Assembly: GCA_963776915.1 (NCBI GenBank)
Contig: CAVZPE010000025.1
Coordinates: forward strand, 6,701 to 70,700
From: an uncultured Acidobacteriota bacterium
GTDB lineage: Bacteria > Acidobacteriota > Thermoanaerobaculia > UBA5066
Direction of reading: 5' to 3'
Length of the DNA stretch: 64,000 nt
This document shows, in pieces, positions 1 through 64,000 of the stretch. The position numbers were made by a program, and so were the translations under genes. The notes beneath the pieces were generated by a model, which was not told where the DNA came from, made no database searches, and saw only the letters and a program-made list of their open reading frames with translations. Every line of letters begins with the position of its first letter. Position 1 is the first letter of the stretch.

Positions 1-543
1 GTCGCGATCCTCCTCGCGGACGTCGACCGGCTCGAGGCGATCAACGACATGTACGGCCCCGAGGCGGGCGACACCGTCCTCCAGGCCGTGGCCGACGCCA
101 TCTCCGCCTCCGTGCGCGGCGGCTCCGTCGTCGCGCGCTGGAGCGGGGACGAGTTCCTCGTCGTCGCGCGCGTGCGCTTCGGAGGGGAGGCGGGGGCGCT
201 CGCCGTGCGTCTGAGGCACGCCGTCGCCTCCTGGGTGAAGGCGGGAGGCGGAGACGCCGGGCAGCCCGTCACGATCTCGATCGGGTTCTCGATCGAGCCG
301 ATCATGCGCACCCGCCCGCACCTCGCGTCCTTCCGCGACCACCTCGCCCTCGCCGGCGGCGCGCTCGCGCGCGCGAAGGCCGCCGGGGGAAACGTCGCGT
401 GCGGCTGGCGCGTCAACGACGAGGCGCTCGAGGCCGCGATCGCGCTGCACGGCGAGCCCGGGGCGTTGCGCGTCCTCAGGAAGCCCGACGAGGCCGAGGC
501 CGCCGGCCTGATCGGCCTCTCGCTCGAGCACCGCGAGGGCTGA
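1..543 (+). CDS. GGDEF (diguanylate cyclase-like) domain protein, 5'-truncated by window
   Basis: Reads DVDRLEAINDMYGPEAGDTVL...ARWSGDEF...VTISIG. SGDEF signature; the frame is open from position 1. Confidence 0.85.
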   Translation, partial: VAILLADVDRLEAINDMYGPEAGDTVLQAVADAISASVRGGSVVARWSGDEFLVVARVRFGGEAGALAVRLRHAVASWVKAGGGDAGQPVTISIGFSIEPIMRTRPHLASFRDHLALAGGALARAKAAGGNVACGWRVNDEALEAAIALHGEPGALRVLRKPDEAEAAGLIGLSLEHREG

Positions 544-549
544 CGCCGG

Positions 550-1525
550 TCAGCCGGGGATCAGGAGGACCTTTCCCGAGGTCTCGCGCGCCTCGAGCGC
601 GCGGTGCGCCGCGGCGGCGTCCGCGAGCGGGACCTCCCGGTCCACGCGGACGGGGAGCGACCCGTCCCTCACCCAGCCGAGGACGTCGCCGGCGCGCGCG
701 AGGAGCTCCTGGCGCGAGGCGGCGTAGTGGAAGAGAGTCGGCCGCGTCAGGAACAGGGACCCCTTCGCGTTGAGGACCTGCGGGTCGATCGGCGCGGCCG
801 GGCCGCTCGACTGCCCGAAGAGCGCCATCGTGCCGCGCGGCGCGAGGACGTCGAGACCCTTCTCGAACGTCGTCTTCCCGACCGAGTCGAAGACGGCCTG
901 GACGCCCTTCCCGTCCGTGAGACGCTTCGTCTCCGCGACGAAGTCGGCCTGGGTGTAGAGGATGACCTCGTCCGCGCCGGCCTTCCGCGCGAGGGCCGCC
1001 TTCGCGGGAGTCGAGACCGTGCCGATGACACGGGCGCCGCGCTTTTTCGCGACGGCGCAGAGCAGGAGCCCGACGCCGCCGGCCGCCGCGTGGACGAGGC
1101 ACGTGTCGCCGGGGCCCAGCGGTCGGACCGCGGTCGCGAGGTAGTGGGCCGTCATCCCCTGCAGCATCACGGCGGCCGCCTGCCGCGTCGTCACGCCCTC
1201 CGGAACGCGCACGAGCCGCGCGGCGGCGACGAGAGTGTGCTCCGCGTACGCGCCCTGCGCGTTGAAGGTCGCGACGCGGTCGCCCGGCTTCACGTCGGTC
1301 ACGCCCGGGCCGACGGCCTCGACGACGCCGGCGGCCTCGCCGCCCGGCGTGAACGGATACCCCGCGGGCTTGTAGAGCGCCGTCCGGAAGTAGACCTCGA
1401 TGAAGTTGACGCCGGCCGCCTCGACCTTCACGAGCGCCTCGCCGGTCTTCGGCGTACGGATCGGGGACGTCTTCGTAACGGAGCGCCTCGGGTCCGCCGG
1501 GAGCGTGGACGCGGATGGCTTTCAT
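550..1525 (-). CDS. qor: NADPH:quinone oxidoreductase (zeta-crystallin family), frameshift near 1450
   Basis: MKAIRVHAPGGPEAL in one frame continues as AAGVNFIEVYFRT...HAAAGGVG...GKVLL in another. Confidence 0.9.
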
Positions 1526-1559
1526 GGGCGAAGTCTACGGCGGGACCCGGTGCGTCGCC

Positions 1560-3216
1560 CTACTCGAACCAGCCGTTCACGTCCAGGATCACGTGGGCCG
1601 GTGCTCCCGACGTGTTCTGCAGGACATAAGCCCCCGAGCCGTCCGCCGCGAGCGCGACGATCGCGCCGTTCGCCCGCGTCTGCCCCGCCTTGAACCTCAC
1701 GGTCTCGACGAGAGGCGGCGTCGCGAGGTCGCCGGGATGGACCGCGATGCCGCCCGCGCCCAGGGCTCCCGGTCACGGTGACGTTCGCCGAGATCGCGGC
1801 CGCGGTCGACGGAATCCCGCACGTGCCGGGCGCGACGACGCGGCGCATCTCCCCCGCCGCCAGCGCGCCGCCCGCCTGCCGCGTGTCGAGCGAGCGGCAG
1901 GGCGCGAGCGTGTGGAACGCCGCGCCGCTCTTCACGATCGCGAAGGCGTCGCGCACGACGCCGTCGGCGCGCACGAAGCGGACGTCGAGGCGCCGCGCAT
2001 CCGCATCGATGACGAGCGAGCCGAGCTCGGCGAAGCTCCGCAGCATCGCCGGGTGGTCGAGGGGCCCGGTGCCGACCTTCCCGCTGCTCCCCGCGACGAC
2101 GTAGACGGTGCCCGCGTGGGGCGTGCGGACGGACGGCTTGCGGTACGGGCCGGCGCCCGCGGGGTCGCCCGTCCCGCCGTCCACCTTCATGCCGGGGGCG
2201 AACGTCGTCGAGACGCCGTAGTGGCCGTCGAGGAGGAAGGAGCGCTCGTAGACGTGCGAGTGCCCGCCGAGGACGAGGTCGACGCCCGCCGCCTCGAGGA
2301 TCGGGTTCACGTACTGGCGCATCTCGACGAGCTCGGTCTCGGTGTCCGAGTCGTGCGTGCCCTTCGTGTACGGAGGGTGGTGCCAGTAGGCGACGATCCA
2401 CCTCTGCGCCGTCGCCGCGAGGTCGGCGGCGAGCCACGTGAGCATGGGGCTGCCCGGCAGCCGGCTCACGTCGTACGCGTCGAGGCAGACGAAGTGGACG
2501 TTCCCCGCGTCGAAGGAGTAGTACGCCTCCGTCCCGGACGCGACGCCGCCCGCCTCGGCCGCCTTCGGCAGGCGGAACAGGTCGAAGTAGACGCCCGTCC
2601 CCGTGCCGCCGTTCGCGGACCCGCCGTCGTGGTTCCCGAACGCGGGCCAGAGCGGGATGGCGGCCAGCTGCGCGGGATACGTCCCGAAGACCGCGGCCCC
2701 GTACTCGGCGTCGGTGCCCGCGACGTACGCGTTGTCGCCGAGCATGAGCCACAGGTCCGCGGGCCGTCCGCCCGCCGCCGCGAGGTACGCGTCGCGCACG
2801 GCGCGCGCGCTCGCGTCGGCCGTGCCCGAATCGCCGACCGCCCAGATCCGGAGCGGCACCGCCGCGCCGGCGGGGGGCGGCGTCACGAAGGATGCGGGGG
2901 CCGAGGGCGCGAGCGGCCCGGAGGCGGTCCCGACCCTGTAGTAGTAGCGGGTCCGGGGGGCCAGTCCCGTGACGGTGACCGCGTGCTCGGTCGTGGACGC
3001 GGCGTCCGCGAAGACGAGGGAGAGCACCGCGGGGTCCGCGCCCAGGAAGACGCGTCCGTCCACGGGCACGTCCGTGCGCCAGCAGACGATCACGGAGGAA
3101 GGCGTCGCGGTCTGGAGGTACGGCCCGCGTGTCACGGCCAGGGCGAGCGCGCCCCGCGCGGCGAGCAGGAGACAGAAAGCGCCGGCGCGTGCCGGTCCCG
3201 GGACGATCGCGTTCAT
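1560..3216 (-). CDS. Secreted purple-acid-phosphatase-like metallophosphoesterase with FN3-like N-domain and C-terminal PCR..DTR domain; frameshift near 1760
   Basis: Signal peptide and motifs GDSG, LGDNAY, GNHD, GHSH. Ends DVNGWFE* in the shifted frame. Confidence 0.85.
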
Positions 3217-3226
3217 CCCGTGCTCT

Positions 3227-5320
3227 CTACTCGAACCAGCCGTTGACGTCCACGATGACGTCGAGGGGCGCCGCCGCGCCGCTCGTGATCCGGAAGGCGC
3301 CCGATCCGTCCGACGCGAGCCCGACGAGGGCGTTGTTCGCCCGCGTCTGGCCGGCGCGGAAGGAGACGGTCGCCGCGTTCGGGACCGCGGGGAGGTCGGA
3401 GGGATAGAGGATCAGCGCCCCGCCGGCGCCGGCGTTCGTGACGGTGACGTTCGCCGACACGGAGCGCGCGCTCGCGGGGACGCCGCAGGTTCCGGCCGCG
3501 ACGAAGGTCCGCGTCGCCGCGGCGCCGAGCGACGGCCCGCCGCCCGGACCGGCGGGCCGCCGCGTGTCGAGGGCGCGGCACGGGGCGAGCGTGTGGAACT
3601 TCGTCGCGGCGGGTCCGCTCACGGTCGCGCTCGCGAAGGCGCCCGTGCTCGCGTTCCAGTACGAGCCGCTCGCGCTCGTCTCGAGCTTCACGGCGCGGAC
3701 GAGATACGCGGGGGATCCGCCGGGCGCCGCCGTGTCGACGAACGACGTGCCCGTGACGAGAGACGGCGTGAGGCGCGCGAACGGGCCCGTGGCCGAAGGC
3801 CCGCGGTAGACGTGGTATCCCGCGACCGCGTCCGGCGAGGCGGTCCACGTGATCGTCGCGGTTCCGGCTCCGCCGGTCGCGGTCGACGTTCGAGACGGGA
3901 GCGACGACGTGCATCCGGAGCGTGGGATCGCCCATGAGGGCGACGTGCACCGACGGGCCGTAGCCGTAGAAATACGTCGACGAGTTGTTCTGCGAGAGGC
4001 GCGCCGCGTACCCGATCGTCTCGCCCATCGCCATGTGGTGCACGTACCAGGCGGGCCGCCCCGCCCAGGCGCACGTGAGGCCGTAGCGTCGTCGTCGCGA
4101 GCGGCGCCCGGAGGAAATTGTTCGAGACGTCCCAGTCGCCGAAGTAGCTCCCGAAGAGGAACGTGAACGCGGTCTTCGTGTCCGTCGCCGCGAAGTTCGA
4201 CGTCGAGCCGACGCCGCCCGCCCCGGTGTAGTTCCCGCCGCCGCAGCCGTACGCCCAGAGGTAGCCGTTCGCGGCGAGCGTGCCGAACCAGTCGAGCGCG
4301 AAGACGTTCGCGGGCCCGAAGAAGGCCGAGAACGCGCGCCAGCCCGTCGAGGCGAACGCCTCGCCACCGAACGCGCCGAAGTTGTCGTCGATGAGCCCGC
4401 GCGCCGGAAGCGTCCAGGCCTTGACGCGGAAGCCGTGGTCCTTGTTCAGGTACTGGCGCAGGAGATCGACTTCGGTCTTCGGGGCGAACGCGGGCATGTT
4501 CGCGAGGTCGACGCGCCCGACCGCGAGCTCGACCGTGCCCGAGGGCGCGTAGCTCTGGTCGAACTTCCCGTCCCCGGGCACGTTGCTCTGCCGGCCCGTG
4601 CCCGTGAGCGTCTGGGTGTCGGTCCAGACGCCGTCCATCTCGCCGTAGTAGAGATCCGCGGGCCACGCGCCGACGTGGTCCGGGTGCCCGTCCGGCGCGA
4701 GGCTCCCGGAGTACGGGACGGGCACGTGCCCGAACAGGAAGACGCTCTTCACCCGCGTCGGATCGGCGTCGTAGTCCGCCTTGACGAGCGCCTTGACGGA
4801 CGGGACCGTGGCCGTGCGCGACACGTCGTGGCGCAGCACCGTCCAGCCGTCGCCCGCGAGATCCTGCTGGAGGCGCGTGAGCTCCGTCGCGAGAGGCGCC
4901 GCCATCGTCGCGTCGACGACGAGGATCACCTTCCCGCGGTCCTCCACGAGCGGGATCGCGATTCCCGTCGCGAGGTATCCGTAGCCGGCGACGTTCGCCG
5001 CGCGGCGCACCTGGTACTCGTACGCGGTCCCCACCGTCGACGGCATTGTCCGCGTATCCCGTGGCCGTCCCCGCGAGGTTCGCCACGGCGGTCCCCCAGG
5101 CGGCGGTTCCCCAGGCCTTCCGGTAGACGGTGTGCGCCGTGGCGCCCGCGAACGCGGGCCAGGCCAGCGTGATGCGCGGAGGCGCGCTCTGGACGGTGGC
5201 CGTCACCTGGACGGCATAGTCCGACGTCGCCTGCGCGGCGGCGGTGCCGGCCGCCAGCGCGAGAACGGCCACGAAGAGAGCTCCCGCGAGAACCCGCCGT
5301 GCCCGGAGGAGAAGCTCCAT
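3227..5320 (-). CDS. Large secreted protein with FN3-like repeats, an uncharacterised central domain and C-terminal PCR..DTR domain; frameshifts near 5045, 4090 and 3885
   Basis: Signal peptide MELLLRARRVLAGALFV...AAAQ, FN3-like ITLAWP/YQVRR and GYHVYRG segments, ends DVNGWFE*. Confidence 0.7.
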   Translation of the reverse strand: MELLLRARRVLAGALFVAVLALAAGTAAAQATSDYAVQVTATVQSAPPRITLAWPAFAGATAHTVYRKAWGTAAWGTAVANLAGTATGYADNAVDGGDRVRVPGAPRGERRRLRIPRDGNRDPARGGPREGDPRRRRDDGGASRDGAHAPPAGSRGRRLDGAAPRRVAHGHGPVRQGARQGGLRRRSDAGEERLPVRARARPVLREPRAGRAPGPRRRVARGSLLRRDGRRLDRHPDAHGHGPAEQRARGREVRPELRALGHGRARGRARRPREHARVRPEDRSRSPAPVPEQGPRLPRQGLDASGARAHRRQLRRVRWRGVRLDGLARVLGLLRARERLRARLVRHARRERLPLGVRLRRRELHRGGRRRLDVELRGDGHEDRVHVPLRELLRRLGRLEQFPPGAARDDDATASRAPGRGGPPGTCTTWRWARRSGTRRASRRTTRRRISTATARRCTSPSWAIPRSGCTSSLPSRTSTATGGAGTATITWTASPDAVAGYHVYRGPSATGPFARLTPSLVTGTSFVDTAAPGGSPAYLVRAVKLETSASGSYWNASTGAFASATVSGPAATKFHTLAPCRALDTRRPAGPGGGPSLGAAATRTFVAAGTCGVPASARSVSANVTVTNAGAGGALILYPSDLPAVPNAATVSFRAGQTRANNALVGLASDGSGAFRITSGAAAPLDVIVDVNGWFE

Positions 5321-5386
5321 TTGACTGAAGTGAAATGCTCTCACGCGTAACATGTCCTGCGACGGAGTCTCGCCGAGGAGAGCCCG

Positions 5387-6775
5387 ATGGACACACGGAT
5401 CGAAAAGGACACGATGGGCGAGATCGCCGTGCCGGCGGACCGCTACTGGGGCGCCCAGACCCAGCGCTCGCTCGAGAATTTCGAGATCGGCGAGACCCGC
5501 TTCGGGCGATCGTTCCTGCGCGCGTTCGGCCTTCTCAAGCGGGCCGCCGCCGAGGCGAACCACGAGCTCGGACTCCTCCCGCCCGAGAAGGCGGCGCTCA
5601 TCGCCGCCGCCGCACAGGAGGTCGCCGACGGGAAGCTGGACGCGCACTTCCCGCTCGTCGTCTTCCAGACGGGGAGCGGAACCCAGACGAACATGAACGT
5701 CAACGAGGTGATCGCGAACCGCGCGATCGACCTCGCGGGCGGCGTCCTGGGCTCGAAGTCGCCGATCCACCCGAACGACGACGTGAACCTCTCGCAGTCC
5801 TCGAACGACACGTTCCCGACCGCGATGTCGATCGCGGCCGTCTGCGAGATCGAGGAGCGCCTGCTTCCCGAGGTCCGCAAGCTGCGCGACGTCCTCGAGG
5901 CGAAGTCGAAGGCCTTCGCGGACGTCGTGAAGATCGGGCGGACCCACCTGCAGGACGCCGTGCCGCTGACGCTCGGGCAGGAGATCTCGGGCTGGGTCTC
6001 CCAGCTCGACCACGGGATCGTGCACGTCGAACAGGCGCTCCCCCACCTCCTCGAGCTCGCGATCGGCGGGACGGCGGTCGGGACGGGGCTCAACACGCAT
6101 CCCGAATACGCCGGGCGCGTGGCCCGGCGGCTCGCGGCGCTCACCGGGCACGCCTTCGTCCCGGCGCCGAACAAGTTCGAGGCGCTCGCGGCGCACGACG
6201 CGCTCGCGTTCGCCTCGGGCGCGCTGAGGACGCTCGCGGGCTCCCTCATGAAGATCGCGAACGACGTGCGCTGGCTCGCGTCGGGTCCCCGCTGCGGGAT
6301 CGGCGAGATCCGGATCCCGGAGAACGAGCCGGGCTCGTCCATCATGCCCGGAAAGGTGAACCCGACCCAGGCCGAGGCCCTGACGATGGTCGTCGCGCAG
6401 GTCTACGGGAACGACGCGGCGGTCGCCTTCGCGGCGAGCCAGGGGAACTTCGAGCTCCACGTCTTCAAGCCCGTCATGATCCAGAACGTCCTCTCGTCCG
6501 TCCGGCTCCTCGCGGACGGGAGCCGGAGCTTCCGGCTCCACTGCGCCGACGGAATCGAGCCCGACCGCGCGCGAATCGCCGAGCTTCTCGACAAGTCGTT
6601 GATGCTCGTCACCGCGCTCAACCCGCACATCGGGTACGACAAGGCGGCCGCGATCGCGAAGAAGGCGCACAAGGAGGGGACGACGCTCAAGGAGGCCGCG
6701 ATCGCGCTCGGCTTCCTGACCTCCGAGCAGTTCGATTCATGGATCGACCCGTCGAAGATGGTCGGCCCCGGCTGA
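5387..6775 (+). CDS. fumC: Class II fumarate hydratase
   Basis: [19 protein letters not shown] and [11 protein letters not shown] signatures; GGAG RBS. Confidence 0.97.
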
Positions 6776-8238
6776 CCCGCGCCGCGCTCCCTGCGGTCGC
6801 CGCCCTCGCGATCCTCGCCGCGCTCGCCCCCGGCGCGGAGCAGCCGGCCGAGCCGGTCTTCTCCGTGGTCGCCCCCGCCCGGATGGTCACGGGGCGCGTG
6901 CGGCTCGAGGCCGAGGCCCGCGACGCCCGCGTCGCGAGCGTGAGGTGGGAGGTCGACGACTGGGCCCGCACGACGCCGCGCCCCTTCGCGCTCGAGTTCG
7001 ACCTCGGGCCGCTGCCGCGCGAGGCGACCGTGACGGCGGTCGCGCTCGACGCCGCCCGTCAGGTCCTCTACCGCCAGGAGGCGGTCCTGAACCCGGGGGG
7101 CCGCCGCCTCGTCCTCGAGATCCTCTCGCCCCTCGACGGCCAGCACGCGAGCGGCCCGACGCCCGTGCTCGTGCGCGCGGCCGCCCCGCCCGGCGACTCC
7201 CTCGCCTCCGTCACGGTCGCCGTCCCGGGCGGCGAGGTCGCGCTCGGCGGCGAGGAGGTGCGGAGCGCCGTCGTCGACCTCCCGGCCGGGACGGCGCCGA
7301 TCACGGCGCGGGTCCGGACGGCCCGCGGCCGGGTGGCGGAACGGACGATCCTCGTGAACGGCCGCGGCCTCGTCGCCTCGGCCGACGCGCACGTCGTCGA
7401 GCAGACCGTCGCGGTCACGCGCGGGGGAAAGCCGCTCGAGGGCCTCGGCCCCTCGGATTTCACCGTCCGGGACGACCGCGGGACCTGCGAGATCCGCGAG
7501 GTGAAGCTCCTGCGCGACGCGCCGCTCGCGATCGGCCTCTCGATCGACACGTCGCTCTCGCTGCTCTTCACGGAATCGCTGAGAACGGCGGCCGCCGAGA
7601 GCTTCGTCGCGCGCACGATCCGCCCGGGCGACGTCGCGTTCCTCCAGCGGTTCGGCGTCGTCGTCTCGGAGGTCGTGCCCTGGACGGGCGACCGGGCTCT
7701 TCTCGCCAGGCGCGTCCTCGAGCTCGGATACGACGGAGTGCCGGGCACGCTTCTGAACTCGGCGGTCCTGAAGGCGCTCTACGCGTTCCAGGGCAGCCAG
7801 GGGGCGCGCGCCCTCGTCCTCGTGACGGACGGCAACGCATTCGAGGACGACGTCGAGGAGAGGGACGCCGTCGCCTACGCGCGCCAGTCCGGCGTCAAGA
7901 TCTACGCGCTCGGCCTGCCCTTCGTCGAGGAGATCCGCACTCCCGTGCGCAAGGAGGCGCCCGACGGCACGGTCGTCGTCCACGAGAAGATCAGGCGCGA
8001 GACGTATCCGGCGAACCTCGACGTCCTGAAACGCCTCACGGACGCGACGGGCGGGCGCACCTATCCGGTCAAGAAGGAGGCCGACCTCCCGAAGATTTTC
8101 GCCGCGATCGAACGCGACCTGAGGACGCAGTACCTCGTCTCGTACGTGAGCAACGCGCGACGGAAAGGCGTCTTCCATCCCGTCGAGGTGCGCACCTCCC
8201 ACGGCACCGTCGCGACGGCGGCGGGTTTCTTCTACTGA
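6739..8238 (+). CDS. Secreted Ig-like + VWA (VWFA-related) domain protein
   Basis: Signal-like [13 protein letters not shown]; MIDAS-like DTSLS; LVLVTDG; C-terminal [13 protein letters not shown]. Start codon inferred. Confidence 0.8.
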
Positions 8239-8242
8239 GGAA

Positions 8243-8348
8243 GAGACCGGGAGATTCCTTCGAAGGTGAAGTCGAACGCTCGCACCTTGGAGCGGCCGAT
8301 CGCCCGAGGTCGCCCTTCTCGATCTTTCGAAGAAACTCCCCGGGTCTC
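8243..8348. repeat. Inverted pair of dispersed motif (locus 1, intergenic)
   Basis: GAGACCGGGAGATTCCTTCGAAGGTGAAG (8243-8271) ... CTTTCGAAGAAACTCCCCGGGTCTC (8324-8348). Confidence 0.75.
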
Positions 8349-8364
8349 CTAGAATTCCGTCCCG

Positions 8365-9885
8365 ATGCCCGACGTCCCCGAGGAGCCGCGGCCGCCGGGC
8401 GGCGCGTACCCGCGCTACGTCCTCGCCGTCCTCGTCCTCGTCTACGTCTTCAACTTCCTCGACCGGCAGATCGTCTCGATCCTCGCCGAGCGCATCAAGG
8501 CCGACCTCGGAGTCTCGGACGCGCAGCTCGGCTTCCTGTACGGGACCGTCTTCGCCGTCTTCTTCGCCGTCTTCGGGATCCCGCTCGGCCGCCTCGCGGA
8601 CGCCTGGGACCGGCGCCGGCTCATCGCGTGGGGCGCGGCGTTCTGGAGCCTCATGACGGCGCTCTCGGGCCTCTCGAGGACCTTCGGCCAGCTCGCGCTC
8701 GCGCGGATGGGCGTCGGCGTCGGGGAGGCGAGCGCGGCGCCGGCCGCGTACTCGCTCCTCTCGGACTGGTTCCCGAAGGAGAAGCGCGCGACCGTCCTCG
8801 GCCTCTACTCGAGCGGCATCTACCTCGGCGCGGGCCTCGGCCTCGGCATCGGCGGCCTCGTCGTCGACCGCTGGGACGCCGCGTTCCCGTCCGGCACGGG
8901 TCCGTTCGGCCTGCGCGGCTGGCAGGCCGCGTTCCTCGCCGTCGGCCTGCCGGGACTCGTCCTGGCCGCGTGGGTGCGGAGCCTCAAGGAGCCCGCCCGC
9001 GCCGCGTCGCATCCGCCGCTGACGACGACGCCGGTGAGGACGTTCCTCCGCGAGTCCGCGTCCGTCGTCCCGCCGTTCACGTTCGTCGCGCTCGCCGCGG
9101 CGGGCGCGGGCGCCCCGGGCCTCCTCGTCAACGCGGGCGCGTTCACCGCCCTCGCCGCCCTCGCGTGGCTCCTGACGCGCGCCCTCGGCAACGCCGCGCA
9201 GTGGATCGCGCTCGCCGCGGGCCTGTACGCCGTCTTCTCGTGGGCGCAGGCGCTCTCCCTTCGGAGCCGGGAGGACTTCGACCTCGTGTTCCGCAACCGC
9301 GCGCTCGTCCTCGCGAACCTCGGGTTCGGCCTCGTCGCCTTCGGGACGTACGGGACGAGCTTCTGGATCGCGCCGTACTTCGTGCGCGTCCACCACCTGG
9401 ACCTCGCGAGGACGGGCCTCCTCCTCGGCGGGATCTCGGCCGCCGGCGGCTGGCTCGGCGCGACGTGCGGAGGCCTCCTCGCGGACGCGTGGGGGAAGCG
9501 GCGCGCGGACGGCCGCCTCCTCGTGGGCGCCGCGTCGGCGCTCGTCCCGATTCCGATCGCGCTCGGGATGCTCGCGGCGCCCTCGCTCGGCCTCGCGGCG
9601 GCTCTCGCTCTCCCGATCACGGTCCTGACCGCCCTCTGGGTCGCGCCCGCGACGACGACGGCCCAGGAGCTCGTCCCGCCCCGGCTGCGCGGCACCGCGA
9701 GCGCCGTCCTCCTGCTGCACACGACGTTCCTCGGCCTCGCGCTCGGCCCGTACACGGTCGGCCGCCTGAGCGTTCACACGGGGAGCCTGAAGGCGGCCCT
9801 CGCGCTCGCGCTGCCGGTCAACCTCGCCGCGGGCCTCCTGCTCGTCCTCGCCGCGCGGGCCCTGCCCCGGCCGGCGCCATCGTAA
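8365..9885 (+). CDS. MFS transporter (spinster-like)
   Basis: NFLDRQIVSIL, GRLADAWDRRRL, RMGVGVGEA; many TM segments. Confidence 0.9.
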   Translation: MPDVPEEPRPPGGAYPRYVLAVLVLVYVFNFLDRQIVSILAERIKADLGVSDAQLGFLYGTVFAVFFAVFGIPLGRLADAWDRRRLIAWGAAFWSLMTALSGLSRTFGQLALARMGVGVGEASAAPAAYSLLSDWFPKEKRATVLGLYSSGIYLGAGLGLGIGGLVVDRWDAAFPSGTGPFGLRGWQAAFLAVGLPGLVLAAWVRSLKEPARAASHPPLTTTPVRTFLRESASVVPPFTFVALAAAGAGAPGLLVNAGAFTALAALAWLLTRALGNAAQWIALAAGLYAVFSWAQALSLRSREDFDLVFRNRALVLANLGFGLVAFGTYGTSFWIAPYFVRVHHLDLARTGLLLGGISAAGGWLGATCGGLLADAWGKRRADGRLLVGAASALVPIPIALGMLAAPSLGLAAALALPITVLTALWVAPATTTAQELVPPRLRGTASAVLLLHTTFLGLALGPYTVGRLSVHTGSLKAALALALPVNLAAGLLLVLAARALPRPAPS

Positions 9886-9896
9886 GATGCCGCCCC

Positions 9897-10478
9897 ATGA
9901 GACGAATCCCGACGATCCTGACCCTCGCGCTCGCCCTCGCCACCGCCACCCTGAAGGGAGAGAACCCCGTGAAGAACCCGACGGTCGTCATGAAGACCTC
10001 GATGGGCTCGATCACGCTCGAGCTGTACCCCGACAAGGCCCCCGAGACCGTCAAGAACTTCCTCGCCTACGTGAACGCCAAGCACTACGACGGCACGGTG
10101 TTCCACCGCGTCATCGACGGCTTCATGATCCAGGGCGGCGGCTTCACCGCCGACAAGCAGCAGAAGCCGGTGAAGGCGCCCATCAAGAACGAGGCCGCGA
10201 ACGGGCTCAAGAACACGGTCGGCGCCATCGCGATGGCCCGGACGGGCGAGCCGAACAGCGCGACGGCGCAGTTCTTCATCGACGTGAAGGACAACGGGTT
10301 CCTCGACTACCGCGACTCCTCGAAGGAGGGCATCGGCTACTGCGTCTTCGGCAAGGTGACCGCCGGCATGGACGTCGTGAACAAGATCAAGGCGACGCCC
10401 ACGTCGAACCAGGGCGGCGCGTTCGTGAACGCGCCCGTCACCCCGGTGGTCATCGAGTCCGTCCGCGTCGCGCCGTAA
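9897..10478 (+). CDS. ppiA: Periplasmic cyclophilin-type peptidyl-prolyl isomerase
   Basis: FHRVIDGFMIQGGG, AMART, SATAQFFI, YCVFGKV; signal peptide. Confidence 0.92.
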   Translation: MRRIPTILTLALALATATLKGENPVKNPTVVMKTSMGSITLELYPDKAPETVKNFLAYVNAKHYDGTVFHRVIDGFMIQGGGFTADKQQKPVKAPIKNEAANGLKNTVGAIAMARTGEPNSATAQFFIDVKDNGFLDYRDSSKEGIGYCVFGKVTAGMDVVNKIKATPTSNQGGAFVNAPVTPVVIESVRVAP

Positions 10479-10493
10479 TCCGCCGGCCGGACC

Positions 10494-11678
10494 GTGTCGA
10501 GCCTTCCGCCTCCTTACGGATACGCGCCTCCGCCGCCTCCGCGGCGGAGGGGCGGCCCGATCCTCCTCCCCATCCTCGTGGGGCTCCTGGCGGGATGGCT
10601 CGTCTTCACGCTCCTGCAGCGGGGTCCCGGCGGCGTCGCGCCCGCGCCCGGCCGGCTGAAGGGCGCGACCGCCGAGCCCCGGCCCGTCACGGCGCGCGGA
10701 GACCTCGCGGCCGACGAGAAGGCGACGATCGAGCTCTTCGAGCGCTGCAGCCCGTCCGTCGTCTACATCACGAGCCTCGCGCGACGGCCCGTGAACTTCT
10801 TCGAGATGACGGAGGTCCCCCAGGGTACGGGCTCGGGCTTCGTCTGGGACCGGCAGGGCCACGTCGTCACGAACTTCCACGTGATCGAGAACTCCGACTC
10901 GCTCGTCGTGACGCTCGCGGACCAGTCCAACTGGAAGGCGACGGTCGTCGGCGTCGAGCCCGACAAGGACCTCGCGGTCCTCAGGATCGGGGCGCCGGAG
11001 GCGAAGCTCCCGCCGATCCTCGTCGGGGCGAGCCGCGACCTGAAGGTCGGGCAGAAGGTCTTCGCGATCGGAAACCCGTTCGGCCTCGACGAGACGCTCA
11101 CGACGGGCATCGTGAGCGCGCTCGGGCGGACGATCGAGTCCGTCACGGGCCGCAAGATCCAGGACGTCGTGCAGACGGACGCGGCGATCAACCCGGGCAA
11201 CTCGGGCGGCCCTCTTCTCGACAGCGCGGGCCGGCTCATCGGCGTGAACACGCAGATCGCGAGCCCGTCGGGCGCGAGCGCCGGGATCGGGTTCGCGGTC
11301 CCCGTCGACACCGTGAACGAGGTCGTCCCGCAGCTCATCGCGCACGGCCGCGTGATCCGCCCGCGCCTCGGGATCAGGCCGATGCAGGAGGGCCTCCTCC
11401 GCAGGCTCGGGGTCTCGGGCGTCCTGATCGGGACCGTGGACAAGGAGAGCGGCGCCGCCAGGGCCGGGCTCCGCGAGACGCGGAGGGGCGAGGACGGCTC
11501 GCTCGTCCTCGGCGACATCATCGTCGGCGTCGCGGGCAAGAAGGTCGCGAGCTACGACGACCTCGTCTCGGTCCTCGAGAAGCAGAAGATCGGCGACACC
11601 GTGCCCGTCCGCATCCTGAGGGGCGACGGCGAGACGACCGTCGACGTCACGCTCTCGGAGCCGGCGCCGCGCCGCTGA
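10494..11678 (+). CDS. HtrA/DegP-family serine protease with one PDZ domain
   Basis: TNFHV, DLAVL and GNSGGP catalytic triad motifs; N-terminal TM; PDZ. Confidence 0.93.
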   Translation: MSSLPPPYGYAPPPPPRRRGGPILLPILVGLLAGWLVFTLLQRGPGGVAPAPGRLKGATAEPRPVTARGDLAADEKATIELFERCSPSVVYITSLARRPVNFFEMTEVPQGTGSGFVWDRQGHVVTNFHVIENSDSLVVTLADQSNWKATVVGVEPDKDLAVLRIGAPEAKLPPILVGASRDLKVGQKVFAIGNPFGLDETLTTGIVSALGRTIESVTGRKIQDVVQTDAAINPGNSGGPLLDSAGRLIGVNTQIASPSGASAGIGFAVPVDTVNEVVPQLIAHGRVIRPRLGIRPMQEGLLRRLGVSGVLIGTVDKESGAARAGLRETRRGEDGSLVLGDIIVGVAGKKVASYDDLVSVLEKQKIGDTVPVRILRGDGETTVDVTLSEPAPRR

Positions 11679-12450
11679 TCCGGAACGCCTCGCGCACCTC
11701 GCCGAGCGGCGCGCCTCCCGCCCCGAAGCTCCGCTCGACGAAACGGACGTCTCCCTCCGTCACGACGACGGACGTCGACGCCCGGGTCCCGTAGTCCGGC
11801 AGGACGACGAACGCCGCCGAGAGCGCCCGCTCCCGCTCGAGCGGCAGACCCGTGTCCGGAAGCGCGACGTCGGAGGCGAGAGATCGATCTCCGAGAAGGT
11901 CGAGCAGGCGGCGCTTCGAGCTCCTGCGGCGTCCGTCGCGCCTCGCGACGGCGCGTTCCGAGCCGGCCCCGCGCGGCGATGACCTTCGGCCACGGCGTCT
12001 CGAGGAGGTGGTTCGAGAGGCCGTAGACGCCGGGAGGAAGAGAGACCGCGCTCGCCCTCGACGTTGGAGAAGGAGATCAGCTCGGTTCCATCCGAGAGAA
12101 GGAGATTGAATCCTTCGAATGAATCCGCGACGGTCCGAATGCGCGAGAGGAATTCTCGCGCGGTCTCTTCACCTCTAAGAAAATCTCTTGCGAGCGTGCC
12201 CCGAGACGGGGCGCCGCCCTTGCGCGCCGCCGTCAGCGTCGCGGAAGTTCGTCAGCGCCGCGAAGCGGCCGGTGCGCGTCACGCCGAGCCACGTGCCGCC
12301 CGCCTCGAGGTCGCGGCCGCCGAAGACCCACGGCGCGTCCGTCCACCACGCGGCGGGCGCCGCCGGCCGGGCGAGGAACTCGTCGCGGTTCGCCGCGACC
12401 GCGAGCCGGATCCCCGGCGCCGCCTTCCAGGCGAGGACGATCAGGCACAT
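11647..12450 (-). CDS. NRDE/TANGO2 family protein (frameshifted)
   Basis: MCLIV...ANRDEF...GGTWLG...LTNFR, then SRG...DFL...GFNLL...GLSNH...YGTRAST in shifted frames. Confidence 0.88.
12101..12187. repeat. Inverted pair of dispersed motif (locus 2, inside NRDE CDS)
   Basis: Weak left arm GGAGATTGAATCCTTCGAATGAAT; strong right arm CTCTTCACCTCTAAGAAAATCTC (12165-12187). Confidence 0.65.
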
Positions 12451-12468
12451 GGCGCCCTCAGCACGCCC

Positions 12469-12852
12469 TCAGCGCGCCCTCGCGGACGCCGCGAAGACCG
12501 TGACCTCGCGCCGCGCCGCGAGCGTGGCCTCGCCCTCCCGCGCCCGGCCCGTCGAGACGACGCGCAGGCGGCCGTCCGGCAGCTCGTCCGTCGCGACCGC
12601 GATCTCGCCGCCCTCGACGCGGAGCGTCGCGGACGGCAGGCCGCCGCGCGCGAGGAGCGTCCCGCGCGCCCAGTCCGTGCCCGAGCGCGCGAGCTCGGAC
12701 GCGTACTGCGCGTTCGCGCGGCGGCGCGAGGACGCGAGGTCCGTGAGGAGGACCGTCGCGAGGACTCCGAGGACGAGCCCGAAGATCGTGAGGATGCCGA
12801 GGACGAGGAGGAGCGAGCTCCCCCGCCGGCCCGAGGCCGCGCCGCGCCTCAT
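12469..12852 (-). CDS. PilX/GspK-like minor pseudopilin
   Basis: RRG|SSLLLVLGIL prepilin-like site lacking E5, followed by A..LA.SG..WA. Confidence 0.65.
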   Translation of the reverse strand: MRRGAASGRRGSSLLLVLGILTIFGLVLGVLATVLLTDLASSRRRANAQYASELARSGTDWARGTLLARGGLPSATLRVEGGEIAVATDELPDGRLRVVSTGRAREGEATLAARREVTVFAASARAR

Positions 12853-13340
12853 CGCGCGGGCTCCGTCGGGCGCCCGCACGCGAGCGCGACACGCTCCGGG
12901 CCCGACCCGTCGTCCCAGACGAGGAGGAGCCGCCCGGCCGCGAGCTCGTCGGCGTCGAGCGCGAGCGTCCCGGGCAGGTCCCACGTCGTCGTCGCGCGGA
13001 CGACGTCGCCGCCGGGCTTCTTCCGCGTGGTCGTCCGCTCCGCCGTCCCGTCCCCGAACGTCCACGCGACGTCCGGATCCTCGTCGCGCTCGGGCGGCAG
13101 CTGCAGCCGGAAGGCCGCCGCCGGGAACGGCGGCGAGACGAGCGCCCCGGAGGAGCGTCCCGCGTCGGCCTCGAGGCGGTCGACGAGGAGGGGCCACGTG
13201 TCGATCCCGAGGCTCCGCGCGTTCAGGCCCGCCTGCTGGCGGAGGAGACCGAGCGCGACCGGCAGCAGCGCGAAGAGGAGGACGACGCCGATCATGACGA
13301 CGACGCACATCTCGACGAGGGAGACGCCGCGGCGCGTCAC
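12849..13340 (-). CDS. Prepilin-type (GspJ/PilW-like) minor pseudopilin
   Basis: RRG|VSLVE plus hydrophobic helix; GTGA overlap with upstream gene. Confidence 0.7.
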   Translation of the reverse strand: MTRRGVSLVEMCVVVMIGVVLLFALLPVALGLLRQQAGLNARSLGIDTWPLLVDRLEADAGRSSGALVSPPFPAAAFRLQLPPERDEDPDVAWTFGDGTAERTTTRKKPGGDVVRATTTWDLPGTLALDADELAAGRLLLVWDDGSGPERVALACGRPTEPAR

Positions 13341-13735
13341 GGCGGCGCGACCCCCCGGAAGACGAACCCTTCCTGGACGAGGCGCTTGCGTGCGGCGGCG
13401 CCGTACCCGATCTCGAGCGTGACGCGGTAGAGGCCGTCCACGTCGGTGGACCGCACGCTGAGGACGGGGTCGCGCGCGTCGAGCCCGTCCACGAAGACGC
13501 CGGGGCCCGCGAAGGGGCGCCTGTCCTTCGGGAAGAGGTCGTGCCGGAACGCCGTCCTCAGGTACGTCCACTCGCTCGCGAGGGCGCGCGCGGCGCGGTC
13601 GCGGTCGAGCCGCTCGGCCTCGAGGGCGCGGCGGCGCGCGAGGAAGCTCGCGCCGAGCGTGAGGACGATGCCGAGAATCGCGAGCGACACGAGCGCCTCG
13701 AGGAGGAAGACTCCCCGTGTCCGTCGCCCTTTCAC
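13337..13735 (-). CDS. Prepilin-type (GspI/PilV-like) minor pseudopilin
   Basis: RRTRG|VFLLEALVSLAILG type IV prepilin cleavage motif. Confidence 0.72.
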   Translation of the reverse strand: MKGRRTRGVFLLEALVSLAILGIVLTLGASFLARRRALEAERLDRDRAARALASEWTYLRTAFRHDLFPKDRRPFAGPGVFVDGLDARDPVLSVRSTDVDGLYRVTLEIGYGAAARKRLVQEGFVFRGVAPP

Positions 13736-13821
13736 GGTTCGATTATTCCCCGGCCGCGAAGCGCCCGGGCGGTTTGACCTCTTCCGCCGCCCGTTTGCGT
13801 TTACCGGGACAGGAGGACCCC

Positions 13822-14733
13822 ATGCCACGACCGCACGCGCCCCGGGCAGCCTTCCTCGCCGCCGTCCTCCTCGCCGCCGCGCCCGCGCCGACGCTCGCGC
13901 AGCCGGCGCCGCCGGGCGCCGGCCTCCGCGTCACCGTGACGAGCGCGGGCCGGCCCGCCGCCGGCGCGGTCGTGTGCGTGGGCACGACCTCGGACCGGAA
14001 CCAGTTCTTCCAGGGCGTGGCGGACGGGCAGGGACACGCGTCGTTCTCCTCCGTACCGGAAGGGGCCTTCGTCGTGACGGCCCGTTCCGGGAACCGCGGC
14101 GCCTCCGGGAGCTTCTCGATCGCACGACCCGGCGGCGTGCCCTTCTTCTCGGCGGCGATCTCCCTTCCGCAGGCGCCGGGCGGGCCCTCCTGCCCCACGA
14201 CGCCTGCCGGACCGGACCGCCGGATCGGGGCCGGGATCGGCGCCGCGGTCGCGCGCATCACGCCGGTCCCGATCCCGACGAGCGTCGTGCTGAATCTCGG
14301 CAAGCCGTGCTTCGGAGCCCTCGGCGCGGACTGCGGCCAGCCGCAGGGCCTGATTCCGCAGTCGGCCCTCTGCTCGGGCGGCACGTGCTTCATCAACGGC
14401 GGGAGCTGGGACCACGACGAGTGCTGCTTCCGGAACCCCGGAGGCGTCGCCTGCAACCTTCCGCACCCCGACGACGGCAGCGGCACGTGCGGCGCCGCCT
14501 TCGCGAAGGCCGTCCGCCTCGCGGCGAAGGGACTCTTCTGGTCGCGTCGGATCGACTTCAACGAAAGGAACCGGACGGGCACCGTCGTCTTCGCCGAGTA
14601 CTGCGCGCCCGCGAACGCGCTCGTGCCGCCGGCGGACGGGGTCAAGTGCTGCTCGCGGGCGACGCGGGCGCTCAACGCCGCCGAAGCCGCCGCCGCGGTC
14701 GCCGCGGGCGAGAGCCTCGTGGCCTGCCGTTAA
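13822..14733 (+). CDS. Secreted protein: carboxypeptidase-regulatory-like beta-sandwich plus Cys-rich C-terminal domain
   Basis: AGGAGG RBS, signal peptide ending TLAQ, ~11 Cys in C-terminal half, WDHDECC. Confidence 0.7.
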   Translation: MPRPHAPRAAFLAAVLLAAAPAPTLAQPAPPGAGLRVTVTSAGRPAAGAVVCVGTTSDRNQFFQGVADGQGHASFSSVPEGAFVVTARSGNRGASGSFSIARPGGVPFFSAAISLPQAPGGPSCPTTPAGPDRRIGAGIGAAVARITPVPIPTSVVLNLGKPCFGALGADCGQPQGLIPQSALCSGGTCFINGGSWDHDECCFRNPGGVACNLPHPDDGSGTCGAAFAKAVRLAAKGLFWSRRIDFNERNRTGTVVFAEYCAPANALVPPADGVKCCSRATRALNAAEAAAAVAAGESLVACR

Positions 14734-15350
14734 CGCAGGCTCGAGGCGAGCTTCTTGGCGGCGCGGTCGCCCGCGTCCTCGGCGGCCTGCGCCTCGGCCT
14801 CGGTGTTCGAGGCGCTCACCTCGGCGGTCCCGTTGCGCCCGGTCACCTCGAAGGTCTTCGCCGCGGTCCCGGCCTCGCCGACGAGCGTGACGACGACCGA
14901 GCAGTCCGCGTCGTAGGTGACGACGACGGTCTCCACGCGCTGCGGCACGCCCGACACGCCCGTCTGCCGGTCGTAGTAACGACCCTCGTGCCGGTTGATG
15001 GAGCACGGGGACATCAGGAGGCCGACGTACAGGTCGCCCGGGTAGTCCCGGCGGAACGCGGCGGACGCCTCGCCGGGCGCCCCGACGTCGGCGAGGTGCG
15101 CGCCGGAGAGCCGGGCGTCCACGATCACGCCGACGCCGCGGTCGCTCGCCGCCGAGAGGAAACGGGAGACGAAGCGGTCCAGCTCGGGGCCGGGCCCCTT
15201 GGCCTCGACGAGGACGAGGCGCTTCTTCGCGGCGCCCGACGCGGCCGCGGGCGTCGACGCGGAGGTGCCGGAAGCGCAGCCGGAGGAGAGGGCGGTGACG
15301 GCGGCCAGAGCGGCGAGGGCGGCGGAGGCCGCGGCGCGGGGTCGCATCAT
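14730..15350 (-). CDS. Hypothetical lipoprotein
   Basis: MMRPRAAASAALAALAAVTALSSG|C lipobox. Confidence 0.65.
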   Translation of the reverse strand: MMRPRAAASAALAALAAVTALSSGCASGTSASTPAAASGAAKKRLVLVEAKGPGPELDRFVSRFLSAASDRGVGVIVDARLSGAHLADVGAPGEASAAFRRDYPGDLYVGLLMSPCSINRHEGRYYDRQTGVSGVPQRVETVVVTYDADCSVVVTLVGEAGTAAKTFEVTGRNGTAEVSASNTEAEAQAAEDAGDRAAKKLASSLR

Positions 15351-16383
15351 GGCAGCGCAGTGTACGCCCGCGCGACGACGTCTCCGCGCCGCTCCGCGAG
15401 GGTGACGTCGAGCGTGTGCGGCGCCGCGTCCGGGGCGACGCAGACGAGAACCCAGCGCCCCGCGAGGGCGCGCGCCACGCGCTCGACGGCCCCGCCCGCG
15501 AACAGGTTCGTCTTCGCGTACGTCCCGCCGGTCGCCGCCGACGCGACCTGGAGCGTCGTCTCGAGCGTGTGCCAGTCCGCGTCCGAGGTGTCGAGCGTGA
15601 AGACGTTCGCCCGCGCGCGCATGAGGGCGGCGATGGCGCGATCGTAGAGGACGCCCTCGATCGGCGCCCGGTTCGCGAAGAACCCCCAGCCCGCGAAGAC
15701 GACGGCCTTGGCGCCCGGGATCGGCGCGAGGGCCGACGCGACGAGCTCGAGCGCGCGCTCGACGTGCGCGGCCTTGCGCGCTTCGACGAAGTCCAGGTTC
15801 GCGGCGAGGGACGGATACGGCGAGACCCTCACGTCGGTGTCGCGGCTCGAGCCGAGGCCGAGCCGGAACGCCTCGTCGAGCACGGCGCGGTCGTTCGTGA
15901 AGTCCGTCAGGACCGTCAGGTGCGAGAAGAACCGCACGACCGCCACGCGGTCCGTCGGCAGCAGCCGGTCGAGGAGCCGGTGGAGCTCCTGGTTGACGCG
16001 CATCAGGCCCTTCGTCCGCTGGCGGCCGATGTCTCCCTCCACGAAGAGGACGATGAGCCGGCCGGGCGGATACGGCGGCGGGGCGGGCGCCGACGCGCCC
16101 TCCGGGGGCCGGCGGAGCGGCGACCGGGCCCTCGGGCGCGCCGGCCGCGACGAACTCCGCGGACTCGACCTCGAGCGGCTTGCCGTCGGCCTTGACGACG
16201 AAGTCGGACGCGACGAGATCGGTGATCGGGTCGCCGTTCTCGTCCGTCACGTACGCGTCGACGACGAGCCGCACGACCTGCTCGGACCGCACGATGCGCG
16301 CGGCCGGCTTCTCGTCGTCCGCCGGGGCCGGCGCGGCGGAGCGCGAAGAGCGCGAGGAGCGCGAGGAGCGCGGCGCGGCGCAC
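15347..16383 (-). CDS. VWFA-related secreted protein (frameshifted)
   Basis: VRLVVDAYVTDENGDPITDL..SDF N-module, then PTDRVAVVRF, GAKAVVF and ATGG in the shifted frame. Confidence 0.75.
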
Positions 16384-16413
16384 GGGGCGATTCTCCTCCC
16401 GTATGCTCCCGCC

Positions 16414-17436
16414 GTGAATGCTCCGGCGGACCTCCTCGTCGTCGGCGCCGGGCCCGTCGGGCTCGCGTGCGCGCTGGAGGCGTCGCGGCGCTCCCTCACG
16501 CACGTCGTCCTGGAGAAGGGCGCCCTCCTGAACACGCTCGTGGGCTGGCCGACCCACGTCGTCTTCTTCTCGACGCCGGACCTCCTCGAGATCGGCGGCC
16601 ACCCGTTCGTCTCGTCCGGGCCGAAGCCGACCCGCCGCGAGGGCCTCGACTACTACCGGAAGGTCGCCGAGCGCGAGAAGCTCGACATGCGCCTCTTCAC
16701 GCCGGTCGAGGACCTCCGGAGGGAGGACGGGCTCTTCGCAGCCTCGACGCCGAAGGGGACGTTCCGCGCGCGCGCCGCCGTCGTCGCGACGGGGTTCTTC
16801 GACACGCCGAATCTCCTCGGCGTCCCCGGCGAGGACCTCCCGAAGGTCTCCCACTACTACCGCGAGCCCTACGCCCACGCCGGCACGGACGTTCTCGTCG
16901 TCGGCGGGAAGAACTCGGCCGTCGAGGCCGCGCTGGACCTCTACCGCCACGGCGCACGCGTCACGATGGCCGTCCGCGGCCCGGCGTTCGGGTCGAGCGT
17001 GAAGTACTGGCTCAGGCCCGACGTCGAGAACCGCGTGAAGGAGGGCTCGATCCGCGCCTTCTTCGGCACGACGGTCGCGCGCATCGAGGAGGGCGCGGTC
17101 GCGCTCCGCGGAAGCGGCGTCCCCGCGTCGCTGCCGAACGACTTCGTCTACGCGCTGACGGGATACCGGCCGGACTTCCCGTTCCTGAGACGAATCGGGG
17201 TCGGGATCACGGAGGGCCTCGACGTCGTCCACGATCCCGCGACGATGGAGACGTCCGTGCCGGGTCTCTACGTCGCGGGCGTCGTGGCGGCAGGACGCCA
17301 GATCGGGAGCCTCTTCATCGAGAACGGCCGCATCCACGCGGTGCGGATCGTCGGCCATCTCCTCGCCCGGCCGGGAGCGGCAGCGCGGGCCCCGCTCGAG
17401 GTCCCGCCGCTCCGCAGGTTCCAGGACGGCGACTGA
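16414..17436 (+). CDS. ypdA: YpdA-family flavin disulfide oxidoreductase (putative bacillithiol disulfide reductase)
   Basis: GAGPVG, FFSTPDLLEIG, HYYREPY, GGKNSAVEAAL, VKYWL, FIENGRIH. Confidence 0.85.
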   Translation: MNAPADLLVVGAGPVGLACALEASRRSLTHVVLEKGALLNTLVGWPTHVVFFSTPDLLEIGGHPFVSSGPKPTRREGLDYYRKVAEREKLDMRLFTPVEDLRREDGLFAASTPKGTFRARAAVVATGFFDTPNLLGVPGEDLPKVSHYYREPYAHAGTDVLVVGGKNSAVEAALDLYRHGARVTMAVRGPAFGSSVKYWLRPDVENRVKEGSIRAFFGTTVARIEEGAVALRGSGVPASLPNDFVYALTGYRPDFPFLRRIGVGITEGLDVVHDPATMETSVPGLYVAGVVAAGRQIGSLFIENGRIHAVRIVGHLLARPGAAARAPLEVPPLRRFQDGD

Positions 17437-17438
17437 CG

Positions 17439-18059
17439 GTGGCCGGCGCGAGGAGGACCGCCTTCACGCTCGTCGCGGGACTCACCGCCCTCGTCGTCGT
17501 CGTGCGCCTCGCACCGGCCGTCAAGCGCATGCTCGTCCTCGGCGACCGCGTCCGGGGCAGCCCCGTCCGGGACCTCAAGGGGCGCGGCTTCGCCCTGACG
17601 CTGCCGCCCGACCTGTGGTACGTCGCGCGACAGCGCCGCTTCGAGCTCACGGACGGAGGCGACCCGACGGACCCGGGCCGCCCGGTCCTCGAGCAGAGGC
17701 TGCTGCGCGCCGACGGGCGGGCGCACCTCGCCGTCGTGTCCTGGCGCCTGCCGGGAGGCGGCAGCCTCGACCTCGACGCGGCTGCGGCGCGCGTGTCGGA
17801 CGGATCCTCGCGGAAGCTCGCGAAGTGGAGGCTCCTCGACGTCACCCCGCTGCCCGGCCGCGGCGGCACGCGCGTCCTCCACGCCACGGCGTGGCTCGAG
17901 GATCGGGACGTCGAGCTCCTCTGGGGGCTCTATCCGAACGGCCAGGCGCTCGTCGGCGTGGTGCTCGCCGCGGACCGCGGGGCGTTCGAAAATCTGCGCA
18001 AGGAGCTGGACGGGATCCTCGCCTCGTTCCGGACGACGCAACTCGCCCCGCCCGGCTGA
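17439..18059 (+). CDS. Hypothetical membrane-anchored protein
   Basis: N-terminal TM, host-like codon usage, C-terminal LDGILASFR. Confidence 0.6.
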   Translation: MAGARRTAFTLVAGLTALVVVVRLAPAVKRMLVLGDRVRGSPVRDLKGRGFALTLPPDLWYVARQRRFELTDGGDPTDPGRPVLEQRLLRADGRAHLAVVSWRLPGGGSLDLDAAAARVSDGSSRKLAKWRLLDVTPLPGRGGTRVLHATAWLEDRDVELLWGLYPNGQALVGVVLAADRGAFENLRKELDGILASFRTTQLAPPG

Positions 18060-18097
18060 CCGATCAGCCGGGATTCCCCGTCACGCGTCTCGAGGCG

Positions 18098-19132
18098 TCA
18101 CTTCTCCGCCGTCTTCGCGGGGGCTTCCGGAACCGGCTCCGGCGCATCGGGGAAGGGATTGACCCTGTTCTCGATGGGCGCGAGCGTCTTCAGGAACCCG
18201 TAGATCGCGCCGAGGTCCTCGTCCGTCATTTCGGACAGCGCGAGCCAGGGCATGAGGGTGTTGCGGCCCTTCGTCGCGATGGGCGCCGCATCCCCCGTGA
18301 GGCTCCGGAACGAGCGGAAGCGTCCGATGAACTCCTCCTTGGTCGCACGGCCGAGGTACGCGTCCTTGTGCGGCGTCAGGTTCGGCGACACGTTTCGGCC
18401 CCAGGGCCCCTGGAAGACCCTCCCGCCCGCGTACTCGCGGCCGGGTACCGGCGCGCCCGGCCGCGTCTCGGGCGTGTGACAGCCGCTGCAGCCCCCGATC
18501 ACCGTGAGGTACCGGCCATAGCCGATCCGGTCCGTCCTCGGGTCCGGCGCGGTGACGGGCCCGTCGACCGGCTTCGGCGCCCCCTTGACGAGGAGGTTCA
18601 CCGGAAAGTCGATCCTCTTCGCGGGGACCGCGTTGCGGATCGGGCGGAGAGCGCGGAGGTAGACGACGATCGCTCGCGCATCGTCGTCGCTCATCTCGTG
18701 GTACGCGGCATACGGCATCATCGGGAAGATCGCGTTGCCGTCGCGATCGACGCCCTCGCGGATCGCGCGGAGGATCTCGCCGTCCGTCCACCGCCCGAGG
18801 CCGGTCTGCGGGTCGGGCGTTATGTTGCGGGCGTAGACGACCCCGGGGATCCCGAACTCCTTGCCGAAGCCGAAGCCGCCCTTCCCCTCGCTGCCCGGGA
18901 CGCGCGGCAGCCCGAAGCGCTCGAACCTCGCCTCCGAGTGGCAGAGGAGGCAGTCCACGACGTGGAGCGCGAGGTACTCGCCGCGCGCGAGCCGCGCGGG
19001 CGTCGCCTCGATCTTCTCCGCCGAAGCGGGCCTCTGTGCCGGCTTCTTCACGGCCAGGTATGCGATGGCGGCGCCCGCCACGACGGCGAGCATGCACACG
19101 ACGAGAACGAGACCCTTGATCAAACGCTTCAT
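18098..19132 (-). CDS. Diheme cytochrome c
   Basis: CLLCH and CSGCH; NITPD..TGLG.W, MMPY; N-terminal TM. Confidence 0.9.
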   Translation of the reverse strand: MKRLIKGLVLVVCMLAVVAGAAIAYLAVKKPAQRPASAEKIEATPARLARGEYLALHVVDCLLCHSEARFERFGLPRVPGSEGKGGFGFGKEFGIPGVVYARNITPDPQTGLGRWTDGEILRAIREGVDRDGNAIFPMMPYAAYHEMSDDDARAIVVYLRALRPIRNAVPAKRIDFPVNLLVKGAPKPVDGPVTAPDPRTDRIGYGRYLTVIGGCSGCHTPETRPGAPVPGREYAGGRVFQGPWGRNVSPNLTPHKDAYLGRATKEEFIGRFRSFRSLTGDAAPIATKGRNTLMPWLALSEMTDEDLGAIYGFLKTLAPIENRVNPFPDAPEPVPEAPAKTAEK

Positions 19133-19164
19133 GCGCGGAGATTACGACGACCCCCGCCGCGAAT

Positions 19165-20571
19165 TCACCGCCCCAGGGGCAGTCGCAGAAACACGAGGTC
19201 CTCGAGCCGGTCCGCCGCCGGAAGGACGCCGTCCGCCCCGAGGGCGTCGACCTGGCTGTTCGCGACGTAGACGTAGTCGTCGCCGACGACGGTCCCGCCC
19301 ACGGGGACCCGGTAGGACGGGTGCGCGCAGTCGAGGATCTCGACCGCCGAAAACGACGCGCCATCCGGCTCGAGCGTCCAGCGGCCGACGCGCCCGAGGC
19401 TCACCGAGCCCATGACGCCGACGAGGGAGTTCCGGTGGAGGACGAGCCCGTCGAGCTCGATCGGCCACGGCCCGGGGGGCTGGTCGAGGAGCGTCGGCTT
19501 TCCGGTCGACGGGTCGAGACGGTAGACGCCGCGCGCGAGGTCGGCGACCCACACGCGCGCGCCGTCGGGCGAGACGGCGATTCCCTTCGGGGCGATGAAG
19601 GTCCTCGCCGGTGCGACGACCTCGAGCTCGGGCGCTCCGGCGCGGAGGCGATGGATCTCCCCGGAGACCGTGTCGGCGACCCAGACGTTCCCCTTGCCGT
19701 CGACCGCGAGGCCGCCGAACGAGTGCGGGGGTTTCGTCATGGGCGACCAGCGGCCGAGAAGGGCGCCGCTCGCGAGGTCGAAGGCGACGAGCTGCGAGCG
19801 TCCGAAGTCCTCGGGGCGGGCGCCCTCCATGGCGGGATCGGCGGCGGTGACCGCCCACAAGCGGCCTCGCGGCGCGTCCACCTTCACGCCGAGGACGGCG
19901 TCGAGCGGCCCGGCGGCGGAGCCCGCGAAGTCGGCGAACGCGGCCGGCGCGCCCGGGGCGCCGGGCGTCACCCGCACGATCTTGCGCTTCCTGAGGCTCG
20001 CGACGTAGAAGGCCTTCCCCCGCGGATCCCAGGCGAGATCGCCCGGGAGGAGGTCCCGCGCGGCGAGCGTGAACGCGACCGTCGACCGGTGCGTCTTCGG
20101 GGCCTGCGCGCGCAGGAACGCGAGGAGGTCGTGGAACCGCGGGTCGGTCATCGCCGGGCCGAAGGACTTGGGGATCGGCTCCAGGCAGCTGTTCAGCCGC
20201 CAGAGCTGGTTCAGCCACTCGAGCGTGGCCGGCGCATTGCCTTCCCGGGCGTAGGCCATGGCGGCGAGGTACGCCGCCGCGTCGTCGGTCGGGTTGAAAG
20301 AGAACGCGCGCTGGAAGCCCTCGGCCGACCCCGCCCAGTATTTCCGGCTGAGGTCGAAGTGCCCCGCGGTATACCCGTTCGCGATCGCCGCCGCCCTCTG
20401 CGCGCCGAGCTTCGGGGTCGGGGGCGAAGCGGGCGCCGCGCCGCCGAGCATCGCGCACCCCGTCGCGGCGACGGCCACGGTGACGGCCATGGCGACGACC
20501 ATCGTGCCCGCCGGGAACTGCCGCGCCCGCTCAGCTCGCGTCGCCGTCTTCATCGCCGCCATCGACGTCAT
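19165..20571 (-). CDS. Lipoprotein with TPR-like N-terminus and SMP-30/gluconolactonase-like beta-propeller
   Basis: AATG|C lipobox; GLAVDGKGNVWVAD and GIAVSPDG repeats. Start uncertain. Confidence 0.7.
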   Translation of the reverse strand: MTSMAAMKTATRAERARQFPAGTMVVAMAVTVAVAATGCAMLGGAAPASPPTPKLGAQRAAAIANGYTAGHFDLSRKYWAGSAEGFQRAFSFNPTDDAAAYLAAMAYAREGNAPATLEWLNQLWRLNSCLEPIPKSFGPAMTDPRFHDLLAFLRAQAPKTHRSTVAFTLAARDLLPGDLAWDPRGKAFYVASLRKRKIVRVTPGAPGAPAAFADFAGSAAGPLDAVLGVKVDAPRGRLWAVTAADPAMEGARPEDFGRSQLVAFDLASGALLGRWSPMTKPPHSFGGLAVDGKGNVWVADTVSGEIHRLRAGAPELEVVAPARTFIAPKGIAVSPDGARVWVADLARGVYRLDPSTGKPTLLDQPPGPWPIELDGLVLHRNSLVGVMGSVSLGRVGRWTLEPDGASFSAVEILDCAHPSYRVPVGGTVVGDDYVYVANSQVDALGADGVLPAADRLEDLVFLRLPLGR

Positions 20572-21310
20572 TCTCCCAGAGACTCGCCTGGTTCGGCCTC
20601 GCCGCCCGCTTTTTCGGCGGCCGCGCGGGCTCGGGCCCGGGCGGCTCGAGGACGGAGGGGCCGTCGTTCGCGGGCGCGTTCACGTGCCGCGAGACCGCGA
20701 AGACCTCCATCGCCGCCGCATCCAACGGTTCGAAAAGGGGCGTGAGTCGGGCCGGATCCTGCATCTCGGCGTCGAGCCAGACCTCCTCGCCTTCGGGCGA
20801 GAGGATCACGGGCATGCGGTCGTGAAGCGTCCCGACGAGCTCGTTCGGCCGCGTCGTCAGGATCGCAAAGGTGCGCAGGGGAGGCCCGGAGCGCGGCCTC
20901 CACGTGTCGAAGATTCCCGCGAACGCGAATGGGCGCCGCGACTTCAGCCGGATCGCGAAGGGCTCGCGGCCGCGCTCGCCCTTCTTCCACTCGAAGAACC
21001 CGTCCGCGGGCACGAGAGCGCGGCTCCGCCGGAGCGGCTCCTTGAACGTCGGCTTGCCCGCCGCGGTCTCGGCGCGCGCGTTGATCGGCCGGCCGGCGTC
21101 CTCCGGGGCGCCGGCCCACGCCGGGACGAGGCCCCAGCGCATCGGCTCGAGAACGCGCGCACCCTTCACGCGCGGGTCGGCGCGCACGACGGGCAGGTCC
21201 TGCCCCGGCGCCGCGTTCCAGCGCGGCAGGAGCGGCACCCTCTCGCCGCGCACGTGAAAGCGCGACGCGAGGACGTCGGTCGGCGTCACGAGCCAGTAGC
21301 GGCCGCACAC
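20531..21310 (-). CDS. SOS response-associated peptidase (SRAP/YedK/HMCES family)
   Basis: (M)CGRY N-terminus, INARAET, GFFEW, HDRMPVIL. Confidence 0.95.
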   Translation of the reverse strand: MCGRYWLVTPTDVLASRFHVRGERVPLLPRWNAAPGQDLPVVRADPRVKGARVLEPMRWGLVPAWAGAPEDAGRPINARAETAAGKPTFKEPLRRSRALVPADGFFEWKKGERGREPFAIRLKSRRPFAFAGIFDTWRPRSGPPLRTFAILTTRPNELVGTLHDRMPVILSPEGEEVWLDAEMQDPARLTPLFEPLDAAAMEVFAVSRHVNAPANDGPSVLEPPGPEPARPPKKRAARPNQASLWENDVDGGDEDGDAS

Positions 21311-21358
21311 GTGACCATTGTGCCCCGGGGACCGCGCCGGCGCGCGAGCGCCCCGGCT

Positions 21359-22974
21359 TCAGGCCCGGACCGCGACGGCGCGACCGTCCGGCGTCTCGAG
21401 GCGGGTGCCCTCGGGCTCGGTCGGCTGCGGCCGATACGTCGCCCGCCGCCGGCGGATGCCCGTCCCACCAGCGCTCGGCGTCCTCGCGCGACCAGCGCCC
21501 GGCCGACGACGTCGCCGCGAGACGCGCCTCGAGAACGCGCGCGCCCTCGGGCCGGTCCGACGGGTCCTTGGCGAGACAGTCGAGGAGGATCGCCTCGAGG
21601 TCGGCCGGGACGGGCGTCGCGACGCGCCGGGACGGCGGGATGGGCGGCGTGGACGTGTGGTCGTGGAGCGTCTCGAGCGCCGTCTTCCTGTCGAAGACGG
21701 GCTGGCCCGTCAGGAGGTAAGTAGCCCACGCACCCGAGCGCGTAGAGGTCCGCGCGCCCGTCCACGTCCTTGCCGAGCGCCATCTCGGGCGGCATGAAGG
21801 CCGGAGTTCCGGCGATGAGCCCCGTCTGCGTGAGGTTCGAGCCGCCGCCCGAGGACACGTCCTTCACGAGGCCGAAGTCCACGACCTTCACGAAGTCCGC
21901 CTCGCCGCCGTACCGGCAGAGGAAGATGTTCCCGGGCTTGATGTCGCGGTGGACGAGGCCCGTCCCGTGCGCCTCGGCGAGGGAGCGGCAGGCCTGCCGG
22001 AGGATGTGGACGACGCGCGCGGGCACGAGCGGCCCGTGGCGCTCGACGAGACGGTCGAGCGTGTAGCCGTCGAGGAGCTCCATGACGTAGTAGAAGGCGC
22101 CGTCGTCCGAGCGACCGAAATCGTAGAGCTGGACCGTGTGCGGCGAGCGCAGGCCGGCCGTCGCCTTCGCCTCGCGCTCGAAACGCGCGACGAGCTCGCG
22201 CGGCACTCCGCCGTCTCCCGCGCGGACGAGCTTGATGGCGGCGTCGCGCGCGAGCATCCGGTGCTCGGCGCGCCAGACCTCCCCCATCCCGCCGTGCCCG
22301 AGCAGCGCGACGAGCCGGTAGCTCCCGAGCTCCTCGGCCTTTCCCGCCTGCGCCGAGAGCCGGTAGACGATGCGCGAGCCGATGATCGCGATCACGGCCG
22401 CGACGACCGTCGGGAGGAACGTCGCGAACGCGATCTCGACGTGCGGCGCCTTCTGGTACCCCAGCGCGATCGCGACGAGAAGGCCCGCGGGGTCCATGAG
22501 CGCGGTCGCGGTGGTCGCGAGCGCCGTCTTGCCCCGCGTGGAGGGGACGAGGAGCGTGAAGGCGATGATCCAGACCGACACCGACGACCACCCCTTCGGC
22601 AGGGCGTCCGTCGCCGCGGGGATCGAGTGGTAGACGATGCCGAAGAGGAAGCCCATCGCGACCTCGAAGACGAGCGCGCGATCGAGGAGCTCGTTCGGCT
22701 CCAGGCCCGCGCGGCGGGTGAGGGCGAACATCCCGAGCGAGGCGACGACGACGGCGGCCTCGCCGAAGAGCACGATCCCGGGGTACGCGGGCCTCCCGGC
22801 GTGCGCGGCGACCACGTGCATCGCGACCGAGAACACGGGCATGATCGCCGCCGTCATCAGGCCGACGTAGCCGAGACGCCGCACGCCCGCCGCGAGGAGC
22901 TCGGGCGGGAGCGTCTCGCGGACGCGCGACGCCGTCGAGGGCGTCGGGGTCTCGGCCTTCCGGCAGCGCGGCAT
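21359..22974 (-). CDS. Membrane Ser/Thr protein kinase (multi-TM N-terminus); frameshift near 21715
   Basis: LGHGGMGEV, AIK, HRDIKPGN, DFGL, GTPAFMPPE. Confidence 0.9.
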
Positions 22975-23058
22975 GGCGGCTATTCTGAACCGACCCCGGC
23001 AACGGGGAGGAGTCCGCGCTTATTCCCGGCGCACCCGGCCCGCGGTAGCCTCACCTGC

Positions 23059-24017
23059 GTGCCCGAGCTCCCGGACGTCGTCGTCTACGCCGAGCACCTC
23101 GAGCGCCTGCTGAAGGGCGCCGTCCTGCGGAAGGTGCGCCTCGCGAGCCCGTTCGTCCTGAGGTCGGTCGCGCCGCCCCTCGCCTCGATCGAGGGCCGGG
23201 CGCTGCGAGGGGTGTCCCGGCTCGGGAAACGCCTCGTATTCTTCTTTGAAGGGGAAGAGGGGGATTCGAACCAGGAGCGCGACCGCGACGGTGACTTTTC
23301 CTCGTCCTGCACCTCATGATCGCGGGGCGCCTTCGATGGAGGGCCGGCGTCGCCCCTCTTCCCATTCCAAAGAAAATCGGTCTTCTCTCTCTTTCTCTTC
23401 GACCACGGGACTCTCCTTCTCACCGAGGCGAGCCCGAAGAAGCGCGCGTGGGTGCGCGTCGTCTCCGGCCGCGACGCGCTCGGAGCCCTCGACCCCGGCG
23501 GCCTCGAGCCGCTCGAGGCGTCGCGCGAGGCGTTCGTCGCGCGCCTGCGCAGCGAGAACCACACGCTGAAGCGCGCGCTCACGGACCCGACGCTCTTCTC
23601 GGGGATCGGGAACGCGTACTCGGACGAGATCCTGCACGCCGCGAGGCTCTCTCCCGTCGCGCTCACGTCGCGCCTGACGGACGCCGAGGTCGGCGCGCCT
23701 CTTCGACGCGACGCGAACGACCCTCCTCGAGTGGACCGACCGCCTGCGGCGCGACGCCGGAGAGACGTTTCCGGAAAAGGTCACGGCGTTCCGCGCGGAC
23801 ATGGCCGTGCACGGGAAGTTCGGCAAGCCGTGTCCCGCGGTGCGGGACCGCCGTCCAGCGCATCGTCTACGCCGCGAACGAGACGAACTACTGCCCGGCG
23901 TGCCAGACGGGCGGCAGGCTCCTCGCGGATCGTTCCCTCTCGCGCCTCCTCCACGGCGACTGGCCGAAGAGCCTCGAAGAGATGGAAGAAAGAATGAAGA
24001 ACGAGAAGATCTCCTAG
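23059..24017 (+). CDS. Fpg/Nei-family DNA glycosylase (several frameshifts)
   Basis: PELPDV N-terminus, [23 protein letters not shown] (H2TH), zinc finger CP..C / YCPACQ. Confidence 0.9.
23236..23378. repeat. Inverted pair of dispersed motif (locus 3, inside Fpg CDS)
   Basis: GTATTCTTCTTTGAAGGGGAAGAGGGG (from 23236) ... CCCCTCTTCCCATTCCAAAGAAAATC (23353-23378). Confidence 0.75.
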
Positions 24018-24093
24018 AAGGTGAAGAGGAAGAGGGGGAGGAGAGCCGCCTGCCCTCTTCCCCCTCTAGGAAAATCTTCTTCTCTCTCATTCT
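23991..24093. repeat. Inverted pair of dispersed motif (locus 4, between convergent genes; possible terminator)
   Basis: AGAATGAAGAACGAGAAGATCTCCTAGAAGGTGAAGAGG ... CCCTCTTCCCCCTCTAGGAAAATCTTCTTCTCTCTCATTCT. Confidence 0.85.
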
Positions 24094-25386
24094 TCAGCCC
24101 GCCGCGGGCCACTCGTAGTCGCGCACGGACGCCGCGCGCCACGCGATGAACGCCGCCACGAGGATCGTGCCGACGCCCCCGGAGACGACGGCGAACGTCG
24201 CACCCATCGCCGCCGAGGCGAAAAGGCTCGCGACGAAGCCCGCCTCGAGCTCGCCGAGCTGCGGCCCGCCCATGAAGAAGATCATGTTGACGCCCGTCAT
24301 GCGCCCGCGGAGGGCGTCGGGCGTCACGAGCTGTCGCACGGTCTGGCGCACGACCGTCGAGATCGTGTCCGTCAGCCCGACGAGCGCGAGCGCCGCGAGG
24401 GTGAGCGCGAAGCTCCGCGAGAGGCCGAAGACGACCGTCACCGCCCCGTACGCGGCCACGGCCCACAGGAAGACGCGGCCCTGCCGGCGCGGCAGGCCGC
24501 GCACGGACGTGAAGACCGACGCGGCGAGCGCGCCGATCCCCGGCGCCGCGCGCAGCCAGCCGTAGCCGGCCGGACCGACGAGGAGGACCCGGTCCGCGAA
24601 GATCGGGAGGAGCGACATCGAGCCCGCGAAGAACGTCGCGAAGAAGTCCAGCGTCATCGTCCAGACGAGGATGGGCGTCGAGAAGACGAACTTCAGCCCC
24701 TCGCGCAGCGACTCGAGCGGCCGGTCGGCCGCGCCCTCGGCGCGCTCCACACGCCCGGATGCGCGGAGCGTCGCGAGCGTCGCGAGGACGCCCGCGAAGG
24801 AGACCGCGTTCAGGAAGTAGACGAAGGCGAGGCCGCCCGTGTTGACGTGCGCGCCCGCCGCGGGCGCGGCGTGGGCGGCGCCCGCGAGGATCAGGCCCGT
24901 GAGCGCGGGCCCTCCGATCGCCGCGAGCTGGAACGCCGACAGGAGGATCGCGAGCGCGCCGGGCAGCTCCTCCCTGGGCACGAGGCGCGGGACGAGCGAC
25001 TGGCGGGCCGGGTTGTCGAACGCCCCCGCCGCCGACGTGCAGGCCGTGAGCAGGTAGACGACCCAGACGGGGTCGCGGCCGAGGACCGTCGCCGTGCCGA
25101 GCGCGAGGGCGACGAGCATCATCGCGGTCTGCGTCGCGAGCATGACGCGGCGGCGGTCCCGCCGGTCCGCGACGAGGCCGCCGACGAGCGACAGCGCCAC
25201 GATCGGGAGGACGCGCACGAGCCCCACGAGCCCGAGCGCGAGAGGCGAGCGCGTGAGGACCCAGACGTGCCAGTCGATCGCGACGTTCTGCATCTGCGAC
25301 CCCACGAGCGACACGAGCTGCGTGATCGCGAGGCGGCGGAAGTCGCGGTGCTTCAGCGCGTCGTACGGGCGCGGAGCGGGCGGCAC
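24094..25386 (-). CDS. MFS transporter (EntS/MFS_3-like)
   Basis: [35 protein letters not shown]. Confidence 0.9.
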
Positions 25387-25410
25387 GGAGCGGAGTCTAC
25401 GGGCGGGGCG

Positions 25411-26238
25411 TCAGATCGTCTTCAGCCAGTCCGACACGTCCGCGACCATCCTGTCCCACGACGGCGAGACGTAGAGGACCGGCTGGTACTGCGTCGGGTC
25501 GTAGGGCCGCGCCGAGGCGTCCGCGAAGTCCAGCTCCCGGAGCTCGGCCTCGGTCGTCATGCGCTCCATCTCGCCGAAGGACGAGAGGACCCCCGCGCCG
25601 TACGTCCGGAGCGCGCCGCCCTCCTCGACGAGGCCGAACTCGAGCGTGTACCAGTACACGAGCTCGAGCCGCCGCATCCCCTCGTCGCTTGCGCGCGCGG
25701 CGGCCTCGCCGAACAGGCGCGAGAGCCGGACGACGTCCGGATGGAACAGGCTCGCCGCGTGCCCGACGAGCTCGTGGATGACGTCCGGCTCGGGCGTGTA
25801 GAACGGAACCGAATGGTGACGCATGTACTGCGTCGAGAGGAAGACGCCCTGGGCCATCGCCGAGAGGAAGCCGCGGCCCTGGATGAGGCCCGCGACCGGG
25901 AGCATCCGGAAGCCGGAGCGCTCGAGCGTCACGTCGACGTCCGCGAGCTGCGGCACGCGCGTCCGGTCCAGCGAGAGGACCTTCGAGCTCTCGCGCCATT
26001 CCCGGCACGCGTGCGTCTCGTGCAGCGGGCCGAGGCGCTCCCACGTGAGCCTCCAGACGGCCTGCTCCTCGGGCGTGTAGTCGACGCGCGGGACGGGCTG
26101 GCCCTCCCGGTATTCGAGGGCGAGCCGCGCGATCTCGTTCCGCCTCGTCCGGTACACGGGATCCTTGAACCCCGGGTGGTCCGGGTCGAGGCGGACGATC
26201 TCGCCTTCCGTGGCGAGCACGTCGGAGAGATTCTTCAC
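25411..26238 (-). CDS. phhA: Phenylalanine 4-monooxygenase
   Basis: DHPGFKD, FLSTQYMRH, YTPEPDVIHELVGH, YWYTLEFGL, YGAGVLSS. Confidence 0.93.
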   Translation of the reverse strand: MKNLSDVLATEGEIVRLDPDHPGFKDPVYRTRRNEIARLALEYREGQPVPRVDYTPEEQAVWRLTWERLGPLHETHACREWRESSKVLSLDRTRVPQLADVDVTLERSGFRMLPVAGLIQGRGFLSAMAQGVFLSTQYMRHHSVPFYTPEPDVIHELVGHAASLFHPDVVRLSRLFGEAAARASDEGMRRLELVYWYTLEFGLVEEGGALRTYGAGVLSSFGEMERMTTEAELRELDFADASARPYDPTQYQPVLYVSPSWDRMVADVSDWLKTI

Positions 26239-26308
26239 GGCGGCCAGGCGCTCCTCGCTCCCCGGGTATCGTAATGCGAAAAGCGCGCCGGGCACAGCGG
26301 CGCGGCGT

Positions 26309-26968
26309 TCAGAGCGCGTCCAGGAGCGCCGCGCGCTTGCGCCTGTACTCCTCCTCGGTGATCACGCCGGTCTTGAGGAGGCGCTCGGCTTCCTTCAGCC
26401 GCTCTTCGACCGAGGCTCGGGCGGGCGGCGCGCCCGCATCGCGCCCGCCGAGCCCGTCCGTGTCGGCCGAACGCGGGCGGGTGTGCGTGATGAGGACGTT
26501 GCGAAACTCCTCCGGATGGAGGATGCGCGGGAAGACGACGGTGCTGTCGGTGCCGGCTCCCTGTAATTCCACGTCGCCATAGGAGAGCCAGCGGCCGCCG
26601 AGCGTCGACGTGACGTTCACGTCCTGCACTTTCTCGAGCGGGATCTGACGCACGCTTCGCGTGACGAATCCGCTCTTGCGGATGACACGAAAGGACGTGA
26701 TGGCGAACTCGTCGAAGGAATCGGCGAGGCCGCGCCAGGCCATCGCGAGGATGCCGGCGAGGAACAGGACGCCCGCGACGAGGAAGAGGGGAGTCCGCAG
26801 GCCGGGCTCCGTGCCTCCCGGCTGGGCCGGGAGAAGCAGGCCGCTTGCCGCCGCGAGAACCACGCCGAGGACGGCAACAGACGCTCCCGGGACGAACCGC
26901 ACCCAGTGATATCGCGCCTCGAGCAGGATTTCTTCACCCGGCGCGAGGTTCTTCACGACGTATGACAT
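26309..26968 (-). CDS. Membrane protein with bacterial PH (bPH_2) and C-terminal SHOCT domains
   Basis: Two TMs; IPLEKVQDVNV...YGDV; L..G.ITEEEYRRKRAALL. Confidence 0.8.
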   Translation of the reverse strand: MSYVVKNLAPGEEILLEARYHWVRFVPGASVAVLGVVLAAASGLLLPAQPGGTEPGLRTPLFLVAGVLFLAGILAMAWRGLADSFDEFAITSFRVIRKSGFVTRSVRQIPLEKVQDVNVTSTLGGRWLSYGDVELQGAGTDSTVVFPRILHPEEFRNVLITHTRPRSADTDGLGGRDAGAPPARASVEERLKEAERLLKTGVITEEEYRRKRAALLDAL

Positions 26969-27083
26969 CCGGCGCCATCATAGGAGAGGTGCGGGATCAC
27001 CCGGTACGCGACGAGCCGCGCCCGCGGCGCGCGGAGCTCCGTGCGCCTGGCGTAGCATCGCGGTCCATCCCCGGAGGTCGCAT

Positions 27084-28505
27084 ATGCATCGAGCGCTGGC
27101 CGCCTTCCTCGTCGCGCCCCTCGTCCTCTCCGCCCCGTCCGCGAGGGCGGCTTCCCCGTCCGCCGAGGCGAAGGCGATCGTCGAGGAGCTCGTCGCCTGC
27201 GGGACGCGCCATTCGCTCTCGTCGTGGACGGACCCCAAGCGCGGGATCGGCTGCGGGCGCGACGCCGTGGTCCGCCGCTTCGACGCGGTCGAGAAGGAAA
27301 CCGGCGGCAAGCTCCGCGTCGTCGTCGACTCGTACGAGACGACCGGCCCGCGGACCCGGAACGCGCCCGTCCACATGGAGAACGTCTACGCGATCCTCGG
27401 GGGAACCGATCCCGTGCTCTCGAAGACCGCCTTCGTGGTCTCGGGCCACTACGACTCGATGCCGTCCGACATCATGGATCCGGCGTCCGATGCGCCCGGC
27501 GCCGACGACGACGCCTCGGGCACCGCGGCCTCCATCCTCGCCTCGCGCGCCCTCGGGGCGACGCCCGCCCGGGCGACTCTGATCTTCGCGGCCGTGGCGG
27601 GCGAGGAGCAGGGCCTCCTCGGGTCGAAGCGGATGCTCGCGTGGCTCGGGACCCACGGCTACGCCGTCGGCGGGATGATCACGTGCGACATCGTCGGGGC
27701 GACGAACGGGAGCCCTGACCGCCGTGTGCGCGTGTTCTCCGAGGGCGGGCCCGACGGCATCGACTCGCCCGGGCGGCAGATGGCGCGCCTCGTCGAGGAC
27801 GTGAACGGAAAGGACAGGGTCCGCCTGATCTTCCGCCTCGACCGCTTCGGCCGCGGCGGCGACCACCGGCCGTTCGCCGAGGCGGGGCTTCCCGCCGTGC
27901 GCTTCACCGAACCGCTCGAGGACTACCGGCACGAGCACCAGACGCCCCGCACGGAGAACGGCGTCGAGTACGGCGACCTGCCTAAGTTCATGGACTTCGA
28001 CTTCGTCGCCGAGACCGCGGACGTCGTCGCGAAGACGCTCGCGGAGATGGCGAACGCGCCCGCCCCTCCCAGGAGGGTGACGCTTGGCGGAGCCGTCACG
28101 CCGAATTCGGAGATTTTCTTAGAAGGTAATAGGGATGCGGAGCGCGCGGGGTACGAAATTCTCTGGAGAGAAACCACCGAGGCCCGCTGGTCCGTCGTGA
28201 AGACCGTCGAGGCGAACGCGCCCGCGGCGCAGGCGTCTGCCGGCGCGTCGCCGGCCGCCTCGGGCGCGCCGGCCGCACCCCAGCCTCCCTCTTCTCCACT
28301 CGAAGAAAATCTTTCTCTGGTTCTTTCTTCGATTTCGACCGACAACCACTACTTCGCCGCGCGGAGCGTCGGGAAGAACGGGAGACGGAGCATCGCCGTT
28401 CCGGCCGTCGCCGCCGTGCGCCATCCGCCCGGATTCGTCTCCGCCCCGGCGCCGTGGGTGACGCCGCCGCCCGTGACGCGGCCGGCCGGACCGCCGGTGA
28501 AGTAG
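27084..28505 (+). CDS. Secreted M28 family peptidase
   Basis: SGHYDS, GADDDASG, GEEQGLLGS, GGDH, HEH. Confidence 0.9.
   Translation: MHRALAAFLVAPLVLSAPSARAASPSAEAKAIVEELVACGTRHSLSSWTDPKRGIGCGRDAVVRRFDAVEKETGGKLRVVVDSYETTGPRTRNAPVHMENVYAILGGTDPVLSKTAFVVSGHYDSMPSDIMDPASDAPGADDDASGTAASILASRALGATPARATLIFAAVAGEEQGLLGSKRMLAWLGTHGYAVGGMITCDIVGATNGSPDRRVRVFSEGGPDGIDSPGRQMARLVEDVNGKDRVRLIFRLDRFGRGGDHRPFAEAGLPAVRFTEPLEDYRHEHQTPRTENGVEYGDLPKFMDFDFVAETADVVAKTLAEMANAPAPPRRVTLGGAVTPNSEIFLEGNRDAERAGYEILWRETTEARWSVVKTVEANAPAAQASAGASPAASGAPAAPQPPSSPLEENLSLVLSSISTDNHYFAARSVGKNGRRSIAVPAVAAVRHPPGFVSAPAPWVTPPPVTRPAGPPVK
28110..28314. repeat. Inverted pair of dispersed motif (locus 5, inside M28 CDS)
   Basis: GAGATTTTCTTAGAAGGTAATAGGG (28110-28134) ... 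CCCTCTTCTCCACTCGAAGAAAATCTTT (28287-28314). Confidence 0.8.
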
Positions 28506-28512
28506 GAAGCGC

Positions 28513-30300
<1,788 letters not shown>

Positions 30301-30303
30301 GCC

Positions 30304-33057
30304 TCAGCGCGAGGCGAGCTCGAGCGCCTTCTCGACCGCCGGCAGGCGCGGATGGTCGGGCTTGAGCTTCCGGTACGTCGCGGCGGACCCGGCGAGAAGC
30401 GCGCGCGCCTCGGCGCGCGGCGCGTCCCCCGGTTTTTTCGCGAGCGTCGCCCCGAGCTCGTACCGCGTGAGCGCCACCGCGAGGCTCTCGTCTCCGAACA
30501 GCTTCGTCTGCGCCGCGAGCGCGCGCCGCAGCTCGGCCTCCGACTCGTCGAGACGGCCGCACCCGCGGAGGATCGCGCCGAGCCGCGCCCGCGCCTCGGA
30601 CGTCTCGCGCCCGTCGGGTCCGCCGACCTCCTCGAGCTTCGCGACGGCCGTGCGCTGGAGCGCCTCGGCCTCCCGGAGGCGCCCCTGCAGCGCGACCTGC
30701 TCGGCGAGGTTCGACGTCGACTGCCAGACGAACGGGTGCTTCTCGCCGAGCACCTCGCGAAAGAGGGCGACGACCTCGCCGAGGAGGGCCTCCGCGCGCG
30801 CATGGTCGCCGCGGCGGGACGCGATGAGCGCGAGCCCGTTCGTGCACTTGCCGACCTCGAAGTGCTTCGGGTCGACGCCCTGGAAGATGGCGAGCGCCGC
30901 CTTGTAGTACGCCTCCGACTCGTCGAGCCGGCCCTGGTTCAGGCAGAACAGCGCGTAGAGCTGCAGCGTCTGGCCGGTCGCGACGTGCGCCGGCCCCAGG
31001 GACGTCTTCCGCACCTCGAGCGAGCGCCGGAACAGGCGGTCGGCCTCGCCGAAGCGCGCGCGGCGCTCGAGCAGGACGGCGCGGTTCAGGTAGCTCTGGC
31101 CGAGCGCCGGGTGCTCGGCCCCGAGGCGTGCGCTCGAGGACGGCCTCGGACCGCGCATAGGCGCGCTCGGCCTCGTCGAGCCTGTCCTGCTCCTCGAGGA
31201 GGACGCCGAGGTTCCGGAGGTGGATCGCCGTGAGCGGATCGTCGTCGCCGAGCTCGCGGCGGTACGCCTCCCACACGAGCCGCTCGGACGCCTCCGCGTC
31301 GGCGACGCGGCCCTTCCAGAACAGGACCTGCCCGTGGTCGCTGCGCGCGCGGGCCGTCGTGAGGCTGTCGGGGCCCTCCCGGGCCTCGAGGATGCGCAGA
31401 GCCGCCTCGAGCTGCTTCTCGGCCTCGTCGAGCTTGCCCTCGCCCATGAGCGCGGAGCCGAGGACGGCGAGGCTGCTCCCGATCGCCGCGTCCCCGGGGC
31501 CGAACCGCGCCCTCCGGATCCGGAGGGACTTCTCCGCGAGCGCGCGCGACGACGCGAGCCGACCGAGGCTGCGGTCGATGCGCGCGACGGTCTCGAGGAG
31601 CTCGGCGAGGACCTCCGGCTCGTTCGTCAGGCCCGTCTGAAGGCGGCGCGCTCCCTCGTCGAGAACCTGCGCGGCCGTCAACGTCTGCCCCGCCGACTGC
31701 TCGGGGTCCGCGACCTCGAAGAGGCTGACGAGGAATTCCTTGACCCGTGCGGCGCGATGCGCCTGGGCCGACGCCTCGGCCGCGGCCTCGCGCGCCTTCT
31801 TCGCCTGCCAGGACGTCCCCGCGAGGCCGGCGACGAGCGCGACGAGGACGAGCGCCGACGCGCCGACCATCGTGCGGTGCCGCCGCACGAACTTCCCCGT
31901 CCGGTAGCCGAGCGTGTCGGGCCGCGCGGAGACGGGGCGCCCCTCGAGGACGCGCCGGAGGTCCCCGGAGAGAAGAGCCGCGGATGCGTAACGGCGGTCG
32001 GGCTCGCGCCTCAGGCACTTCAGGAGCACGGCGTCGAGGTCGCCCGCGAGCCGCTCGGGCAGCCGCCCGGCCTCGCGCGCGTCGAATCCGGCCGCCGCGG
32101 CGCCCCGGGACGCGGCCCGGCTCGGCCTGTCGACCGTCTCGGAGTCGAGCCGCGCCGCGAGCTCCGCGGCCGGAACGCCGCGCCGGTCGTGCGGAAGCAC
32201 CCCGGTCAGGAGCTGGTAGCCGAGGACGCCGAGCGCGTACACGTCCGTCGCCGTCGTGACGGGCTCGCCGAGGATCTGCTCGGGCGCCGCGTACGCGGGC
32301 GTCAGGACGCGCTCGTCGACGCGCGTGTGCTCCGGGTCCGCCTCCGTCTCGGCGAGGACCTTCGCGATCCCGAAGTCGAGCAGCTTCACCGTCCCGTCCC
32401 CGGTCACGAGGACGTTCGAGGGCTTGATGTCGCGGTGGACGACGAGGCGGCGGTGAGCCGCGTCCACGGCGTCGCAGCAGGTCGCGAGAAGCGCGACGCG
32501 CGCCGGGAGCGGAGGGCGCGCGCGGAGCAGTACGCGTCGATCGGCTTGCCGTCGACGTACTCGAGGACGAAGTACGGCCGGCCGGCCGCCGTCCCGCCGT
32601 CGAGGAGGCGCGCGATGTTCGGGTGCTCGAGGCGCGCGAGGACCTGCCGCTCGCGCAGGAAGCGCAGGCGGATCGAGTCGGAGTCGATCCCGCGGCGGAG
32701 GAGCTTCAGGGCGGCCCGGTGCTCGAACGCCCCGTCCGAGCGCTCCGCGAGGTAGACGTCGCCCATGCCGCCGCGCCCGAGGAGCGCGAGGAGGCGCCAC
32801 GCGCCAACGGCGTCCCCGCTCTCGTCCGGCGCGCCCGCGGCGTCCGCGTCGAGGAGCCCGCGCACGAGATGGGGCGCCCAGGCCGCGGCGTCGCCCTCGA
32901 GGAAGCCTCCGGCGGCCGCGTCCGCGTCGAGCAGGCGGCGGACGGCGGACGCCAGGTGCGGGTCGCGCCGGGCCGCGGCGCCGAGCGCGGCCTCCCGGGC
33001 GGGCGCCGGCAGGTCGACGACCTCCTCGAACAGGGCCCGCGCGTCGCGATCCGTCAT
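30304..33057 (-). CDS. Ser/Thr kinase with TM and C-terminal TPR array (frameshifts near 32510 and 31130)
   Basis: [32 protein letters not shown]; kinesin-light-chain-like TPRs; ATGA overlap with the ECF gene. Confidence 0.88.
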
Positions 33058-33664
33058 GCCGGGAACCCCCGCCCGGCGAGCTCCTGGAACAGGATCGCCC
33101 GCGCCGCGCGCCAGTGCCGCTTCACCGTGCGGTCCGAGACCCCGAGCGTCTCGGCGATCTCCTCGACCGAGAGCCCGCCGAAGAACCGCCACTCGACGAT
33201 CCGCGCGAGGTCCGGGTCCGTCGCCTCGAGCCTCACGAGCGCCTCGTCGAGCGCGACGAGCTCCTCGGGGCGCTCGGCGGCCGCCACGTCGCCCTCCTCG
33301 AGGGCGTGCACGGCCGCGCCGCCCCCGCGCTTGGCGCGCAGGCGGCTCCGCGCGTGGTCGATCAGGACGAGGCGCATCGCGCGGGCCGTCGTCGCGAAGA
33401 AGTGGAACCGGTCGCGGAGGGAGAGGGACGCGCCCTGCGACAGCTTCAGGTACGCCTCGTGGACGAGCGCCGTCGTGTCGAGGGTGGCCTGGGCGGCCCC
33501 CGCGGCGAGCTGCCGCCGCGCGATCCGGCGCAGCTCGCCGTAGACCGACTCGAACAGGCGGTCCATCGCGGCGCGGTCCCCCCCTCGACGGCGCGCAGGA
33601 GCGCCGTGATGTCCTCCGTCACGGGGTGCGCGGCCGGGGCCGGCCGGGGGTCCTCGGTGGCCAT
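33054..33664 (-). CDS. ECF sigma factor of the kinase-associated (TIGR02999-like) type; frameshift near 33575
   Basis: DITALL...[45 protein letters not shown]. Confidence 0.9.
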
Positions 33665-33728
33665 GCGGAGAGTGCGTCTCTTTCCGCGGAGGATAGCCGA
33701 AGACCGGGGCGGCCCCGCCCGCCCGGGG

Positions 33729-34790
33729 TCACTTGTACGACGTGCCCACCGGTCCCCGGACGTAGACGAGTCCGTAGTACTCGAGGTTCGTGGCCGGCTG
33801 GACGGAGAAGTTCACGAGGATGTCGAACGTCGACGCCCCCGCCGAGATCCCGTGGAGGCTCGCGTTGTAGCCGTTGGCGAACGCGTTGAAGGTGTATCCG
33901 CCCTTGACGAAGTCCCAGGAGTCGACGACCCAGCCGTTCTTGAGGTTCACCTTGAACTTGTCCTGGCCCGAGTCGTTCGAGATGTCGAACGTGTTCGCGT
34001 GGGTGCCCTCGAACGTGGAGTCGGCGAGCGGGTCGCAGTTGTCGATGTCCGACCCGTTGGAGCACACGACGATCACGTCGTGGCTCCCGAGCACCTTCAT
34101 GTCGGTCACGGGCTCGAACGGCACGGGCAGCGTGTTCGTGGCCCTGTTGTCCGCGCGCTTCAGCGCGACGCGCGCCGTCTGGCGGACCACGCCGGACACG
34201 CCCGCGGGTACGGTCAGGACCGCGAGGTTGTTCTTCCAGATCTCGACGGTGAGGCTCAGCCCGCCGCCCGGGAACTGGCCCTCGAGGCGGGCCGTGCCCT
34301 GCTGGGAGCCGAGGGCCTGACCCGCGACCATGAAGCTGCCGCCCGGCATGACGTACGCCGCCCCGACGCTCGTGAGCTTCGGATCCTGCGGGGGCGCCGG
34401 CGTGGGCTTCGCGGCTCCCGGCGACGGCATGGCGGCGGCGATCCGGCCCGCCTCGGCGAGCGCCGAGGCCTTGAGGCCGCGCGCCTTCTCGTTCTGCACG
34501 GTCGCGTTCCGCGCCTTCATCTGGTCGAACGCGGTGAGCTTCCCGCGGACCTGCGAGAGCAGGTCCGCCTTCACCCGGGCGCGGCCCTTCTCGAGCTCGA
34601 CCTTCAGCTGGGCCCGCGTCAAGACCTTGCCGTTGATCTCGACCTTCTCGTTGTCGGGCAGGGCCTTGATCTGCTCCTTCGAGAGCCCCGTGAGCTTCCT
34701 CGGGGCGACGTCCGCCGCCGGCGCCGGCGTGGCGGCGGCGGCGAGCGCGATGGCGGCGAGGATCGAGGGTCGTGCGGTTCGGACGTTCAT
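33729..34790 (-). CDS. Secreted hypothetical protein with coiled-coil N-part and Ig/IPT-like domain
   Basis: GGAGG RBS; signal peptide MNVRTARPSILAAIALAAAATPAPAA. Confidence 0.7.
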   Translation of the reverse strand: MNVRTARPSILAAIALAAAATPAPAADVAPRKLTGLSKEQIKALPDNEKVEINGKVLTRAQLKVELEKGRARVKADLLSQVRGKLTAFDQMKARNATVQNEKARGLKASALAEAGRIAAAMPSPGAAKPTPAPPQDPKLTSVGAAYVMPGGSFMVAGQALGSQQGTARLEGQFPGGGLSLTVEIWKNNLAVLTVPAGVSGVVRQTARVALKRADNRATNTLPVPFEPVTDMKVLGSHDVIVVCSNGSDIDNCDPLADSTFEGTHANTFDISNDSGQDKFKVNLKNGWVVDSWDFVKGGYTFNAFANGYNASLHGISAGASTFDILVNFSVQPATNLEYYGLVYVRGPVGTSYK

Positions 34791-34839
34791 GGTGGCCTCC
34801 CTGTCTCCTTCTCGACGCGGGAGGCCGGAAGGGGACAGG

Positions 34840-35706
34840 TCAGCCCGCCCAGGGCAGCGTGAACCGGGCGAGGGGCGCGCAGTCGCTCGCTCCCTTCTCG
34901 AGCCCGACGACCTCGACGTCGAGCCCGGAAGGGCCGGGGCTGCACAGCAGGAAATGGAAGTGACGCAGTTCCGGGCCCTCGAAGAGATCGTCGGCATGGC
35001 GGCGGGCTGCGCCCCGGGCGAGCTTCACGCGCGGTCCTCCGCCGCCGCCCGCGACGAGGAACGTCTTCCCGCCACGGACGAAGTGCTCGTAGCTGTGGAC
35101 GTGTCCGGCGACCATCGCGAGCGTCTTTCGCGCCGCGGCGAAGGACGGCACGAACGCCCGCCGCACGTGGAGCTCGTCTCCCGTGACGGTGCTGTTCGTG
35201 AACGGCGGATGGTGGACGAAGACGACGACGCCGCGGACGGCGGGGTCCGCGTCGAATCGCGCAAGCGTCTCGCCGAGCCACGCCTCCTGCTCCCTCCAGG
35301 CCTCTCTTCCGAGCTCACGCTCGTTGGAATCGAGGAACAGCAGCCCGAGAGACCCATAGGTGTCGGCGTGCCAGCGCCGTCCGGCGAGCGTCGGGAACCT
35401 TTCGAAGAAATTCCGCAAGGCGATCCGGGAGCTGAGCCAGTACTCGTGGTTGCCCAGGAGCGGGAAGATCGGGATCCCGGCTTCGCGCAGCGGTGCCGTC
35501 AGCGCGTCGAAGAACTCCCAGTCCCGGCGCGACGACCCCTGGAAGACGAGATCGCCGAGGGCCACGACGAAGTCCGGGCTCCGCGCCGCGATCTCCGCGA
35601 CGAGGCGACGGCGCTCCTCGGGATTCGACTCCCTCCAGAACTCCGCGCGGGAGGTGCGCTGGAGATCGCCGACGACCGCGAATCGGCCGCTCCGGACCTC
35701 GATCAC
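34840..35706 (-). CDS. Metallophosphoesterase
   Basis: GDLQ, LGDLV, GNHE, HHPP, GHVHSYE. Confidence 0.88.
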   Translation of the reverse strand: MIEVRSGRFAVVGDLQRTSRAEFWRESNPEERRRLVAEIAARSPDFVVALGDLVFQGSSRRDWEFFDALTAPLREAGIPIFPLLGNHEYWLSSRIALRNFFERFPTLAGRRWHADTYGSLGLLFLDSNERELGREAWREQEAWLGETLARFDADPAVRGVVVFVHHPPFTNSTVTGDELHVRRAFVPSFAAARKTLAMVAGHVHSYEHFVRGGKTFLVAGGGGGPRVKLARGAARRHADDLFEGPELRHFHFLLCSPGPSGLDVEVVGLEKGASDCAPLARFTLPWAG

Positions 35707-36681
35707 GCGGGGCCCACGATCCCCCGGAGGAGCGCGGGGTCGTCCGTGATGATCCCGTCCACACCGAGGGCCACGAGGTTGCGCAGCCGGTCCTCCTCGT
35801 TGAGCGTCCAGGCCACGACGCTCGCGACGCGCCCGCGCCGTCGCGCGCGCACGACGTGGCCGGCCTCGAACCGGAAGTCTCCCCACGTGCGCCGGCCGAG
35901 GCCCATCGAGACGTGCGCGAGGCCGTAACGGCGGGCGTACCGGACGACGCCGGGCAGCTCGAAGTCGCCCGTGATCGCGCACCGTGTCGGGCAACGGCTC
36001 GCGCCCCGCCTCGGCGAGGAGCGCCGACACGACCTCCCGCTGCGTGTTGAGGACGTGGAACGTGAGGTCCGGACGATGGTCCGGCCGCTGCGCGCGCTCC
36101 GCCACGAGGCGGAGCAGCCGGACGGCCTCCGGCGCGCCGTCGGCAGCCATCTTCGTGTCGAGGACGACGTGCCTGAGGCGGGGCTCGCGCGGCGCCCAGT
36201 CGAGGAGGTCCTCCAGCAGAGCCGGCGCCACCTCGGGCCTGCGCGCGGCGCCGAGCGGGTTCGCGAGGCCCTCCTTCGCGAGCACGTAGCCGTAGTGCTC
36301 GAAAAAGAGCGCTTTGTCGCACTCGCGGACCGGCCGTCTCAGGTCCGAGCCGAGGATCGGCAGGGCCGGAAGGTAGAGGAAATCCCCCTCGGCGCCGACC
36401 TGGCGCACGAGCGCGACGCTTCCGGAAGGCTCGGCGTCGTGCCAGAGGACGAAACAGCCGTCGCGCGTGACGCAGACGTCCGTTTCGATCCCGTCCGCCC
36501 CCAGGTCGAGCGCCTTCCGGAAGGACGCGAGCGTGTTCTCCGGGGCGTGCCGCGCCGCGCCCCGGTGTCCGATCACCGACGCGGTCCGCGCCGGGGGGCC
36601 CGCGGGAGCCGACCGTCGGAACAGTCCCGCGAGCGATCCCAGGAGCCGCCGCGGCCAGGAGGCGCTGCCGAGGTACGTCAT
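35703..36681 (-). CDS. Glycerophosphodiester phosphodiesterase (frameshift near 35980)
   Basis: IGHRGA, PENTL, ETDV..TRDG...HD, AWTLN, GVDGIITD. Confidence 0.88.
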
Positions 36682-36714
36682 TCCGTGCGGCGCAAGTCTA
36701 GCGGCGCGGCTCCG

Positions 36715-38286
36715 TCAGGCGCGCGCGCGGACCTCCGTCGCGAGCGCGGCGCCGACGGCTGCAGCTCCCGCGAGGAGGAACGCCGCCGCCCTCGCGGCCG
36801 ACGGCTCCGCGAAGAGGCCCGTGAAGTCCGCGATCGGGAGGCGGTTCACCGCGAAGTACCAGACCGCCGTGTAGACGCCGAGGAAGAGCTTCCCCCCTCC
36901 GGTCAGCGACCCGAACCCCGCGGCGAGGCCCGCCGTGAAGAGGAGGCCGACCAGGAAGGCGATCCCGGCGACGGGGGCTTCGACCGCCGCACGGACGGCG
37001 CACGGCAGGCCGAACGCGAGGACGAGGACGAGGATCGCGCCGGTCTTCCAGAGGACCGGCGAGGCCGGCACGCCCGGCTGGGCGAACACGAGCCCGCGCG
37101 TCCCGGCGAGGCTCTCCCGCGCCGCGACTTCCGCGATCGCGAGGCCGAGGAGGAGGAGCATTCCCGCAGCGCCGAACGGGAACGCCGCCGCCGGCAGGAA
37201 CGGCGCCACGAGCGCCGCGGCGAGGAGCGGCCATTTCAGGAGCGAGCCCGCGTCCCACGCGAGGCGTGCCTCGGCGAGGACGGAGCGCAGCGCGGACGGC
37301 ACGAGGGCGACGGGCTCCCCGAGCGCGGCCGACGCGGCCGGCGCGGCGGCGTCTGCAATCGCCACGAGCGCGCGCTCCGGCTTCGTGCCGCCTGACCGCC
37401 GCCGCCCCCGCCCCGGGTCGAACCGGTCGAAGAAGAGCAGCGAAGCGGCGAGCGGGAGCAGCCCGGCGAGAAGGGAGACACCCCGCTGCCGGACGGCGTC
37501 GGGCGTCACGGTCGCGCCGGGCCAGTCGACGCGCGTGACGGGCCGGCTGTGGAAGATGAGTCCCGACGAGATTCCCTTCGCCCCGGGCAGGGACTGCTCG
37601 ACCAGCCACTGAAGGGTCGCCATCCCGAACGGGTCGAACCGCGGCAGGTGCTCGAGGCGGCCGTCCGCGGCCCGCGGCGTGAACCCGCTCGCGAGCGCGG
37701 CGAACGCGAAGAACCACAGCACGAGGCCCGCGCGTCCGCGCAGGCCGGGCGTCACGTCGAAGAACACGGCGAGGGCCGCCGTGAAGGCCACTCCGGGGAC
37801 GATGAAGAGCCCCCACGACGAGAGAAAGTCGGCGGGGTGCAGGGAGCCGCTTCCCCATCGGGCGAAGGCGACCACTCCCGCCGCCACGGCCAGGAGCGAC
37901 ATCACGGCGAGATAGGTGGCGTGCGCCGCGAATTTCCCCGCGAGATAGGCGGGGCTCGAGAGCGGCGTCGCGGCGAGGATCGCGCCGACGCCGCGCTCGC
38001 GGTCCCGGCGGATCGATCCCGTCACGAGGTAGAAACCCGCGATCGAGAGAATCCCGCCGACGATCGCCGACGCCCACGACAGGTAACGCGAGGAGTACAC
38101 GCTCGAGAAGACCGTGCCGTCCGCGCCCCGCCAGGACAGCGAGGCCGCCCGGCCCGACGGGTCGGGGATCCAGAGCACCGCGCCCGCCCCGAGCAGCAGG
38201 GCCGCGAAGAGGGTCGCGGGAGAGCGCAGGCGCATGCGCGTCTCGACCGCGGCCTGTGCCGCGACCGCCCCGAGAAACCCGCTCAC
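36715..38286 (-). CDS. ABC-2-type permease
   Basis: Multi-TM; RDRERGVGAILAATPLS..YLAGK; overlaps the ATPase stop. Confidence 0.75.
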   Translation of the reverse strand: MSGFLGAVAAQAAVETRMRLRSPATLFAALLLGAGAVLWIPDPSGRAASLSWRGADGTVFSSVYSSRYLSWASAIVGGILSIAGFYLVTGSIRRDRERGVGAILAATPLSSPAYLAGKFAAHATYLAVMSLLAVAAGVVAFARWGSGSLHPADFLSSWGLFIVPGVAFTAALAVFFDVTPGLRGRAGLVLWFFAFAALASGFTPRAADGRLEHLPRFDPFGMATLQWLVEQSLPGAKGISSGLIFHSRPVTRVDWPGATVTPDAVRQRGVSLLAGLLPLAASLLFFDRFDPGRGRRRSGGTKPERALVAIADAAAPAASAALGEPVALVPSALRSVLAEARLAWDAGSLLKWPLLAAALVAPFLPAAAFPFGAAGMLLLLGLAIAEVAARESLAGTRGLVFAQPGVPASPVLWKTGAILVLVLAFGLPCAVRAAVEAPVAGIAFLVGLLFTAGLAAGFGSLTGGGKLFLGVYTAVWYFAVNRLPIADFTGLFAEPSAARAAAFLLAGAAAVGAALATEVRARA

Positions 38287-39160
38287 GCGGCCCGCGCCCC
38301 TTCGAGCGTCGAGAACAGGTAGGCGTCCTCGAGCGTCGGCTCGGCGGGCCGCGCGCCCTCGACGTCCGCGTGCCGTCCGACGTACCGCACGTGCACGCCG
38401 TCGGTGCGGCGGACCATTCCGGAGACGGGCACCGCCCTCTGGACGGACGCGACGGCGCCGGCCGGGACGACCGCGGTGAAGACCCGGCCCGCCGCCCGCG
38501 CGAGGAGCTCGTCGGGCGTCGCGACCCCGCGCGAGGCGTCCGCCGGAGAGCATCGCGATCCTCGACGCGACGGCCTCGAGGTCGGACACGATGTGCGTCG
38601 AGAGGATCACGACGCGCCCGTGCGCGATCTCCGCGAGGAGGTTGCGGAAGCGGACGCGCTCCTCCGGGTCGAGGCCGACCGTGGGCTCGTCGACGATGAC
38701 GAGCTTCGGGTCGCCGAGGAGCGCCTGCGCGATCCCGACGCGCTGGCGCATGCCGCCCGAGAAGCCGCCGAGGCGCCGGTCCGCGGCGCCGTGGAGGTTC
38801 ACGAGCGTCAGGAGGTCGCCGACGCGGTTCTTCAGGGCGGCGCCCGACAGCCCCTTGAGGCGCCCGAGGTAGTGGAGGAACTCGCGCGCCGTGAGCCGCT
38901 CGTAGACGCCGAAGTCCTGGGGCAGGTAGCCGAGAACCCTGCCGGACGGCGAAGGCGTCCCGGACGGCGTCCCTCCCCTGCCAGCGGAACGTCCCGGCCG
39001 TGGGCTTCGTGACCGTCGCGAGGATCGACAGGAGCGTCGTCTTCCCCGCGCCGTTCGGGCCGAGGAGTCCGAGGACGCCCTCGTCCACGTCGAACGAGAC
39101 GTCCGCGAGCGCGACCGTGCCGGAGCGGTATGTCTTCGAGAGGCCGCGGACCTCGAGCAT
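38283..39160 (-). CDS. ABC transporter ATP-binding protein (frameshifted)
   Basis: GPNGAGKTT, FSGGMRQR, IVDEPT, STH. Confidence 0.9.
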
Positions 39161-39215
39161 CGGCTCCCCTTTCCGCGGGAGGAACGCACGGGGCCGCGAA
39201 AGGTTCCGGAGGCTC

Positions 39216-40823
39216 CTAGGCGGCGCGCTCGGCGGCGCCCCGGGCCGGCACGAAGGTCAGCGCGCGCTCGGCCAGCGCCGTGATCGTGAGCGAGGGATTC
39301 ACGCCGGGGTTCGCCGAGATCGCCGAGCCGTCGACGACCCAGAGCCCGTCGTAGCCGAAGACGCGGTTCTGCGCGTCGACGACGCCGCCCGCCGCGGTCG
39401 CGCCCATGCAGCAGCCGCCGAGGATGTGCGCCGTCGTCGGGATCCCGAGCAGGGTCTCCGTCAGGAGGCTCTGCGTGAACCCGCCGAGCTTCTCCTCGAC
39501 GCGGCGGGCGAGGTCCGTCGCCTCGGGCAGCCACGCCTTCGCGGGCGCGCCCGTGCCGGGCGAGGTCGCGAGGGCGTGCCGGAACCCGTTGCGCAGGCCG
39601 CGCCGGAGCGTCATGCGCAGCGTGCCGTCCACCGTGCGCATGTAGAGGAGGATCATCGTGTGCTTCGCCCAGTCCGGCGTGAGCCAGGCCCTGAGCGTCT
39701 TGCCGGGCTGGCGGACGAGGAGGCCGAGCGCGTTCGGGAGGCGCTGGACCACGGTGTCGCCCGGGGCGTGCGGCATCGCGAGGAGGCGGAAGAACCCCGA
39801 GCCCGCCGGGTAGCGGACGGGCTCGAGGTGCGAGTGCTCGTCCGTCTCGAGGATCGAGCCGATCGCGATGCCCTTCGAGAGGTCCTGGTCCCTGTCGCTC
39901 ACGACGCCCATGAGGACCTCGGAGTTCGTCCGCACGAAGTCGCCGAGCCGGTCCGACAGCTTCGGCAGGCCGTCGGGGCTCTCCTTCAGCCGCAGGAGGA
40001 GCTCGACCGTCCCGATGACGCCGCCCGCGAAGACGACGTTCCGCGCCGTCATCGTCGTGTTCTTCCTCAGGAACGGGAACGGCTCGCGGCCGCGGCGGAC
40101 CGTCAGCTCGTAGCCGCCGCCCTCGAGCGGCTTCACCCACGTGACCTCGGAGTCGGACTCGATCCTGACGCCCAGCTTCTCGGCGAACCAGAGGTAGTTC
40201 TTGTCGAGCGTGTTCTTCGCGCCGTGGCGGCACCCGATCATGCAGCCGCCGCAGGACGTGCAGCCCGCCCGCGCCGGCCCCTCGCCGCCGAAGTACGGGT
40301 CGGGCACGGTCACGCCCGGCTCGCCGAAGAAGACGGCCACCTCGGTGGGCTGCCACTTGTCGACGAGCCCGAGGTCGCGCCCGACGTCGCGCAGGATCTC
40401 GTCCGGCGGCGACGTGAACGGTACGCGCGCCGTGCCGAGCATCCGCTTCGCGGTCGCGTAGTGGGGCCCGAGCTCCTTCTTCCAGTCCGCGAGGGACGCC
40501 CAGGTGGGCGACGTGAAGAAGGAATCCCCCGGGACCGGCAGCGTGTTCGCGTACACGAGGGAGCCCCCGCCCACCCCGACGCCCGAGAGGGCCGTGACGT
40601 GCCTGAGGAACGTCATCTTGAAGAGGCCGCGGAACCCGAGGCCGGGAAGCCACAGCCACTTCGGGAGGTGCCAGTTGCTCTTCGGAAAGTCCTCGGCGGA
40701 GAAGCGCGTGCCCTTCTCGAGGACGACGACCCGCCAGCCCTTCTCGGCGAGGCGCAGCGCCGAGACGCTCCCGCCGAAGCCGGAGCCGACGACCGCGAAG
40801 TCCGTGTCGAAATCGCGCGCCAC
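39216..40823 (-). CDS. GMC oxidoreductase, cholesterol-oxidase (ChoD)-like
   Basis: GSGFGGSV, GVGGGSLVYAN, C..CG.C..GC, TAHILGG, NPSLTI. Confidence 0.88.
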   Translation of the reverse strand: MARDFDTDFAVVGSGFGGSVSALRLAEKGWRVVVLEKGTRFSAEDFPKSNWHLPKWLWLPGLGFRGLFKMTFLRHVTALSGVGVGGGSLVYANTLPVPGDSFFTSPTWASLADWKKELGPHYATAKRMLGTARVPFTSPPDEILRDVGRDLGLVDKWQPTEVAVFFGEPGVTVPDPYFGGEGPARAGCTSCGGCMIGCRHGAKNTLDKNYLWFAEKLGVRIESDSEVTWVKPLEGGGYELTVRRGREPFPFLRKNTTMTARNVVFAGGVIGTVELLLRLKESPDGLPKLSDRLGDFVRTNSEVLMGVVSDRDQDLSKGIAIGSILETDEHSHLEPVRYPAGSGFFRLLAMPHAPGDTVVQRLPNALGLLVRQPGKTLRAWLTPDWAKHTMILLYMRTVDGTLRMTLRRGLRNGFRHALATSPGTGAPAKAWLPEATDLARRVEEKLGGFTQSLLTETLLGIPTTAHILGGCCMGATAAGGVVDAQNRVFGYDGLWVVDGSAISANPGVNPSLTITALAERALTFVPARGAAERAA

Positions 40824-40832
40824 GCCGCGAGT

Positions 40833-41552
40833 CTAGCGCCGGGGCGAGAAGCTGAGATCCGCTCTCTCCTCCGGGTGGACGGCGCAGCGCAGGGAGACGC
40901 CGCCGGAGATTTCTTCGAATGAAAGAAGGCGGGCGGCGCCGGAGCCGAGGACGGGGACGTTTCGCAGGATGCTGCCGTCTCCAGAGAGCACCTCGACCGC
41001 GTGCAAGTGCCCATCCGTCGAACGAAGCGCGACGTCGCCTCCCGTCGCAGGGGAAATTACCTTCGAAGAAAATCTTCCGTCTCCGACCGTCACGTCCAGC
41101 GCCGCCGCCAGCCGCGCGGCCTCGGCCGACCCGGAACCGGCCGCACCTCGACGCGCGCCGCCGACTCCCCCGCCCTCTTCACCATTCGAAGAAATTCTCT
41201 TCTTCCCCCGCAACACGTCCTCGAGCAGCCCGCCGACGCGCGCCGCCGGCGGCGGCGTCCCGAACGACCACAACGTCACGAGGACGAACGCCGAGATCCC
41301 GAACTTCACGATGGAAAGGAGGAGGGACTCGACGAGGACGGGCACGAGGCGCGGCGTCCCGCGCCGGAAGAACGCGGCGAAGACGCCGGGGGGGATCACG
41401 GCGTAGCTCCACAGGATCGCGGCGTTCGGCTCCCAGCGATGCCGCCAGACCGGACCGGCGGCGAAGGCGAAGACGAGGAGCGCGGCGGCGAGGACGGCGG
41501 CGCGCTCGGGCACCGTCAGGGCGCGGACGCGCGGGTGCAGGACGAGCGACAC
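40833..41552 (-). CDS. Membrane protein with C-terminal cupredoxin-like domain
   Basis: Three TM segments; DGHLHAV...LRCAVHPEE. Confidence 0.6.
   Translation of the reverse strand: MSLVLHPRVRALTVPERAAVLAAALLVFAFAAGPVWRHRWEPNAAILWSYAVIPPGVFAAFFRRGTPRLVPVLVESLLLSIVKFGISAFVLVTLWSFGTPPPAARVGGLLEDVLRGKKRISSNGEEGGGVGGARRGAAGSGSAEAARLAAALDVTVGDGRFSSKVISPATGGDVALRSTDGHLHAVEVLSGDGSILRNVPVLGSGAARLLSFEEISGGVSLRCAVHPEERADLSFSPRR
40905..41202. repeat. Dispersed motif, three arms (locus 8, inside CDS)
   Basis: + GGAGATTTCTTCGAATGAAAGAAGG (40905); - TTACCTTCGAAGAAAATCTTCC (41057); - CCCTCTTCACCATTCGAAGAAATTCTCTTC (41173). Confidence 0.8.
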
Positions 41553-41606
41553 GCGCGGATTCTCGCAGCCTCGCGTGCTAGTCTCGCGATCGAGACCGAG
41601 GCTCAC

Positions 41607-42056
41607 ATGAGGAAGCTGCTCATCTTCGCGGCCGCCGTCGTCTTCGCCGTCTGGTATTTCCGGCACAGGCCTGCCGAGACCGTCACGACGTCCGACTCGA
41701 GCCCGGCGACGTCCGTCGGCCCCGGCTGCATCATGCAGGCCGAGAACGCGAACCGGCTGCTCGCGGACGCGTCGCGCCTCCTCCTGAACATGCCCGTGGA
41801 CGCGGGAGCGTGGAGCGACGCCGAGAGCCGGGCGAACCAGGCGATCGCCCGCGCCGAGTCCGCCTGCTCCGGGGGCGACACGGACGCCGAGCGCGCCGCC
41901 CTCGCGGACGCGAACGAGGCGCTCTCCCTCATCCGCACCTCGCTGTCGGAGGCCGCGACCGCGGCCCAGGGGCAGGGCGGCTTCCAGGGCGCGCTGCGCC
42001 AGGAGCAGATCGACTCGCGCCTCTCGTCGGCGAAGGCGAAGCTCGGCCTCCGGTAG
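41607..42056 (+). CDS. Hypothetical membrane-anchored helical protein
   Basis: GAGG RBS; MRKLLIFAAAVVFAVWYF anchor. Confidence 0.7.
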   Translation: MRKLLIFAAAVVFAVWYFRHRPAETVTTSDSSPATSVGPGCIMQAENANRLLADASRLLLNMPVDAGAWSDAESRANQAIARAESACSGGDTDAERAALADANEALSLIRTSLSEAATAAQGQGGFQGALRQEQIDSRLSSAKAKLGLR

Positions 42057-42135
42057 GCCGCGCCCCGACGGGGATCCCGAGAAAGAACTAGCTCGCCGGG
42101 ACCGGACGGACCTAGATTTCGTTCGGAGATGCCGC

Positions 42136-44835
<2,700 letters not shown>

Positions 44836-44844
44836 CGGCGGCCT

Positions 44845-46000
44845 CTACTCCACGTACTTGTAGCCGGTCCCCGTGTCGAAGACGACGATGCGCTCGCCGG
44901 CGTCGACCTTCCCCTGCGCGACGAGCTTCTTGACCGCCTCCCAGGCGGCGCCGCCCTCGGGCGCCGCGAAGAGGCCCTCGTGCGAGGCGAGCTCGACGAC
45001 GCCGCGGCGCATCTCGTCGTCCGTCACCGTCACCGCCTCGCCCTTCGAGGCGCGGAGGATCTTCAGGATCAGGTAGTCGGCGTAGGCCTTCGGGACGCGC
45101 AGTCCGGACGCGTACGTGTGCGCGTTCTCGAACCTCGCGGAGACGTCCTTCCCTTCCGCGAGCGCCTTCGGGATCGGCGCGCAGCCCTCCGCCTGGACGG
45201 AAACCATGCGGGGACGTCGCGGACCCGACCCAGCCGAGCTTCTCCATCTCGTCGAACGCCTTCCACATCCCGATGAGGCCCGTGCCGCCGCCGGTCGGGT
45301 AGACGACGACGTCGGGCAGCGTCCAGCCCAGCTGCTCGGCGATCTCGTAGCCCATCGTCTTCTTGCCCTCGACGCGGTACGGCTCCTTCAGCGTCGAGAC
45401 GTCGAACCAGCCCTCGGCGTCCTTGCGCTCGGCGACGATCTTTCCGCACGCGTCGATCAGGCCGTCCACGAGGCCGACCTTCGCGCCGTACGCCTCGCAC
45501 TCGATGCGGAAGACCTTCGGCGTGTCCTTCGGCATGAAGACGTGGCATTCGAGCCCCGCCTTCGCGGCGTACGCGGCCGCGGCGCCGCCCGCGTTACCCG
45601 CGGTCGGGAGCGCGATCTTCCTCGCCCCGAGCGCCTTCGCCATCGTGACGGCCGCCCCGAGGCCGCGCGCCTTGAAGGAGCCCGTCGGGTTGCCGGCCTC
45701 CTCCTTGACGTAGAGGTTCGGCATCCCGTGCGCGGCGCCGAGGCGGTCCGCGCGGAGGAGCGGCGTCCCGCCCTCGCCGAGCGTGACGATCTCGGCCGCG
45801 TTGCGCGCGGGCATCACCTCGTGCCAGCGCCACATCCCGGGGGACCGTCCTTCCCCGCGACGCGGGAAGGGCTTCAGGTCGTACGCCGCGTAAAGCGAGC
45901 CCGCGCAGCCGGGTTTCGTGCAGACGTTCAGCAGGGGCCCGACGTCGTACGTCGCGTCGCACTTCGTGCAGGCGAGGTGGGTGAGGAGGGAGTAGGCCAC
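44845..46000 (-). CDS. thrC: Threonine synthase (fold II PLP enzyme); frameshift near 45220
   Basis: TLGEGGTPL, NPTGSFKARG, TAGNAG, PTGGGTG. Confidence 0.85.
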
Positions 46001-46011
46001 GACGTGTCGCG

Positions 46012-46392
46012 CTATTCCGCGACGATCCCGATCGCCTTGCCCGTCGCGCAGTCGATCCGCAGGAGCTGCTGCGAGGTCAGGCCGTACGTGTGCTTGCCGC
46101 GGATTCCGCCCTCGGGCCAGTAGTCGCCCTTGCCGCCGGCGGAGCGCCGGAGAGTGAGCTCGGTCCGGTCTCTCGGGTCGATCATCGGATTGCGGCAGAC
46201 CCCGTCCGCCTTCGGCTCCTCCGTCTTGCCGATTCCCGAGCGCGCGACCACGAAGTGGTCCGGGAGGTCGAGTGGCACGCCCACGATCGGCCCGGACATG
46301 TCGGTCCGGGAGGAAGAGGACGCGCAGCCCGCGAGCGCGAAGACGGCGGCGACGGCGCCGCACGCGAGGAAACCCGAGATCCGTGTGTGCAT
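46012..46392 (-). CDS. Small lipoprotein
   Basis: FALAG|C lipobox; CRNPMIDPRD...LLRIDC. Confidence 0.75.
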   Translation of the reverse strand: MHTRISGFLACGAVAAVFALAGCASSSSRTDMSGPIVGVPLDLPDHFVVARSGIGKTEEPKADGVCRNPMIDPRDRTELTLRRSAGGKGDYWPEGGIRGKHTYGLTSQQLLRIDCATGKAIGIVAE

Positions 46393-46429
46393 GGGGAAAC
46401 GTTAGCAGAGACGGGGCGACGGCGGGGCC

Positions 46430-47464
46430 TCAGCGCGTCTCGGTCACCTTGCGGATCCCGCGCGGCCGGTCGGGGTCGAGGCCGCGCGCGCGCGCCGCGT
46501 GGAACGCGAGGAGCTGGCCGGGCAGGATCGACACGAGGGGCGCGAGGAGCTCGGGCACGCGCGGGACGCCGAGCGCGCCGCGCCGGTGCGGGCCGATCGC
46601 GAGGACGGGGCTCCCCCGCCTCTCGAGCTCGCGGCCGAGGGCCTCGACTTCGCGCGCCGGGCGCGAGCCGGGCGGCGACACGAGGACGACGGACAGGCGA
46701 CTCTCGGCCATGGCGATCGGGCCGTGCTGGAAGTCCGCCGCGGAATAGGCCTCGGCGTGGAGGAGCGCGAGCTCCTTGAGCTTGAGCGCGATCTCCCACG
46801 CCGTCGGGTAGTGAAGGCCCCGGCCGATGACGACCGCGCGCGTCGCGGGCGCGAGCGCGAGCGCCGCCGCCTCGGCCGCGGGCTCGACGCCGAACGCCTC
46901 GTCCATGCGCTCGGGGATCGCGTGGAGCGCCGCGAGGTCCCGCTTGCGGCCGCCCATCGAGAGGACGAGGAGGGCGACGGCGGCGAGCTGCGCCGTGTAC
47001 GTCTTCGTCGCGGCGACGCTCCTCTCGACGCCCGCGTGGAGCGGGAGCACCCACTCGGCCGCGCGCGCGAGCGGGCTCGAGGCGTCGTTCACGATCGCGA
47101 GCGTCGGGGCGCCCGCGCGCCGGGCGGCCGCGACGGTCTCGACGACGTCGGGCGAGCGGCCCGACTGCGAGATCCCGATCACGAGGGCACCCTTCACGCG
47201 CGGCGCGCGCCCGTAGAGCGTCACGAGCGACGGAGCCGCGAGCGCGACGGGCAGCCGGTGGACGATCCCGAACGCGTACTGCGCGTACCGCGCCGCGTTG
47301 TCGGACGTGCCGCGGGCGGCCACGAGGATCCACGACGGGTCGGCCCTTCTCAGCCGCTCCGCGAGCGCGGCGGCGCGCCGTCCCTCGCGGCCGAGGACGC
47401 GGGCGACGGCGTGAGGCTGCTCGCCGATCTCGGCCCTCAGGACGGAGCGCGCGGCGCGGACCAT
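46430..47464 (-). CDS. Double SIS-domain amino-sugar phosphate isomerase/deaminase (GlmS C-terminal-like)
   Basis: ARGTSDNA, ISQSGRS, AATKTY, LKLKE, HGP, KVTETR. Confidence 0.9.
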   Translation of the reverse strand: MVRAARSVLRAEIGEQPHAVARVLGREGRRAAALAERLRRADPSWILVAARGTSDNAARYAQYAFGIVHRLPVALAAPSLVTLYGRAPRVKGALVIGISQSGRSPDVVETVAAARRAGAPTLAIVNDASSPLARAAEWVLPLHAGVERSVAATKTYTAQLAAVALLVLSMGGRKRDLAALHAIPERMDEAFGVEPAAEAAALALAPATRAVVIGRGLHYPTAWEIALKLKELALLHAEAYSAADFQHGPIAMAESRLSVVLVSPPGSRPAREVEALGRELERRGSPVLAIGPHRRGALGVPRVPELLAPLVSILPGQLLAFHAARARGLDPDRPRGIRKVTETR

Positions 47465-47492
47465 CGTGCGAGGATAGCGCGGAGGCACGGCG

Positions 47493-48801
47493 TTGTTCGG
47501 ACGCGAGCGCAAGAAGAAGCGGCGCCGGACGCCGCGATTCCTCAGGCCCGTCCTGCGCCCGATGGCGTTCCGCGTCCTGCCGCGCGACCTCGCGCCCCGG
47601 CACGTCGGGCGCCTCGCCGCCGCGCTCGAGAGCGGCGTGAGCGACCCCGGCTTCGAGGTGCTGCTGCGGCGGATCGACACGTCGCCGATCCACCGCGGCA
47701 ACGCCGTGACCCTCTACTTCGACGGCTCGCAGGCCTTCGCGGCCATGTGCGCGGCCGTCGCGGCCGCGCGCGAGGAGGTCCTCCTCGAGGCCTACATCCT
47801 GAAGGACGACGCGGCGGGCCGCTCCCTCGTCGACGTGCTCGAGGCGGCCGCCCGGCGCGGCGTCAGCCGTGCGCGTCCTCGCGGACGCGTTCGGCTCGAG
47901 CGCGACGCGTTCGTCGTTCTGGCGGCAGATGGCGGGGAGCGCATCGACGTGCGGCTCTACCACCCGCTCTTCCCGGCCCTGTGGTACCAGCCGTACCGCG
48001 ACCACCGCAAGATCCTGGCGGTGGACCGCCGCGTCGCGTTCACGGGCGGCATGAACATCGGGGAGGAGTACGGCTCGTCGCTTCGCCCCTCGAAGCCGGC
48101 GGACCACCTGGCACGACACGCACGCCCGGCTCGAAGGGCCCGCGGCGTGGGAGATGGCGGTCGTCTTCCGCGAGGGCTGGGAGCGGGCCGGCGGCACGCC
48201 GTTCGAGATCGCGCCGCTCGCCCTGCCGCCCGACGACGCGCCGCCGGCGGCCGGCGCGTCGATTCTCGTCCTCGATTCGGCGCCCGGCCGCGGACACGAG
48301 GAGACGGCGTCCGTTCTCGCGGCCACGATCGCGGCCTCGCGCGCGCGCTTCTGGCTCACGAACGCGTACTTCGCGCCGCGGCGCGACGCCCTGCCGCTCC
48401 TCGCGGACGCGGCGCGGCGCGGCGTGGACGTGCGGCTCCTGCTGCCGGGCGTCAGCGACGTCCCGCTCGTGCGGCACGCGGGCCACGGGTCGTACCGGCA
48501 CCTCCTGAGGCGCGGCGTGAGGATCTTCGAGTACCAGCCGTCCGTCCTGCACGCGAAGTCGCTCGTGGCGGACGGGTACGTGTCGATGGTGGGCTCGACG
48601 AACATGGACTTCCGGTCGTTCCACTTCAACGCCGAGTGCAACGTCGTCGTCCTCGACGCCGGCGTCGCGCGCCTCCTCGAGGAGCGCTTCGAGGCCGACC
48701 TCGCGTGCTCGGCCGAGATCACGCTGGCGGAATGGGACCGCCGCACGCGCCTGCACAAGGCCGGGGACTCGCTCGCCCGGATGCTCTCGCCTGTGCTCTG
48801 A
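47493..48801 (+). CDS. Cardiolipin synthase / PLD family (frameshifted)
   Basis: Two HKD motifs: HRKILAVD and HAKSLVAD; GSTNMDFRS. Confidence 0.88.
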
Positions 48802-48851
48802 TCGCGGAGGAGGAGGACGACGATGGCGACGGCTTCGAGCCCCGGCCCCGC

Positions 48852-49337
48852 GTGTCCCGGACCTCGATCCTCGTCCTCTGGATCCTCTCGCTGCTTCCCG
48901 CCGCCGGCCTCGTGGGGCTCGTCGTGCGGTCCGACGCCCGGAAGGCCGAGTTCGTGAGGCGCGCGCGGGGCCGGGCCGTGGGCACCGTGATCCGCCTCGT
49001 CGAGGAGCGCGGCAAGCACATCAGGCACCGCCCCGTCGTCGCGTTCACGGCGGCCGACGGCCGGCGCGTGGAGTTCAAGTCGATCTACGCGGACTACGTC
49101 GCGTTCGGCGAGAAGCACTATCCCCTCGGCGGGAGCGTCTCCGTCGTCTACGTCCCCGAGGAGCCCGCGCGCGCCGAGGTGAACGAGCCCGCGCTGCGCT
49201 CGGGCGACGCGACCCCGTTCGTCGTCGGAGGCGGGGTCTACGCCGGGTTGATGACGCTCGTTTTCGGCCTCCTCGCGCTCTCCGGCCGGGAGGGGTCGGG
49301 CCGGCGGCCGTCCACGGACCCTCTCTCCCCGTCCTGA
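48852..49337 (+). CDS. DUF3592-like membrane protein
   Basis: TM; G.V; PVVAFTAADG; V.VVY.PEEP..A; C-terminal TM. Confidence 0.7.
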   Translation: MSRTSILVLWILSLLPAAGLVGLVVRSDARKAEFVRRARGRAVGTVIRLVEERGKHIRHRPVVAFTAADGRRVEFKSIYADYVAFGEKHYPLGGSVSVVYVPEEPARAEVNEPALRSGDATPFVVGGGVYAGLMTLVFGLLALSGREGSGRRPSTDPLSPS

Positions 49338-49368
49338 GGACGTGCGGGGCGCTGGGTATCATCGGGCC

Positions 49369-50479
49369 ATGAGACGACGTCTCCCTCTCCTCGCCGCCGC
49401 TCTCGTCCTCGCCGCCGGCGCCCGTCCCGCGCCCGCGCAGACGATCACGACGGTCGCCGGAACCGGAGAGGGCGCCTCCTCCCGGGACGGCTCGCGGGCC
49501 GCGGCCTCGCCGCTCGCCCTCGCGACCGACAACGTCACGAACGTCCTCTTCGACTCCGACGGGAACATGACGTTCTCCGAGGGACGGGCGTGCCGCGTGC
49601 GCCGGATCGTGCGCAAGACCGGCCTCCTCGAGACGCTCGCGGGAAGCGGAAAGTGCGGCTACTCGGGCGACGGCGGGCCCGCGACCCAGGCTCGCCTGAA
49701 GGCGCCGGCCGAGGTCGCCTTCGACGCCCGCGGCGACCTCTTCATCGCGGACGCCGGGAACAACCTCGTCCGCCGCGTGGACCGCGCGACGGGGATCATC
49801 ACGACGGTCGCGGGCAACCGGCTCCCGAACTACGCGGGCGACGGCGTCGCGACGGCCGTCCCGGTCGGACGGCCGAGCGGCCTCGTCTTCGACGGCCAGG
49901 GGCGCCTCCTGATCGCGGAGGTCTTCGGGTCGCGTATCCGCCGCCTGGACCTCGCGACCGGACGGACCGAGACCATCGCGGGCAAGAACGAGCTCAACTA
50001 CACCGGCGGCCCCGCCCTGAAGACCGGGTTCGCGTGGCCCAACAGCCCGCGCTTCGACGCCGCCGGGGCGCTCTTCTTCGCCGCCACCGGGAACAACCTG
50101 ATCCTCAGGCTGGACCCGAAGACGGGCGACCTCGGGATCCTCGCGGGGAACCCGGGCCGCCGCGGGCTACCGGGGCGACGGCGGGCCCGCCGCGCAGGCC
50201 GTCCTGAACCAGCCGGGCGCGATCGCCGTGGACGGAGCGGGAAACGTCTTCATCGCGGACACGATGAACAACGTCATCCGCCGCGTCGACGCGAAGACCG
50301 GAATCATCACGCACGTCGCCGGGACGGGAGCCGAGGGCTTCACGGGGGACGGCGGCCCCGCGGCCAGGGCCGCCCTGGCGTTCCCGCTCGGCCTCGGTCT
50401 CGACGGCAAGGGCAACCTCTACGTGATCGACGCCCACAACTACCGGATCCGGAAGATCGAGGGCGTCGCGGCGCACTGA
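49369..50479 (+). CDS. Secreted NHL-repeat (teneurin-like) protein; frameshift near 50165
   Basis: Repeats of GYSGDGGPA..A.L..P...D..G..FIAD..N..RRVD. Confidence 0.88.
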
Positions 50480-50527
50480 CCGGGGCGTCCTTTCCCCGCC
50501 GCGGCCCGGGCGTGGCAATCTCCGGGC

Positions 50528-52347
50528 GTGACCCGCCGAGCCGCCTCCCGCCGCCCCGCCCGCGCCGCCTTCCTCGCCGCCGCCTTCCTCGCCGCCGTCC
50601 TGCCGGCGGGCTGCGCGGGGACGGGGGCCCGCCCGGCCTCTTCCGCGCCGCCGACCCCGCGGGACGGGCCGCGTCGTCGCGGTCTCGTTCGACGGGCTCG
50701 GCGGCGTCCGCCTCAACGAGCTCCTCGCGTCGGGCGAACTCGACGCGGGCGGGTTCTCGGCGATCGCCGCGCGCGGCCTCCTCGCCGGGCGAGCCGTGGA
50801 CGTGACGCCGTCCCTGACGCCGGCGGCGCACATCGCGGCGATCACGGGCGCGCCGCCGTCGAAGACGGGCATCGTCGCGAACCAGTTCCGCGAGCCGGGA
50901 TCCCCGTTCGGGACGCACACGACCGGCTTCGTGGCGCCGATCGGGAGCGAGACGCTCTGGGAGGCCGCGCGCCGCCAGGGACGGCGCGTCGCGGTGCTCC
51001 TCTACCCCGGCGCCGACGGGACCACGGACGCGCGCCGCGGCGACTTCGGCCTGGTCTGGCCGGACAGGCCCGCGCGCGCGTCGGCCTTCGTCCCCGTCGC
51101 CTCCGACGCCTGGGCGGACGCGACCGCGCCGGCGGGGCGGTCGTTCTCGCCGGCGCGCGAGGCGCACGTGACCGTGGCGACGCCGGCCGGCGCCGTTCGC
51201 CTGCGCCTCACGGCCACCGACACGACGGACGACCACGCCGCGAACTACGACCTCGTCTCGGTCGCCCGCGAGGGCGGGACGGCCCCCGCCGCGCTCGGCG
51301 ACGTGCCGGCCCACGGCTGGTTCGCGCTCGTCGTCCGGGGCGAGGGCGGGAGCCTCACCTCGTGGTGCCGGCTCGAGGACCTCGATCCCGGCCTCGCGCA
51401 CGCGGAGATCTACGTCGGCGCGTTCTACGCCCTTCCCGGCTACCCGGAGGACTACCGGCGGCGCCTCGAGGCCGCGGTCGGAGGCTGGCCCGGACCGCCC
51501 GACTACGCCTTCGTCCGGCCCCCCCGGAAGGCCGACTACGCCGCGCACGAGGAACAGGCGGTCCGCATGGCCGAATACCTCACGAAGGTGATCCTCTACA
51601 CGATCCGGAACGAGCGCTTCGACCTGCTCATCGGCTACCAGCCGCTCGTCGACGAGGTCGAGCACGCCTTCGAGCCGGGCCCGTACGGCGGCTCGCGGGA
51701 CGCGGTCGTCGCCGCGTTCCGGACGGCCGACCGGTCGGTCGCCGCGATCCTCGCGGCTCTCTCGCCGCGCGATTCCTTCCTCTTCTTCAGCGACCACGGG
51801 ATCGTCCCCCTCGTGACGGGCGTGAACCTCGAGAAGTACCTCGCCGACAAGGGCTGGACGATCGTCGGCCCGAAGGGCCCCGCGGGCGGGGCGAGGCGCG
51901 TCGAGGTCTGCGCGACGAGCGGGATCGCGCACGTCTACCTCGACCCCGCCCTCTCCGGCGACGAGCGCGCGGCGGAGGCCTCCCGGCTCCTCGCCGACCT
52001 CGAGGGCCTGCGCGCCCTCAAGGAGGGGCTCGTCGACGACGTCGTCCCGCACGCCGACCTCGCGCGCATCGGCCTCGACCACCCGCGCTCGGGGGACGTC
52101 GTCGTCCTGCTGACGCCGGGAAACGAGTTCTGGCGGGGCGGCGCGAACGTCCTCGGCCGTCCGGGGAACCGCGGCGGGCACGGCTACCGCGCGGCGGACC
52201 CGCTGCCTGGACGCGTCGTTCGGCGCGGTCGGGCCCGGCATCGCGCCGGCCCGGCCGGCGACCCTCTCGCTGCTCGAGGTCGCCGCGCGCGTCGCGCGCG
52301 CCCTCGGGATCGAGCCGCCGCGCGGCGCCGCCCCCGCCGGGCGCTAG
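50528..52347 (+). CDS. Alkaline phosphatase/nucleotide pyrophosphatase-family lipoprotein (frameshifted)
   Basis: Lipobox PAG|C; VSFDGL, PSLTPAAH, SDHG, GGHGY. Confidence 0.8.
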
Positions 52348-52360
52348 GATCGGGATCGCG

Positions 52361-53198
52361 ATGGAGAAAGCGCGCGTCGCCCCGCCCGTCCTCGCATGGG
52401 CCAGCCTGTCGGACGTCGGCAAGGTCCGGCCGGCGAACGAGGACTTCGTCGGGGACCCCGACCGGCTCGCGCCGCTCGTCGGCGGCCCCGCGCGGCTGGC
52501 CGTCGCGCGGCGCGCTGTTCGCCGTCGCCGACGGCATGGGCGGGCACGCGCGCGGCGAGATCGCGAGCAAGCTCGCGATCGAGGTCCTCTATTCGACCTT
52601 CTACAACTCGCCCGGGGACTCCGTGGAGATGTTCAAGAAGGCGATCCTCACGGCGAACACGGCGGTGCGCCGCGCCGGGGTCCTCGCGAGGCCCGAGAAG
52701 GTCGGGGACGGCCACGAGGCGCGGACGCTGCCGCGCATGGGGACGACGCTCGTGGCGGCTCTCGTCCTCGGCCGCTGGCTCCTCGTCGGGAACATCGGCG
52801 ACAGCCGCGCCTACATCATGAAGGACGGCCGGCTCGAGCAGGTCAGCCGCGACCACACGTACCTCGCCGAGGAGATCCGGCGCGGCCTCGTGTCGCCGGA
52901 GGCCGCGGAAGCCGTCGCGTTCAGGCACCTCATCACGCGCTCGCTCGGCACGAAGGACGAGGTGGAGGTCGACCTCTTCTGGCGCCCGTGGCCGGACGGC
53001 GCGACGCTCCTCCTCGCGACCGACGGCCTGCACGGCGTCGTCGAGGAGCTCGAGATGGAGACGATCCTCGCCACGCGTCCGCCGCAGGAGGCCGCGGCGG
53101 CGCTCGTGAAGGCCGCCCTCGAGGGCGGGGCGCCGGACAACGTCTCGGTCGTCGTCGTCCACAAGACGCCCGCGCGCGGGAAGGGCGGCCGCACGTGA
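52361..53198 (+). CDS. PP2C/PPM-family protein phosphatase (frameshift near 52500)
   Basis: GKVRPANED, VADGMGGH, MGTT, GDSRAY, TDGL, DNVS. Confidence 0.9.
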
Positions 53199-53889
53199 GG
53201 CTCTTCGCGGGCACGAGCGGCTTCAGCTACGACGGCTGGACCGGGACGTTCTATCCCGAGGACCTCCCGGCCGACAAGCGGCTCGCGTTCTACGCGACGA
53301 AGCTCCCCGCGGTCGAGATCAACAACACGTTCTACCGGATGCCGAAGCCGGAGCTCCTCGCCGGCTGGGCCGCGCAGGTGCCCGCGGGCTTCCGCTTCGC
53401 GCTCAAGGCCTCGCAGCGGATCACGCACATCAAGCGCCTCAAGGAGGTCGACGGCGAGGTGAAGTTCCTCCTCGGCGCCTCGCGGCAGCTCGGCGAGAGG
53501 CTCGGGCCCGTCCTCTACGGGCTGCCCGCCGAACCTCAAGAAGGACGTCCCGCGCCTCGCGGCCTTCCTCGCGCTCCTCCCGTCCGACGTGAAGGCCGCG
53601 TTCGAGTTCCGCAATCCGACCTGGCTGGACCCCGAGGTTCACGCGCTCCTGAGGTCGGCGGGCGCGGCGCTCTGCGTCGCCGACGACGAGAAGGGGACGA
53701 CGCCGCTCGAGGCGACCGCGCCGTGGGGATACCTCCGGCTCCGGCGCGAGGACTACGGCGAGGCCGACCTCGCGGCGTGGGCCGAGAAGGTCGCGGCCGC
53801 CGGGTTGGGAGGAGGCGTACGTCTTCTTCAAGCACGAGGAGGAGGGCGCCGCGCCCGCCCTCGCCCGGCGCTTCGTGGAGCTCTTCTAG
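53195..53889 (+). CDS. DUF72 family protein (frameshifted)
   Basis: GTSGFSY..W, VEINNTFYRMP, AFEFR, YLRLR, FFKHE. Confidence 0.88.
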
Positions 53890-54636
53890 GTGAAGGTCGT
53901 CACCTGGAACGTCAACGGGATCCGCGCGCGCGAGCTGCAGGTCCTCGAGCTCCTCGACACGCACGCGCCGGACGTCGTGTGCCTGCAGGAGCTGAAGGCC
54001 GCGCCCGACCAGATGCCGATCTCCCTCGCGGCGCCCGCGGGCTACGCGACGTACTGGCACGGCCACAAGGGGTACTCGGGCGTCGGCCTCCTCCTGAAGA
54101 CGGAGACGTTCGGCGCTTCCGTCGGGTTCTCGCATCCGGAGTTCGACCACGAGACGCGCATCGTCGAGGCCGCGACGCCGCGGTTCTCCGTCGCGTCCGT
54201 GTACGTTCCGAACGGCGGCAAGGACTTCGCCGCGAAGCTCGCGTTCCTCGAGGCGATGGGCGGCTGGGCGCGCGCGGCGAGGGCCGCGGGCAGGTCGCTC
54301 CTCGTCTGCGGCGACCTGAACGTCGCGCCCACGGACCGCGACGTCCACCCGAAGGAGCGCAAGGCGAACGCGATCGGCCAGCGGCCCGACGAGCGCGCCC
54401 TCCTTCAGAAGCTGATCGCCGAGGGCCTCGCGGACGTCGGGCGCGCGCTCGACCCCGACAACGAGAGCCTCTTCACCTACTGGGCCCCGTGGCGCCAGCT
54501 CAGGGAGCGGAACATCGGGTGGCGGATCGATTTCGTCCTCGCGAGCGAGAGCCTCGCGAAGACGGCCACGGCCGCGCGCGTCTACCGCGAGTTCGGGTCG
54601 AGCGACCACGCCCCCCTCGTCGTGGACTTCGCCTGA
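53890..54636 (+). CDS. xth: Exodeoxyribonuclease III
   Basis: TWNVNGIR, LQELK, YVPNG, GDLNVAP, WRIDF, SDHAP. Confidence 0.93.
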   Translation: MKVVTWNVNGIRARELQVLELLDTHAPDVVCLQELKAAPDQMPISLAAPAGYATYWHGHKGYSGVGLLLKTETFGASVGFSHPEFDHETRIVEAATPRFSVASVYVPNGGKDFAAKLAFLEAMGGWARAARAAGRSLLVCGDLNVAPTDRDVHPKERKANAIGQRPDERALLQKLIAEGLADVGRALDPDNESLFTYWAPWRQLRERNIGWRIDFVLASESLAKTATAARVYREFGSSDHAPLVVDFA

Positions 54637-54664
54637 CTCCCGCGCCTCCCGTCTAGACTCGGGC

Positions 54665-57223
54665 ATGGCGATCCGCCTCCGCCTCACGACCACCCCCGGC
54701 TGGGAGGTCGTGCGCGCGGCACCGCGTCGGGCGGCTGCACGGGCCGCGGCCGCGGACCCGTTCCTCGCCCGGGCCCTCGCGACCCGGCGCCTCGTCCTCG
54801 CCGGAACCGCGCGCGTGCGCCCGCGCCGCGGGGCACCCGCGGAGCCCGGCCGCGCGGCGGCGACCGTCGAGGGGGCGGGGACGGACGGCTACGTCTTCGT
54901 CGCGCGCCACGCCTCGGGCGCGCTCACGTTCCACCGGACGCTGTCCGTCGCCGGAGGGGCCCACGTCTTCGAGGTCCCCCTGCCCGCGCCCGCGCGCCGC
55001 GGCGTGGCCGGTGCGGTGGTGCTCTTCCTCCTCCGGGTCGCGGGAGCGGCCGCCCGGGCGGCGCTCCCCGTCCTCGCGCGCGCGTGGGAGAAGCGCCGTT
55101 TCGCCGCGGCCCGCGCGCCGCTCGGCCTCGTGAGGCTCGCGCGCCGGGGTCCGGCTCTCGTCGCGACGCGCGTCCACGGCCCCCTGCCGCCGGCGCCCGG
55201 CAAGAGTCTCCTCTTCATCCACGGGACCTTCTCGCACGCGGCGGCGGCCTTCCTCGACCTCGCGCGGACGCCCGCCGCCTTCGACGCGCTCGCCGCGGCG
55301 TACGGCGGCCGCGTCTACGCCTTCAACCACCTCACCGTCGGCCTCGCCCCCGGCGACAACGTGAAGGAACTTCGCCCGCTGCTGTCGGGCGCGCGCGTCG
55401 ACGTCGTCACGCACTCGCGCGGCGGCCTCGTCCTGCGCGCGCTCGCGGCCGAGCGCGGCGCGCCCGCGATCGGCCGCGCCTTCCTCGCCGCCTCGCCGAG
55501 CGAGGGCACGCCCCTCGCGGCGCCCGCCCGGTGGGACGAGCTCGCCGCCTGGGTCGCGAACCTCGCCGAGGTCCTCCCCTCCGGCGCGCTCGCCTTCGGA
55601 CTCGATTTCGCCGCCGAGGCGCTCGTCTGGATCGCGCGCCGGGCCGGCGGCGCGCTCCCGGGCCTCGCCGCGATGGATCCGGCGGGCGACTTTCTCGCGA
55701 AGCTGAACGCGCGGCCGGCGGGAGGGGCGGCGTTCGCCGCGGCCGTGGCGGACTTCACGCCGACAGGCGGCCTCGCCAGACGCCTCCTCGACGCGGGCGC
55801 CGACGCGATCTTCCGAGATGCCGAACGACCTCGTCGTCCCGACCGAGGGCGGTCTCTCGCTCGGCAGACGCCGCATCGACGCGCGGACACACGGTGCGCT
55901 TCGAGGGGGACGTTCATCACCTCAATCTCTTTGCTCAGGAGAGAACGCAGGAAGGATTGAAGATTTTCTTAGAGGGTGAAGAAGGGATGCCCGCCGCCGC
56001 AGCGCGCGACACACGGCGCGGCAGCCCGCCCAAGCCCCATTCACCTTCTAAGAAATCTTCTCCCCCGGCCGCGCGCAGCGCGGCTCCTTCTTCTCTCCGC
56101 GCGCAGCGCGCAGAAATCTTCGTCTTCGGCCTCCTCCCGCTTCGACCTCCTCCTCGTCGACGGCGAGCCCGCGCGCCTCGTCGCGTCGTGGGCGGGGGCG
56201 CGCGTCGTCGAGCCCTTCGAGACGAGGGGCGGCGCGGCGGGCGAGAGGATGCGCCGGATCATCGCGCTCCACGAGCGCGTTCTCCGCGCGCTCGACGGGC
56301 GCGGTGCCGGAGACCTGCCGAAGGCCTCCGAGCTCGCGGCCTACGGCGCGGTCCTCTTCGAGACGCTCTTCCCGGGAGAGGTGCGCCGGCTCTGGGACGC
56401 GGCGCGCGGCTCCTCGGCGCGCCCCCTCGAGCTCGTCTTCACGTCCTCCCTCGACTGGATCGCCGACAAGCCTTGGGAGCTCGCGTGGGACCCCGCGCGG
56501 AAGCGATTCCTCTCGGACGACGCCGTCCTCGTGCGCAACGTCTTCGGCGCGATCCCGCCGGAGGCCCCCGCCACGAGGCGCGGGCCGCTCCGCATCCTCG
56601 TCGCGGTCGCGCAGCCGCGCGACGCGACGCCCGTCTCCGCCCGGCAGGAGACCGCCGCGCTCCGCGCGGCGTTCGCGCCGCTCGTCAGGGCCGGCCACGC
56701 CGTCCTCGACGTCCTGCCGGCCGCGACGCCCGGAGGCCTGCACCGAAAGCTCGCCGCCGAGCGCTTCGACGTCCTCCACTTCGTCGGGCACGGGGCCTGG
56801 GACGAGAAGGAGAAGACCGGCGCGCTCCTCCTCGTGGACGGCCGCGGCCGCTCCACGTGGGTCGACGCGGACCGCCTGCGGCGCCTCCTCTGCGGCCGAG
56901 GTCTCCGGCTCGTCGTCCTGAACGCCTGCGAGACGGGGCGCGGCTCGCGCAACGACTTCCTGCGCGGCGTCGCGCCCGCGCTCCTCGCCGGCGGCATCCC
57001 CGCGGTCGTCGCGAACCAGTACAAGGTCCTCGACACGTCCGCCACCGCGTTCGCCCGGCACCTCATGTGGGCGCTCGCGCGCGGCCACGCGCTCGGGCAG
57101 GCCGCGCGGGAGGCGCGCGTCGCCGTCGCGGTGGCGCGCTCCGCCGAGCCCATGGACTGGGCCGTGCCCGTCCTCTACGCGCGCGACACGTCGCTCGTCC
57201 TCTGCCGGCCGGCCCGGCGCTAG
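54665..57223 (+). CDS. Alpha/beta-hydrolase (lipase-like) domain followed by CHAT domain; one frameshifted gene or two genes
   Basis: IHGTFS, THSRGG, NDLVVPT, HH; CHAT motifs PWEL, LHFVGHG, LNACE. Confidence 0.75.
55959..56060. repeat. Inverted pair of dispersed motif (locus 9)
   Basis: GAAGATTTTCTTAGAGGGTGAAGAAGGG (55959-55986) ... TTCACCTTCTAAGAAATCTTC (56040-56060). Confidence 0.85.
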
Positions 57224-57251
57224 GGGCCGAAGGATGGGGACACTACCCGGT

Positions 57252-59352
57252 ATGCGACGCAGGCGATCCCGGGCTCTTCGCGCGCCCGCGGCCCGCCTCG
57301 CGCCGGCGATCGCATTCGCGGGCTTCCTCTTCTTCGCGTTCTCCGTCTTCTTCGCTTTCTTCGCATCCTCCGCAATCTCCGCGGCGCCCGTCGCCGTCGC
57401 CGTCGACCCGAACGCGGATCGGCACCCCGTGAGCCCCCTGATCTACGGGATGAACTTCGGGACCGCCGCGCAGATGTCGCGCCTGAAGGTGCCCGTCCGC
57501 CGCTGGGGCGGGAACTCGACGACGCGCTACAACTGGGAGAACGACACGCACAACAGCGCGAACGACTGGTTCTTCTTCAATTACGCCGGGAACGCGAACC
57601 CCGCGAACCTCCCGAACGGCTCGGACGCCGACGTCTTCGTGGACGAGATCCGCGCCGCGGGCGGCGAGGCCCTCGTGACGGTCCCGCTCATCGGCTGGAC
57701 GCCCATCGACCGGACGCGGCGCTGGGGCTTCTCGGTCGCGAAGTACGGCGCGCAGAAGGTAGACCGAGTGCTCGGCGACCGGGAACGCGTCCTGGTGCAA
57801 CCCCGACGCCGGAAACGGCGTGAAGCCGGACGGCACGTCCGTGACGGGCAACGACCCGGCCGACACGTCGAAGACGATCGACGCGACGTTCGTCACGCGC
57901 TGGATGGCCCACCTCGCGGCCCGGACCGGAACCGCGGCGGCCGGCGGCGTCCGCCTCTGGGCGCTCGACAACGAGCCGATGCTCTGGAACTCGACGCACC
58001 GCGACGTCCACCCGGCGGGGACGACGTACGACGAGCTCTGGGGGAAGACCGCGACGATCGGCGCCGCGATCAAGGCGCAGGACCCCGGCGCGCAGACCCT
58101 GGGCCCGGCGGTGTGGGGGTGGTGCGCGTACTTCTATTCCGGCGCGGACGGCTGCGGACCCGGAGCCGACCGCGCCGCGCACGGCGGCGAGGACTTCCTC
58201 CCGTGGTACCTCGACCAGGCGAAGGCGTGGGAGACGGCGCACGGCAAGAGGCTCCTCGACTACTCTCGACGTCCACTACTACCCGCAGGCCGCCGGCGTC
58301 GCGCTCTCGACCGACGAGTCGTCCGCGACGTCCGCGCTCAGGCTCCGGTCGCTCAAGAGCCTCTACGACCCGACGTACGTCGACGAGTCGTGGATCGGGA
58401 CGGACGTCGGCCAGGCCGTGTACCTGATCCCGCGGATGAAGGCGTGGATCGCGGCCCACTACCCCGGCACGAAGCTCTCGATCAGCGAGTACAACTGGGG
58501 CTCCGACGACGGCGATCAGCGGCGCGCTCGCGCAGGCCGAGGCGCTCGCGATCTTCGGGCGCGAGGGCGTCGACCTCGCGACGCGCTGGGTCGCGCCGGC
58601 CGAGAACACGCGTACGGAGGACGCGTTCCTCCTCTACCGCAACTACGACGGCGCCGGGGCGCAGGTGGCGGGCGACTCCGTGCGCGCGACGAGCGGCGAC
58701 GTCGACGCGGTCGGAGCCTACGCGCAGCGCGGCGGCGCGGGTTCGAACACGCTCTATCTCCTCCTCTTCAACAAGGACACCGCGACGCGGACGGTCGCGG
58801 CGACCGTGGCGGGCGGGCTCTCGGGGTCGGCCTCGCTCTGGCGCTTCTCGGGCGCGTCGCGGCTCGCGGCCGCGGGCAGCGCGGCGCCGTCGGGCGGGAC
58901 GCTCACGCTGGATCTCCCGGCCCGGTCGGCGACGCTCGCGGTCGTGGCGCTCCCCGGCGCGCCGCCACCCCCGCCGGCGGCGGCGTCCTTCCACGCCGCC
59001 GTCGCCCTGCCGCCTCCTCGACACGCGCGCGGCCGCCGGCCCGGCGCTCGCCGCGAACGCACGACGCGACTTCGTCCTGACGGGAGCCTGCGGGATCCCC
59101 GCGACCGCGAAGGCCCTGTCCGCGAACGTGACGGTCACCGCCCCGACGTCCGCGGGCAGCCTCGTCGCGTTCCCGGCCGACCTCGCGCAGGCGCCCGGCA
59201 CGAACACGCTGAGCTTCGGCGCGGGTCAGACCCGCGCGAACAACGCGATGCTCCTCCTCGCCGGCGACGGCTCCGGCCGCGTCGCGTTCCTCGCGCTGAT
59301 GCCGTCGGGCACCGTCCACCTCGTCGTGGACGTGAACGGCTGGTGGGAGTAA
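57252..59352 (+). CDS. Secreted glycoside hydrolase family 44 with C-terminal PCR..DTR domain (frameshifted)
   Basis: SPLIYG, RWGGN..TRYNW, LDNEP.LW..THRDVHP, DVHYYP, ISEYNWG; ends DVNGWWE*. Confidence 0.88.
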
Positions 59353-59400
59353 GCCTCAGGAGCGGTCACGGCGAGAGTCGCCAGGCGGTACTCTCCGATC

Positions 59401-60364
59401 GTGCGCGGCGCTTCCCTCTTACTTTTTCGCAGGAATCTTCGCCTTCGGCCTGTCCGCGCAGACCCCCGCGCCGCGCGAGATCGCGGTCACGATCGACGAC
59501 CTGCCGCTGAACGGGCCCGACCTGCCGCTGCGCCGCCCTGCAGGCGATGACGGAGAAGCTGCTCGCCGGCCTGCGCCGCGAGCAGATCCCGGCCGTCGCG
59601 TTCGTGAACGAGTCGAAGCTCTACCGCACGGGCGAGGTGGACGCCCGGATCGCCCTCCTGCGCGCGTGGCGGGACGCGGGCGTCGAGCTCGGCAACCACA
59701 CGTTCTCGCACCCCTCGCTCCAGACGACGGCTCTGGCCGCATTCGAGGAGGACGTCGTCCGGGGCGAGACCGTGACGAGGATGCTCCTGAAGGGAGAAGG
59801 CCGCCTCCTGCGGTGGTTCCGCCATCCGTTTCTTCAGACCGGCCCGACCAGCGAGACGAAGAAGGCGTTCGAGGAGTTCCTCGCGGCGCGCGGCTACCGC
59901 GTCGCGCCGGTCACCGTCGACACGAACGACTGGATGTACAACTCCGTCTACGCCGACGCGCTCGCGCGAGGCGACGCGGGGGGCGCGGCACGCGTGAGGG
60001 ACGCCTACGTCGCCTCGTACACGAGGATCCTCGACTTCTTCGAGGACCTGACGCTCCGCGTCTTCGACCGGCCGATCCGCCACGTCCTCCTCGTGCACGC
60101 GAACCAACTCAACGCCGACGCCGTGCACGACTGGGCGGCGGTCCTCAGGGCGAGGGGCTACGCGTTCGTCGTCGCTCGCGCGCGCGCTCGAGGACCCGGC
60201 GTACGCGATCCCCGACCCGTACGTCTCGCAGGAACGGGATCTCGTGGCTCCACCGCTGGCTGTACGCGAAGACCGGCGCGACGCGCCTGAAGGAAGAGCC
60301 GGACCCGCCGCCCTTCGTCATGGGCGCGTACGCGGCGATCCAGAAGAGGCGCGCCGCCCGATGA
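59401..60364 (+). CDS. Secreted polysaccharide deacetylase (CE4), frameshifted
   Basis: TIDDLP, GNHTFSH, FRHPFL, LLVHAN. Confidence 0.85.
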
Positions 60365-60383
60365 GCGGCGCGCCGTCCAGGCC

Positions 60384-62745
60384 TCAGTCCTCGGCGTCTC
60401 TCGGCGGCGTCCCGCTTGTCGCGCGCGCGCCGCAGGGCCTGCTTGAACCGGGGGTCCTTGCGGATCGAGTCGAGGTCCGAGTCGTCGCGCATCCGGTCCG
60501 CGGCGTCGAAGCCGGCGTCGATCGCCTGGTTGAGCCGGTCGAACGCCCGGTCCGTGTTGCCGCTGCGTGCCTCGGAGCACGCGAGGTTGTAGAGCGTCGT
60601 CGGCTTGCGATAGCCGCGCTCGAGGGCCTTGCCGAACGAGTCGACGGCTTCCTCCGGGCGGTCTCCCATGAGCTGCGCGTAGCCGAGGTTGAACCAGGCG
60701 CGGCCGAGCTCCGGGTGCGCCTTCGCGACCTTCTCGTAGCGCGCGGTCTCGCCCCGCCACGCCGAGCGGCTCGTGTGCGGCATGAAGTTCCCGAGGAAGC
60801 CCTCGACTCCCGCGTCGAGCGCGAGGTCGTCCGCGAGGTCGAGCAGGTCGCTGAAGCGCTTGTCGCCGTGCAGGTCCTCGAGGTCGTCGTCCCGCTCCAT
60901 GTGCCGGGGGTCGTCGTAACCCTCCTCGAGCGCCTTCCGGAGCGTGTCGAGGGCCTCCGACTTCTTCCCGGCGCGGGCGAGCGCGCACGCCGCGTTGTAA
61001 TAGGACGCGGAAACCCGGTTGCCGGCGGCCGCGGACGCGCGGAACGCCTTCTCCGAGAGGTCGTAACGCCCCGCGTTCAGGAGGTCCATGCCGGTGCGAT
61101 AGAGCGCGGGGCCGTCCTTGGCGCCCGCCGCGACGAGGCGGTCGTAGCGCGCGGCCGCATGGTCGCCTTCGGATTTCTTCGCGTCGCGGCGCGCCGCGCG
61201 GGCATCCTTCCTGAGGTCTTTCCAGCGCGGGTCGGAGCGGAGCGAGTCGAGGTCGTCGTCGTCGAGATACCCCTCCACGTCGAACCCGTACGAGGCGGCC
61301 TTCCTCAGCCACTCGAACGCGTGGTCCTTGTCGCCCTTCAGCGCGTAGCCGCAGGCGATGTTGTAGGCCGACGCGTCCTCCCGGTAGCCGAGGTCGATCG
61401 CCTTGCGGAACGCGGCGATGGCCTCGTCGTAGTGCCCGTTCTCGTGGTTCCTCATGCCCCGGCTGTACCAGTCGGAGCCCGACTCGCGCCGCGGGGCCGC
61501 GAGGATCGTCCGCCGGCTCGCCATCTCGACCTTCCGGGTCTCGACGGTCGTCCGCGAGAAGCCGGTCCCGAAACCGCCGAGGAAGGTCGGACCGGCCCCT
61601 TCGGACGACGCCGCGTCGGCGCGCGGGGCGACGCCGAGGTGCACCGTCGCGACGAGCGCCGCGCCCGCGACGAGCGCCGAGGCCGCGAGCCGCGCCTGCC
61701 ACGCGCCCATCGGCCGCCGCTCGAGCGCCGGGTCGAGGATCGCGCGGACACGCTCCTCGACCTGCGACGGGCGCGCCATCGCGAGGGCCCACCGCTCCGG
61801 CTCGCGCGCCAGGCCGCGGACGATCGCGACGAGGTGCGCCGCGTAGTCGGACGGGCGTGTTCCCGCCCCGAGCACGAGGTCGTCGGCGGCACGCTCGCCT
61901 TCGCGGCGCAGGGCGGCGACGGCGGCCCGCGCGAGCGGGTGGAACCAGTAGAGGGCGGCGACGGTCTCGGCCGCGAGGCGCGCGAGCGTGTCGCGCCGGC
62001 GCACGTGCGCGAGCTCGTGCAGGAGGACGACGCGCCGGCGGTCCGCGTTCCAGGCCGCGGCCGCGCGCGGAAGGACGAGGACCGGCCGGAGCACGCCGGG
62101 CCGTCAGCGGGACCTCCGTCTCGTCGCTCACGAGCAGCGCGACGACGCCGCGGGAGACCGAGCGTCCGCGCGGCTTCCGCGGCCTCCGCCGACCAGGACG
62201 CGTCGGCGAGCAGGCCGCGCGCGCGCGGACGAGGCCGCTCACCGCGAGAAGCCCGCCCACGAGCCGGGCGAGCATGGCCGCGGCTCCGAACGCCCAGAGG
62301 AGCGCCACAGCAGCGAAGATCTCGCCCCCGGCGAAGCGAACACCCGCGGGGCCGGGGCCGGCGCTTCGCGCCGCGTTCTTCGAAGGTTGAGCGGGGCCGG
62401 ACTGGACGTGTCGCGCTGCCGGCGCTCCTCGCGCGGCCGTTTCCCCTCTTCACCTTCTAAGAAAATCTTTCGGTTCTTCCGCGAGGAGACTCGGGCGATC
62501 GGCGTCTCGACCGCGCGCGGCGCGGCCGCGGCGGCCGGGAGGACGCGCCACTCCCAGCGCGGGAGGACCGGCGTGAGCGCCGGCACGAGCGCGGCCCCGA
62601 GGAGCGCGAGGAGCGCCGCGAGATGGCGCGCGGAGGCGGAGCGGCGCGGGAGGGCGCCGAAGACGACGAAACCGGCGGCGAGGATCAGGGTGGCCTTCGC
62701 GGCCCAGACGAGGCCGACGAGGCCGGCGCGCGCGAGGATCTCCAT
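60384..62745 (-). CDS. M56 (BlaR1-like) metallopeptidase with three C-terminal TPR modules (frameshifted)
   Basis: N-terminal TMs, LLHELAH, WFHPL, E.AADD; three copies of YN.AC...D.DL. 3' end approximate. Confidence 0.85.
62375..62470. repeat. Inverted pair of dispersed motif (locus 11, inside M56 CDS)
   Basis: GTTCTTCGAAGGTTGAG (62375) ... CCCCTCTTCACCTTCTAAGAAAATCTTT (62443-62470), near-perfect consensus. Confidence 0.85.
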
Positions 62746-62747
62746 GG

Positions 62748-63131
62748 TCAGCGTCCTTCCTCCCGCGCGTCCGCGATCAGGCGCGCGAGGCGTTCGAGCT
62801 CTTCGTCGCTCAGCTTCGACTTCGACTGCGTCAGGAGCGCCGCGACCGCCCGCTCCGCGGAGCCCTCGAAGAACGTCTGGAGCAGGCTCTGGAGGGCCGA
62901 GCGGCGCGCGCGGTCCCGCGGGACGATCGGGAGCCACACGTAGCGCCCGTCCTCGACGACGTGTCTCAGGTGCCCCTTGCCCTCGAGGATCTTCAGGAGG
63001 GCGCGGACGGCCGAGTAGCTCGGGGGGTCGGGCAGCCCGCCGAGGACCTCGCCGGCGGTCGCCCGGCCGGTCCGGTAGACGACCTCCATGATCTGCCGCT
63101 CGCGGCGGGAAAGGTCGAGCACGTCCGCCAT
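62748..63131 (-). CDS. BlaI/MecI/CopY-family repressor
   Basis: LSRRERQIM, SYSAVRALL..LE.KG, FFEGS; GGAGG RBS; adjacent to the M56 gene. Confidence 0.93.
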   Translation of the reverse strand: MADVLDLSRRERQIMEVVYRTGRATAGEVLGGLPDPPSYSAVRALLKILEGKGHLRHVVEDGRYVWLPIVPRDRARRSALQSLLQTFFEGSAERAVAALLTQSKSKLSDEELERLARLIADAREEGR

Positions 63132-63154
63132 CGGGCCCTCCGAAAAGCCGAATC

Positions 63155-63211
63155 CCTGCTAGAAACTTAGCAGGTGCTAAAAAACTAGCCCCGTAAGCCC
63201 GGTCCTGTCAA
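63155..63211 (-). promoter_or_regulatory. Sigma70 promoter with tandem BlaI-type operators
   Basis: TTGACA (63211-63206), 18 nt, TAGTTT; dyads CCTGCTA-N6-TAGCAGG (63155-63174) and TGCTA-N6-TAGC (63175-63189). Confidence 0.75.
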
Positions 63212-63290
63212 GGGTCGTCATGAAGAGAGATACGCCGGCACCGCGAAATGGTTCTCCGGCCCCGGGATCCCGGCGGCCGTCCCCGGGGGC

Positions 63291-63725
63291 CTACTTCGTC
63301 GCGAGCACCTTCTGGACCCGCGCCGTGAAGACCGCGAACATCCTCTGGCCGCCGGCCGTGTTCCGCGCGACCCATTCCGTGTTCTGGAACGCGACCGGGG
63401 AGACGTCGCGCCGGAGCTCCTCGAGGAAGGGCGCGACGCGGACGAAGAGGAACATGCCCTCGCCGCTGGACTCCATGAAGTAGTCGGCGTTCACGATCCC
63501 GTGCTTGACGATCCCGTAGACCATCTCCCAGTACGTCGTCGTCTGGCGCCACGCGGCGTTCAGCGGGTGGTCGGCCTTCGTGACCGCGAGGACGTCGTCG
63601 TAGGTCTTCGGCCAGAAGTCGCGGTTGATCGCGTTGCGCGATTCGCGCATGACGGCCTCGCGCCGGAGCTCGTAGGCCCGGAACGCGAGCTCGGCGTCGT
63701 GGTGGTCGGGGTGGTCCTTGCTCAT
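63291..63725 (-). CDS. Conserved-looking hypothetical protein (possibly DUF4760-like)
   Basis: YELRRE.VMRESR, YWEMV; TACAGT box 6 nt upstream of ATG. Confidence 0.7.
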   Translation of the reverse strand: MSKDHPDHHDAELAFRAYELRREAVMRESRNAINRDFWPKTYDDVLAVTKADHPLNAAWRQTTTYWEMVYGIVKHGIVNADYFMESSGEGMFLFVRVAPFLEELRRDVSPVAFQNTEWVARNTAGGQRMFAVFTARVQKVLATK

Positions 63726-63762
63726 GCCGCGACTGTATCGCAGGCGGCGGCGTCTCGGCCCG

Positions 63763-64000
63763 TCAGCCGCGCATCGGCGTGTAGCCCGTGCAGAAGTGCT
63801 CGACCATCTTGAGGTCCACCGTCGGGCGCGGCGTCTGTCCGTTCGACCGCAGGCGGAAGATCTCGAACCGCACGCCGGGCCTCGCGACCGGCCGCACCTT
63901 GAGGCGGTGGATCGCGTCGGGCGTGACCGCGTAAGCCCCGCACTCCTCGCAGTCGACCGACACGCCGACCACCGAAGACGCGAACAGCGTGTGCTCCTCG
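63763..64000 (-). CDS. Hypothetical zinc-ribbon protein, probably 5'-truncated by window
   Basis: VDCEECGAY; the frame appears open to the window edge. Confidence 0.5.
   Translation of the reverse strand, partial: EEHTLFASSVVGVSVDCEECGAYAVTPDAIHRLKVRPVARPGVRFEIFRLRSNGQTPRPTVDLKMVEHFCTGYTPMRG

Follow-up and report, generated by a model that had tools for sequence, protein, structure and literature searches.

An uncultured Thermoanaerobaculia bacterium (MAG of 4.49 Mb, 71% GC, 81.6% complete) of a soil-type Acidobacteria genus carries ~600 two-armed elements per genome, each composed of two convergent arms of ~30 bp around a unique interior and typically situated 30–60 nt past a stop codon. 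We read them, at a probability of roughly 0.42, as a lineage-specific, host-maintained boundary element of gene ends, similar to REP/BIME or TRIT elements, in which each arm would be read by a putative lineage-specific factor. A preliminary description of one 64,000-nt stretch of this genome (the window) had proposed a genome-wide, lineage-specific and oriented paired signal, and the genome-wide data support that proposal.

Motif identity and abundance

The F arm is an oriented, AT-rich sequence of ~30 bp, (GA-rich)-ATTTCTT[A/C]GAAGG-TGAAGAGGG, also written as (GA)n-ATTTCTTMGAAGGTGAAGAGGG. The R arm is the reverse complement of this sequence, and a CT-rich tract comes after it. The TTC-N3-GAA dyad described earlier for the core is visible in the arm logo, as a single dyad within an asymmetric purine-rich 30-mer. 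A stem-loop palindrome of the REP-unit type (stem of 5–13 bp) was not found in the logo, and a terminal GTAG or CGTC tag is absent from the arm consensus.

A position weight matrix of 30 columns was derived from 431 genomic cores and used at a working threshold of at least 14 bits. At this threshold the genome yields 1200 arms and an order-3 Markov simulation 125; the corresponding numbers are 1029 and 50 at 18 bits or more, and 743 and 0 at 24 bits or more. Outside called genes, 892 arms are present versus 20 under a Markov model trained on those regions. Called genes hold 227 arms versus 59–72 in synonymous-codon shuffles, a 3–6-fold intragenic enrichment. In the window, the consensus given in the preliminary description matches three times with at most three mismatches (0 in 100 shuffles), and 14 of the 17 low-GC patches (30-nt windows, ≤45% GC) coincide with the arms it listed. 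The recurrent dispersed motif is real: 16 of these 20 arms reach 14 bits. The other four score lower (23353−, 11.0; 29626+, 12.7; 59414−, 9.3; 12101+, 5.9), including the two that had been flagged as weak, 29626+ and 12101+. The elements and single arms of the window are as follows.

8248–8342, unstranded: element 1; F arm 8248–8277 (24.7 bits), R arm 8313–8342 (19.0 bits), unique interior of ~40 nt; between the stop of a VWA/Big_7 gene (8238) and the ATG of an MFS gene (8365)
12103–12189, unstranded: element 2; degenerate F arm 12103–12132 (5.9 bits), R arm 12160–12189 (21.8 bits)
23234–23381, unstranded: element 3; F arm 23234–23263 (25.0 bits), weak R arm 23352–23381 (11.0 bits), then a CT-rich tract
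24003–24080, unstranded: element 4; F arm 24003–24032 (30.0 bits), R arm 24051–24080 (32.7 bits), short interior (centre distance 53); 14 nt past the stop (24094) of a minus-strand MFS_3 gene
28108–28315, unstranded: element 5; F arm 28108–28137 (36.0 bits), R arm 28286–28315 (24.6 bits), centre distance 183; begins at the end of an M28 peptidase domain match (~28113), upstream of an SSF transporter gene (28513)
29625–29654, plus strand: weak single arm (12.7 bits) within the SSF transporter ORF
35388–35417, minus strand: single R-type arm (15.1 bits) without a partner of at least 14 bits
40903–41201, unstranded: element 6, type F-R-R; F arm 40903–40932 (23.6 bits), R arms 41049–41078 (30.9 bits) and 41172–41201 (30.9 bits); between the start of a minus-strand GMC oxidoreductase gene (40823) and plus-strand genes
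55958–56062, unstranded: element 7; F arm 55958–55987 (38.5 bits), starting on the TGA stop of a DUF7379 gene, R arm 56033–56062 (40.6 bits)
56067–56085, downstream of element 7: conserved GC mini-hairpin, then a CHAT-domain gene
59413–59442, minus strand: weak single arm (9.3 bits)
62368–62471, unstranded: element 8; F arm 62368–62397 (17.4 bits), R arm 62442–62471 (44.8 bits); between two minus-strand genes

Pair architecture

The pair is obligate. Neighbouring arms within 400 bp are convergent in 425 cases, divergent in 33 and tandem in 117, which confirms the convergent order first noted in the window and is the inverted-dimer arrangement of the REP definition (units 20–100 bp apart, tandem dimers rare). 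The additional statement that the forward arm comes first whichever strand the gene occupies holds for the order; its strand clause is uninformative, as an F..R pair reads F..R on both strands. Around 84% of the arms lie in convergent pairs. Strong convergent pairs account for 844 of the 1200 arms, and a weak partner accompanies 165 of the 356 single arms on the convergent side and 22 on the divergent side. Among 676 clusters, the order F+R+ is found as FR in 306, with FFR/FRR as the second commonest order (n = 79), compared to RF in four. Only 13 F..R neighbours are 400–4000 bp apart. The spacing ranges from 50 to 250 bp, with a sharp mode at 70–89 bp and modes near 75–85 and 110–160 bp.

The interior is usually ~45–55 nt long, 77% GC, unique and non-coding. 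Similarity to any other interior was found for 109 of 412, and apart from kinase paralogs and duplicated contigs these are matches of 15–30 nt only, in agreement with the earlier view that the spacers are unrelated. No whole-unit copy at an unrelated site was found in the interior comparisons.

Partner arms do not covary. Cognate arms are as identical to each other as to permuted partners (0.4453 versus 0.4467, z −0.4), no column exceeds |z| 3, and the duplex energies of cognate and permuted arms are alike (−19.6 versus −19.0, p 0.11). Because of this, the arms are probably read for sequence and not for structure; conservation acts on the sequence of each arm and not on its complementarity to the other arm. 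Proximal and distal arms score equally (28.6 versus 28.6), and there is no wobble bias with transcription direction, i.e., strand symmetry is full. Arms that are conserved in sequence without pairing covariation speak for a dedicated reader protein and against an RNA hairpin or a relic of a transposase.

Position relative to genes

Gene calls are crude (70% of the genome) and the MAG contains frameshifts, making all context statistics approximate. With this restriction, called genes contain 217 of the 1200 arms (18%) at a depth of more than 30 nt and 82% are outside, so that the claim of mostly intragenic copies was wrong. A stop codon falls between −110 and +19 of the arm centre in 154 of the 263 flanks with a clear upstream gene, with a peak at −30 to −59, and in 16 cases the core TAG itself serves as the stop of the gene. 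Pairs are held by 12% of co-directional, 13% of convergent and 6% of divergent gaps. Some elements are located inside genes, and coding copies occur in several reading frames. In DNA of 71% GC, spurious ORFs extend until they meet the TAG or TGA within the motif.

A canonical intrinsic terminator was considered and rejected: the element is not followed by a T-run, its interior has only weak structure (z −0.93, inner arms included), and canonical sites are not in excess. Of the features of intrinsic terminators, only the post-stop position fits. Since canonical hairpin and T-run terminators are not enriched in the window scan (20 found versus 15.3 expected), other end signals seem to be needed in this genome.

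Taxonomic range and evolution of loci

All 28 of the 28 genomes of the genus carry the motif. It is sparse in a single sister genus, and eight other genera lack it or show it at noise level. At fixed stringency, copy numbers vary approximately five-fold among species of the genus (39–218). At orthologous loci (55959 and MFS), the arms are nearly invariant and the interiors unalignable. In an 11-species alignment of element 7, with flanks that are 69–92% identical, the F arm hardly varies, the interior measures 30–160 nt without being alignable, and the R arm is degenerate in three species. At the site orthologous to element 1, L007 and L008 have the element, but with interiors that cannot be aligned; it is missing in L009 and L006. 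Element 5, which is traversed by an ORF, has a homologous copy on contig C24 with flanks of 98.5% and an interior of 89.6% identity. Homologous contigs differ by whole- and half-element indels, and a biotin-carboxylase gene contains an in-frame element copy that is missing from its paralogs. These observations suggest insertional dynamics. No direct repeat or target duplication is visible at the four indel boundaries inspected.

In an expanded family of Ser/Thr kinases with dozens of members, substitutions in ancestral codons gave rise to both arms: where outgroup genera encode ..EAFAADAER.. and ..YGLEE.., this genus encodes ..EEFFEGEER.. and ..YSFEEI... The codons involved are very rare genome-wide (share of the codon family: GAA, 8.4%; GGT, 3.0%; TTT, 2.7%; TTA, 0.0%), and they are retained in 25 of 27 kinase pairs, at a spacing of 93. 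The kinase pair was written into conserved codons by point substitution, and the coding DNA shows constraint at the nucleotide level. The family represents a clean natural experiment, with the signal point-mutated in against an extreme codon bias.

Comparison with known systems and alternative explanations

The elements may be compared to a selfish or relic mobile repeat family of the MITE or REPIN type, in which the arms would be the TIRs of a transposase and copies would pile up after genes where tolerated, without a host function. The layout is strikingly similar to that of REP dimers and REPINs. According to PMC3116915 and PMC3733652, REP/BIME and REPIN elements of Enterobacteria and Pseudomonas are likewise dominated by inverted doublets, number in the hundreds, are extragenic and mostly post-gene, are rare between divergent genes, have spacers less conserved than the arms and occasionally occur in-frame within genes. 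REPINs are 93% inverted doublets with spacings of 71/110 bp (PMC3116915), close to the modes found here. The five-fold variation in copy number, the presence or absence of elements at orthologous sites, the whole- and half-element indels and the in-frame biotin-carboxylase copy fit such a family as well. The preliminary description dismissed REP elements because the spacers in the window are unrelated, which is unsafe: REP dimers can have variable spacers of 20–100 bp that differ in sequence and size, as well as intragenic copies (PMC3733652). Its exclusion of a classical MITE holds, as there is neither a conserved interior nor a whole-unit copy at an unrelated site. However, the arms are not palindromic stem-loop units, show no compensatory changes and lack the GTAG or CGTC tag that belongs to the REP definition (PMC3733652). 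They are also AT-rich in a GC-rich genome, and the interiors are unalignable rather than just less conserved, with matches of only 15–30 nt at loci with unrelated flanks. A Y1/RAYT transposase (PF01797) was found in 0/1 own genome (81.6% complete) and in 4/29 genomes of the genus, and no arms bracket these four loci. Arms that persist while interiors drift at orthologous loci are unexpected for dead transposon ends, the kinase arms arose by substitution and not insertion, and no target duplication was seen at the four indel boundaries inspected. We therefore regard a mobile family as unlikely. Correia elements of Neisseria, which are processed by RNase III (PMC13714241), and Rickettsia palindromic elements have in common with the present elements terminal inverted repeats of ~26 bp forming long RNA stems, and RPE copies, like REP copies, can sit in-frame within genes (PMC3733652). 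Yet, the interiors of these families are conserved and their members behave as MITEs, whereas the interiors described here are unique.

The independent sequence conservation of each arm, the full strand symmetry with equal arm scores and no wobble bias, the fixed orientation rule with a preferred spacing, and the occurrence of arms as AT-rich islands in 71% GC DNA are also what paired sites of a nucleoid-associated or topology protein might display. Such a protein would bridge or wrap DNA, or act in the gyrase-type manner proposed for BIMEs, and would serve chromosome organization instead of transcript ending. The spacing, however, spans 50–250 bp without helical phasing at 10.5 bp (Rayleigh R 0.043 versus noise of 0.053), which gives the earlier DNA-looping idea no support from spacing; the tight link with stop codons is not predicted, and no candidate protein was found, just as no candidate reader factor has been identified for a gene-end boundary. 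Nucleoid sites thus seem quite improbable. We give still less credit to an uptake or self-recognition signal similar to DUS/USS, which biased uptake would have spread and which would have been recruited to gene ends in the form of inverted pairs; this appears very improbable. What remains of this earlier suggestion is that the motif is genus-specific (weaker in the sister genus), sits in several tolerated reading frames of coding DNA and arose there by point substitution; DUS/USS are also lineage-specific over-represented words with inverted pairs after genes, and in Neisseria a large share of the 3′ UTRs have DUS pairs that work as non-canonical terminators (PMC13714241). ComEC is present, but is near-universal and thus uninformative. 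The fit is otherwise poor: DUS/USS are words of 10–12 bp (or a 9-bp core) with tight hairpins and many coding copies, whereas the arm is ~30 bp long, the pair is obligate with an interior of ~45 nt, and over 80% of the copies (82% of arms) are located outside called genes, where they are strongly enriched.

A proposed boundary element at gene ends

The preferred reading is that of a gene-end boundary element. Two convergent ~30-bp arms flank a free, very GC-rich spacer, and each arm would be recognized independently, by its sequence, by a putative factor limited to the genus and its sister genus. The candidate factor may be a protein working on DNA or on the transcript. The pair could then signal, for both directions, where a transcription unit ends, through termination, 3′-end processing or protection, or insulation. 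We infer both the factor and this output, be it transcript-end formation or insulation. Owing to the F+R+ order, a transcript entering from either side begins the element with a purine arm and finishes it with a pyrimidine arm, the same logic as in bidirectional terminators. In other lineages, REP/BIME, Correia, TRIT and DUS-pair elements have been credited with this role at gene ends.

The TRIT motif of Mycobacterium (‘tuberculosis Rho-independent terminator’) is, according to PMC3152330 and PMC13714241, also genus-restricted, sequence-conserved and palindromic/bidirectional, and hugs stop codons in a GC-rich genome with few canonical terminators. Its authors likewise inferred an unknown factor, and later work suggests that RNase III shapes the 3′ ends (same sources). 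TRIT is a single compact hairpin of conserved structure with 147 copies, in contrast to the split pair with a free interior of at least 45 nt, ~600 loci and no pairing covariation. As a genus-restricted, sequence-conserved, bidirectional motif at gene termini, the element is TRIT-like in kind rather than by homology.

The five-fold variation in copy number (39–218) suits a family of repeats better than it suits a fixed regulatory code. Of 208 divergent gaps, 13 contain elements; these and the copies within genes also stand against a boundary, and the 70–89-bp spacing mode is not accounted for by it. A bolder version is possible, though doubtful: the genus and its sister genus would own a new sequence-specific factor that reads ~600 convergent 30-bp arm pairs as a coded bidirectional gene-end (termination/insulation) signal independent of RNA structure, selection for this signal would be so strong as to have rewritten conserved kinase codons with codons of 0–8% frequency, and in the kinase family the pair would later have been recruited for internal control.

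For annotation, the element is a practical aid, as its TAG and TGA close many spurious ORFs and it flags true gene ends in these MAGs. GC-rich bacteria without canonical terminators are a standing puzzle, and a link between 3′-end formation and lineage-specific end elements (TRIT, Correia repeats, DUS pairs, REP) is just beginning to emerge. The element described here would add an Acidobacteria case, unusual in that both arms are conserved in sequence with zero pairing covariation.

Arm motif and its copy number

The window has a GC content of 69-76% and contains 17 short low-GC patches, 14 of which overlap arms listed in the preliminary description. Two AT-rich patches, at 63143-63196 and 5306-5355, lack the motif; the inverted repeat CTGCTAGAAACTTAGCAG lies in the former, with an A-rich run after it. 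A logo anchored on 431 copies of the core TTC[TC]T[AC]GAAGG in the source genome (4.49 Mb, 34 contigs, 71% GC) is asymmetric and approximately 30 nt long, running from a purine-rich (GA) stretch through ATTTCTT[A/C]GAAGG to TGAAGAGGG(G). The same core was recovered from an independent anchor placed on the inner part of the arm. Arm counts over the whole genome from a fixed 30-column position weight matrix (PWM) are 1200 at ≥14 bits, 1029 at ≥18 bits and 743 at ≥24 bits, whereas a control genome simulated from an order-3 Markov model gives 125, 50 and none, respectively. Outside called genes, 892 arms compare with 20 for a Markov model built from those regions, and inside called genes 227 compare with 59-72 in synonymous-codon shuffles. 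A lack of enrichment over such a codon-preserving background had been named beforehand as a refuting outcome, and as the motif survives this test, the arm signal is real. Of the 20 arms initially listed, 16 score ≥14 bits with the PWM, the remaining four reaching 5.9-12.7 bits.

A GA-rich tract lies to the left of the forward (F) arm and a CT-rich tract to the right of the reverse-complement (R) arm. These tracts are microsatellite-like and differ between near-identical contigs. Some arms are bordered by tandem GGATTTC or CCGAAT heptamer/hexamer repeats rather than by GA/CT tracts (e.g., C4:565460-565530 and C18:305960-306000, both on contigs of the same metagenome-assembled genome, MAG). The 16S 3' tail together with the spacer start (TCACCTCCTTTCTAAAGGA; 16S rRNA at C3:3461-5016) is similar to the R arm (TCACCTTCTAAGAAA), and the F arm contains a Shine-Dalgarno-like AGGTGA, likenesses that may be coincidental. 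Searches for the core 11-mer, for Thermoanaerobaculia intergenic or inverted repeats and for Acidobacteria REP gave no account of the motif among the papers listed, as judged by title or abstract.

Pair organization and interiors

Neighbouring arms at most 400 bp apart are mostly convergent, i.e., F then R (n = 425), compared to 33 divergent and 117 tandem neighbours, which bears out the convergent pairs initially reported for the window. Strong convergent pairs contain 844 of the 1200 arms; the other 356 include 165 that are weakly partnered on the convergent side and 22 on the divergent side. Clusters are ordered FR (n = 306), single (n = 258), FFR/FRR (n = 79), FF (n = 12), FRF (n = 8) or RF (n = 4). 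The unit is thus the pair, with cluster order F+R+. With the kinase class excluded (n = 375), centre-to-centre spacing peaks sharply at 70-89 bp (140 pairs), falls to a trough and rises again to a broad maximum at 110-160 bp.

The spacers had been described as unrelated to each other, and only 109 of the 412 interiors resemble any other. Two large similarity clusters are kinase paralogs, while the remainder consists of duplicated contigs with matching flanks or of 15-30-nt GC-rich matches. Interiors have a GC content of 77% versus 70% in arm-free intergenic DNA. Their period-3 GC spread (0.225; shuffled, 0.164; arm-free intergenic DNA, 0.261) is far from that of coding fragments (0.504), and they are therefore not gene fragments. 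A coding-domain reading was rejected on this spread and on the absence of a 3-nt periodicity in pair distances outside the kinase class. Captured, spacer-like DNA was rejected likewise, as the interiors are not coding-derived and only 76 of 412 match elsewhere in the genome; the matches inspected, among those listed, were duplicated contigs, kinase paralogs or short matches of 20-37 nt.

Position relative to genes

Most copies had been taken to be intragenic, a view that does not hold genome-wide: called genes contain only 217 of the 1200 arms at a depth of more than 30 nt, though calls span 70% of the genome, all position figures being approximate given a home-made codon-bias gene caller and an assembly with frameshifted ORFs. 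Some genes are split across frames, such as the biotin carboxylase N-terminal domain and the rest of that gene (locus L055, 994-3412, corresponding to C4:560993-563411) and the N-termini of kinase paralogs on C4. This suggests assembly indels or pseudogenes, and such splits probably account for the gene calls spanning only 70%.

When both flanks are clearly coding (n = 188), 131 pairs divide different frames or strands, 27 separate flanks in the same frame with a stop between them and 30 are crossed by an open frame. Open bridging of this kind should arise by chance fairly frequently, given that F has one stop-free frame and R has two. For the 263 flanks with a clear upstream gene, the stop codon falls at -110 to +19 of the arm centre in 154 and peaks 30-59 nt before it; it is supplied by the core's TAG in 16 cases and by the TGA of GGTGA in six. 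The next start codon lies 20-250 nt past the far arm. Pairs occupy 12% (77/617) of co-directional gaps, 13% (11/84) of convergent gaps and 6% (13/208) of divergent gaps, and a window-based classifier gives a stronger divergent depletion (eight divergent among 188 classified). Single arms (145 contexts) display a weak trend (30 versus 10) towards the purine-first arm after a gene end.

A promoter reading was rejected, as the arms do not fit sigma-70 spacing and elements are rarer between divergent genes; a promoter scanner found no sites in 60 kb. The window is not enriched in canonical terminators (20 observed versus 15.3 expected), contains no tRNAs and gives no Rfam hits at gathering score, nor any at E ≤ 1 on 55850-56250.

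Copies inside genes

The Ser/Thr kinase-PD40 family comprises dozens of copies, many in tandem on C4. This kinase-PD40/WD40 expansion, at approximately 317-630 kb of C4 and outside the window, includes at least 19 motif-bearing copies on that contig; window 42136-44835 holds a motif-free relative, and each genome of the family yields 15-49 matches. Each motif-bearing copy has a pair at a spacing of 93, and of the 27 pairs so spaced, 25 belong to this family. The F arm encodes LPEEF[F/L]EGEE; the R arm encodes YSFEEI and is succeeded by a variable, Ser-rich CT tract. In each copy the variable poly-Ser insert sits between strands beta4 and beta5 of the kinase. In three motif-free genera, the closest homologs read LPEAFAADAER and YGLEE, with GC-rich codons and no Ser insert, while the motif-bearing sister genus reads the same as the own genus. 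Both kinase arms thus arose by point substitution on pre-existing codons. The codons used are rare within their families (GAA 8.4%, GGT 3.0%, TTT 2.7%, TTA 0.0%), and substitution into such codons shows a constraint at the nucleotide level. A second kinase pair, after the kinase domain, uses another reading frame (CTT AGA AGG TGC, LRRC). In a biotin-carboxylase-type gene, an in-frame element adds approximately 33 residues between the VPG and PVVVKA motifs, and paralogs lack the insert; since this copy is frameshifted upstream, it may be decaying.

Taxonomic range and orthologous loci

Taxonomic range of the motif (19-nt consensus, at most two mismatches)
Own genus, including the MAG itself: 29 of 29 genomes, 39-218 copies per genome
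One sister genus: 8 of 8 genomes, 1-21 copies per genome
Third genus of the family: 1 of 17 genomes, 1 copy
Seven further genera of the family: no genomes, 0 copies
Two other families of the order: 0 of 12 genomes, 0 copies

Two elements of the window were followed among orthologous loci.

8248-8342, F then R: element 1, between a VWA/Big_7 gene and an MFS gene
8344-8367: TAGAAT box, 9 nt before the MFS ATG
55958-56062, F then R: element 7, between a DUF7379 gene and a CHAT-domain gene
56067-56085 and approximately 56100-56125: just after the R arm of element 7, two GC mini-hairpins of the type GCGCG-(A/C)AG-CGCGC, each running into a pyrimidine-rich tail

The stop codon that ends the upstream gene is also where the F arm of element 7 starts; this arm is almost invariant in 11 species, with flanks 69-92% identical. 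The interior varies from approximately 30 to 160 nt and is unalignable among these species; the R arm is retained in eight and degenerate in three. The second mini-hairpin is kept in the 11 aligned species. The arms of element 1 are retained in two other species, with interiors that differ in length and sequence, and the element is absent from two further species. The -10 box at the MFS gene is independent of it: orthologs keep TAGAAT whether or not they carry the element, and the box, which has no Shine-Dalgarno sequence, resembles the promoter of a leaderless or near-leaderless mRNA.

Homologous contigs of the MAG differ by one indel that spans a whole element and by several that span half of one (77-93 bp, an arm and its interior), with no target duplication evident. 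The near-duplicate contigs (C24/C25, C15/C21, C16/C22/C1 and C33/C4; 85-99% identical) point to redundancy or a mixture of strains (contamination is reported as 4.5%); they offer useful close comparisons and raise copy counts slightly.

Sequence versus pairing

In predicted RNA folds, the two arms of an element pair together (whole-element z -3.5, cores paired in 150 of 160; z -4.0 in a worked example). Mutual folding follows from the shared consensus alone. Over 375 pairs, F matches the reverse complement of its own R at an identity of 0.4453, versus 0.4467 for permuted partners (z -0.4), and no column covaries beyond |z| 3. Duplex energy does not differ between cognate and non-cognate flanks, covariation is absent at the variable central base, both within the genome and across orthologs, and partner-arm scores are uncorrelated (r 0.05). 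The arms are conserved for sequence, not for pairing. An attC-like or structure-only hairpin was rejected for want of cognate complementarity. RNA-strand asymmetry was rejected too: G-U wobble is not biased with transcription direction (525 versus 567 in ++ contexts, 523 versus 461 in -- contexts), and arms beside the upstream stop score the same as distal arms.

Comparison with known systems and interpretation

The doublets, spacing and location of the element closely match those of REP dimers and REPINs. Each trait that defines these families (units that are palindromes, a GTAG or CGTC tag, a RAYT, compensatory changes) was tested for and failed. MITE behaviour was not seen, in line with the preliminary argument against a MITE. 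A selfish or relic repeat family is rated unlikely. A site pair acting at the DNA level, in the nucleoid or in topology, is rated a little lower still; pair spacing, a check proposed at the outset, has no 10.5-bp phasing (Rayleigh R 0.043 versus a noise level of 0.053). An uptake-type signal seems improbable. ComEC is present, as are Rho and RNase III, and none of the three discriminates between the readings.

Owing to the F+R+ order, transcripts entering from either side run through a purine arm first and a pyrimidine arm last. Bidirectional terminators follow the same logic, and so do TRIT, Correia and DUS-pair elements, which are now linked to 3'-end formation (PMC3152330 and PMC13714241). 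Stop-codon position, long-term arm conservation, free interiors, constraint in coding DNA and the lack of covariation together favour a gene-end boundary element, tentatively and at a probability of roughly 0.4. The host would maintain the element at the ends of its genes, and each arm would be read individually by a putative lineage-specific factor.

Follow-up and report, generated by a model that had tools for sequence, protein, structure and literature searches.

An in-frame copy of an AT-rich repeat arm, in rare codons, within an NRDE-family gene of an uncultured Acidobacteriota bacterium

The NRDE gene and its frame breaks

The window, that is, the whole 64,000-nucleotide stretch of contig CAVZPE010000025.1 that was analysed, carries a gene of the NRDE/TANGO2 family (Table 1). 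Its first frame reads MCLIVLAWK...AANRDEF, with a Met-Cys N-terminus and an NRDE tetrapeptide, which we take to be the defining marks of the family. In this assembly the gene is divided into four frame pieces, which match the Pfam profile PF05742 at the successive positions 1-75, 86-139, 147-172 and 191-255. The scores of pieces 1, 2 and 4 are 104.4, 24.3 and 26.6 bits, and piece 3, a fragment of 28 amino acids, reaches 20.4 bits, slightly below the curated cut-off of 22.6 bits. The gene is colinear with intact orthologues of 260-272 amino acids. The DFL and GFNLL blocks, regarded in the sequence-only reading as ordinary NRDE features, do recur as DF(L/V) and GF(N/S/H)L in NRDE orthologues from other families of the class.

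Table 1. Features of the NRDE locus, in window positions
Feature	Positions	Strand	Basis
NRDE/TANGO2-family gene	11647..12450	(-)	ATG 12448-12450, stop 11647-11649
Frame pieces of the gene in this assembly	~12238-12450, 12045-12236, 11957-12040, 11650-11907	(-)	frame translations
Arm 1, in-frame repeat-family arm AAGAGATTTTCTTAGAGGTGAAGAG, encoding (R)DFLRGEE in rare codons	12165..12189	(-)	PWM, nhmmer, codon rarity
GC-rich stretch GCGCGAGA-ATTCC-TCTCGCGC (AREFLSR), possible 8-bp hairpin, just downstream of arm 1	12141..12161	(-)	sequence and RNAfold
Cluster 2, GGATTCATTCGAAGGATTCAATCTCCTT (DSFEGFNLL), local imperfect palindrome around TTCGAA	12099..12126	(-)	A/T-ending codon counts
Arm 3, decayed reverse-orientation arm remnant, coding strand CCTTCTCGGAGATCGATCTCTC (LLGDRSL)	11878..11899	(+)	codon alignment
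Frame break 1, one extra base between ...NFRD and LTAARKGGAPSRG	12237	(-)	frames 1 and 2 against orthologues
Frame break 2, one extra base in ...VEG/SAVSLPPGVYG	12052..12053	(-)	contig C24 and metagenome contigs
Frame break 3, cluster of small indels, net +4 bases against contig C24 and metagenome contigs	11913..11960	(-)	C24/C25 alignment

A second NRDE copy lies on another contig of the assembly (C24), which is 91-97% identical to the contig of the window (C25) over 42 kb. Break 1 is shared with this copy and identical there. In contigs of three independent soil metagenomes the 82 bases (X2, X4) or 118 bases (X3) ending at 12237 are replaced by 87 or 123; each stretch is 5 bases longer, and therefore the count differs by 1 modulo 3 at break 1. 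These contigs diverge over 12156-12237 (X3 from 12120), the arm region included, and those of X1 do not cover 11944-12202. The extra base of break 2 is left out in all three covering runs (X2, X3, X4), which at break 3 leave out 1+1+2+1 bases and put in one. In the C24/C25 comparison 266 of the 327 indels are single bases and 14 are of 3 nt. Because single-base indels dominate across these 42 kb, the three frame breaks are most likely inserted-base errors of the assembly and not pseudogenisation. For break 1, which both contigs carry, it is the length modulo 3 of the metagenome contigs alone that would speak for an error.

It is very improbable that the NRDE gene of this strain is decaying into a pseudogene and that relaxed constraint produced its AT-rich patch. 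Such decay would fit the frame breaks, of which C25 has three and C24 two, with one in common, and also the fact that NRDE was not found in 9 of the 24 same-genus genomes searched. However, neither C24 nor the metagenome contigs contain breaks 2 and 3, the excess of single-base indels points to assembly error, every piece retains its ordered Pfam match, and the patch is common to six intact orthologues. The sequence-only reading, in which the split into four frames went unnoticed, had placed the substitution inside a functional gene: its position within NRDE stands, whereas the functional state of the gene is not borne out for this assembly, given the three frame breaks, which are probably errors.

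A repeat-family arm in the reading frame

GC content around the NRDE gene is lowest in the patch, where 80-nt windows fall to 0.50 (12045-12197) against a mean of 0.73 for the whole window; the GC content of the genome is 71%. The frame from 12188 on the minus strand is RDFLRGEETAREFLSRIRTVADSFEGFNLL, and arm 1 reads (A)AGA GAT TTT CTT AGA GGT GAA GAG, that is, RDFLRGEE. The earlier limits of the patch, 12097-12190, were right within about 2 nt, the peptide was confirmed in this frame, and the claim that the genome otherwise avoids these codons holds when the synonymous shares are counted on 1825 long ORFs (860,074 codons). AGA makes up 0.019 of Arg, TTT 0.043 of Phe, CTT 0.054 of Leu and GGT 0.049 of Gly codons, and the shares of the other patch codons are 0.114 (GAT), 0.139 (GAA), 0.106 (GGA), 0.066 (AAT) and 0.019 (TCA).

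Arm 1 belongs to a repeat family with the core TTTCTT[A/C]GAAGG, usually followed by TGAAGAGGG, of which this genome holds about 750-1000 arms per 4.5 Mb. The 15-mer core with at most 2 mismatches gives 751 matches against 44 in the reversed-genome control, and a PWM score of at least 28 is reached by 659 sites against 3. The arms lie on both strands (197 forward, 178 reverse), and neighbours no more than 400 nt apart are convergent in 209 cases, divergent in 8 and tandem in 49, with a commonest spacing of 60-80 nt. At the threshold used about 333 of the 751 arms are unpaired. By a crude ORF calling, made on a high-GC assembly rich in indels, 177 of the 751 arms are located in genes, in all six frames, and about three quarters outside ORFs. 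The exact 13-mer occurs in 33-150 copies in each of the 24 same-genus genomes and in 0-3 copies in 16 genomes of two other families, with 0 in the controls. The 19-mer with at most 3 mismatches is found 107-375 times per genome in the genus of this bacterium (g1), 6-53 times in all eight genomes of the sister genus (g11) and 0-5 times in 25 genomes of eight other genera. All five genomes tested favour the same major arm variant, an observation that is uninformative on concerted evolution. In the openly accessible literature on repeats of Thermoanaerobaculia and Acidobacteria, no description of this repeat was found among the papers listed, and palindromic repeats in Thermoanaerobaculia appeared there as CRISPR only.

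Arm 1 carries the core together with the GTGAAGAG tail; aligned with one gap, it agrees with canonical arms from other places in the genome at 25 of 26 positions. Its PWM score of 22.6 bits makes it the sole site of at least 8 bits on either strand of 11640-12460, and a profile of 250 arms finds it with nhmmer at E = 0.004. Arm 1 is thus a zero-length copy, in frame, of a single arm of an AT-rich inverted-repeat family that is specific to a lineage placed in the Thermoanaerobaculia (Acidobacteriota). The core falls on the conserved F-L (TTT CTT), and the remainder of the arm on the variable residues that follow. In this frame the canonical arm would read AGA AGG TGA, a stop, and every in-gene copy at the arm 1 site deviates exactly there. 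In the gene studied here, one base missing relative to the canonical arm yields GGT GAA GAG in frame. The GGTGAAGA form occurs 75-128 times against 8-16 for the AAAGGAAGA form, the latter being used in the orthologues L001 and L004, in all five relatives searched. The protein code, through stop avoidance, shapes the arm 1 copy.

The gene contains further clusters of A/T-ending codons. The second block TCA TTC GAA GGA TTC AAT, named together with the arm in the earlier reading (cluster 2), retains its rare codons GAA, GGA and AAT in 6-7 of the 7 motif-bearing sequences, and in this respect the reading was justified; a significant family match, however, was found in neither orientation. As a family copy cluster 2 was rejected, the ungapped PWM score being below 8 and nhmmer giving no match in this sequence and E values of 2 and 4.8 in two orthologues. 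At no more than 4 mismatches cluster 2 has 25 matches in the genome and 0 in the control, several of them reverse arms of the family. At the place of arm 3, relatives carry a strong reverse arm that encodes LLRN: the reverse-strand PWM score at codon ~178 is 18-37 in L001, L004, L007 and L010 and below 8 in the gene of the window, and the E values in these four orthologues range from 4e-6 to 0.11.

A search for a convergent partner within about 20-250 nt of arm 1 yielded cluster 2 at the right distance, at a non-significant score. Because an inverted repeat between arm 1 and cluster 2 was not found, the paired architecture usual in the family cannot be demonstrated for arm 1. Solo arms are no rarity in the family, as the count of unpaired arms above indicates. 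Arm 1 and arm 3 of the relatives, about 276 nt apart, were considered as a functional pair, which is unsupported by the spacing counts (11 convergent against 6 divergent pairs at 250-500 nt). The hairpin at 12141-12161 is paired in the RNAfold minimum-energy structure of this sequence and of the orthologue L008, with no conservation in the remaining five motif-bearing orthologues. Single-sequence folds of a 144-nt stretch from 14 sequences gave z values from -0.03 to -1.97, alike in the groups and with arm 1 and cluster 2 not paired with each other. RNAalifold of the seven motif-bearing sequences gave -10.2 kcal/mol with an unfavourable covariation term and compensatory change in 1 of 28 pairs. 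RNA or DNA structure lends no support to a function of the arm 1 copy.

These clusters bear on the possibility that the rare-codon patch is unrelated to the family, being a translational-pause cluster or a chance run of codons on a DFLR..EE peptide. Cluster 2, with rare codons and yet no family copy, would suit such an origin, as would the orthologue from a copy-poor g11 genome (9 matches), which still has TTT and AGA at the site. Against it stand the close fit of arm 1 to canonical copies, the 38-40 bits of PWM score at the same site in L001 and L004, the probability of 10^-9.2 for the eight arm codons given the peptide RDFLRGEE, and the coincidence of three clusters of A/T-ending codons with two matches to a family that was defined from the rest of the genome. 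We regard this possibility as highly improbable and retain the assignment of arm 1 to the family.

Orthologues with and without the word

From SRG to SN, the 48 codons of the region contain no indel in 13 same-genus orthologues, the two copies of this genome and five orthologues of the sister genus. The word is present at the arm 1 site in six same-genus orthologues, in one of them as a weak trace only, whereas the other seven encode DFLRG in common GC-rich codons (GAC TTC CTG CGG GGN). TTT at the Phe position is used in 6 of the 7 motif-bearing sequences and CTT at the Leu position likewise, against 0 of 7 for each in the other group. The local drop in GC3 is seen in the motif-bearing sequences only (0.54-0.74; the remaining sequences have 0.77-0.94). 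In outgroup orthologues (genera g10, g12 and g13, families f5 and f8) the PWM score is at most 3.9 bits; at this site the orthologues L025, L021, L028, L031, L023 and L022 use mostly GC-rich codons, the exceptions being L025, which belongs to the sister genus, and L021 with TTT CTA. The checks proposed with the sequence-only reading, a colinear protein, a local GC3 drop and the same residues in other codons, including those of family-free genera, all came out as it expected. The outcomes that would have spoken against it, an inserted block or the same codons in family-free genomes, were both looked for, and neither was seen.

The seven wordless orthologues form one clade (support 100/99), and their genomes still hold 46-111 copies of the 13-mer. 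In the gene tree the motif-bearing rows are a basal polytomy, which falls on one side of a branch in only 59% of bootstrap trees. This topology may be compatible either with gain of the word in one group or with its loss in the wordless clade. All five sister-genus orthologues bear an arm of 24-39 bits at a second site, on a second xFLR ten codons downstream, where GAT TTT CTT AGA AGG AAA GAG corresponds to GAA TTC CTC TCG in the gene of the window. This arm would be an independent overprint of the same protein. The homologous first site in the sister genus, GAG TTT CTG AGG GGG GAA GAG, is weakly motif-like and has TTT in 4 of 5 sequences, and therefore part of the word could predate both genera. 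The overprint is old and common to several species, and it represents no event specific to this genome.

Origin and maintenance of the overprinted word

Acquisition of the word by substitution, as opposed to insertion, had been proposed from the sequence, and colinear orthologues with and without the word, in which no amino acid is added, argue for it. The alternative is a mobile palindromic element, similar to a Rickettsia palindromic element (RPE) or a MITE, inserted in frame with a tolerated peptide. Both the RPEs, as described in PMC10969869, and this family are palindromic interspersed repeats located in frame in unrelated conserved genes as well as between genes; the same paper documents in-frame intragenic insertion of RPEs, and the family resembles such repeats in its convergent pairs and its mostly intergenic copies. 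An RPE, however, is an inserted block of about 150 bp by which the host protein gains a peptide, whereas here no residue is added and no length difference exists between sequences with and without the word, at 48 of 48 codons in 20 sequences. The residues under the arm also align to Pfam profile positions 86-139, and, unlike the RPEs, this family has overprinted one protein at two different sites in two genera. A MITE was rejected as well: a parent with the same terminal inverted repeats was not seen in this genome, in which convergent and divergent pairs are about equal in every bin from 250 to 5000 nt, the IS-like range, so that no parent element is visible.

With REP, BIME and REPIN sequences the family shares short arms that form inverted pairs across a short spacer, a copy number in the hundreds for each genome, a mostly intergenic location and under-representation between divergent genes; unlike them, it also has copies inside genes in all six frames. 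A REP/REPIN-RAYT system was rejected, as the Y1 transposase domain (Y1_Tnp, PF01797) has 0 matches in this genome and occurs in 1 of 15 same-genus genomes. PF01797 is present in 7 of 9 genomes of two related families that are without the repeat. Considering all these points, in-frame insertion of a mobile element has hardly any likelihood, and acquisition by substitution is preferred.

Nucleotide substitutions, or else short tracts copied from other arms, would have produced the word. Since GAY TTY CTN already fits most of the core, the site may have been pre-adapted. The spelling in rare codons, with no amino acid added, implies that some force would act on the DNA word besides the protein code, and a force on the DNA or RNA word would keep the arm against the strong genomic GC3 bias. 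The earlier proposal of selection or drive at the DNA level is supported as a joint reading, selection or drive. Overall, we consider it probable that arm 1 is a zero-length copy written by substitution and kept by a force on the DNA or RNA word, and that the frame breaks are errors. For its maintenance we lean, at a little short of even chances, towards drive at the level of copy number or a distributed signal that depends on no particular copy.

A different basis for maintenance would be a host-selected cis-element, such as a site for a DNA-binding or nucleoid protein or an RNA signal, kept by local purifying selection, with the family as a regulon-like set. Within the core lies a near-palindrome (CTTCGAAG / TTCTTAGAA) of the kind typical for sites bound by dimers, the rare-codon word is retained at the same codon in several species, and fewer arm pairs lie between divergent genes (9 of the 100 called) than the baseline of gene neighbours would suggest (388 of 2096). 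However, copies are decayed or missing in close relatives that hold the family (arm 1 of L008, arm 3 of this gene and the whole seven-member clade), and because of this no individual copy looks essential. Moreover, the number of arms, present in six frames in genes, far exceeds a regulon. A scan of 11400-12700 found no promoter-like (sigma-70-like) or terminator-like site, and Rfam gave no match around the gene (11000-13000), where ar14 at 21.7 bits against a gathering score of 58.8 is sub-threshold and was treated as chance. A host-selected cis-element is therefore judged less likely, and maintenance as a drive or distributed signal remains the favoured reading.

A close comparison for such a signal is offered by the DNA uptake sequences (DUS/USS) in coding regions of Pasteurellaceae and Neisseriaceae, with which, for this family, the genomic footprint alone was compared. 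In this footprint both are short over-represented words on both strands, shared by related genera at different copy numbers and written into genes without change of length, mostly over poorly conserved residues. In both, the encoded peptides are inflated in frequency. In PMC2817400 uptake sequences are reported to occupy reading frames with preferred codons, and the encoded tripeptides to be doubled in frequency (Findlay and Redfield, 2009). In long ORFs of this genome, 3 of 27 DFLR are spelled GAT TTT CTT AGA (0.00 expected), 6 of 18 LLRN are CTT CT(A/C) AGA AAT (0.00 expected), 16 of 23 FEEI are TTC GAA GAA ATC (0.41 expected) and 18 of 26 PSKK are CCT TCT AAG AAA (0.00 expected). Unlike DUS/USS, the word is AT-rich in a GC-rich genome, which is why rare codons are needed; the arms are strongly paired head to head at the spacing given above, and by the crude ORF call most of them lie outside ORFs. 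To our knowledge, neither competence nor a bias in DNA uptake has been described for these uncultured bacteria. It is tentatively suggested that the word is a distributed DNA-level signal, written time after time by these bacteria or by a selfish process in them into any sequence with a prior resemblance to it, conserved genes included, without insertion or transposase. As part of this suggestion, and equally tentatively, compatible peptides (DFLR, FLEG, LLRN, FEEI and PSKK) may have been captured repeatedly and independently across genera and sites.

The spread of interspersed repeats in bacteria is usually ascribed to insertion. The NRDE case presents a repeat arm in a conserved gene without change of length, in codons whose share among their synonyms is only 2-5%; the word is retained by several species, family-bearing relatives are without it at that place, and the sister genus wrote a neighbouring site. 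It is therefore a clean example, open to alignment, in which a DNA-level force could be measured while GC3 bias pulls strongly the other way, and it raises the question of what recognises the word. In practical terms, AT-rich patches within genes, together with inserted-base errors, may pass for horizontal transfer or for pseudogenes. If the suggestion of a distributed signal is true, a palindromic repeat family in Acidobacteriota would be subject to an uptake-sequence-like 'motif drive', and an as yet unknown recognition machinery would be common to two genera.

The NRDE gene, its codons and its frame

The minus-strand frame starting at 12188 of the window (C25:6701-70700 in an assembly of 34 contigs, 4.49 Mb, 71% GC and 81.6% completeness) reads RDFLRGEETAREFLSRIRTVADSFEGFNLL, exactly as the sequence-only reading had given it, and its claim that the genome avoids these codons was borne out. 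In a reference of 1825 long ORFs (860,074 codons), AGA makes up 1.9% of Arg codons, TTT 4.3% of Phe, CTT 5.4% of Leu and GGT 4.9% of Gly codons, while GAT and GAA make up 11% and 14% of the codons for their amino acids. Given the peptide RDFLRGEE, the probability of its eight codons under the genome codon usage is 10^-9.2. Of the 35 codons that follow SRGTL, only 16 have G or C in the third position (counted from the codon list), and the patch is situated within the deepest GC trough near the NRDE gene. The ORFs directly upstream have translations with hydrophobic N-termini, e.g. ...GVFLLEALVSLAILGIVL, putatively of the pilin or pseudopilin type.

In the assembly, the gene is divided into four frame pieces, which match the PF05742 profile in order at positions 1-75, 86-139, 147-172 and 191-255. 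Contig C24 (47 kb, along its whole length) is a second, syntenic and 91-97% identical version of 42 kb of the window's contig (C25:16519-58885), which means that the bin mixes strains or that a large region is duplicated. Among the 327 indels between C24 and C25, 266 concern a single base and only 14 concern 3 nt; this excess does not fit the divergence of coding DNA, which indicates inserted- or deleted-base assembly errors. Frame break 2 and the indel cluster at break 3 are missing in C24 and in the contigs of three soil metagenomes, each from a different study. Break 1 is common to C25 and C24; across it, the metagenome contigs, judged by lengths only, place 87 or 123 letters for 82 or 118 reference bases, a length change of 1 modulo 3, which fits what an intact frame requires. 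The indel spectrum, the absence of breaks 2 and 3 elsewhere and the length change at break 1 indicate that the NRDE gene is probably intact in the organism. The NRDE gene is also split or truncated in two further assemblies from the same genus, G006 (L014/L018) and G024 (L015). The 6 contigs of G006, set against a completeness of only 53%, suggest another indel-rich long-read assembly.

Coordinates of the NRDE gene, its codon clusters and frame breaks, and of related features in the window
Feature	Position	Strand	Remark
NRDE/TANGO2 homologue (PF05742)	11647-12450	-	ATG 12448-12450, stop 11647-11649
Codon cluster 1 (arm 1)	12165-12189	-	DFLRxEE
Codon cluster 2	12099-12126	-	SFEGFN (TTC GAA GGA TTC AAT)
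Codon cluster 3			LLxLLRN, reverse arm in relatives
GC trough	12045-12197		GC 0.50 (80-nt windows) vs 0.73 window mean
Frame break 1	~12237
Frame break 2	12052/12053
Frame break 3	11913-11960
ORFs upstream of NRDE	12469-13828	-
Region shared with C24	9819-52185
Interruptions of C24/C25 alignment	23989-24108, 22994-23058, 18031-18095
Convergent arm pair	24004/24052	+/-	at the interruption 23989-24108
Further arms (PWM at least 18 or BLAST match)	23235, 24004/24052, 28109/28287, 29626, 35389, 40904/41050/41173, 55961-55982		several are convergent pairs

Codon contrast among orthologues and a second overprint

PF05742 was detected in 15 of the 24 genomes of the genus; the 13 intact orthologues were compared. 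In the codon alignment, the stretch from SRG to SN comprises 48 codons with zero indels in all 13 and in both copies of the source genome. The protein is colinear, and a discrete inserted block, the outcome that the sequence-only reading had named as contrary to its view, is absent. In the motif group (L001, L004, L007, L010, L013, weakly L008, and the gene of the source genome), the DFL site is spelled GAT TTT CTT AGA, then AAG, AGG or GGT, then GAA GAR, whereas the seven non-motif orthologues (L002, L003, L005, L006, L009, L011, L012) encode DFLRG as GAC TTC CTG CGG GGN. Both TTT at the Phe and CTT at the Leu occur in 6/7 of the motif group vs 0/7 of the non-motif group. The predicted local drop in GC3 was also found, with patch values of 0.54-0.74 vs 0.77-0.94, the N-terminal GC3 of the gene being 0.85-1.00 in both groups. 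In the gene tree, the seven non-motif sequences form a clade (support 100/99) and the motif-bearing rows an unresolved basal grade; the outgroup row L030 of one tree comes from the unpublished genome G155. The genomes of the seven non-motif orthologues keep 46-111 copies of the 13-mer of the repeat family, and therefore the difference in motif presence is local to the NRDE gene. The weight matrix built for the repeat arm (PWM) reaches a maximum of 3.9 bits in outgroup NRDE genes from repeat-free genera and families, with no site above it. Six outgroups whose codons were read have mostly GC-rich codons at DFL, the exceptions being L025, from the sister genus, and TTT CTA in L021. Arm 1 reproduces a family arm in frame and adds no length; it is common to several species and missing in family-bearing relatives.

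Counted per column, A/T-ending codons form three discrete clusters in the motif group and none in the non-motif clade. At cluster 3, L001, L004, L007 and L010 carry a strong reverse-strand arm, CTT CTA AGA AAT (PWM 18-37, nhmmer E 4e-6 to 0.11), decayed in the source genome to CTT CTC GGA GAT. Cluster 2 is the second block of the sequence-only reading: its rare codons are real, and a local palindrome surrounds TTCGAA, but neither PWM nor nhmmer gave a significant match in either orientation, and it was rejected as a family copy. Pairing of cluster 2 with arm 1 was looked for, and none was found. In L001:1744-1887 and L004:1744-1887, the tail of arm 1 (GAAAGGAAGAAGGGCC) and the next codons (GGCCTTTCTTTC) could form a 12-bp hairpin, an arrangement not common to the other orthologues.

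Arm 1 is identical to canonical arms elsewhere in the genome (e.g. on contigs C4 and C16) over 25 of 26 positions and lacks one A. Because the consensus read in the NRDE frame gives AGA AGG TGA, the canonical arm would contain a stop. All copies at the NRDE sites of the source genus and its sister genus leave the consensus exactly at this would-be stop (AAG GAA, AGG AAA, GGT GAA, ATG GAA, AGG AAT, AGG AAG, AGG ATG). The GGTGAAGA form is the genome-wide major one in 5/5 relatives searched, with 75-128 matches vs 8-16 for the AAAGGAAGA form. The NRDE copies are shaped by stop avoidance.

A second overprint exists at another NRDE site in the sister genus, where all five orthologues read are colinear over 48 codons. 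All five bear a strong arm (24-39 bits) at the second xFLR of the protein, GAT TTT CTT AGA AGG AAA GAG, encoding DFLRRKE, ten codons downstream of the site used in the source genus; the gene of the source genome reads GAA TTC CTC TCG CGC ATT there. The first site in the sister genus is weakly motif-like (GAG TTT CTG AGG GGG GAA GAG). The gene tree makes each genus monophyletic and leaves their relative position unresolved. Whatever the historical direction, one word is found at two separate pre-adapted sites within a single protein, whose length is unchanged.

The repeat family and its footprint in genes

The 21-mer of the arm recurs 161 times in the genome at up to 5 mismatches, and its 14-15-nt core 751 times at up to 2 mismatches, vs 44 in the reversed-genome control. 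PWM sites of at least 20 bits number 977 (control 84) and those of at least 28 bits 659 (control 3). The consensus consists of a purine-rich flank followed by GGAGGATTTCTT[A/C]GAAGGTGAAGAGGGG. Neighbouring arms up to 400 nt apart are convergent in 209 cases, divergent in 8 and tandem in 49, most frequently spaced by 60-80 nt. Flanking genes were checked for 205 convergent pairs; among the 100 with both flanks callable, 73 are co-directional, 18 convergent and 9 divergent, against a baseline of 1317/391/388 for 2096 gene neighbours. No excess of convergent pairs at IS-like distances was found. In the C24-shared region, 8 of 11 arms (arm 1 included) are kept at the homologous place in C24. Where the C24/C25 alignment is interrupted at a convergent arm pair, C24 has ~3.4 kb of extra DNA, flanked by arms of its own.

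The exact 13-mer is present in 33-150 copies in 24/24 same-genus genomes and in 0-3 copies per genome in two sister families (n = 16, of which G025 and G030 are flagged unpublished; controls 0). The 19-mer at up to 3 mismatches gives 107-375 matches per genome in the source genus, 6-53 in the sister genus (8/8 genomes) and 0-5 in eight other genera of the same family (n = 25 genomes). Genome G082 (L045-L047) has the fewest copies in the sister genus, with 9 matches of the 19-mer; arms fitting the extended consensus are still present, one within an apparent coding frame reading FFEGEEG. The Y1/RAYT transposase domain (PF01797) was not found in the source genome and is present in only 1/15 same-genus genomes; 7/9 genomes of repeat-free sister families have it.

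Under a rough definition of ORFs, coding-like ORFs contain 177 of the 751 arms, in all six frames (17-41 per frame). In long ORFs, word-compatible peptides are very frequently spelled by the word: DFLR in 3/27 cases, DFLE in 5/20, FLEG in 9/31, LLRN in 6/18 and PSKK in 18/26 (expected 0.00 each), and FEEI in 16/23 (expected 0.41). Many paralogous genes on C4, C13, C15, C16 and C20 (e.g. C4:382283, C4:422017, C20:268896), presumably Ser/Thr kinases, contain an in-frame arm, GAT TTC TTA GAA GGT GAA GAG, within ...VKVLPEDFLEGEERRxRFEREA. In several of these genes, the frame slips by a single base shortly after the arm. The peptide footprint of the word resembles that reported for uptake sequences in coding regions (PMC2817400), although the repeat word here needs rare codons. 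In-frame intragenic repeats are known from the palindromic elements of Rickettsia, which are insertions (PMC10969869), unlike arm 1, which adds no length.

Origin and meaning of the copies

The sequence-only reading had proposed that the word was acquired by substitution inside a functional gene, under a force at the DNA level. With corrections, the colinear codons and the synonymous contrast between the groups support this proposal. The word probably arose where a GAY TTY CTN site was already pre-adapted, through substitutions or short copy-tracts, and a force on the nucleic-acid word would keep the arm against the GC3 bias. Scans for RNA structure, promoters, terminators and Rfam families gave no support for a local function of the patch. 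The copies turn over: the LLRN arm of the source genome is decayed, arm 1 of L008 is weak and one entire clade has no copy. The turnover argues against any single copy being essential, and drive or a distributed signal fits it better than a local operator. Four results are new: the NRDE case, in which codons differ between two groups of orthologues; a separate overprint, independent of the first, at another site of the protein in the sister genus; the avoidance of a stop codon; and the exclusion of the second block from the family arms. The value of the NRDE overprint is that of a clean, measurable example, not of a first discovery.
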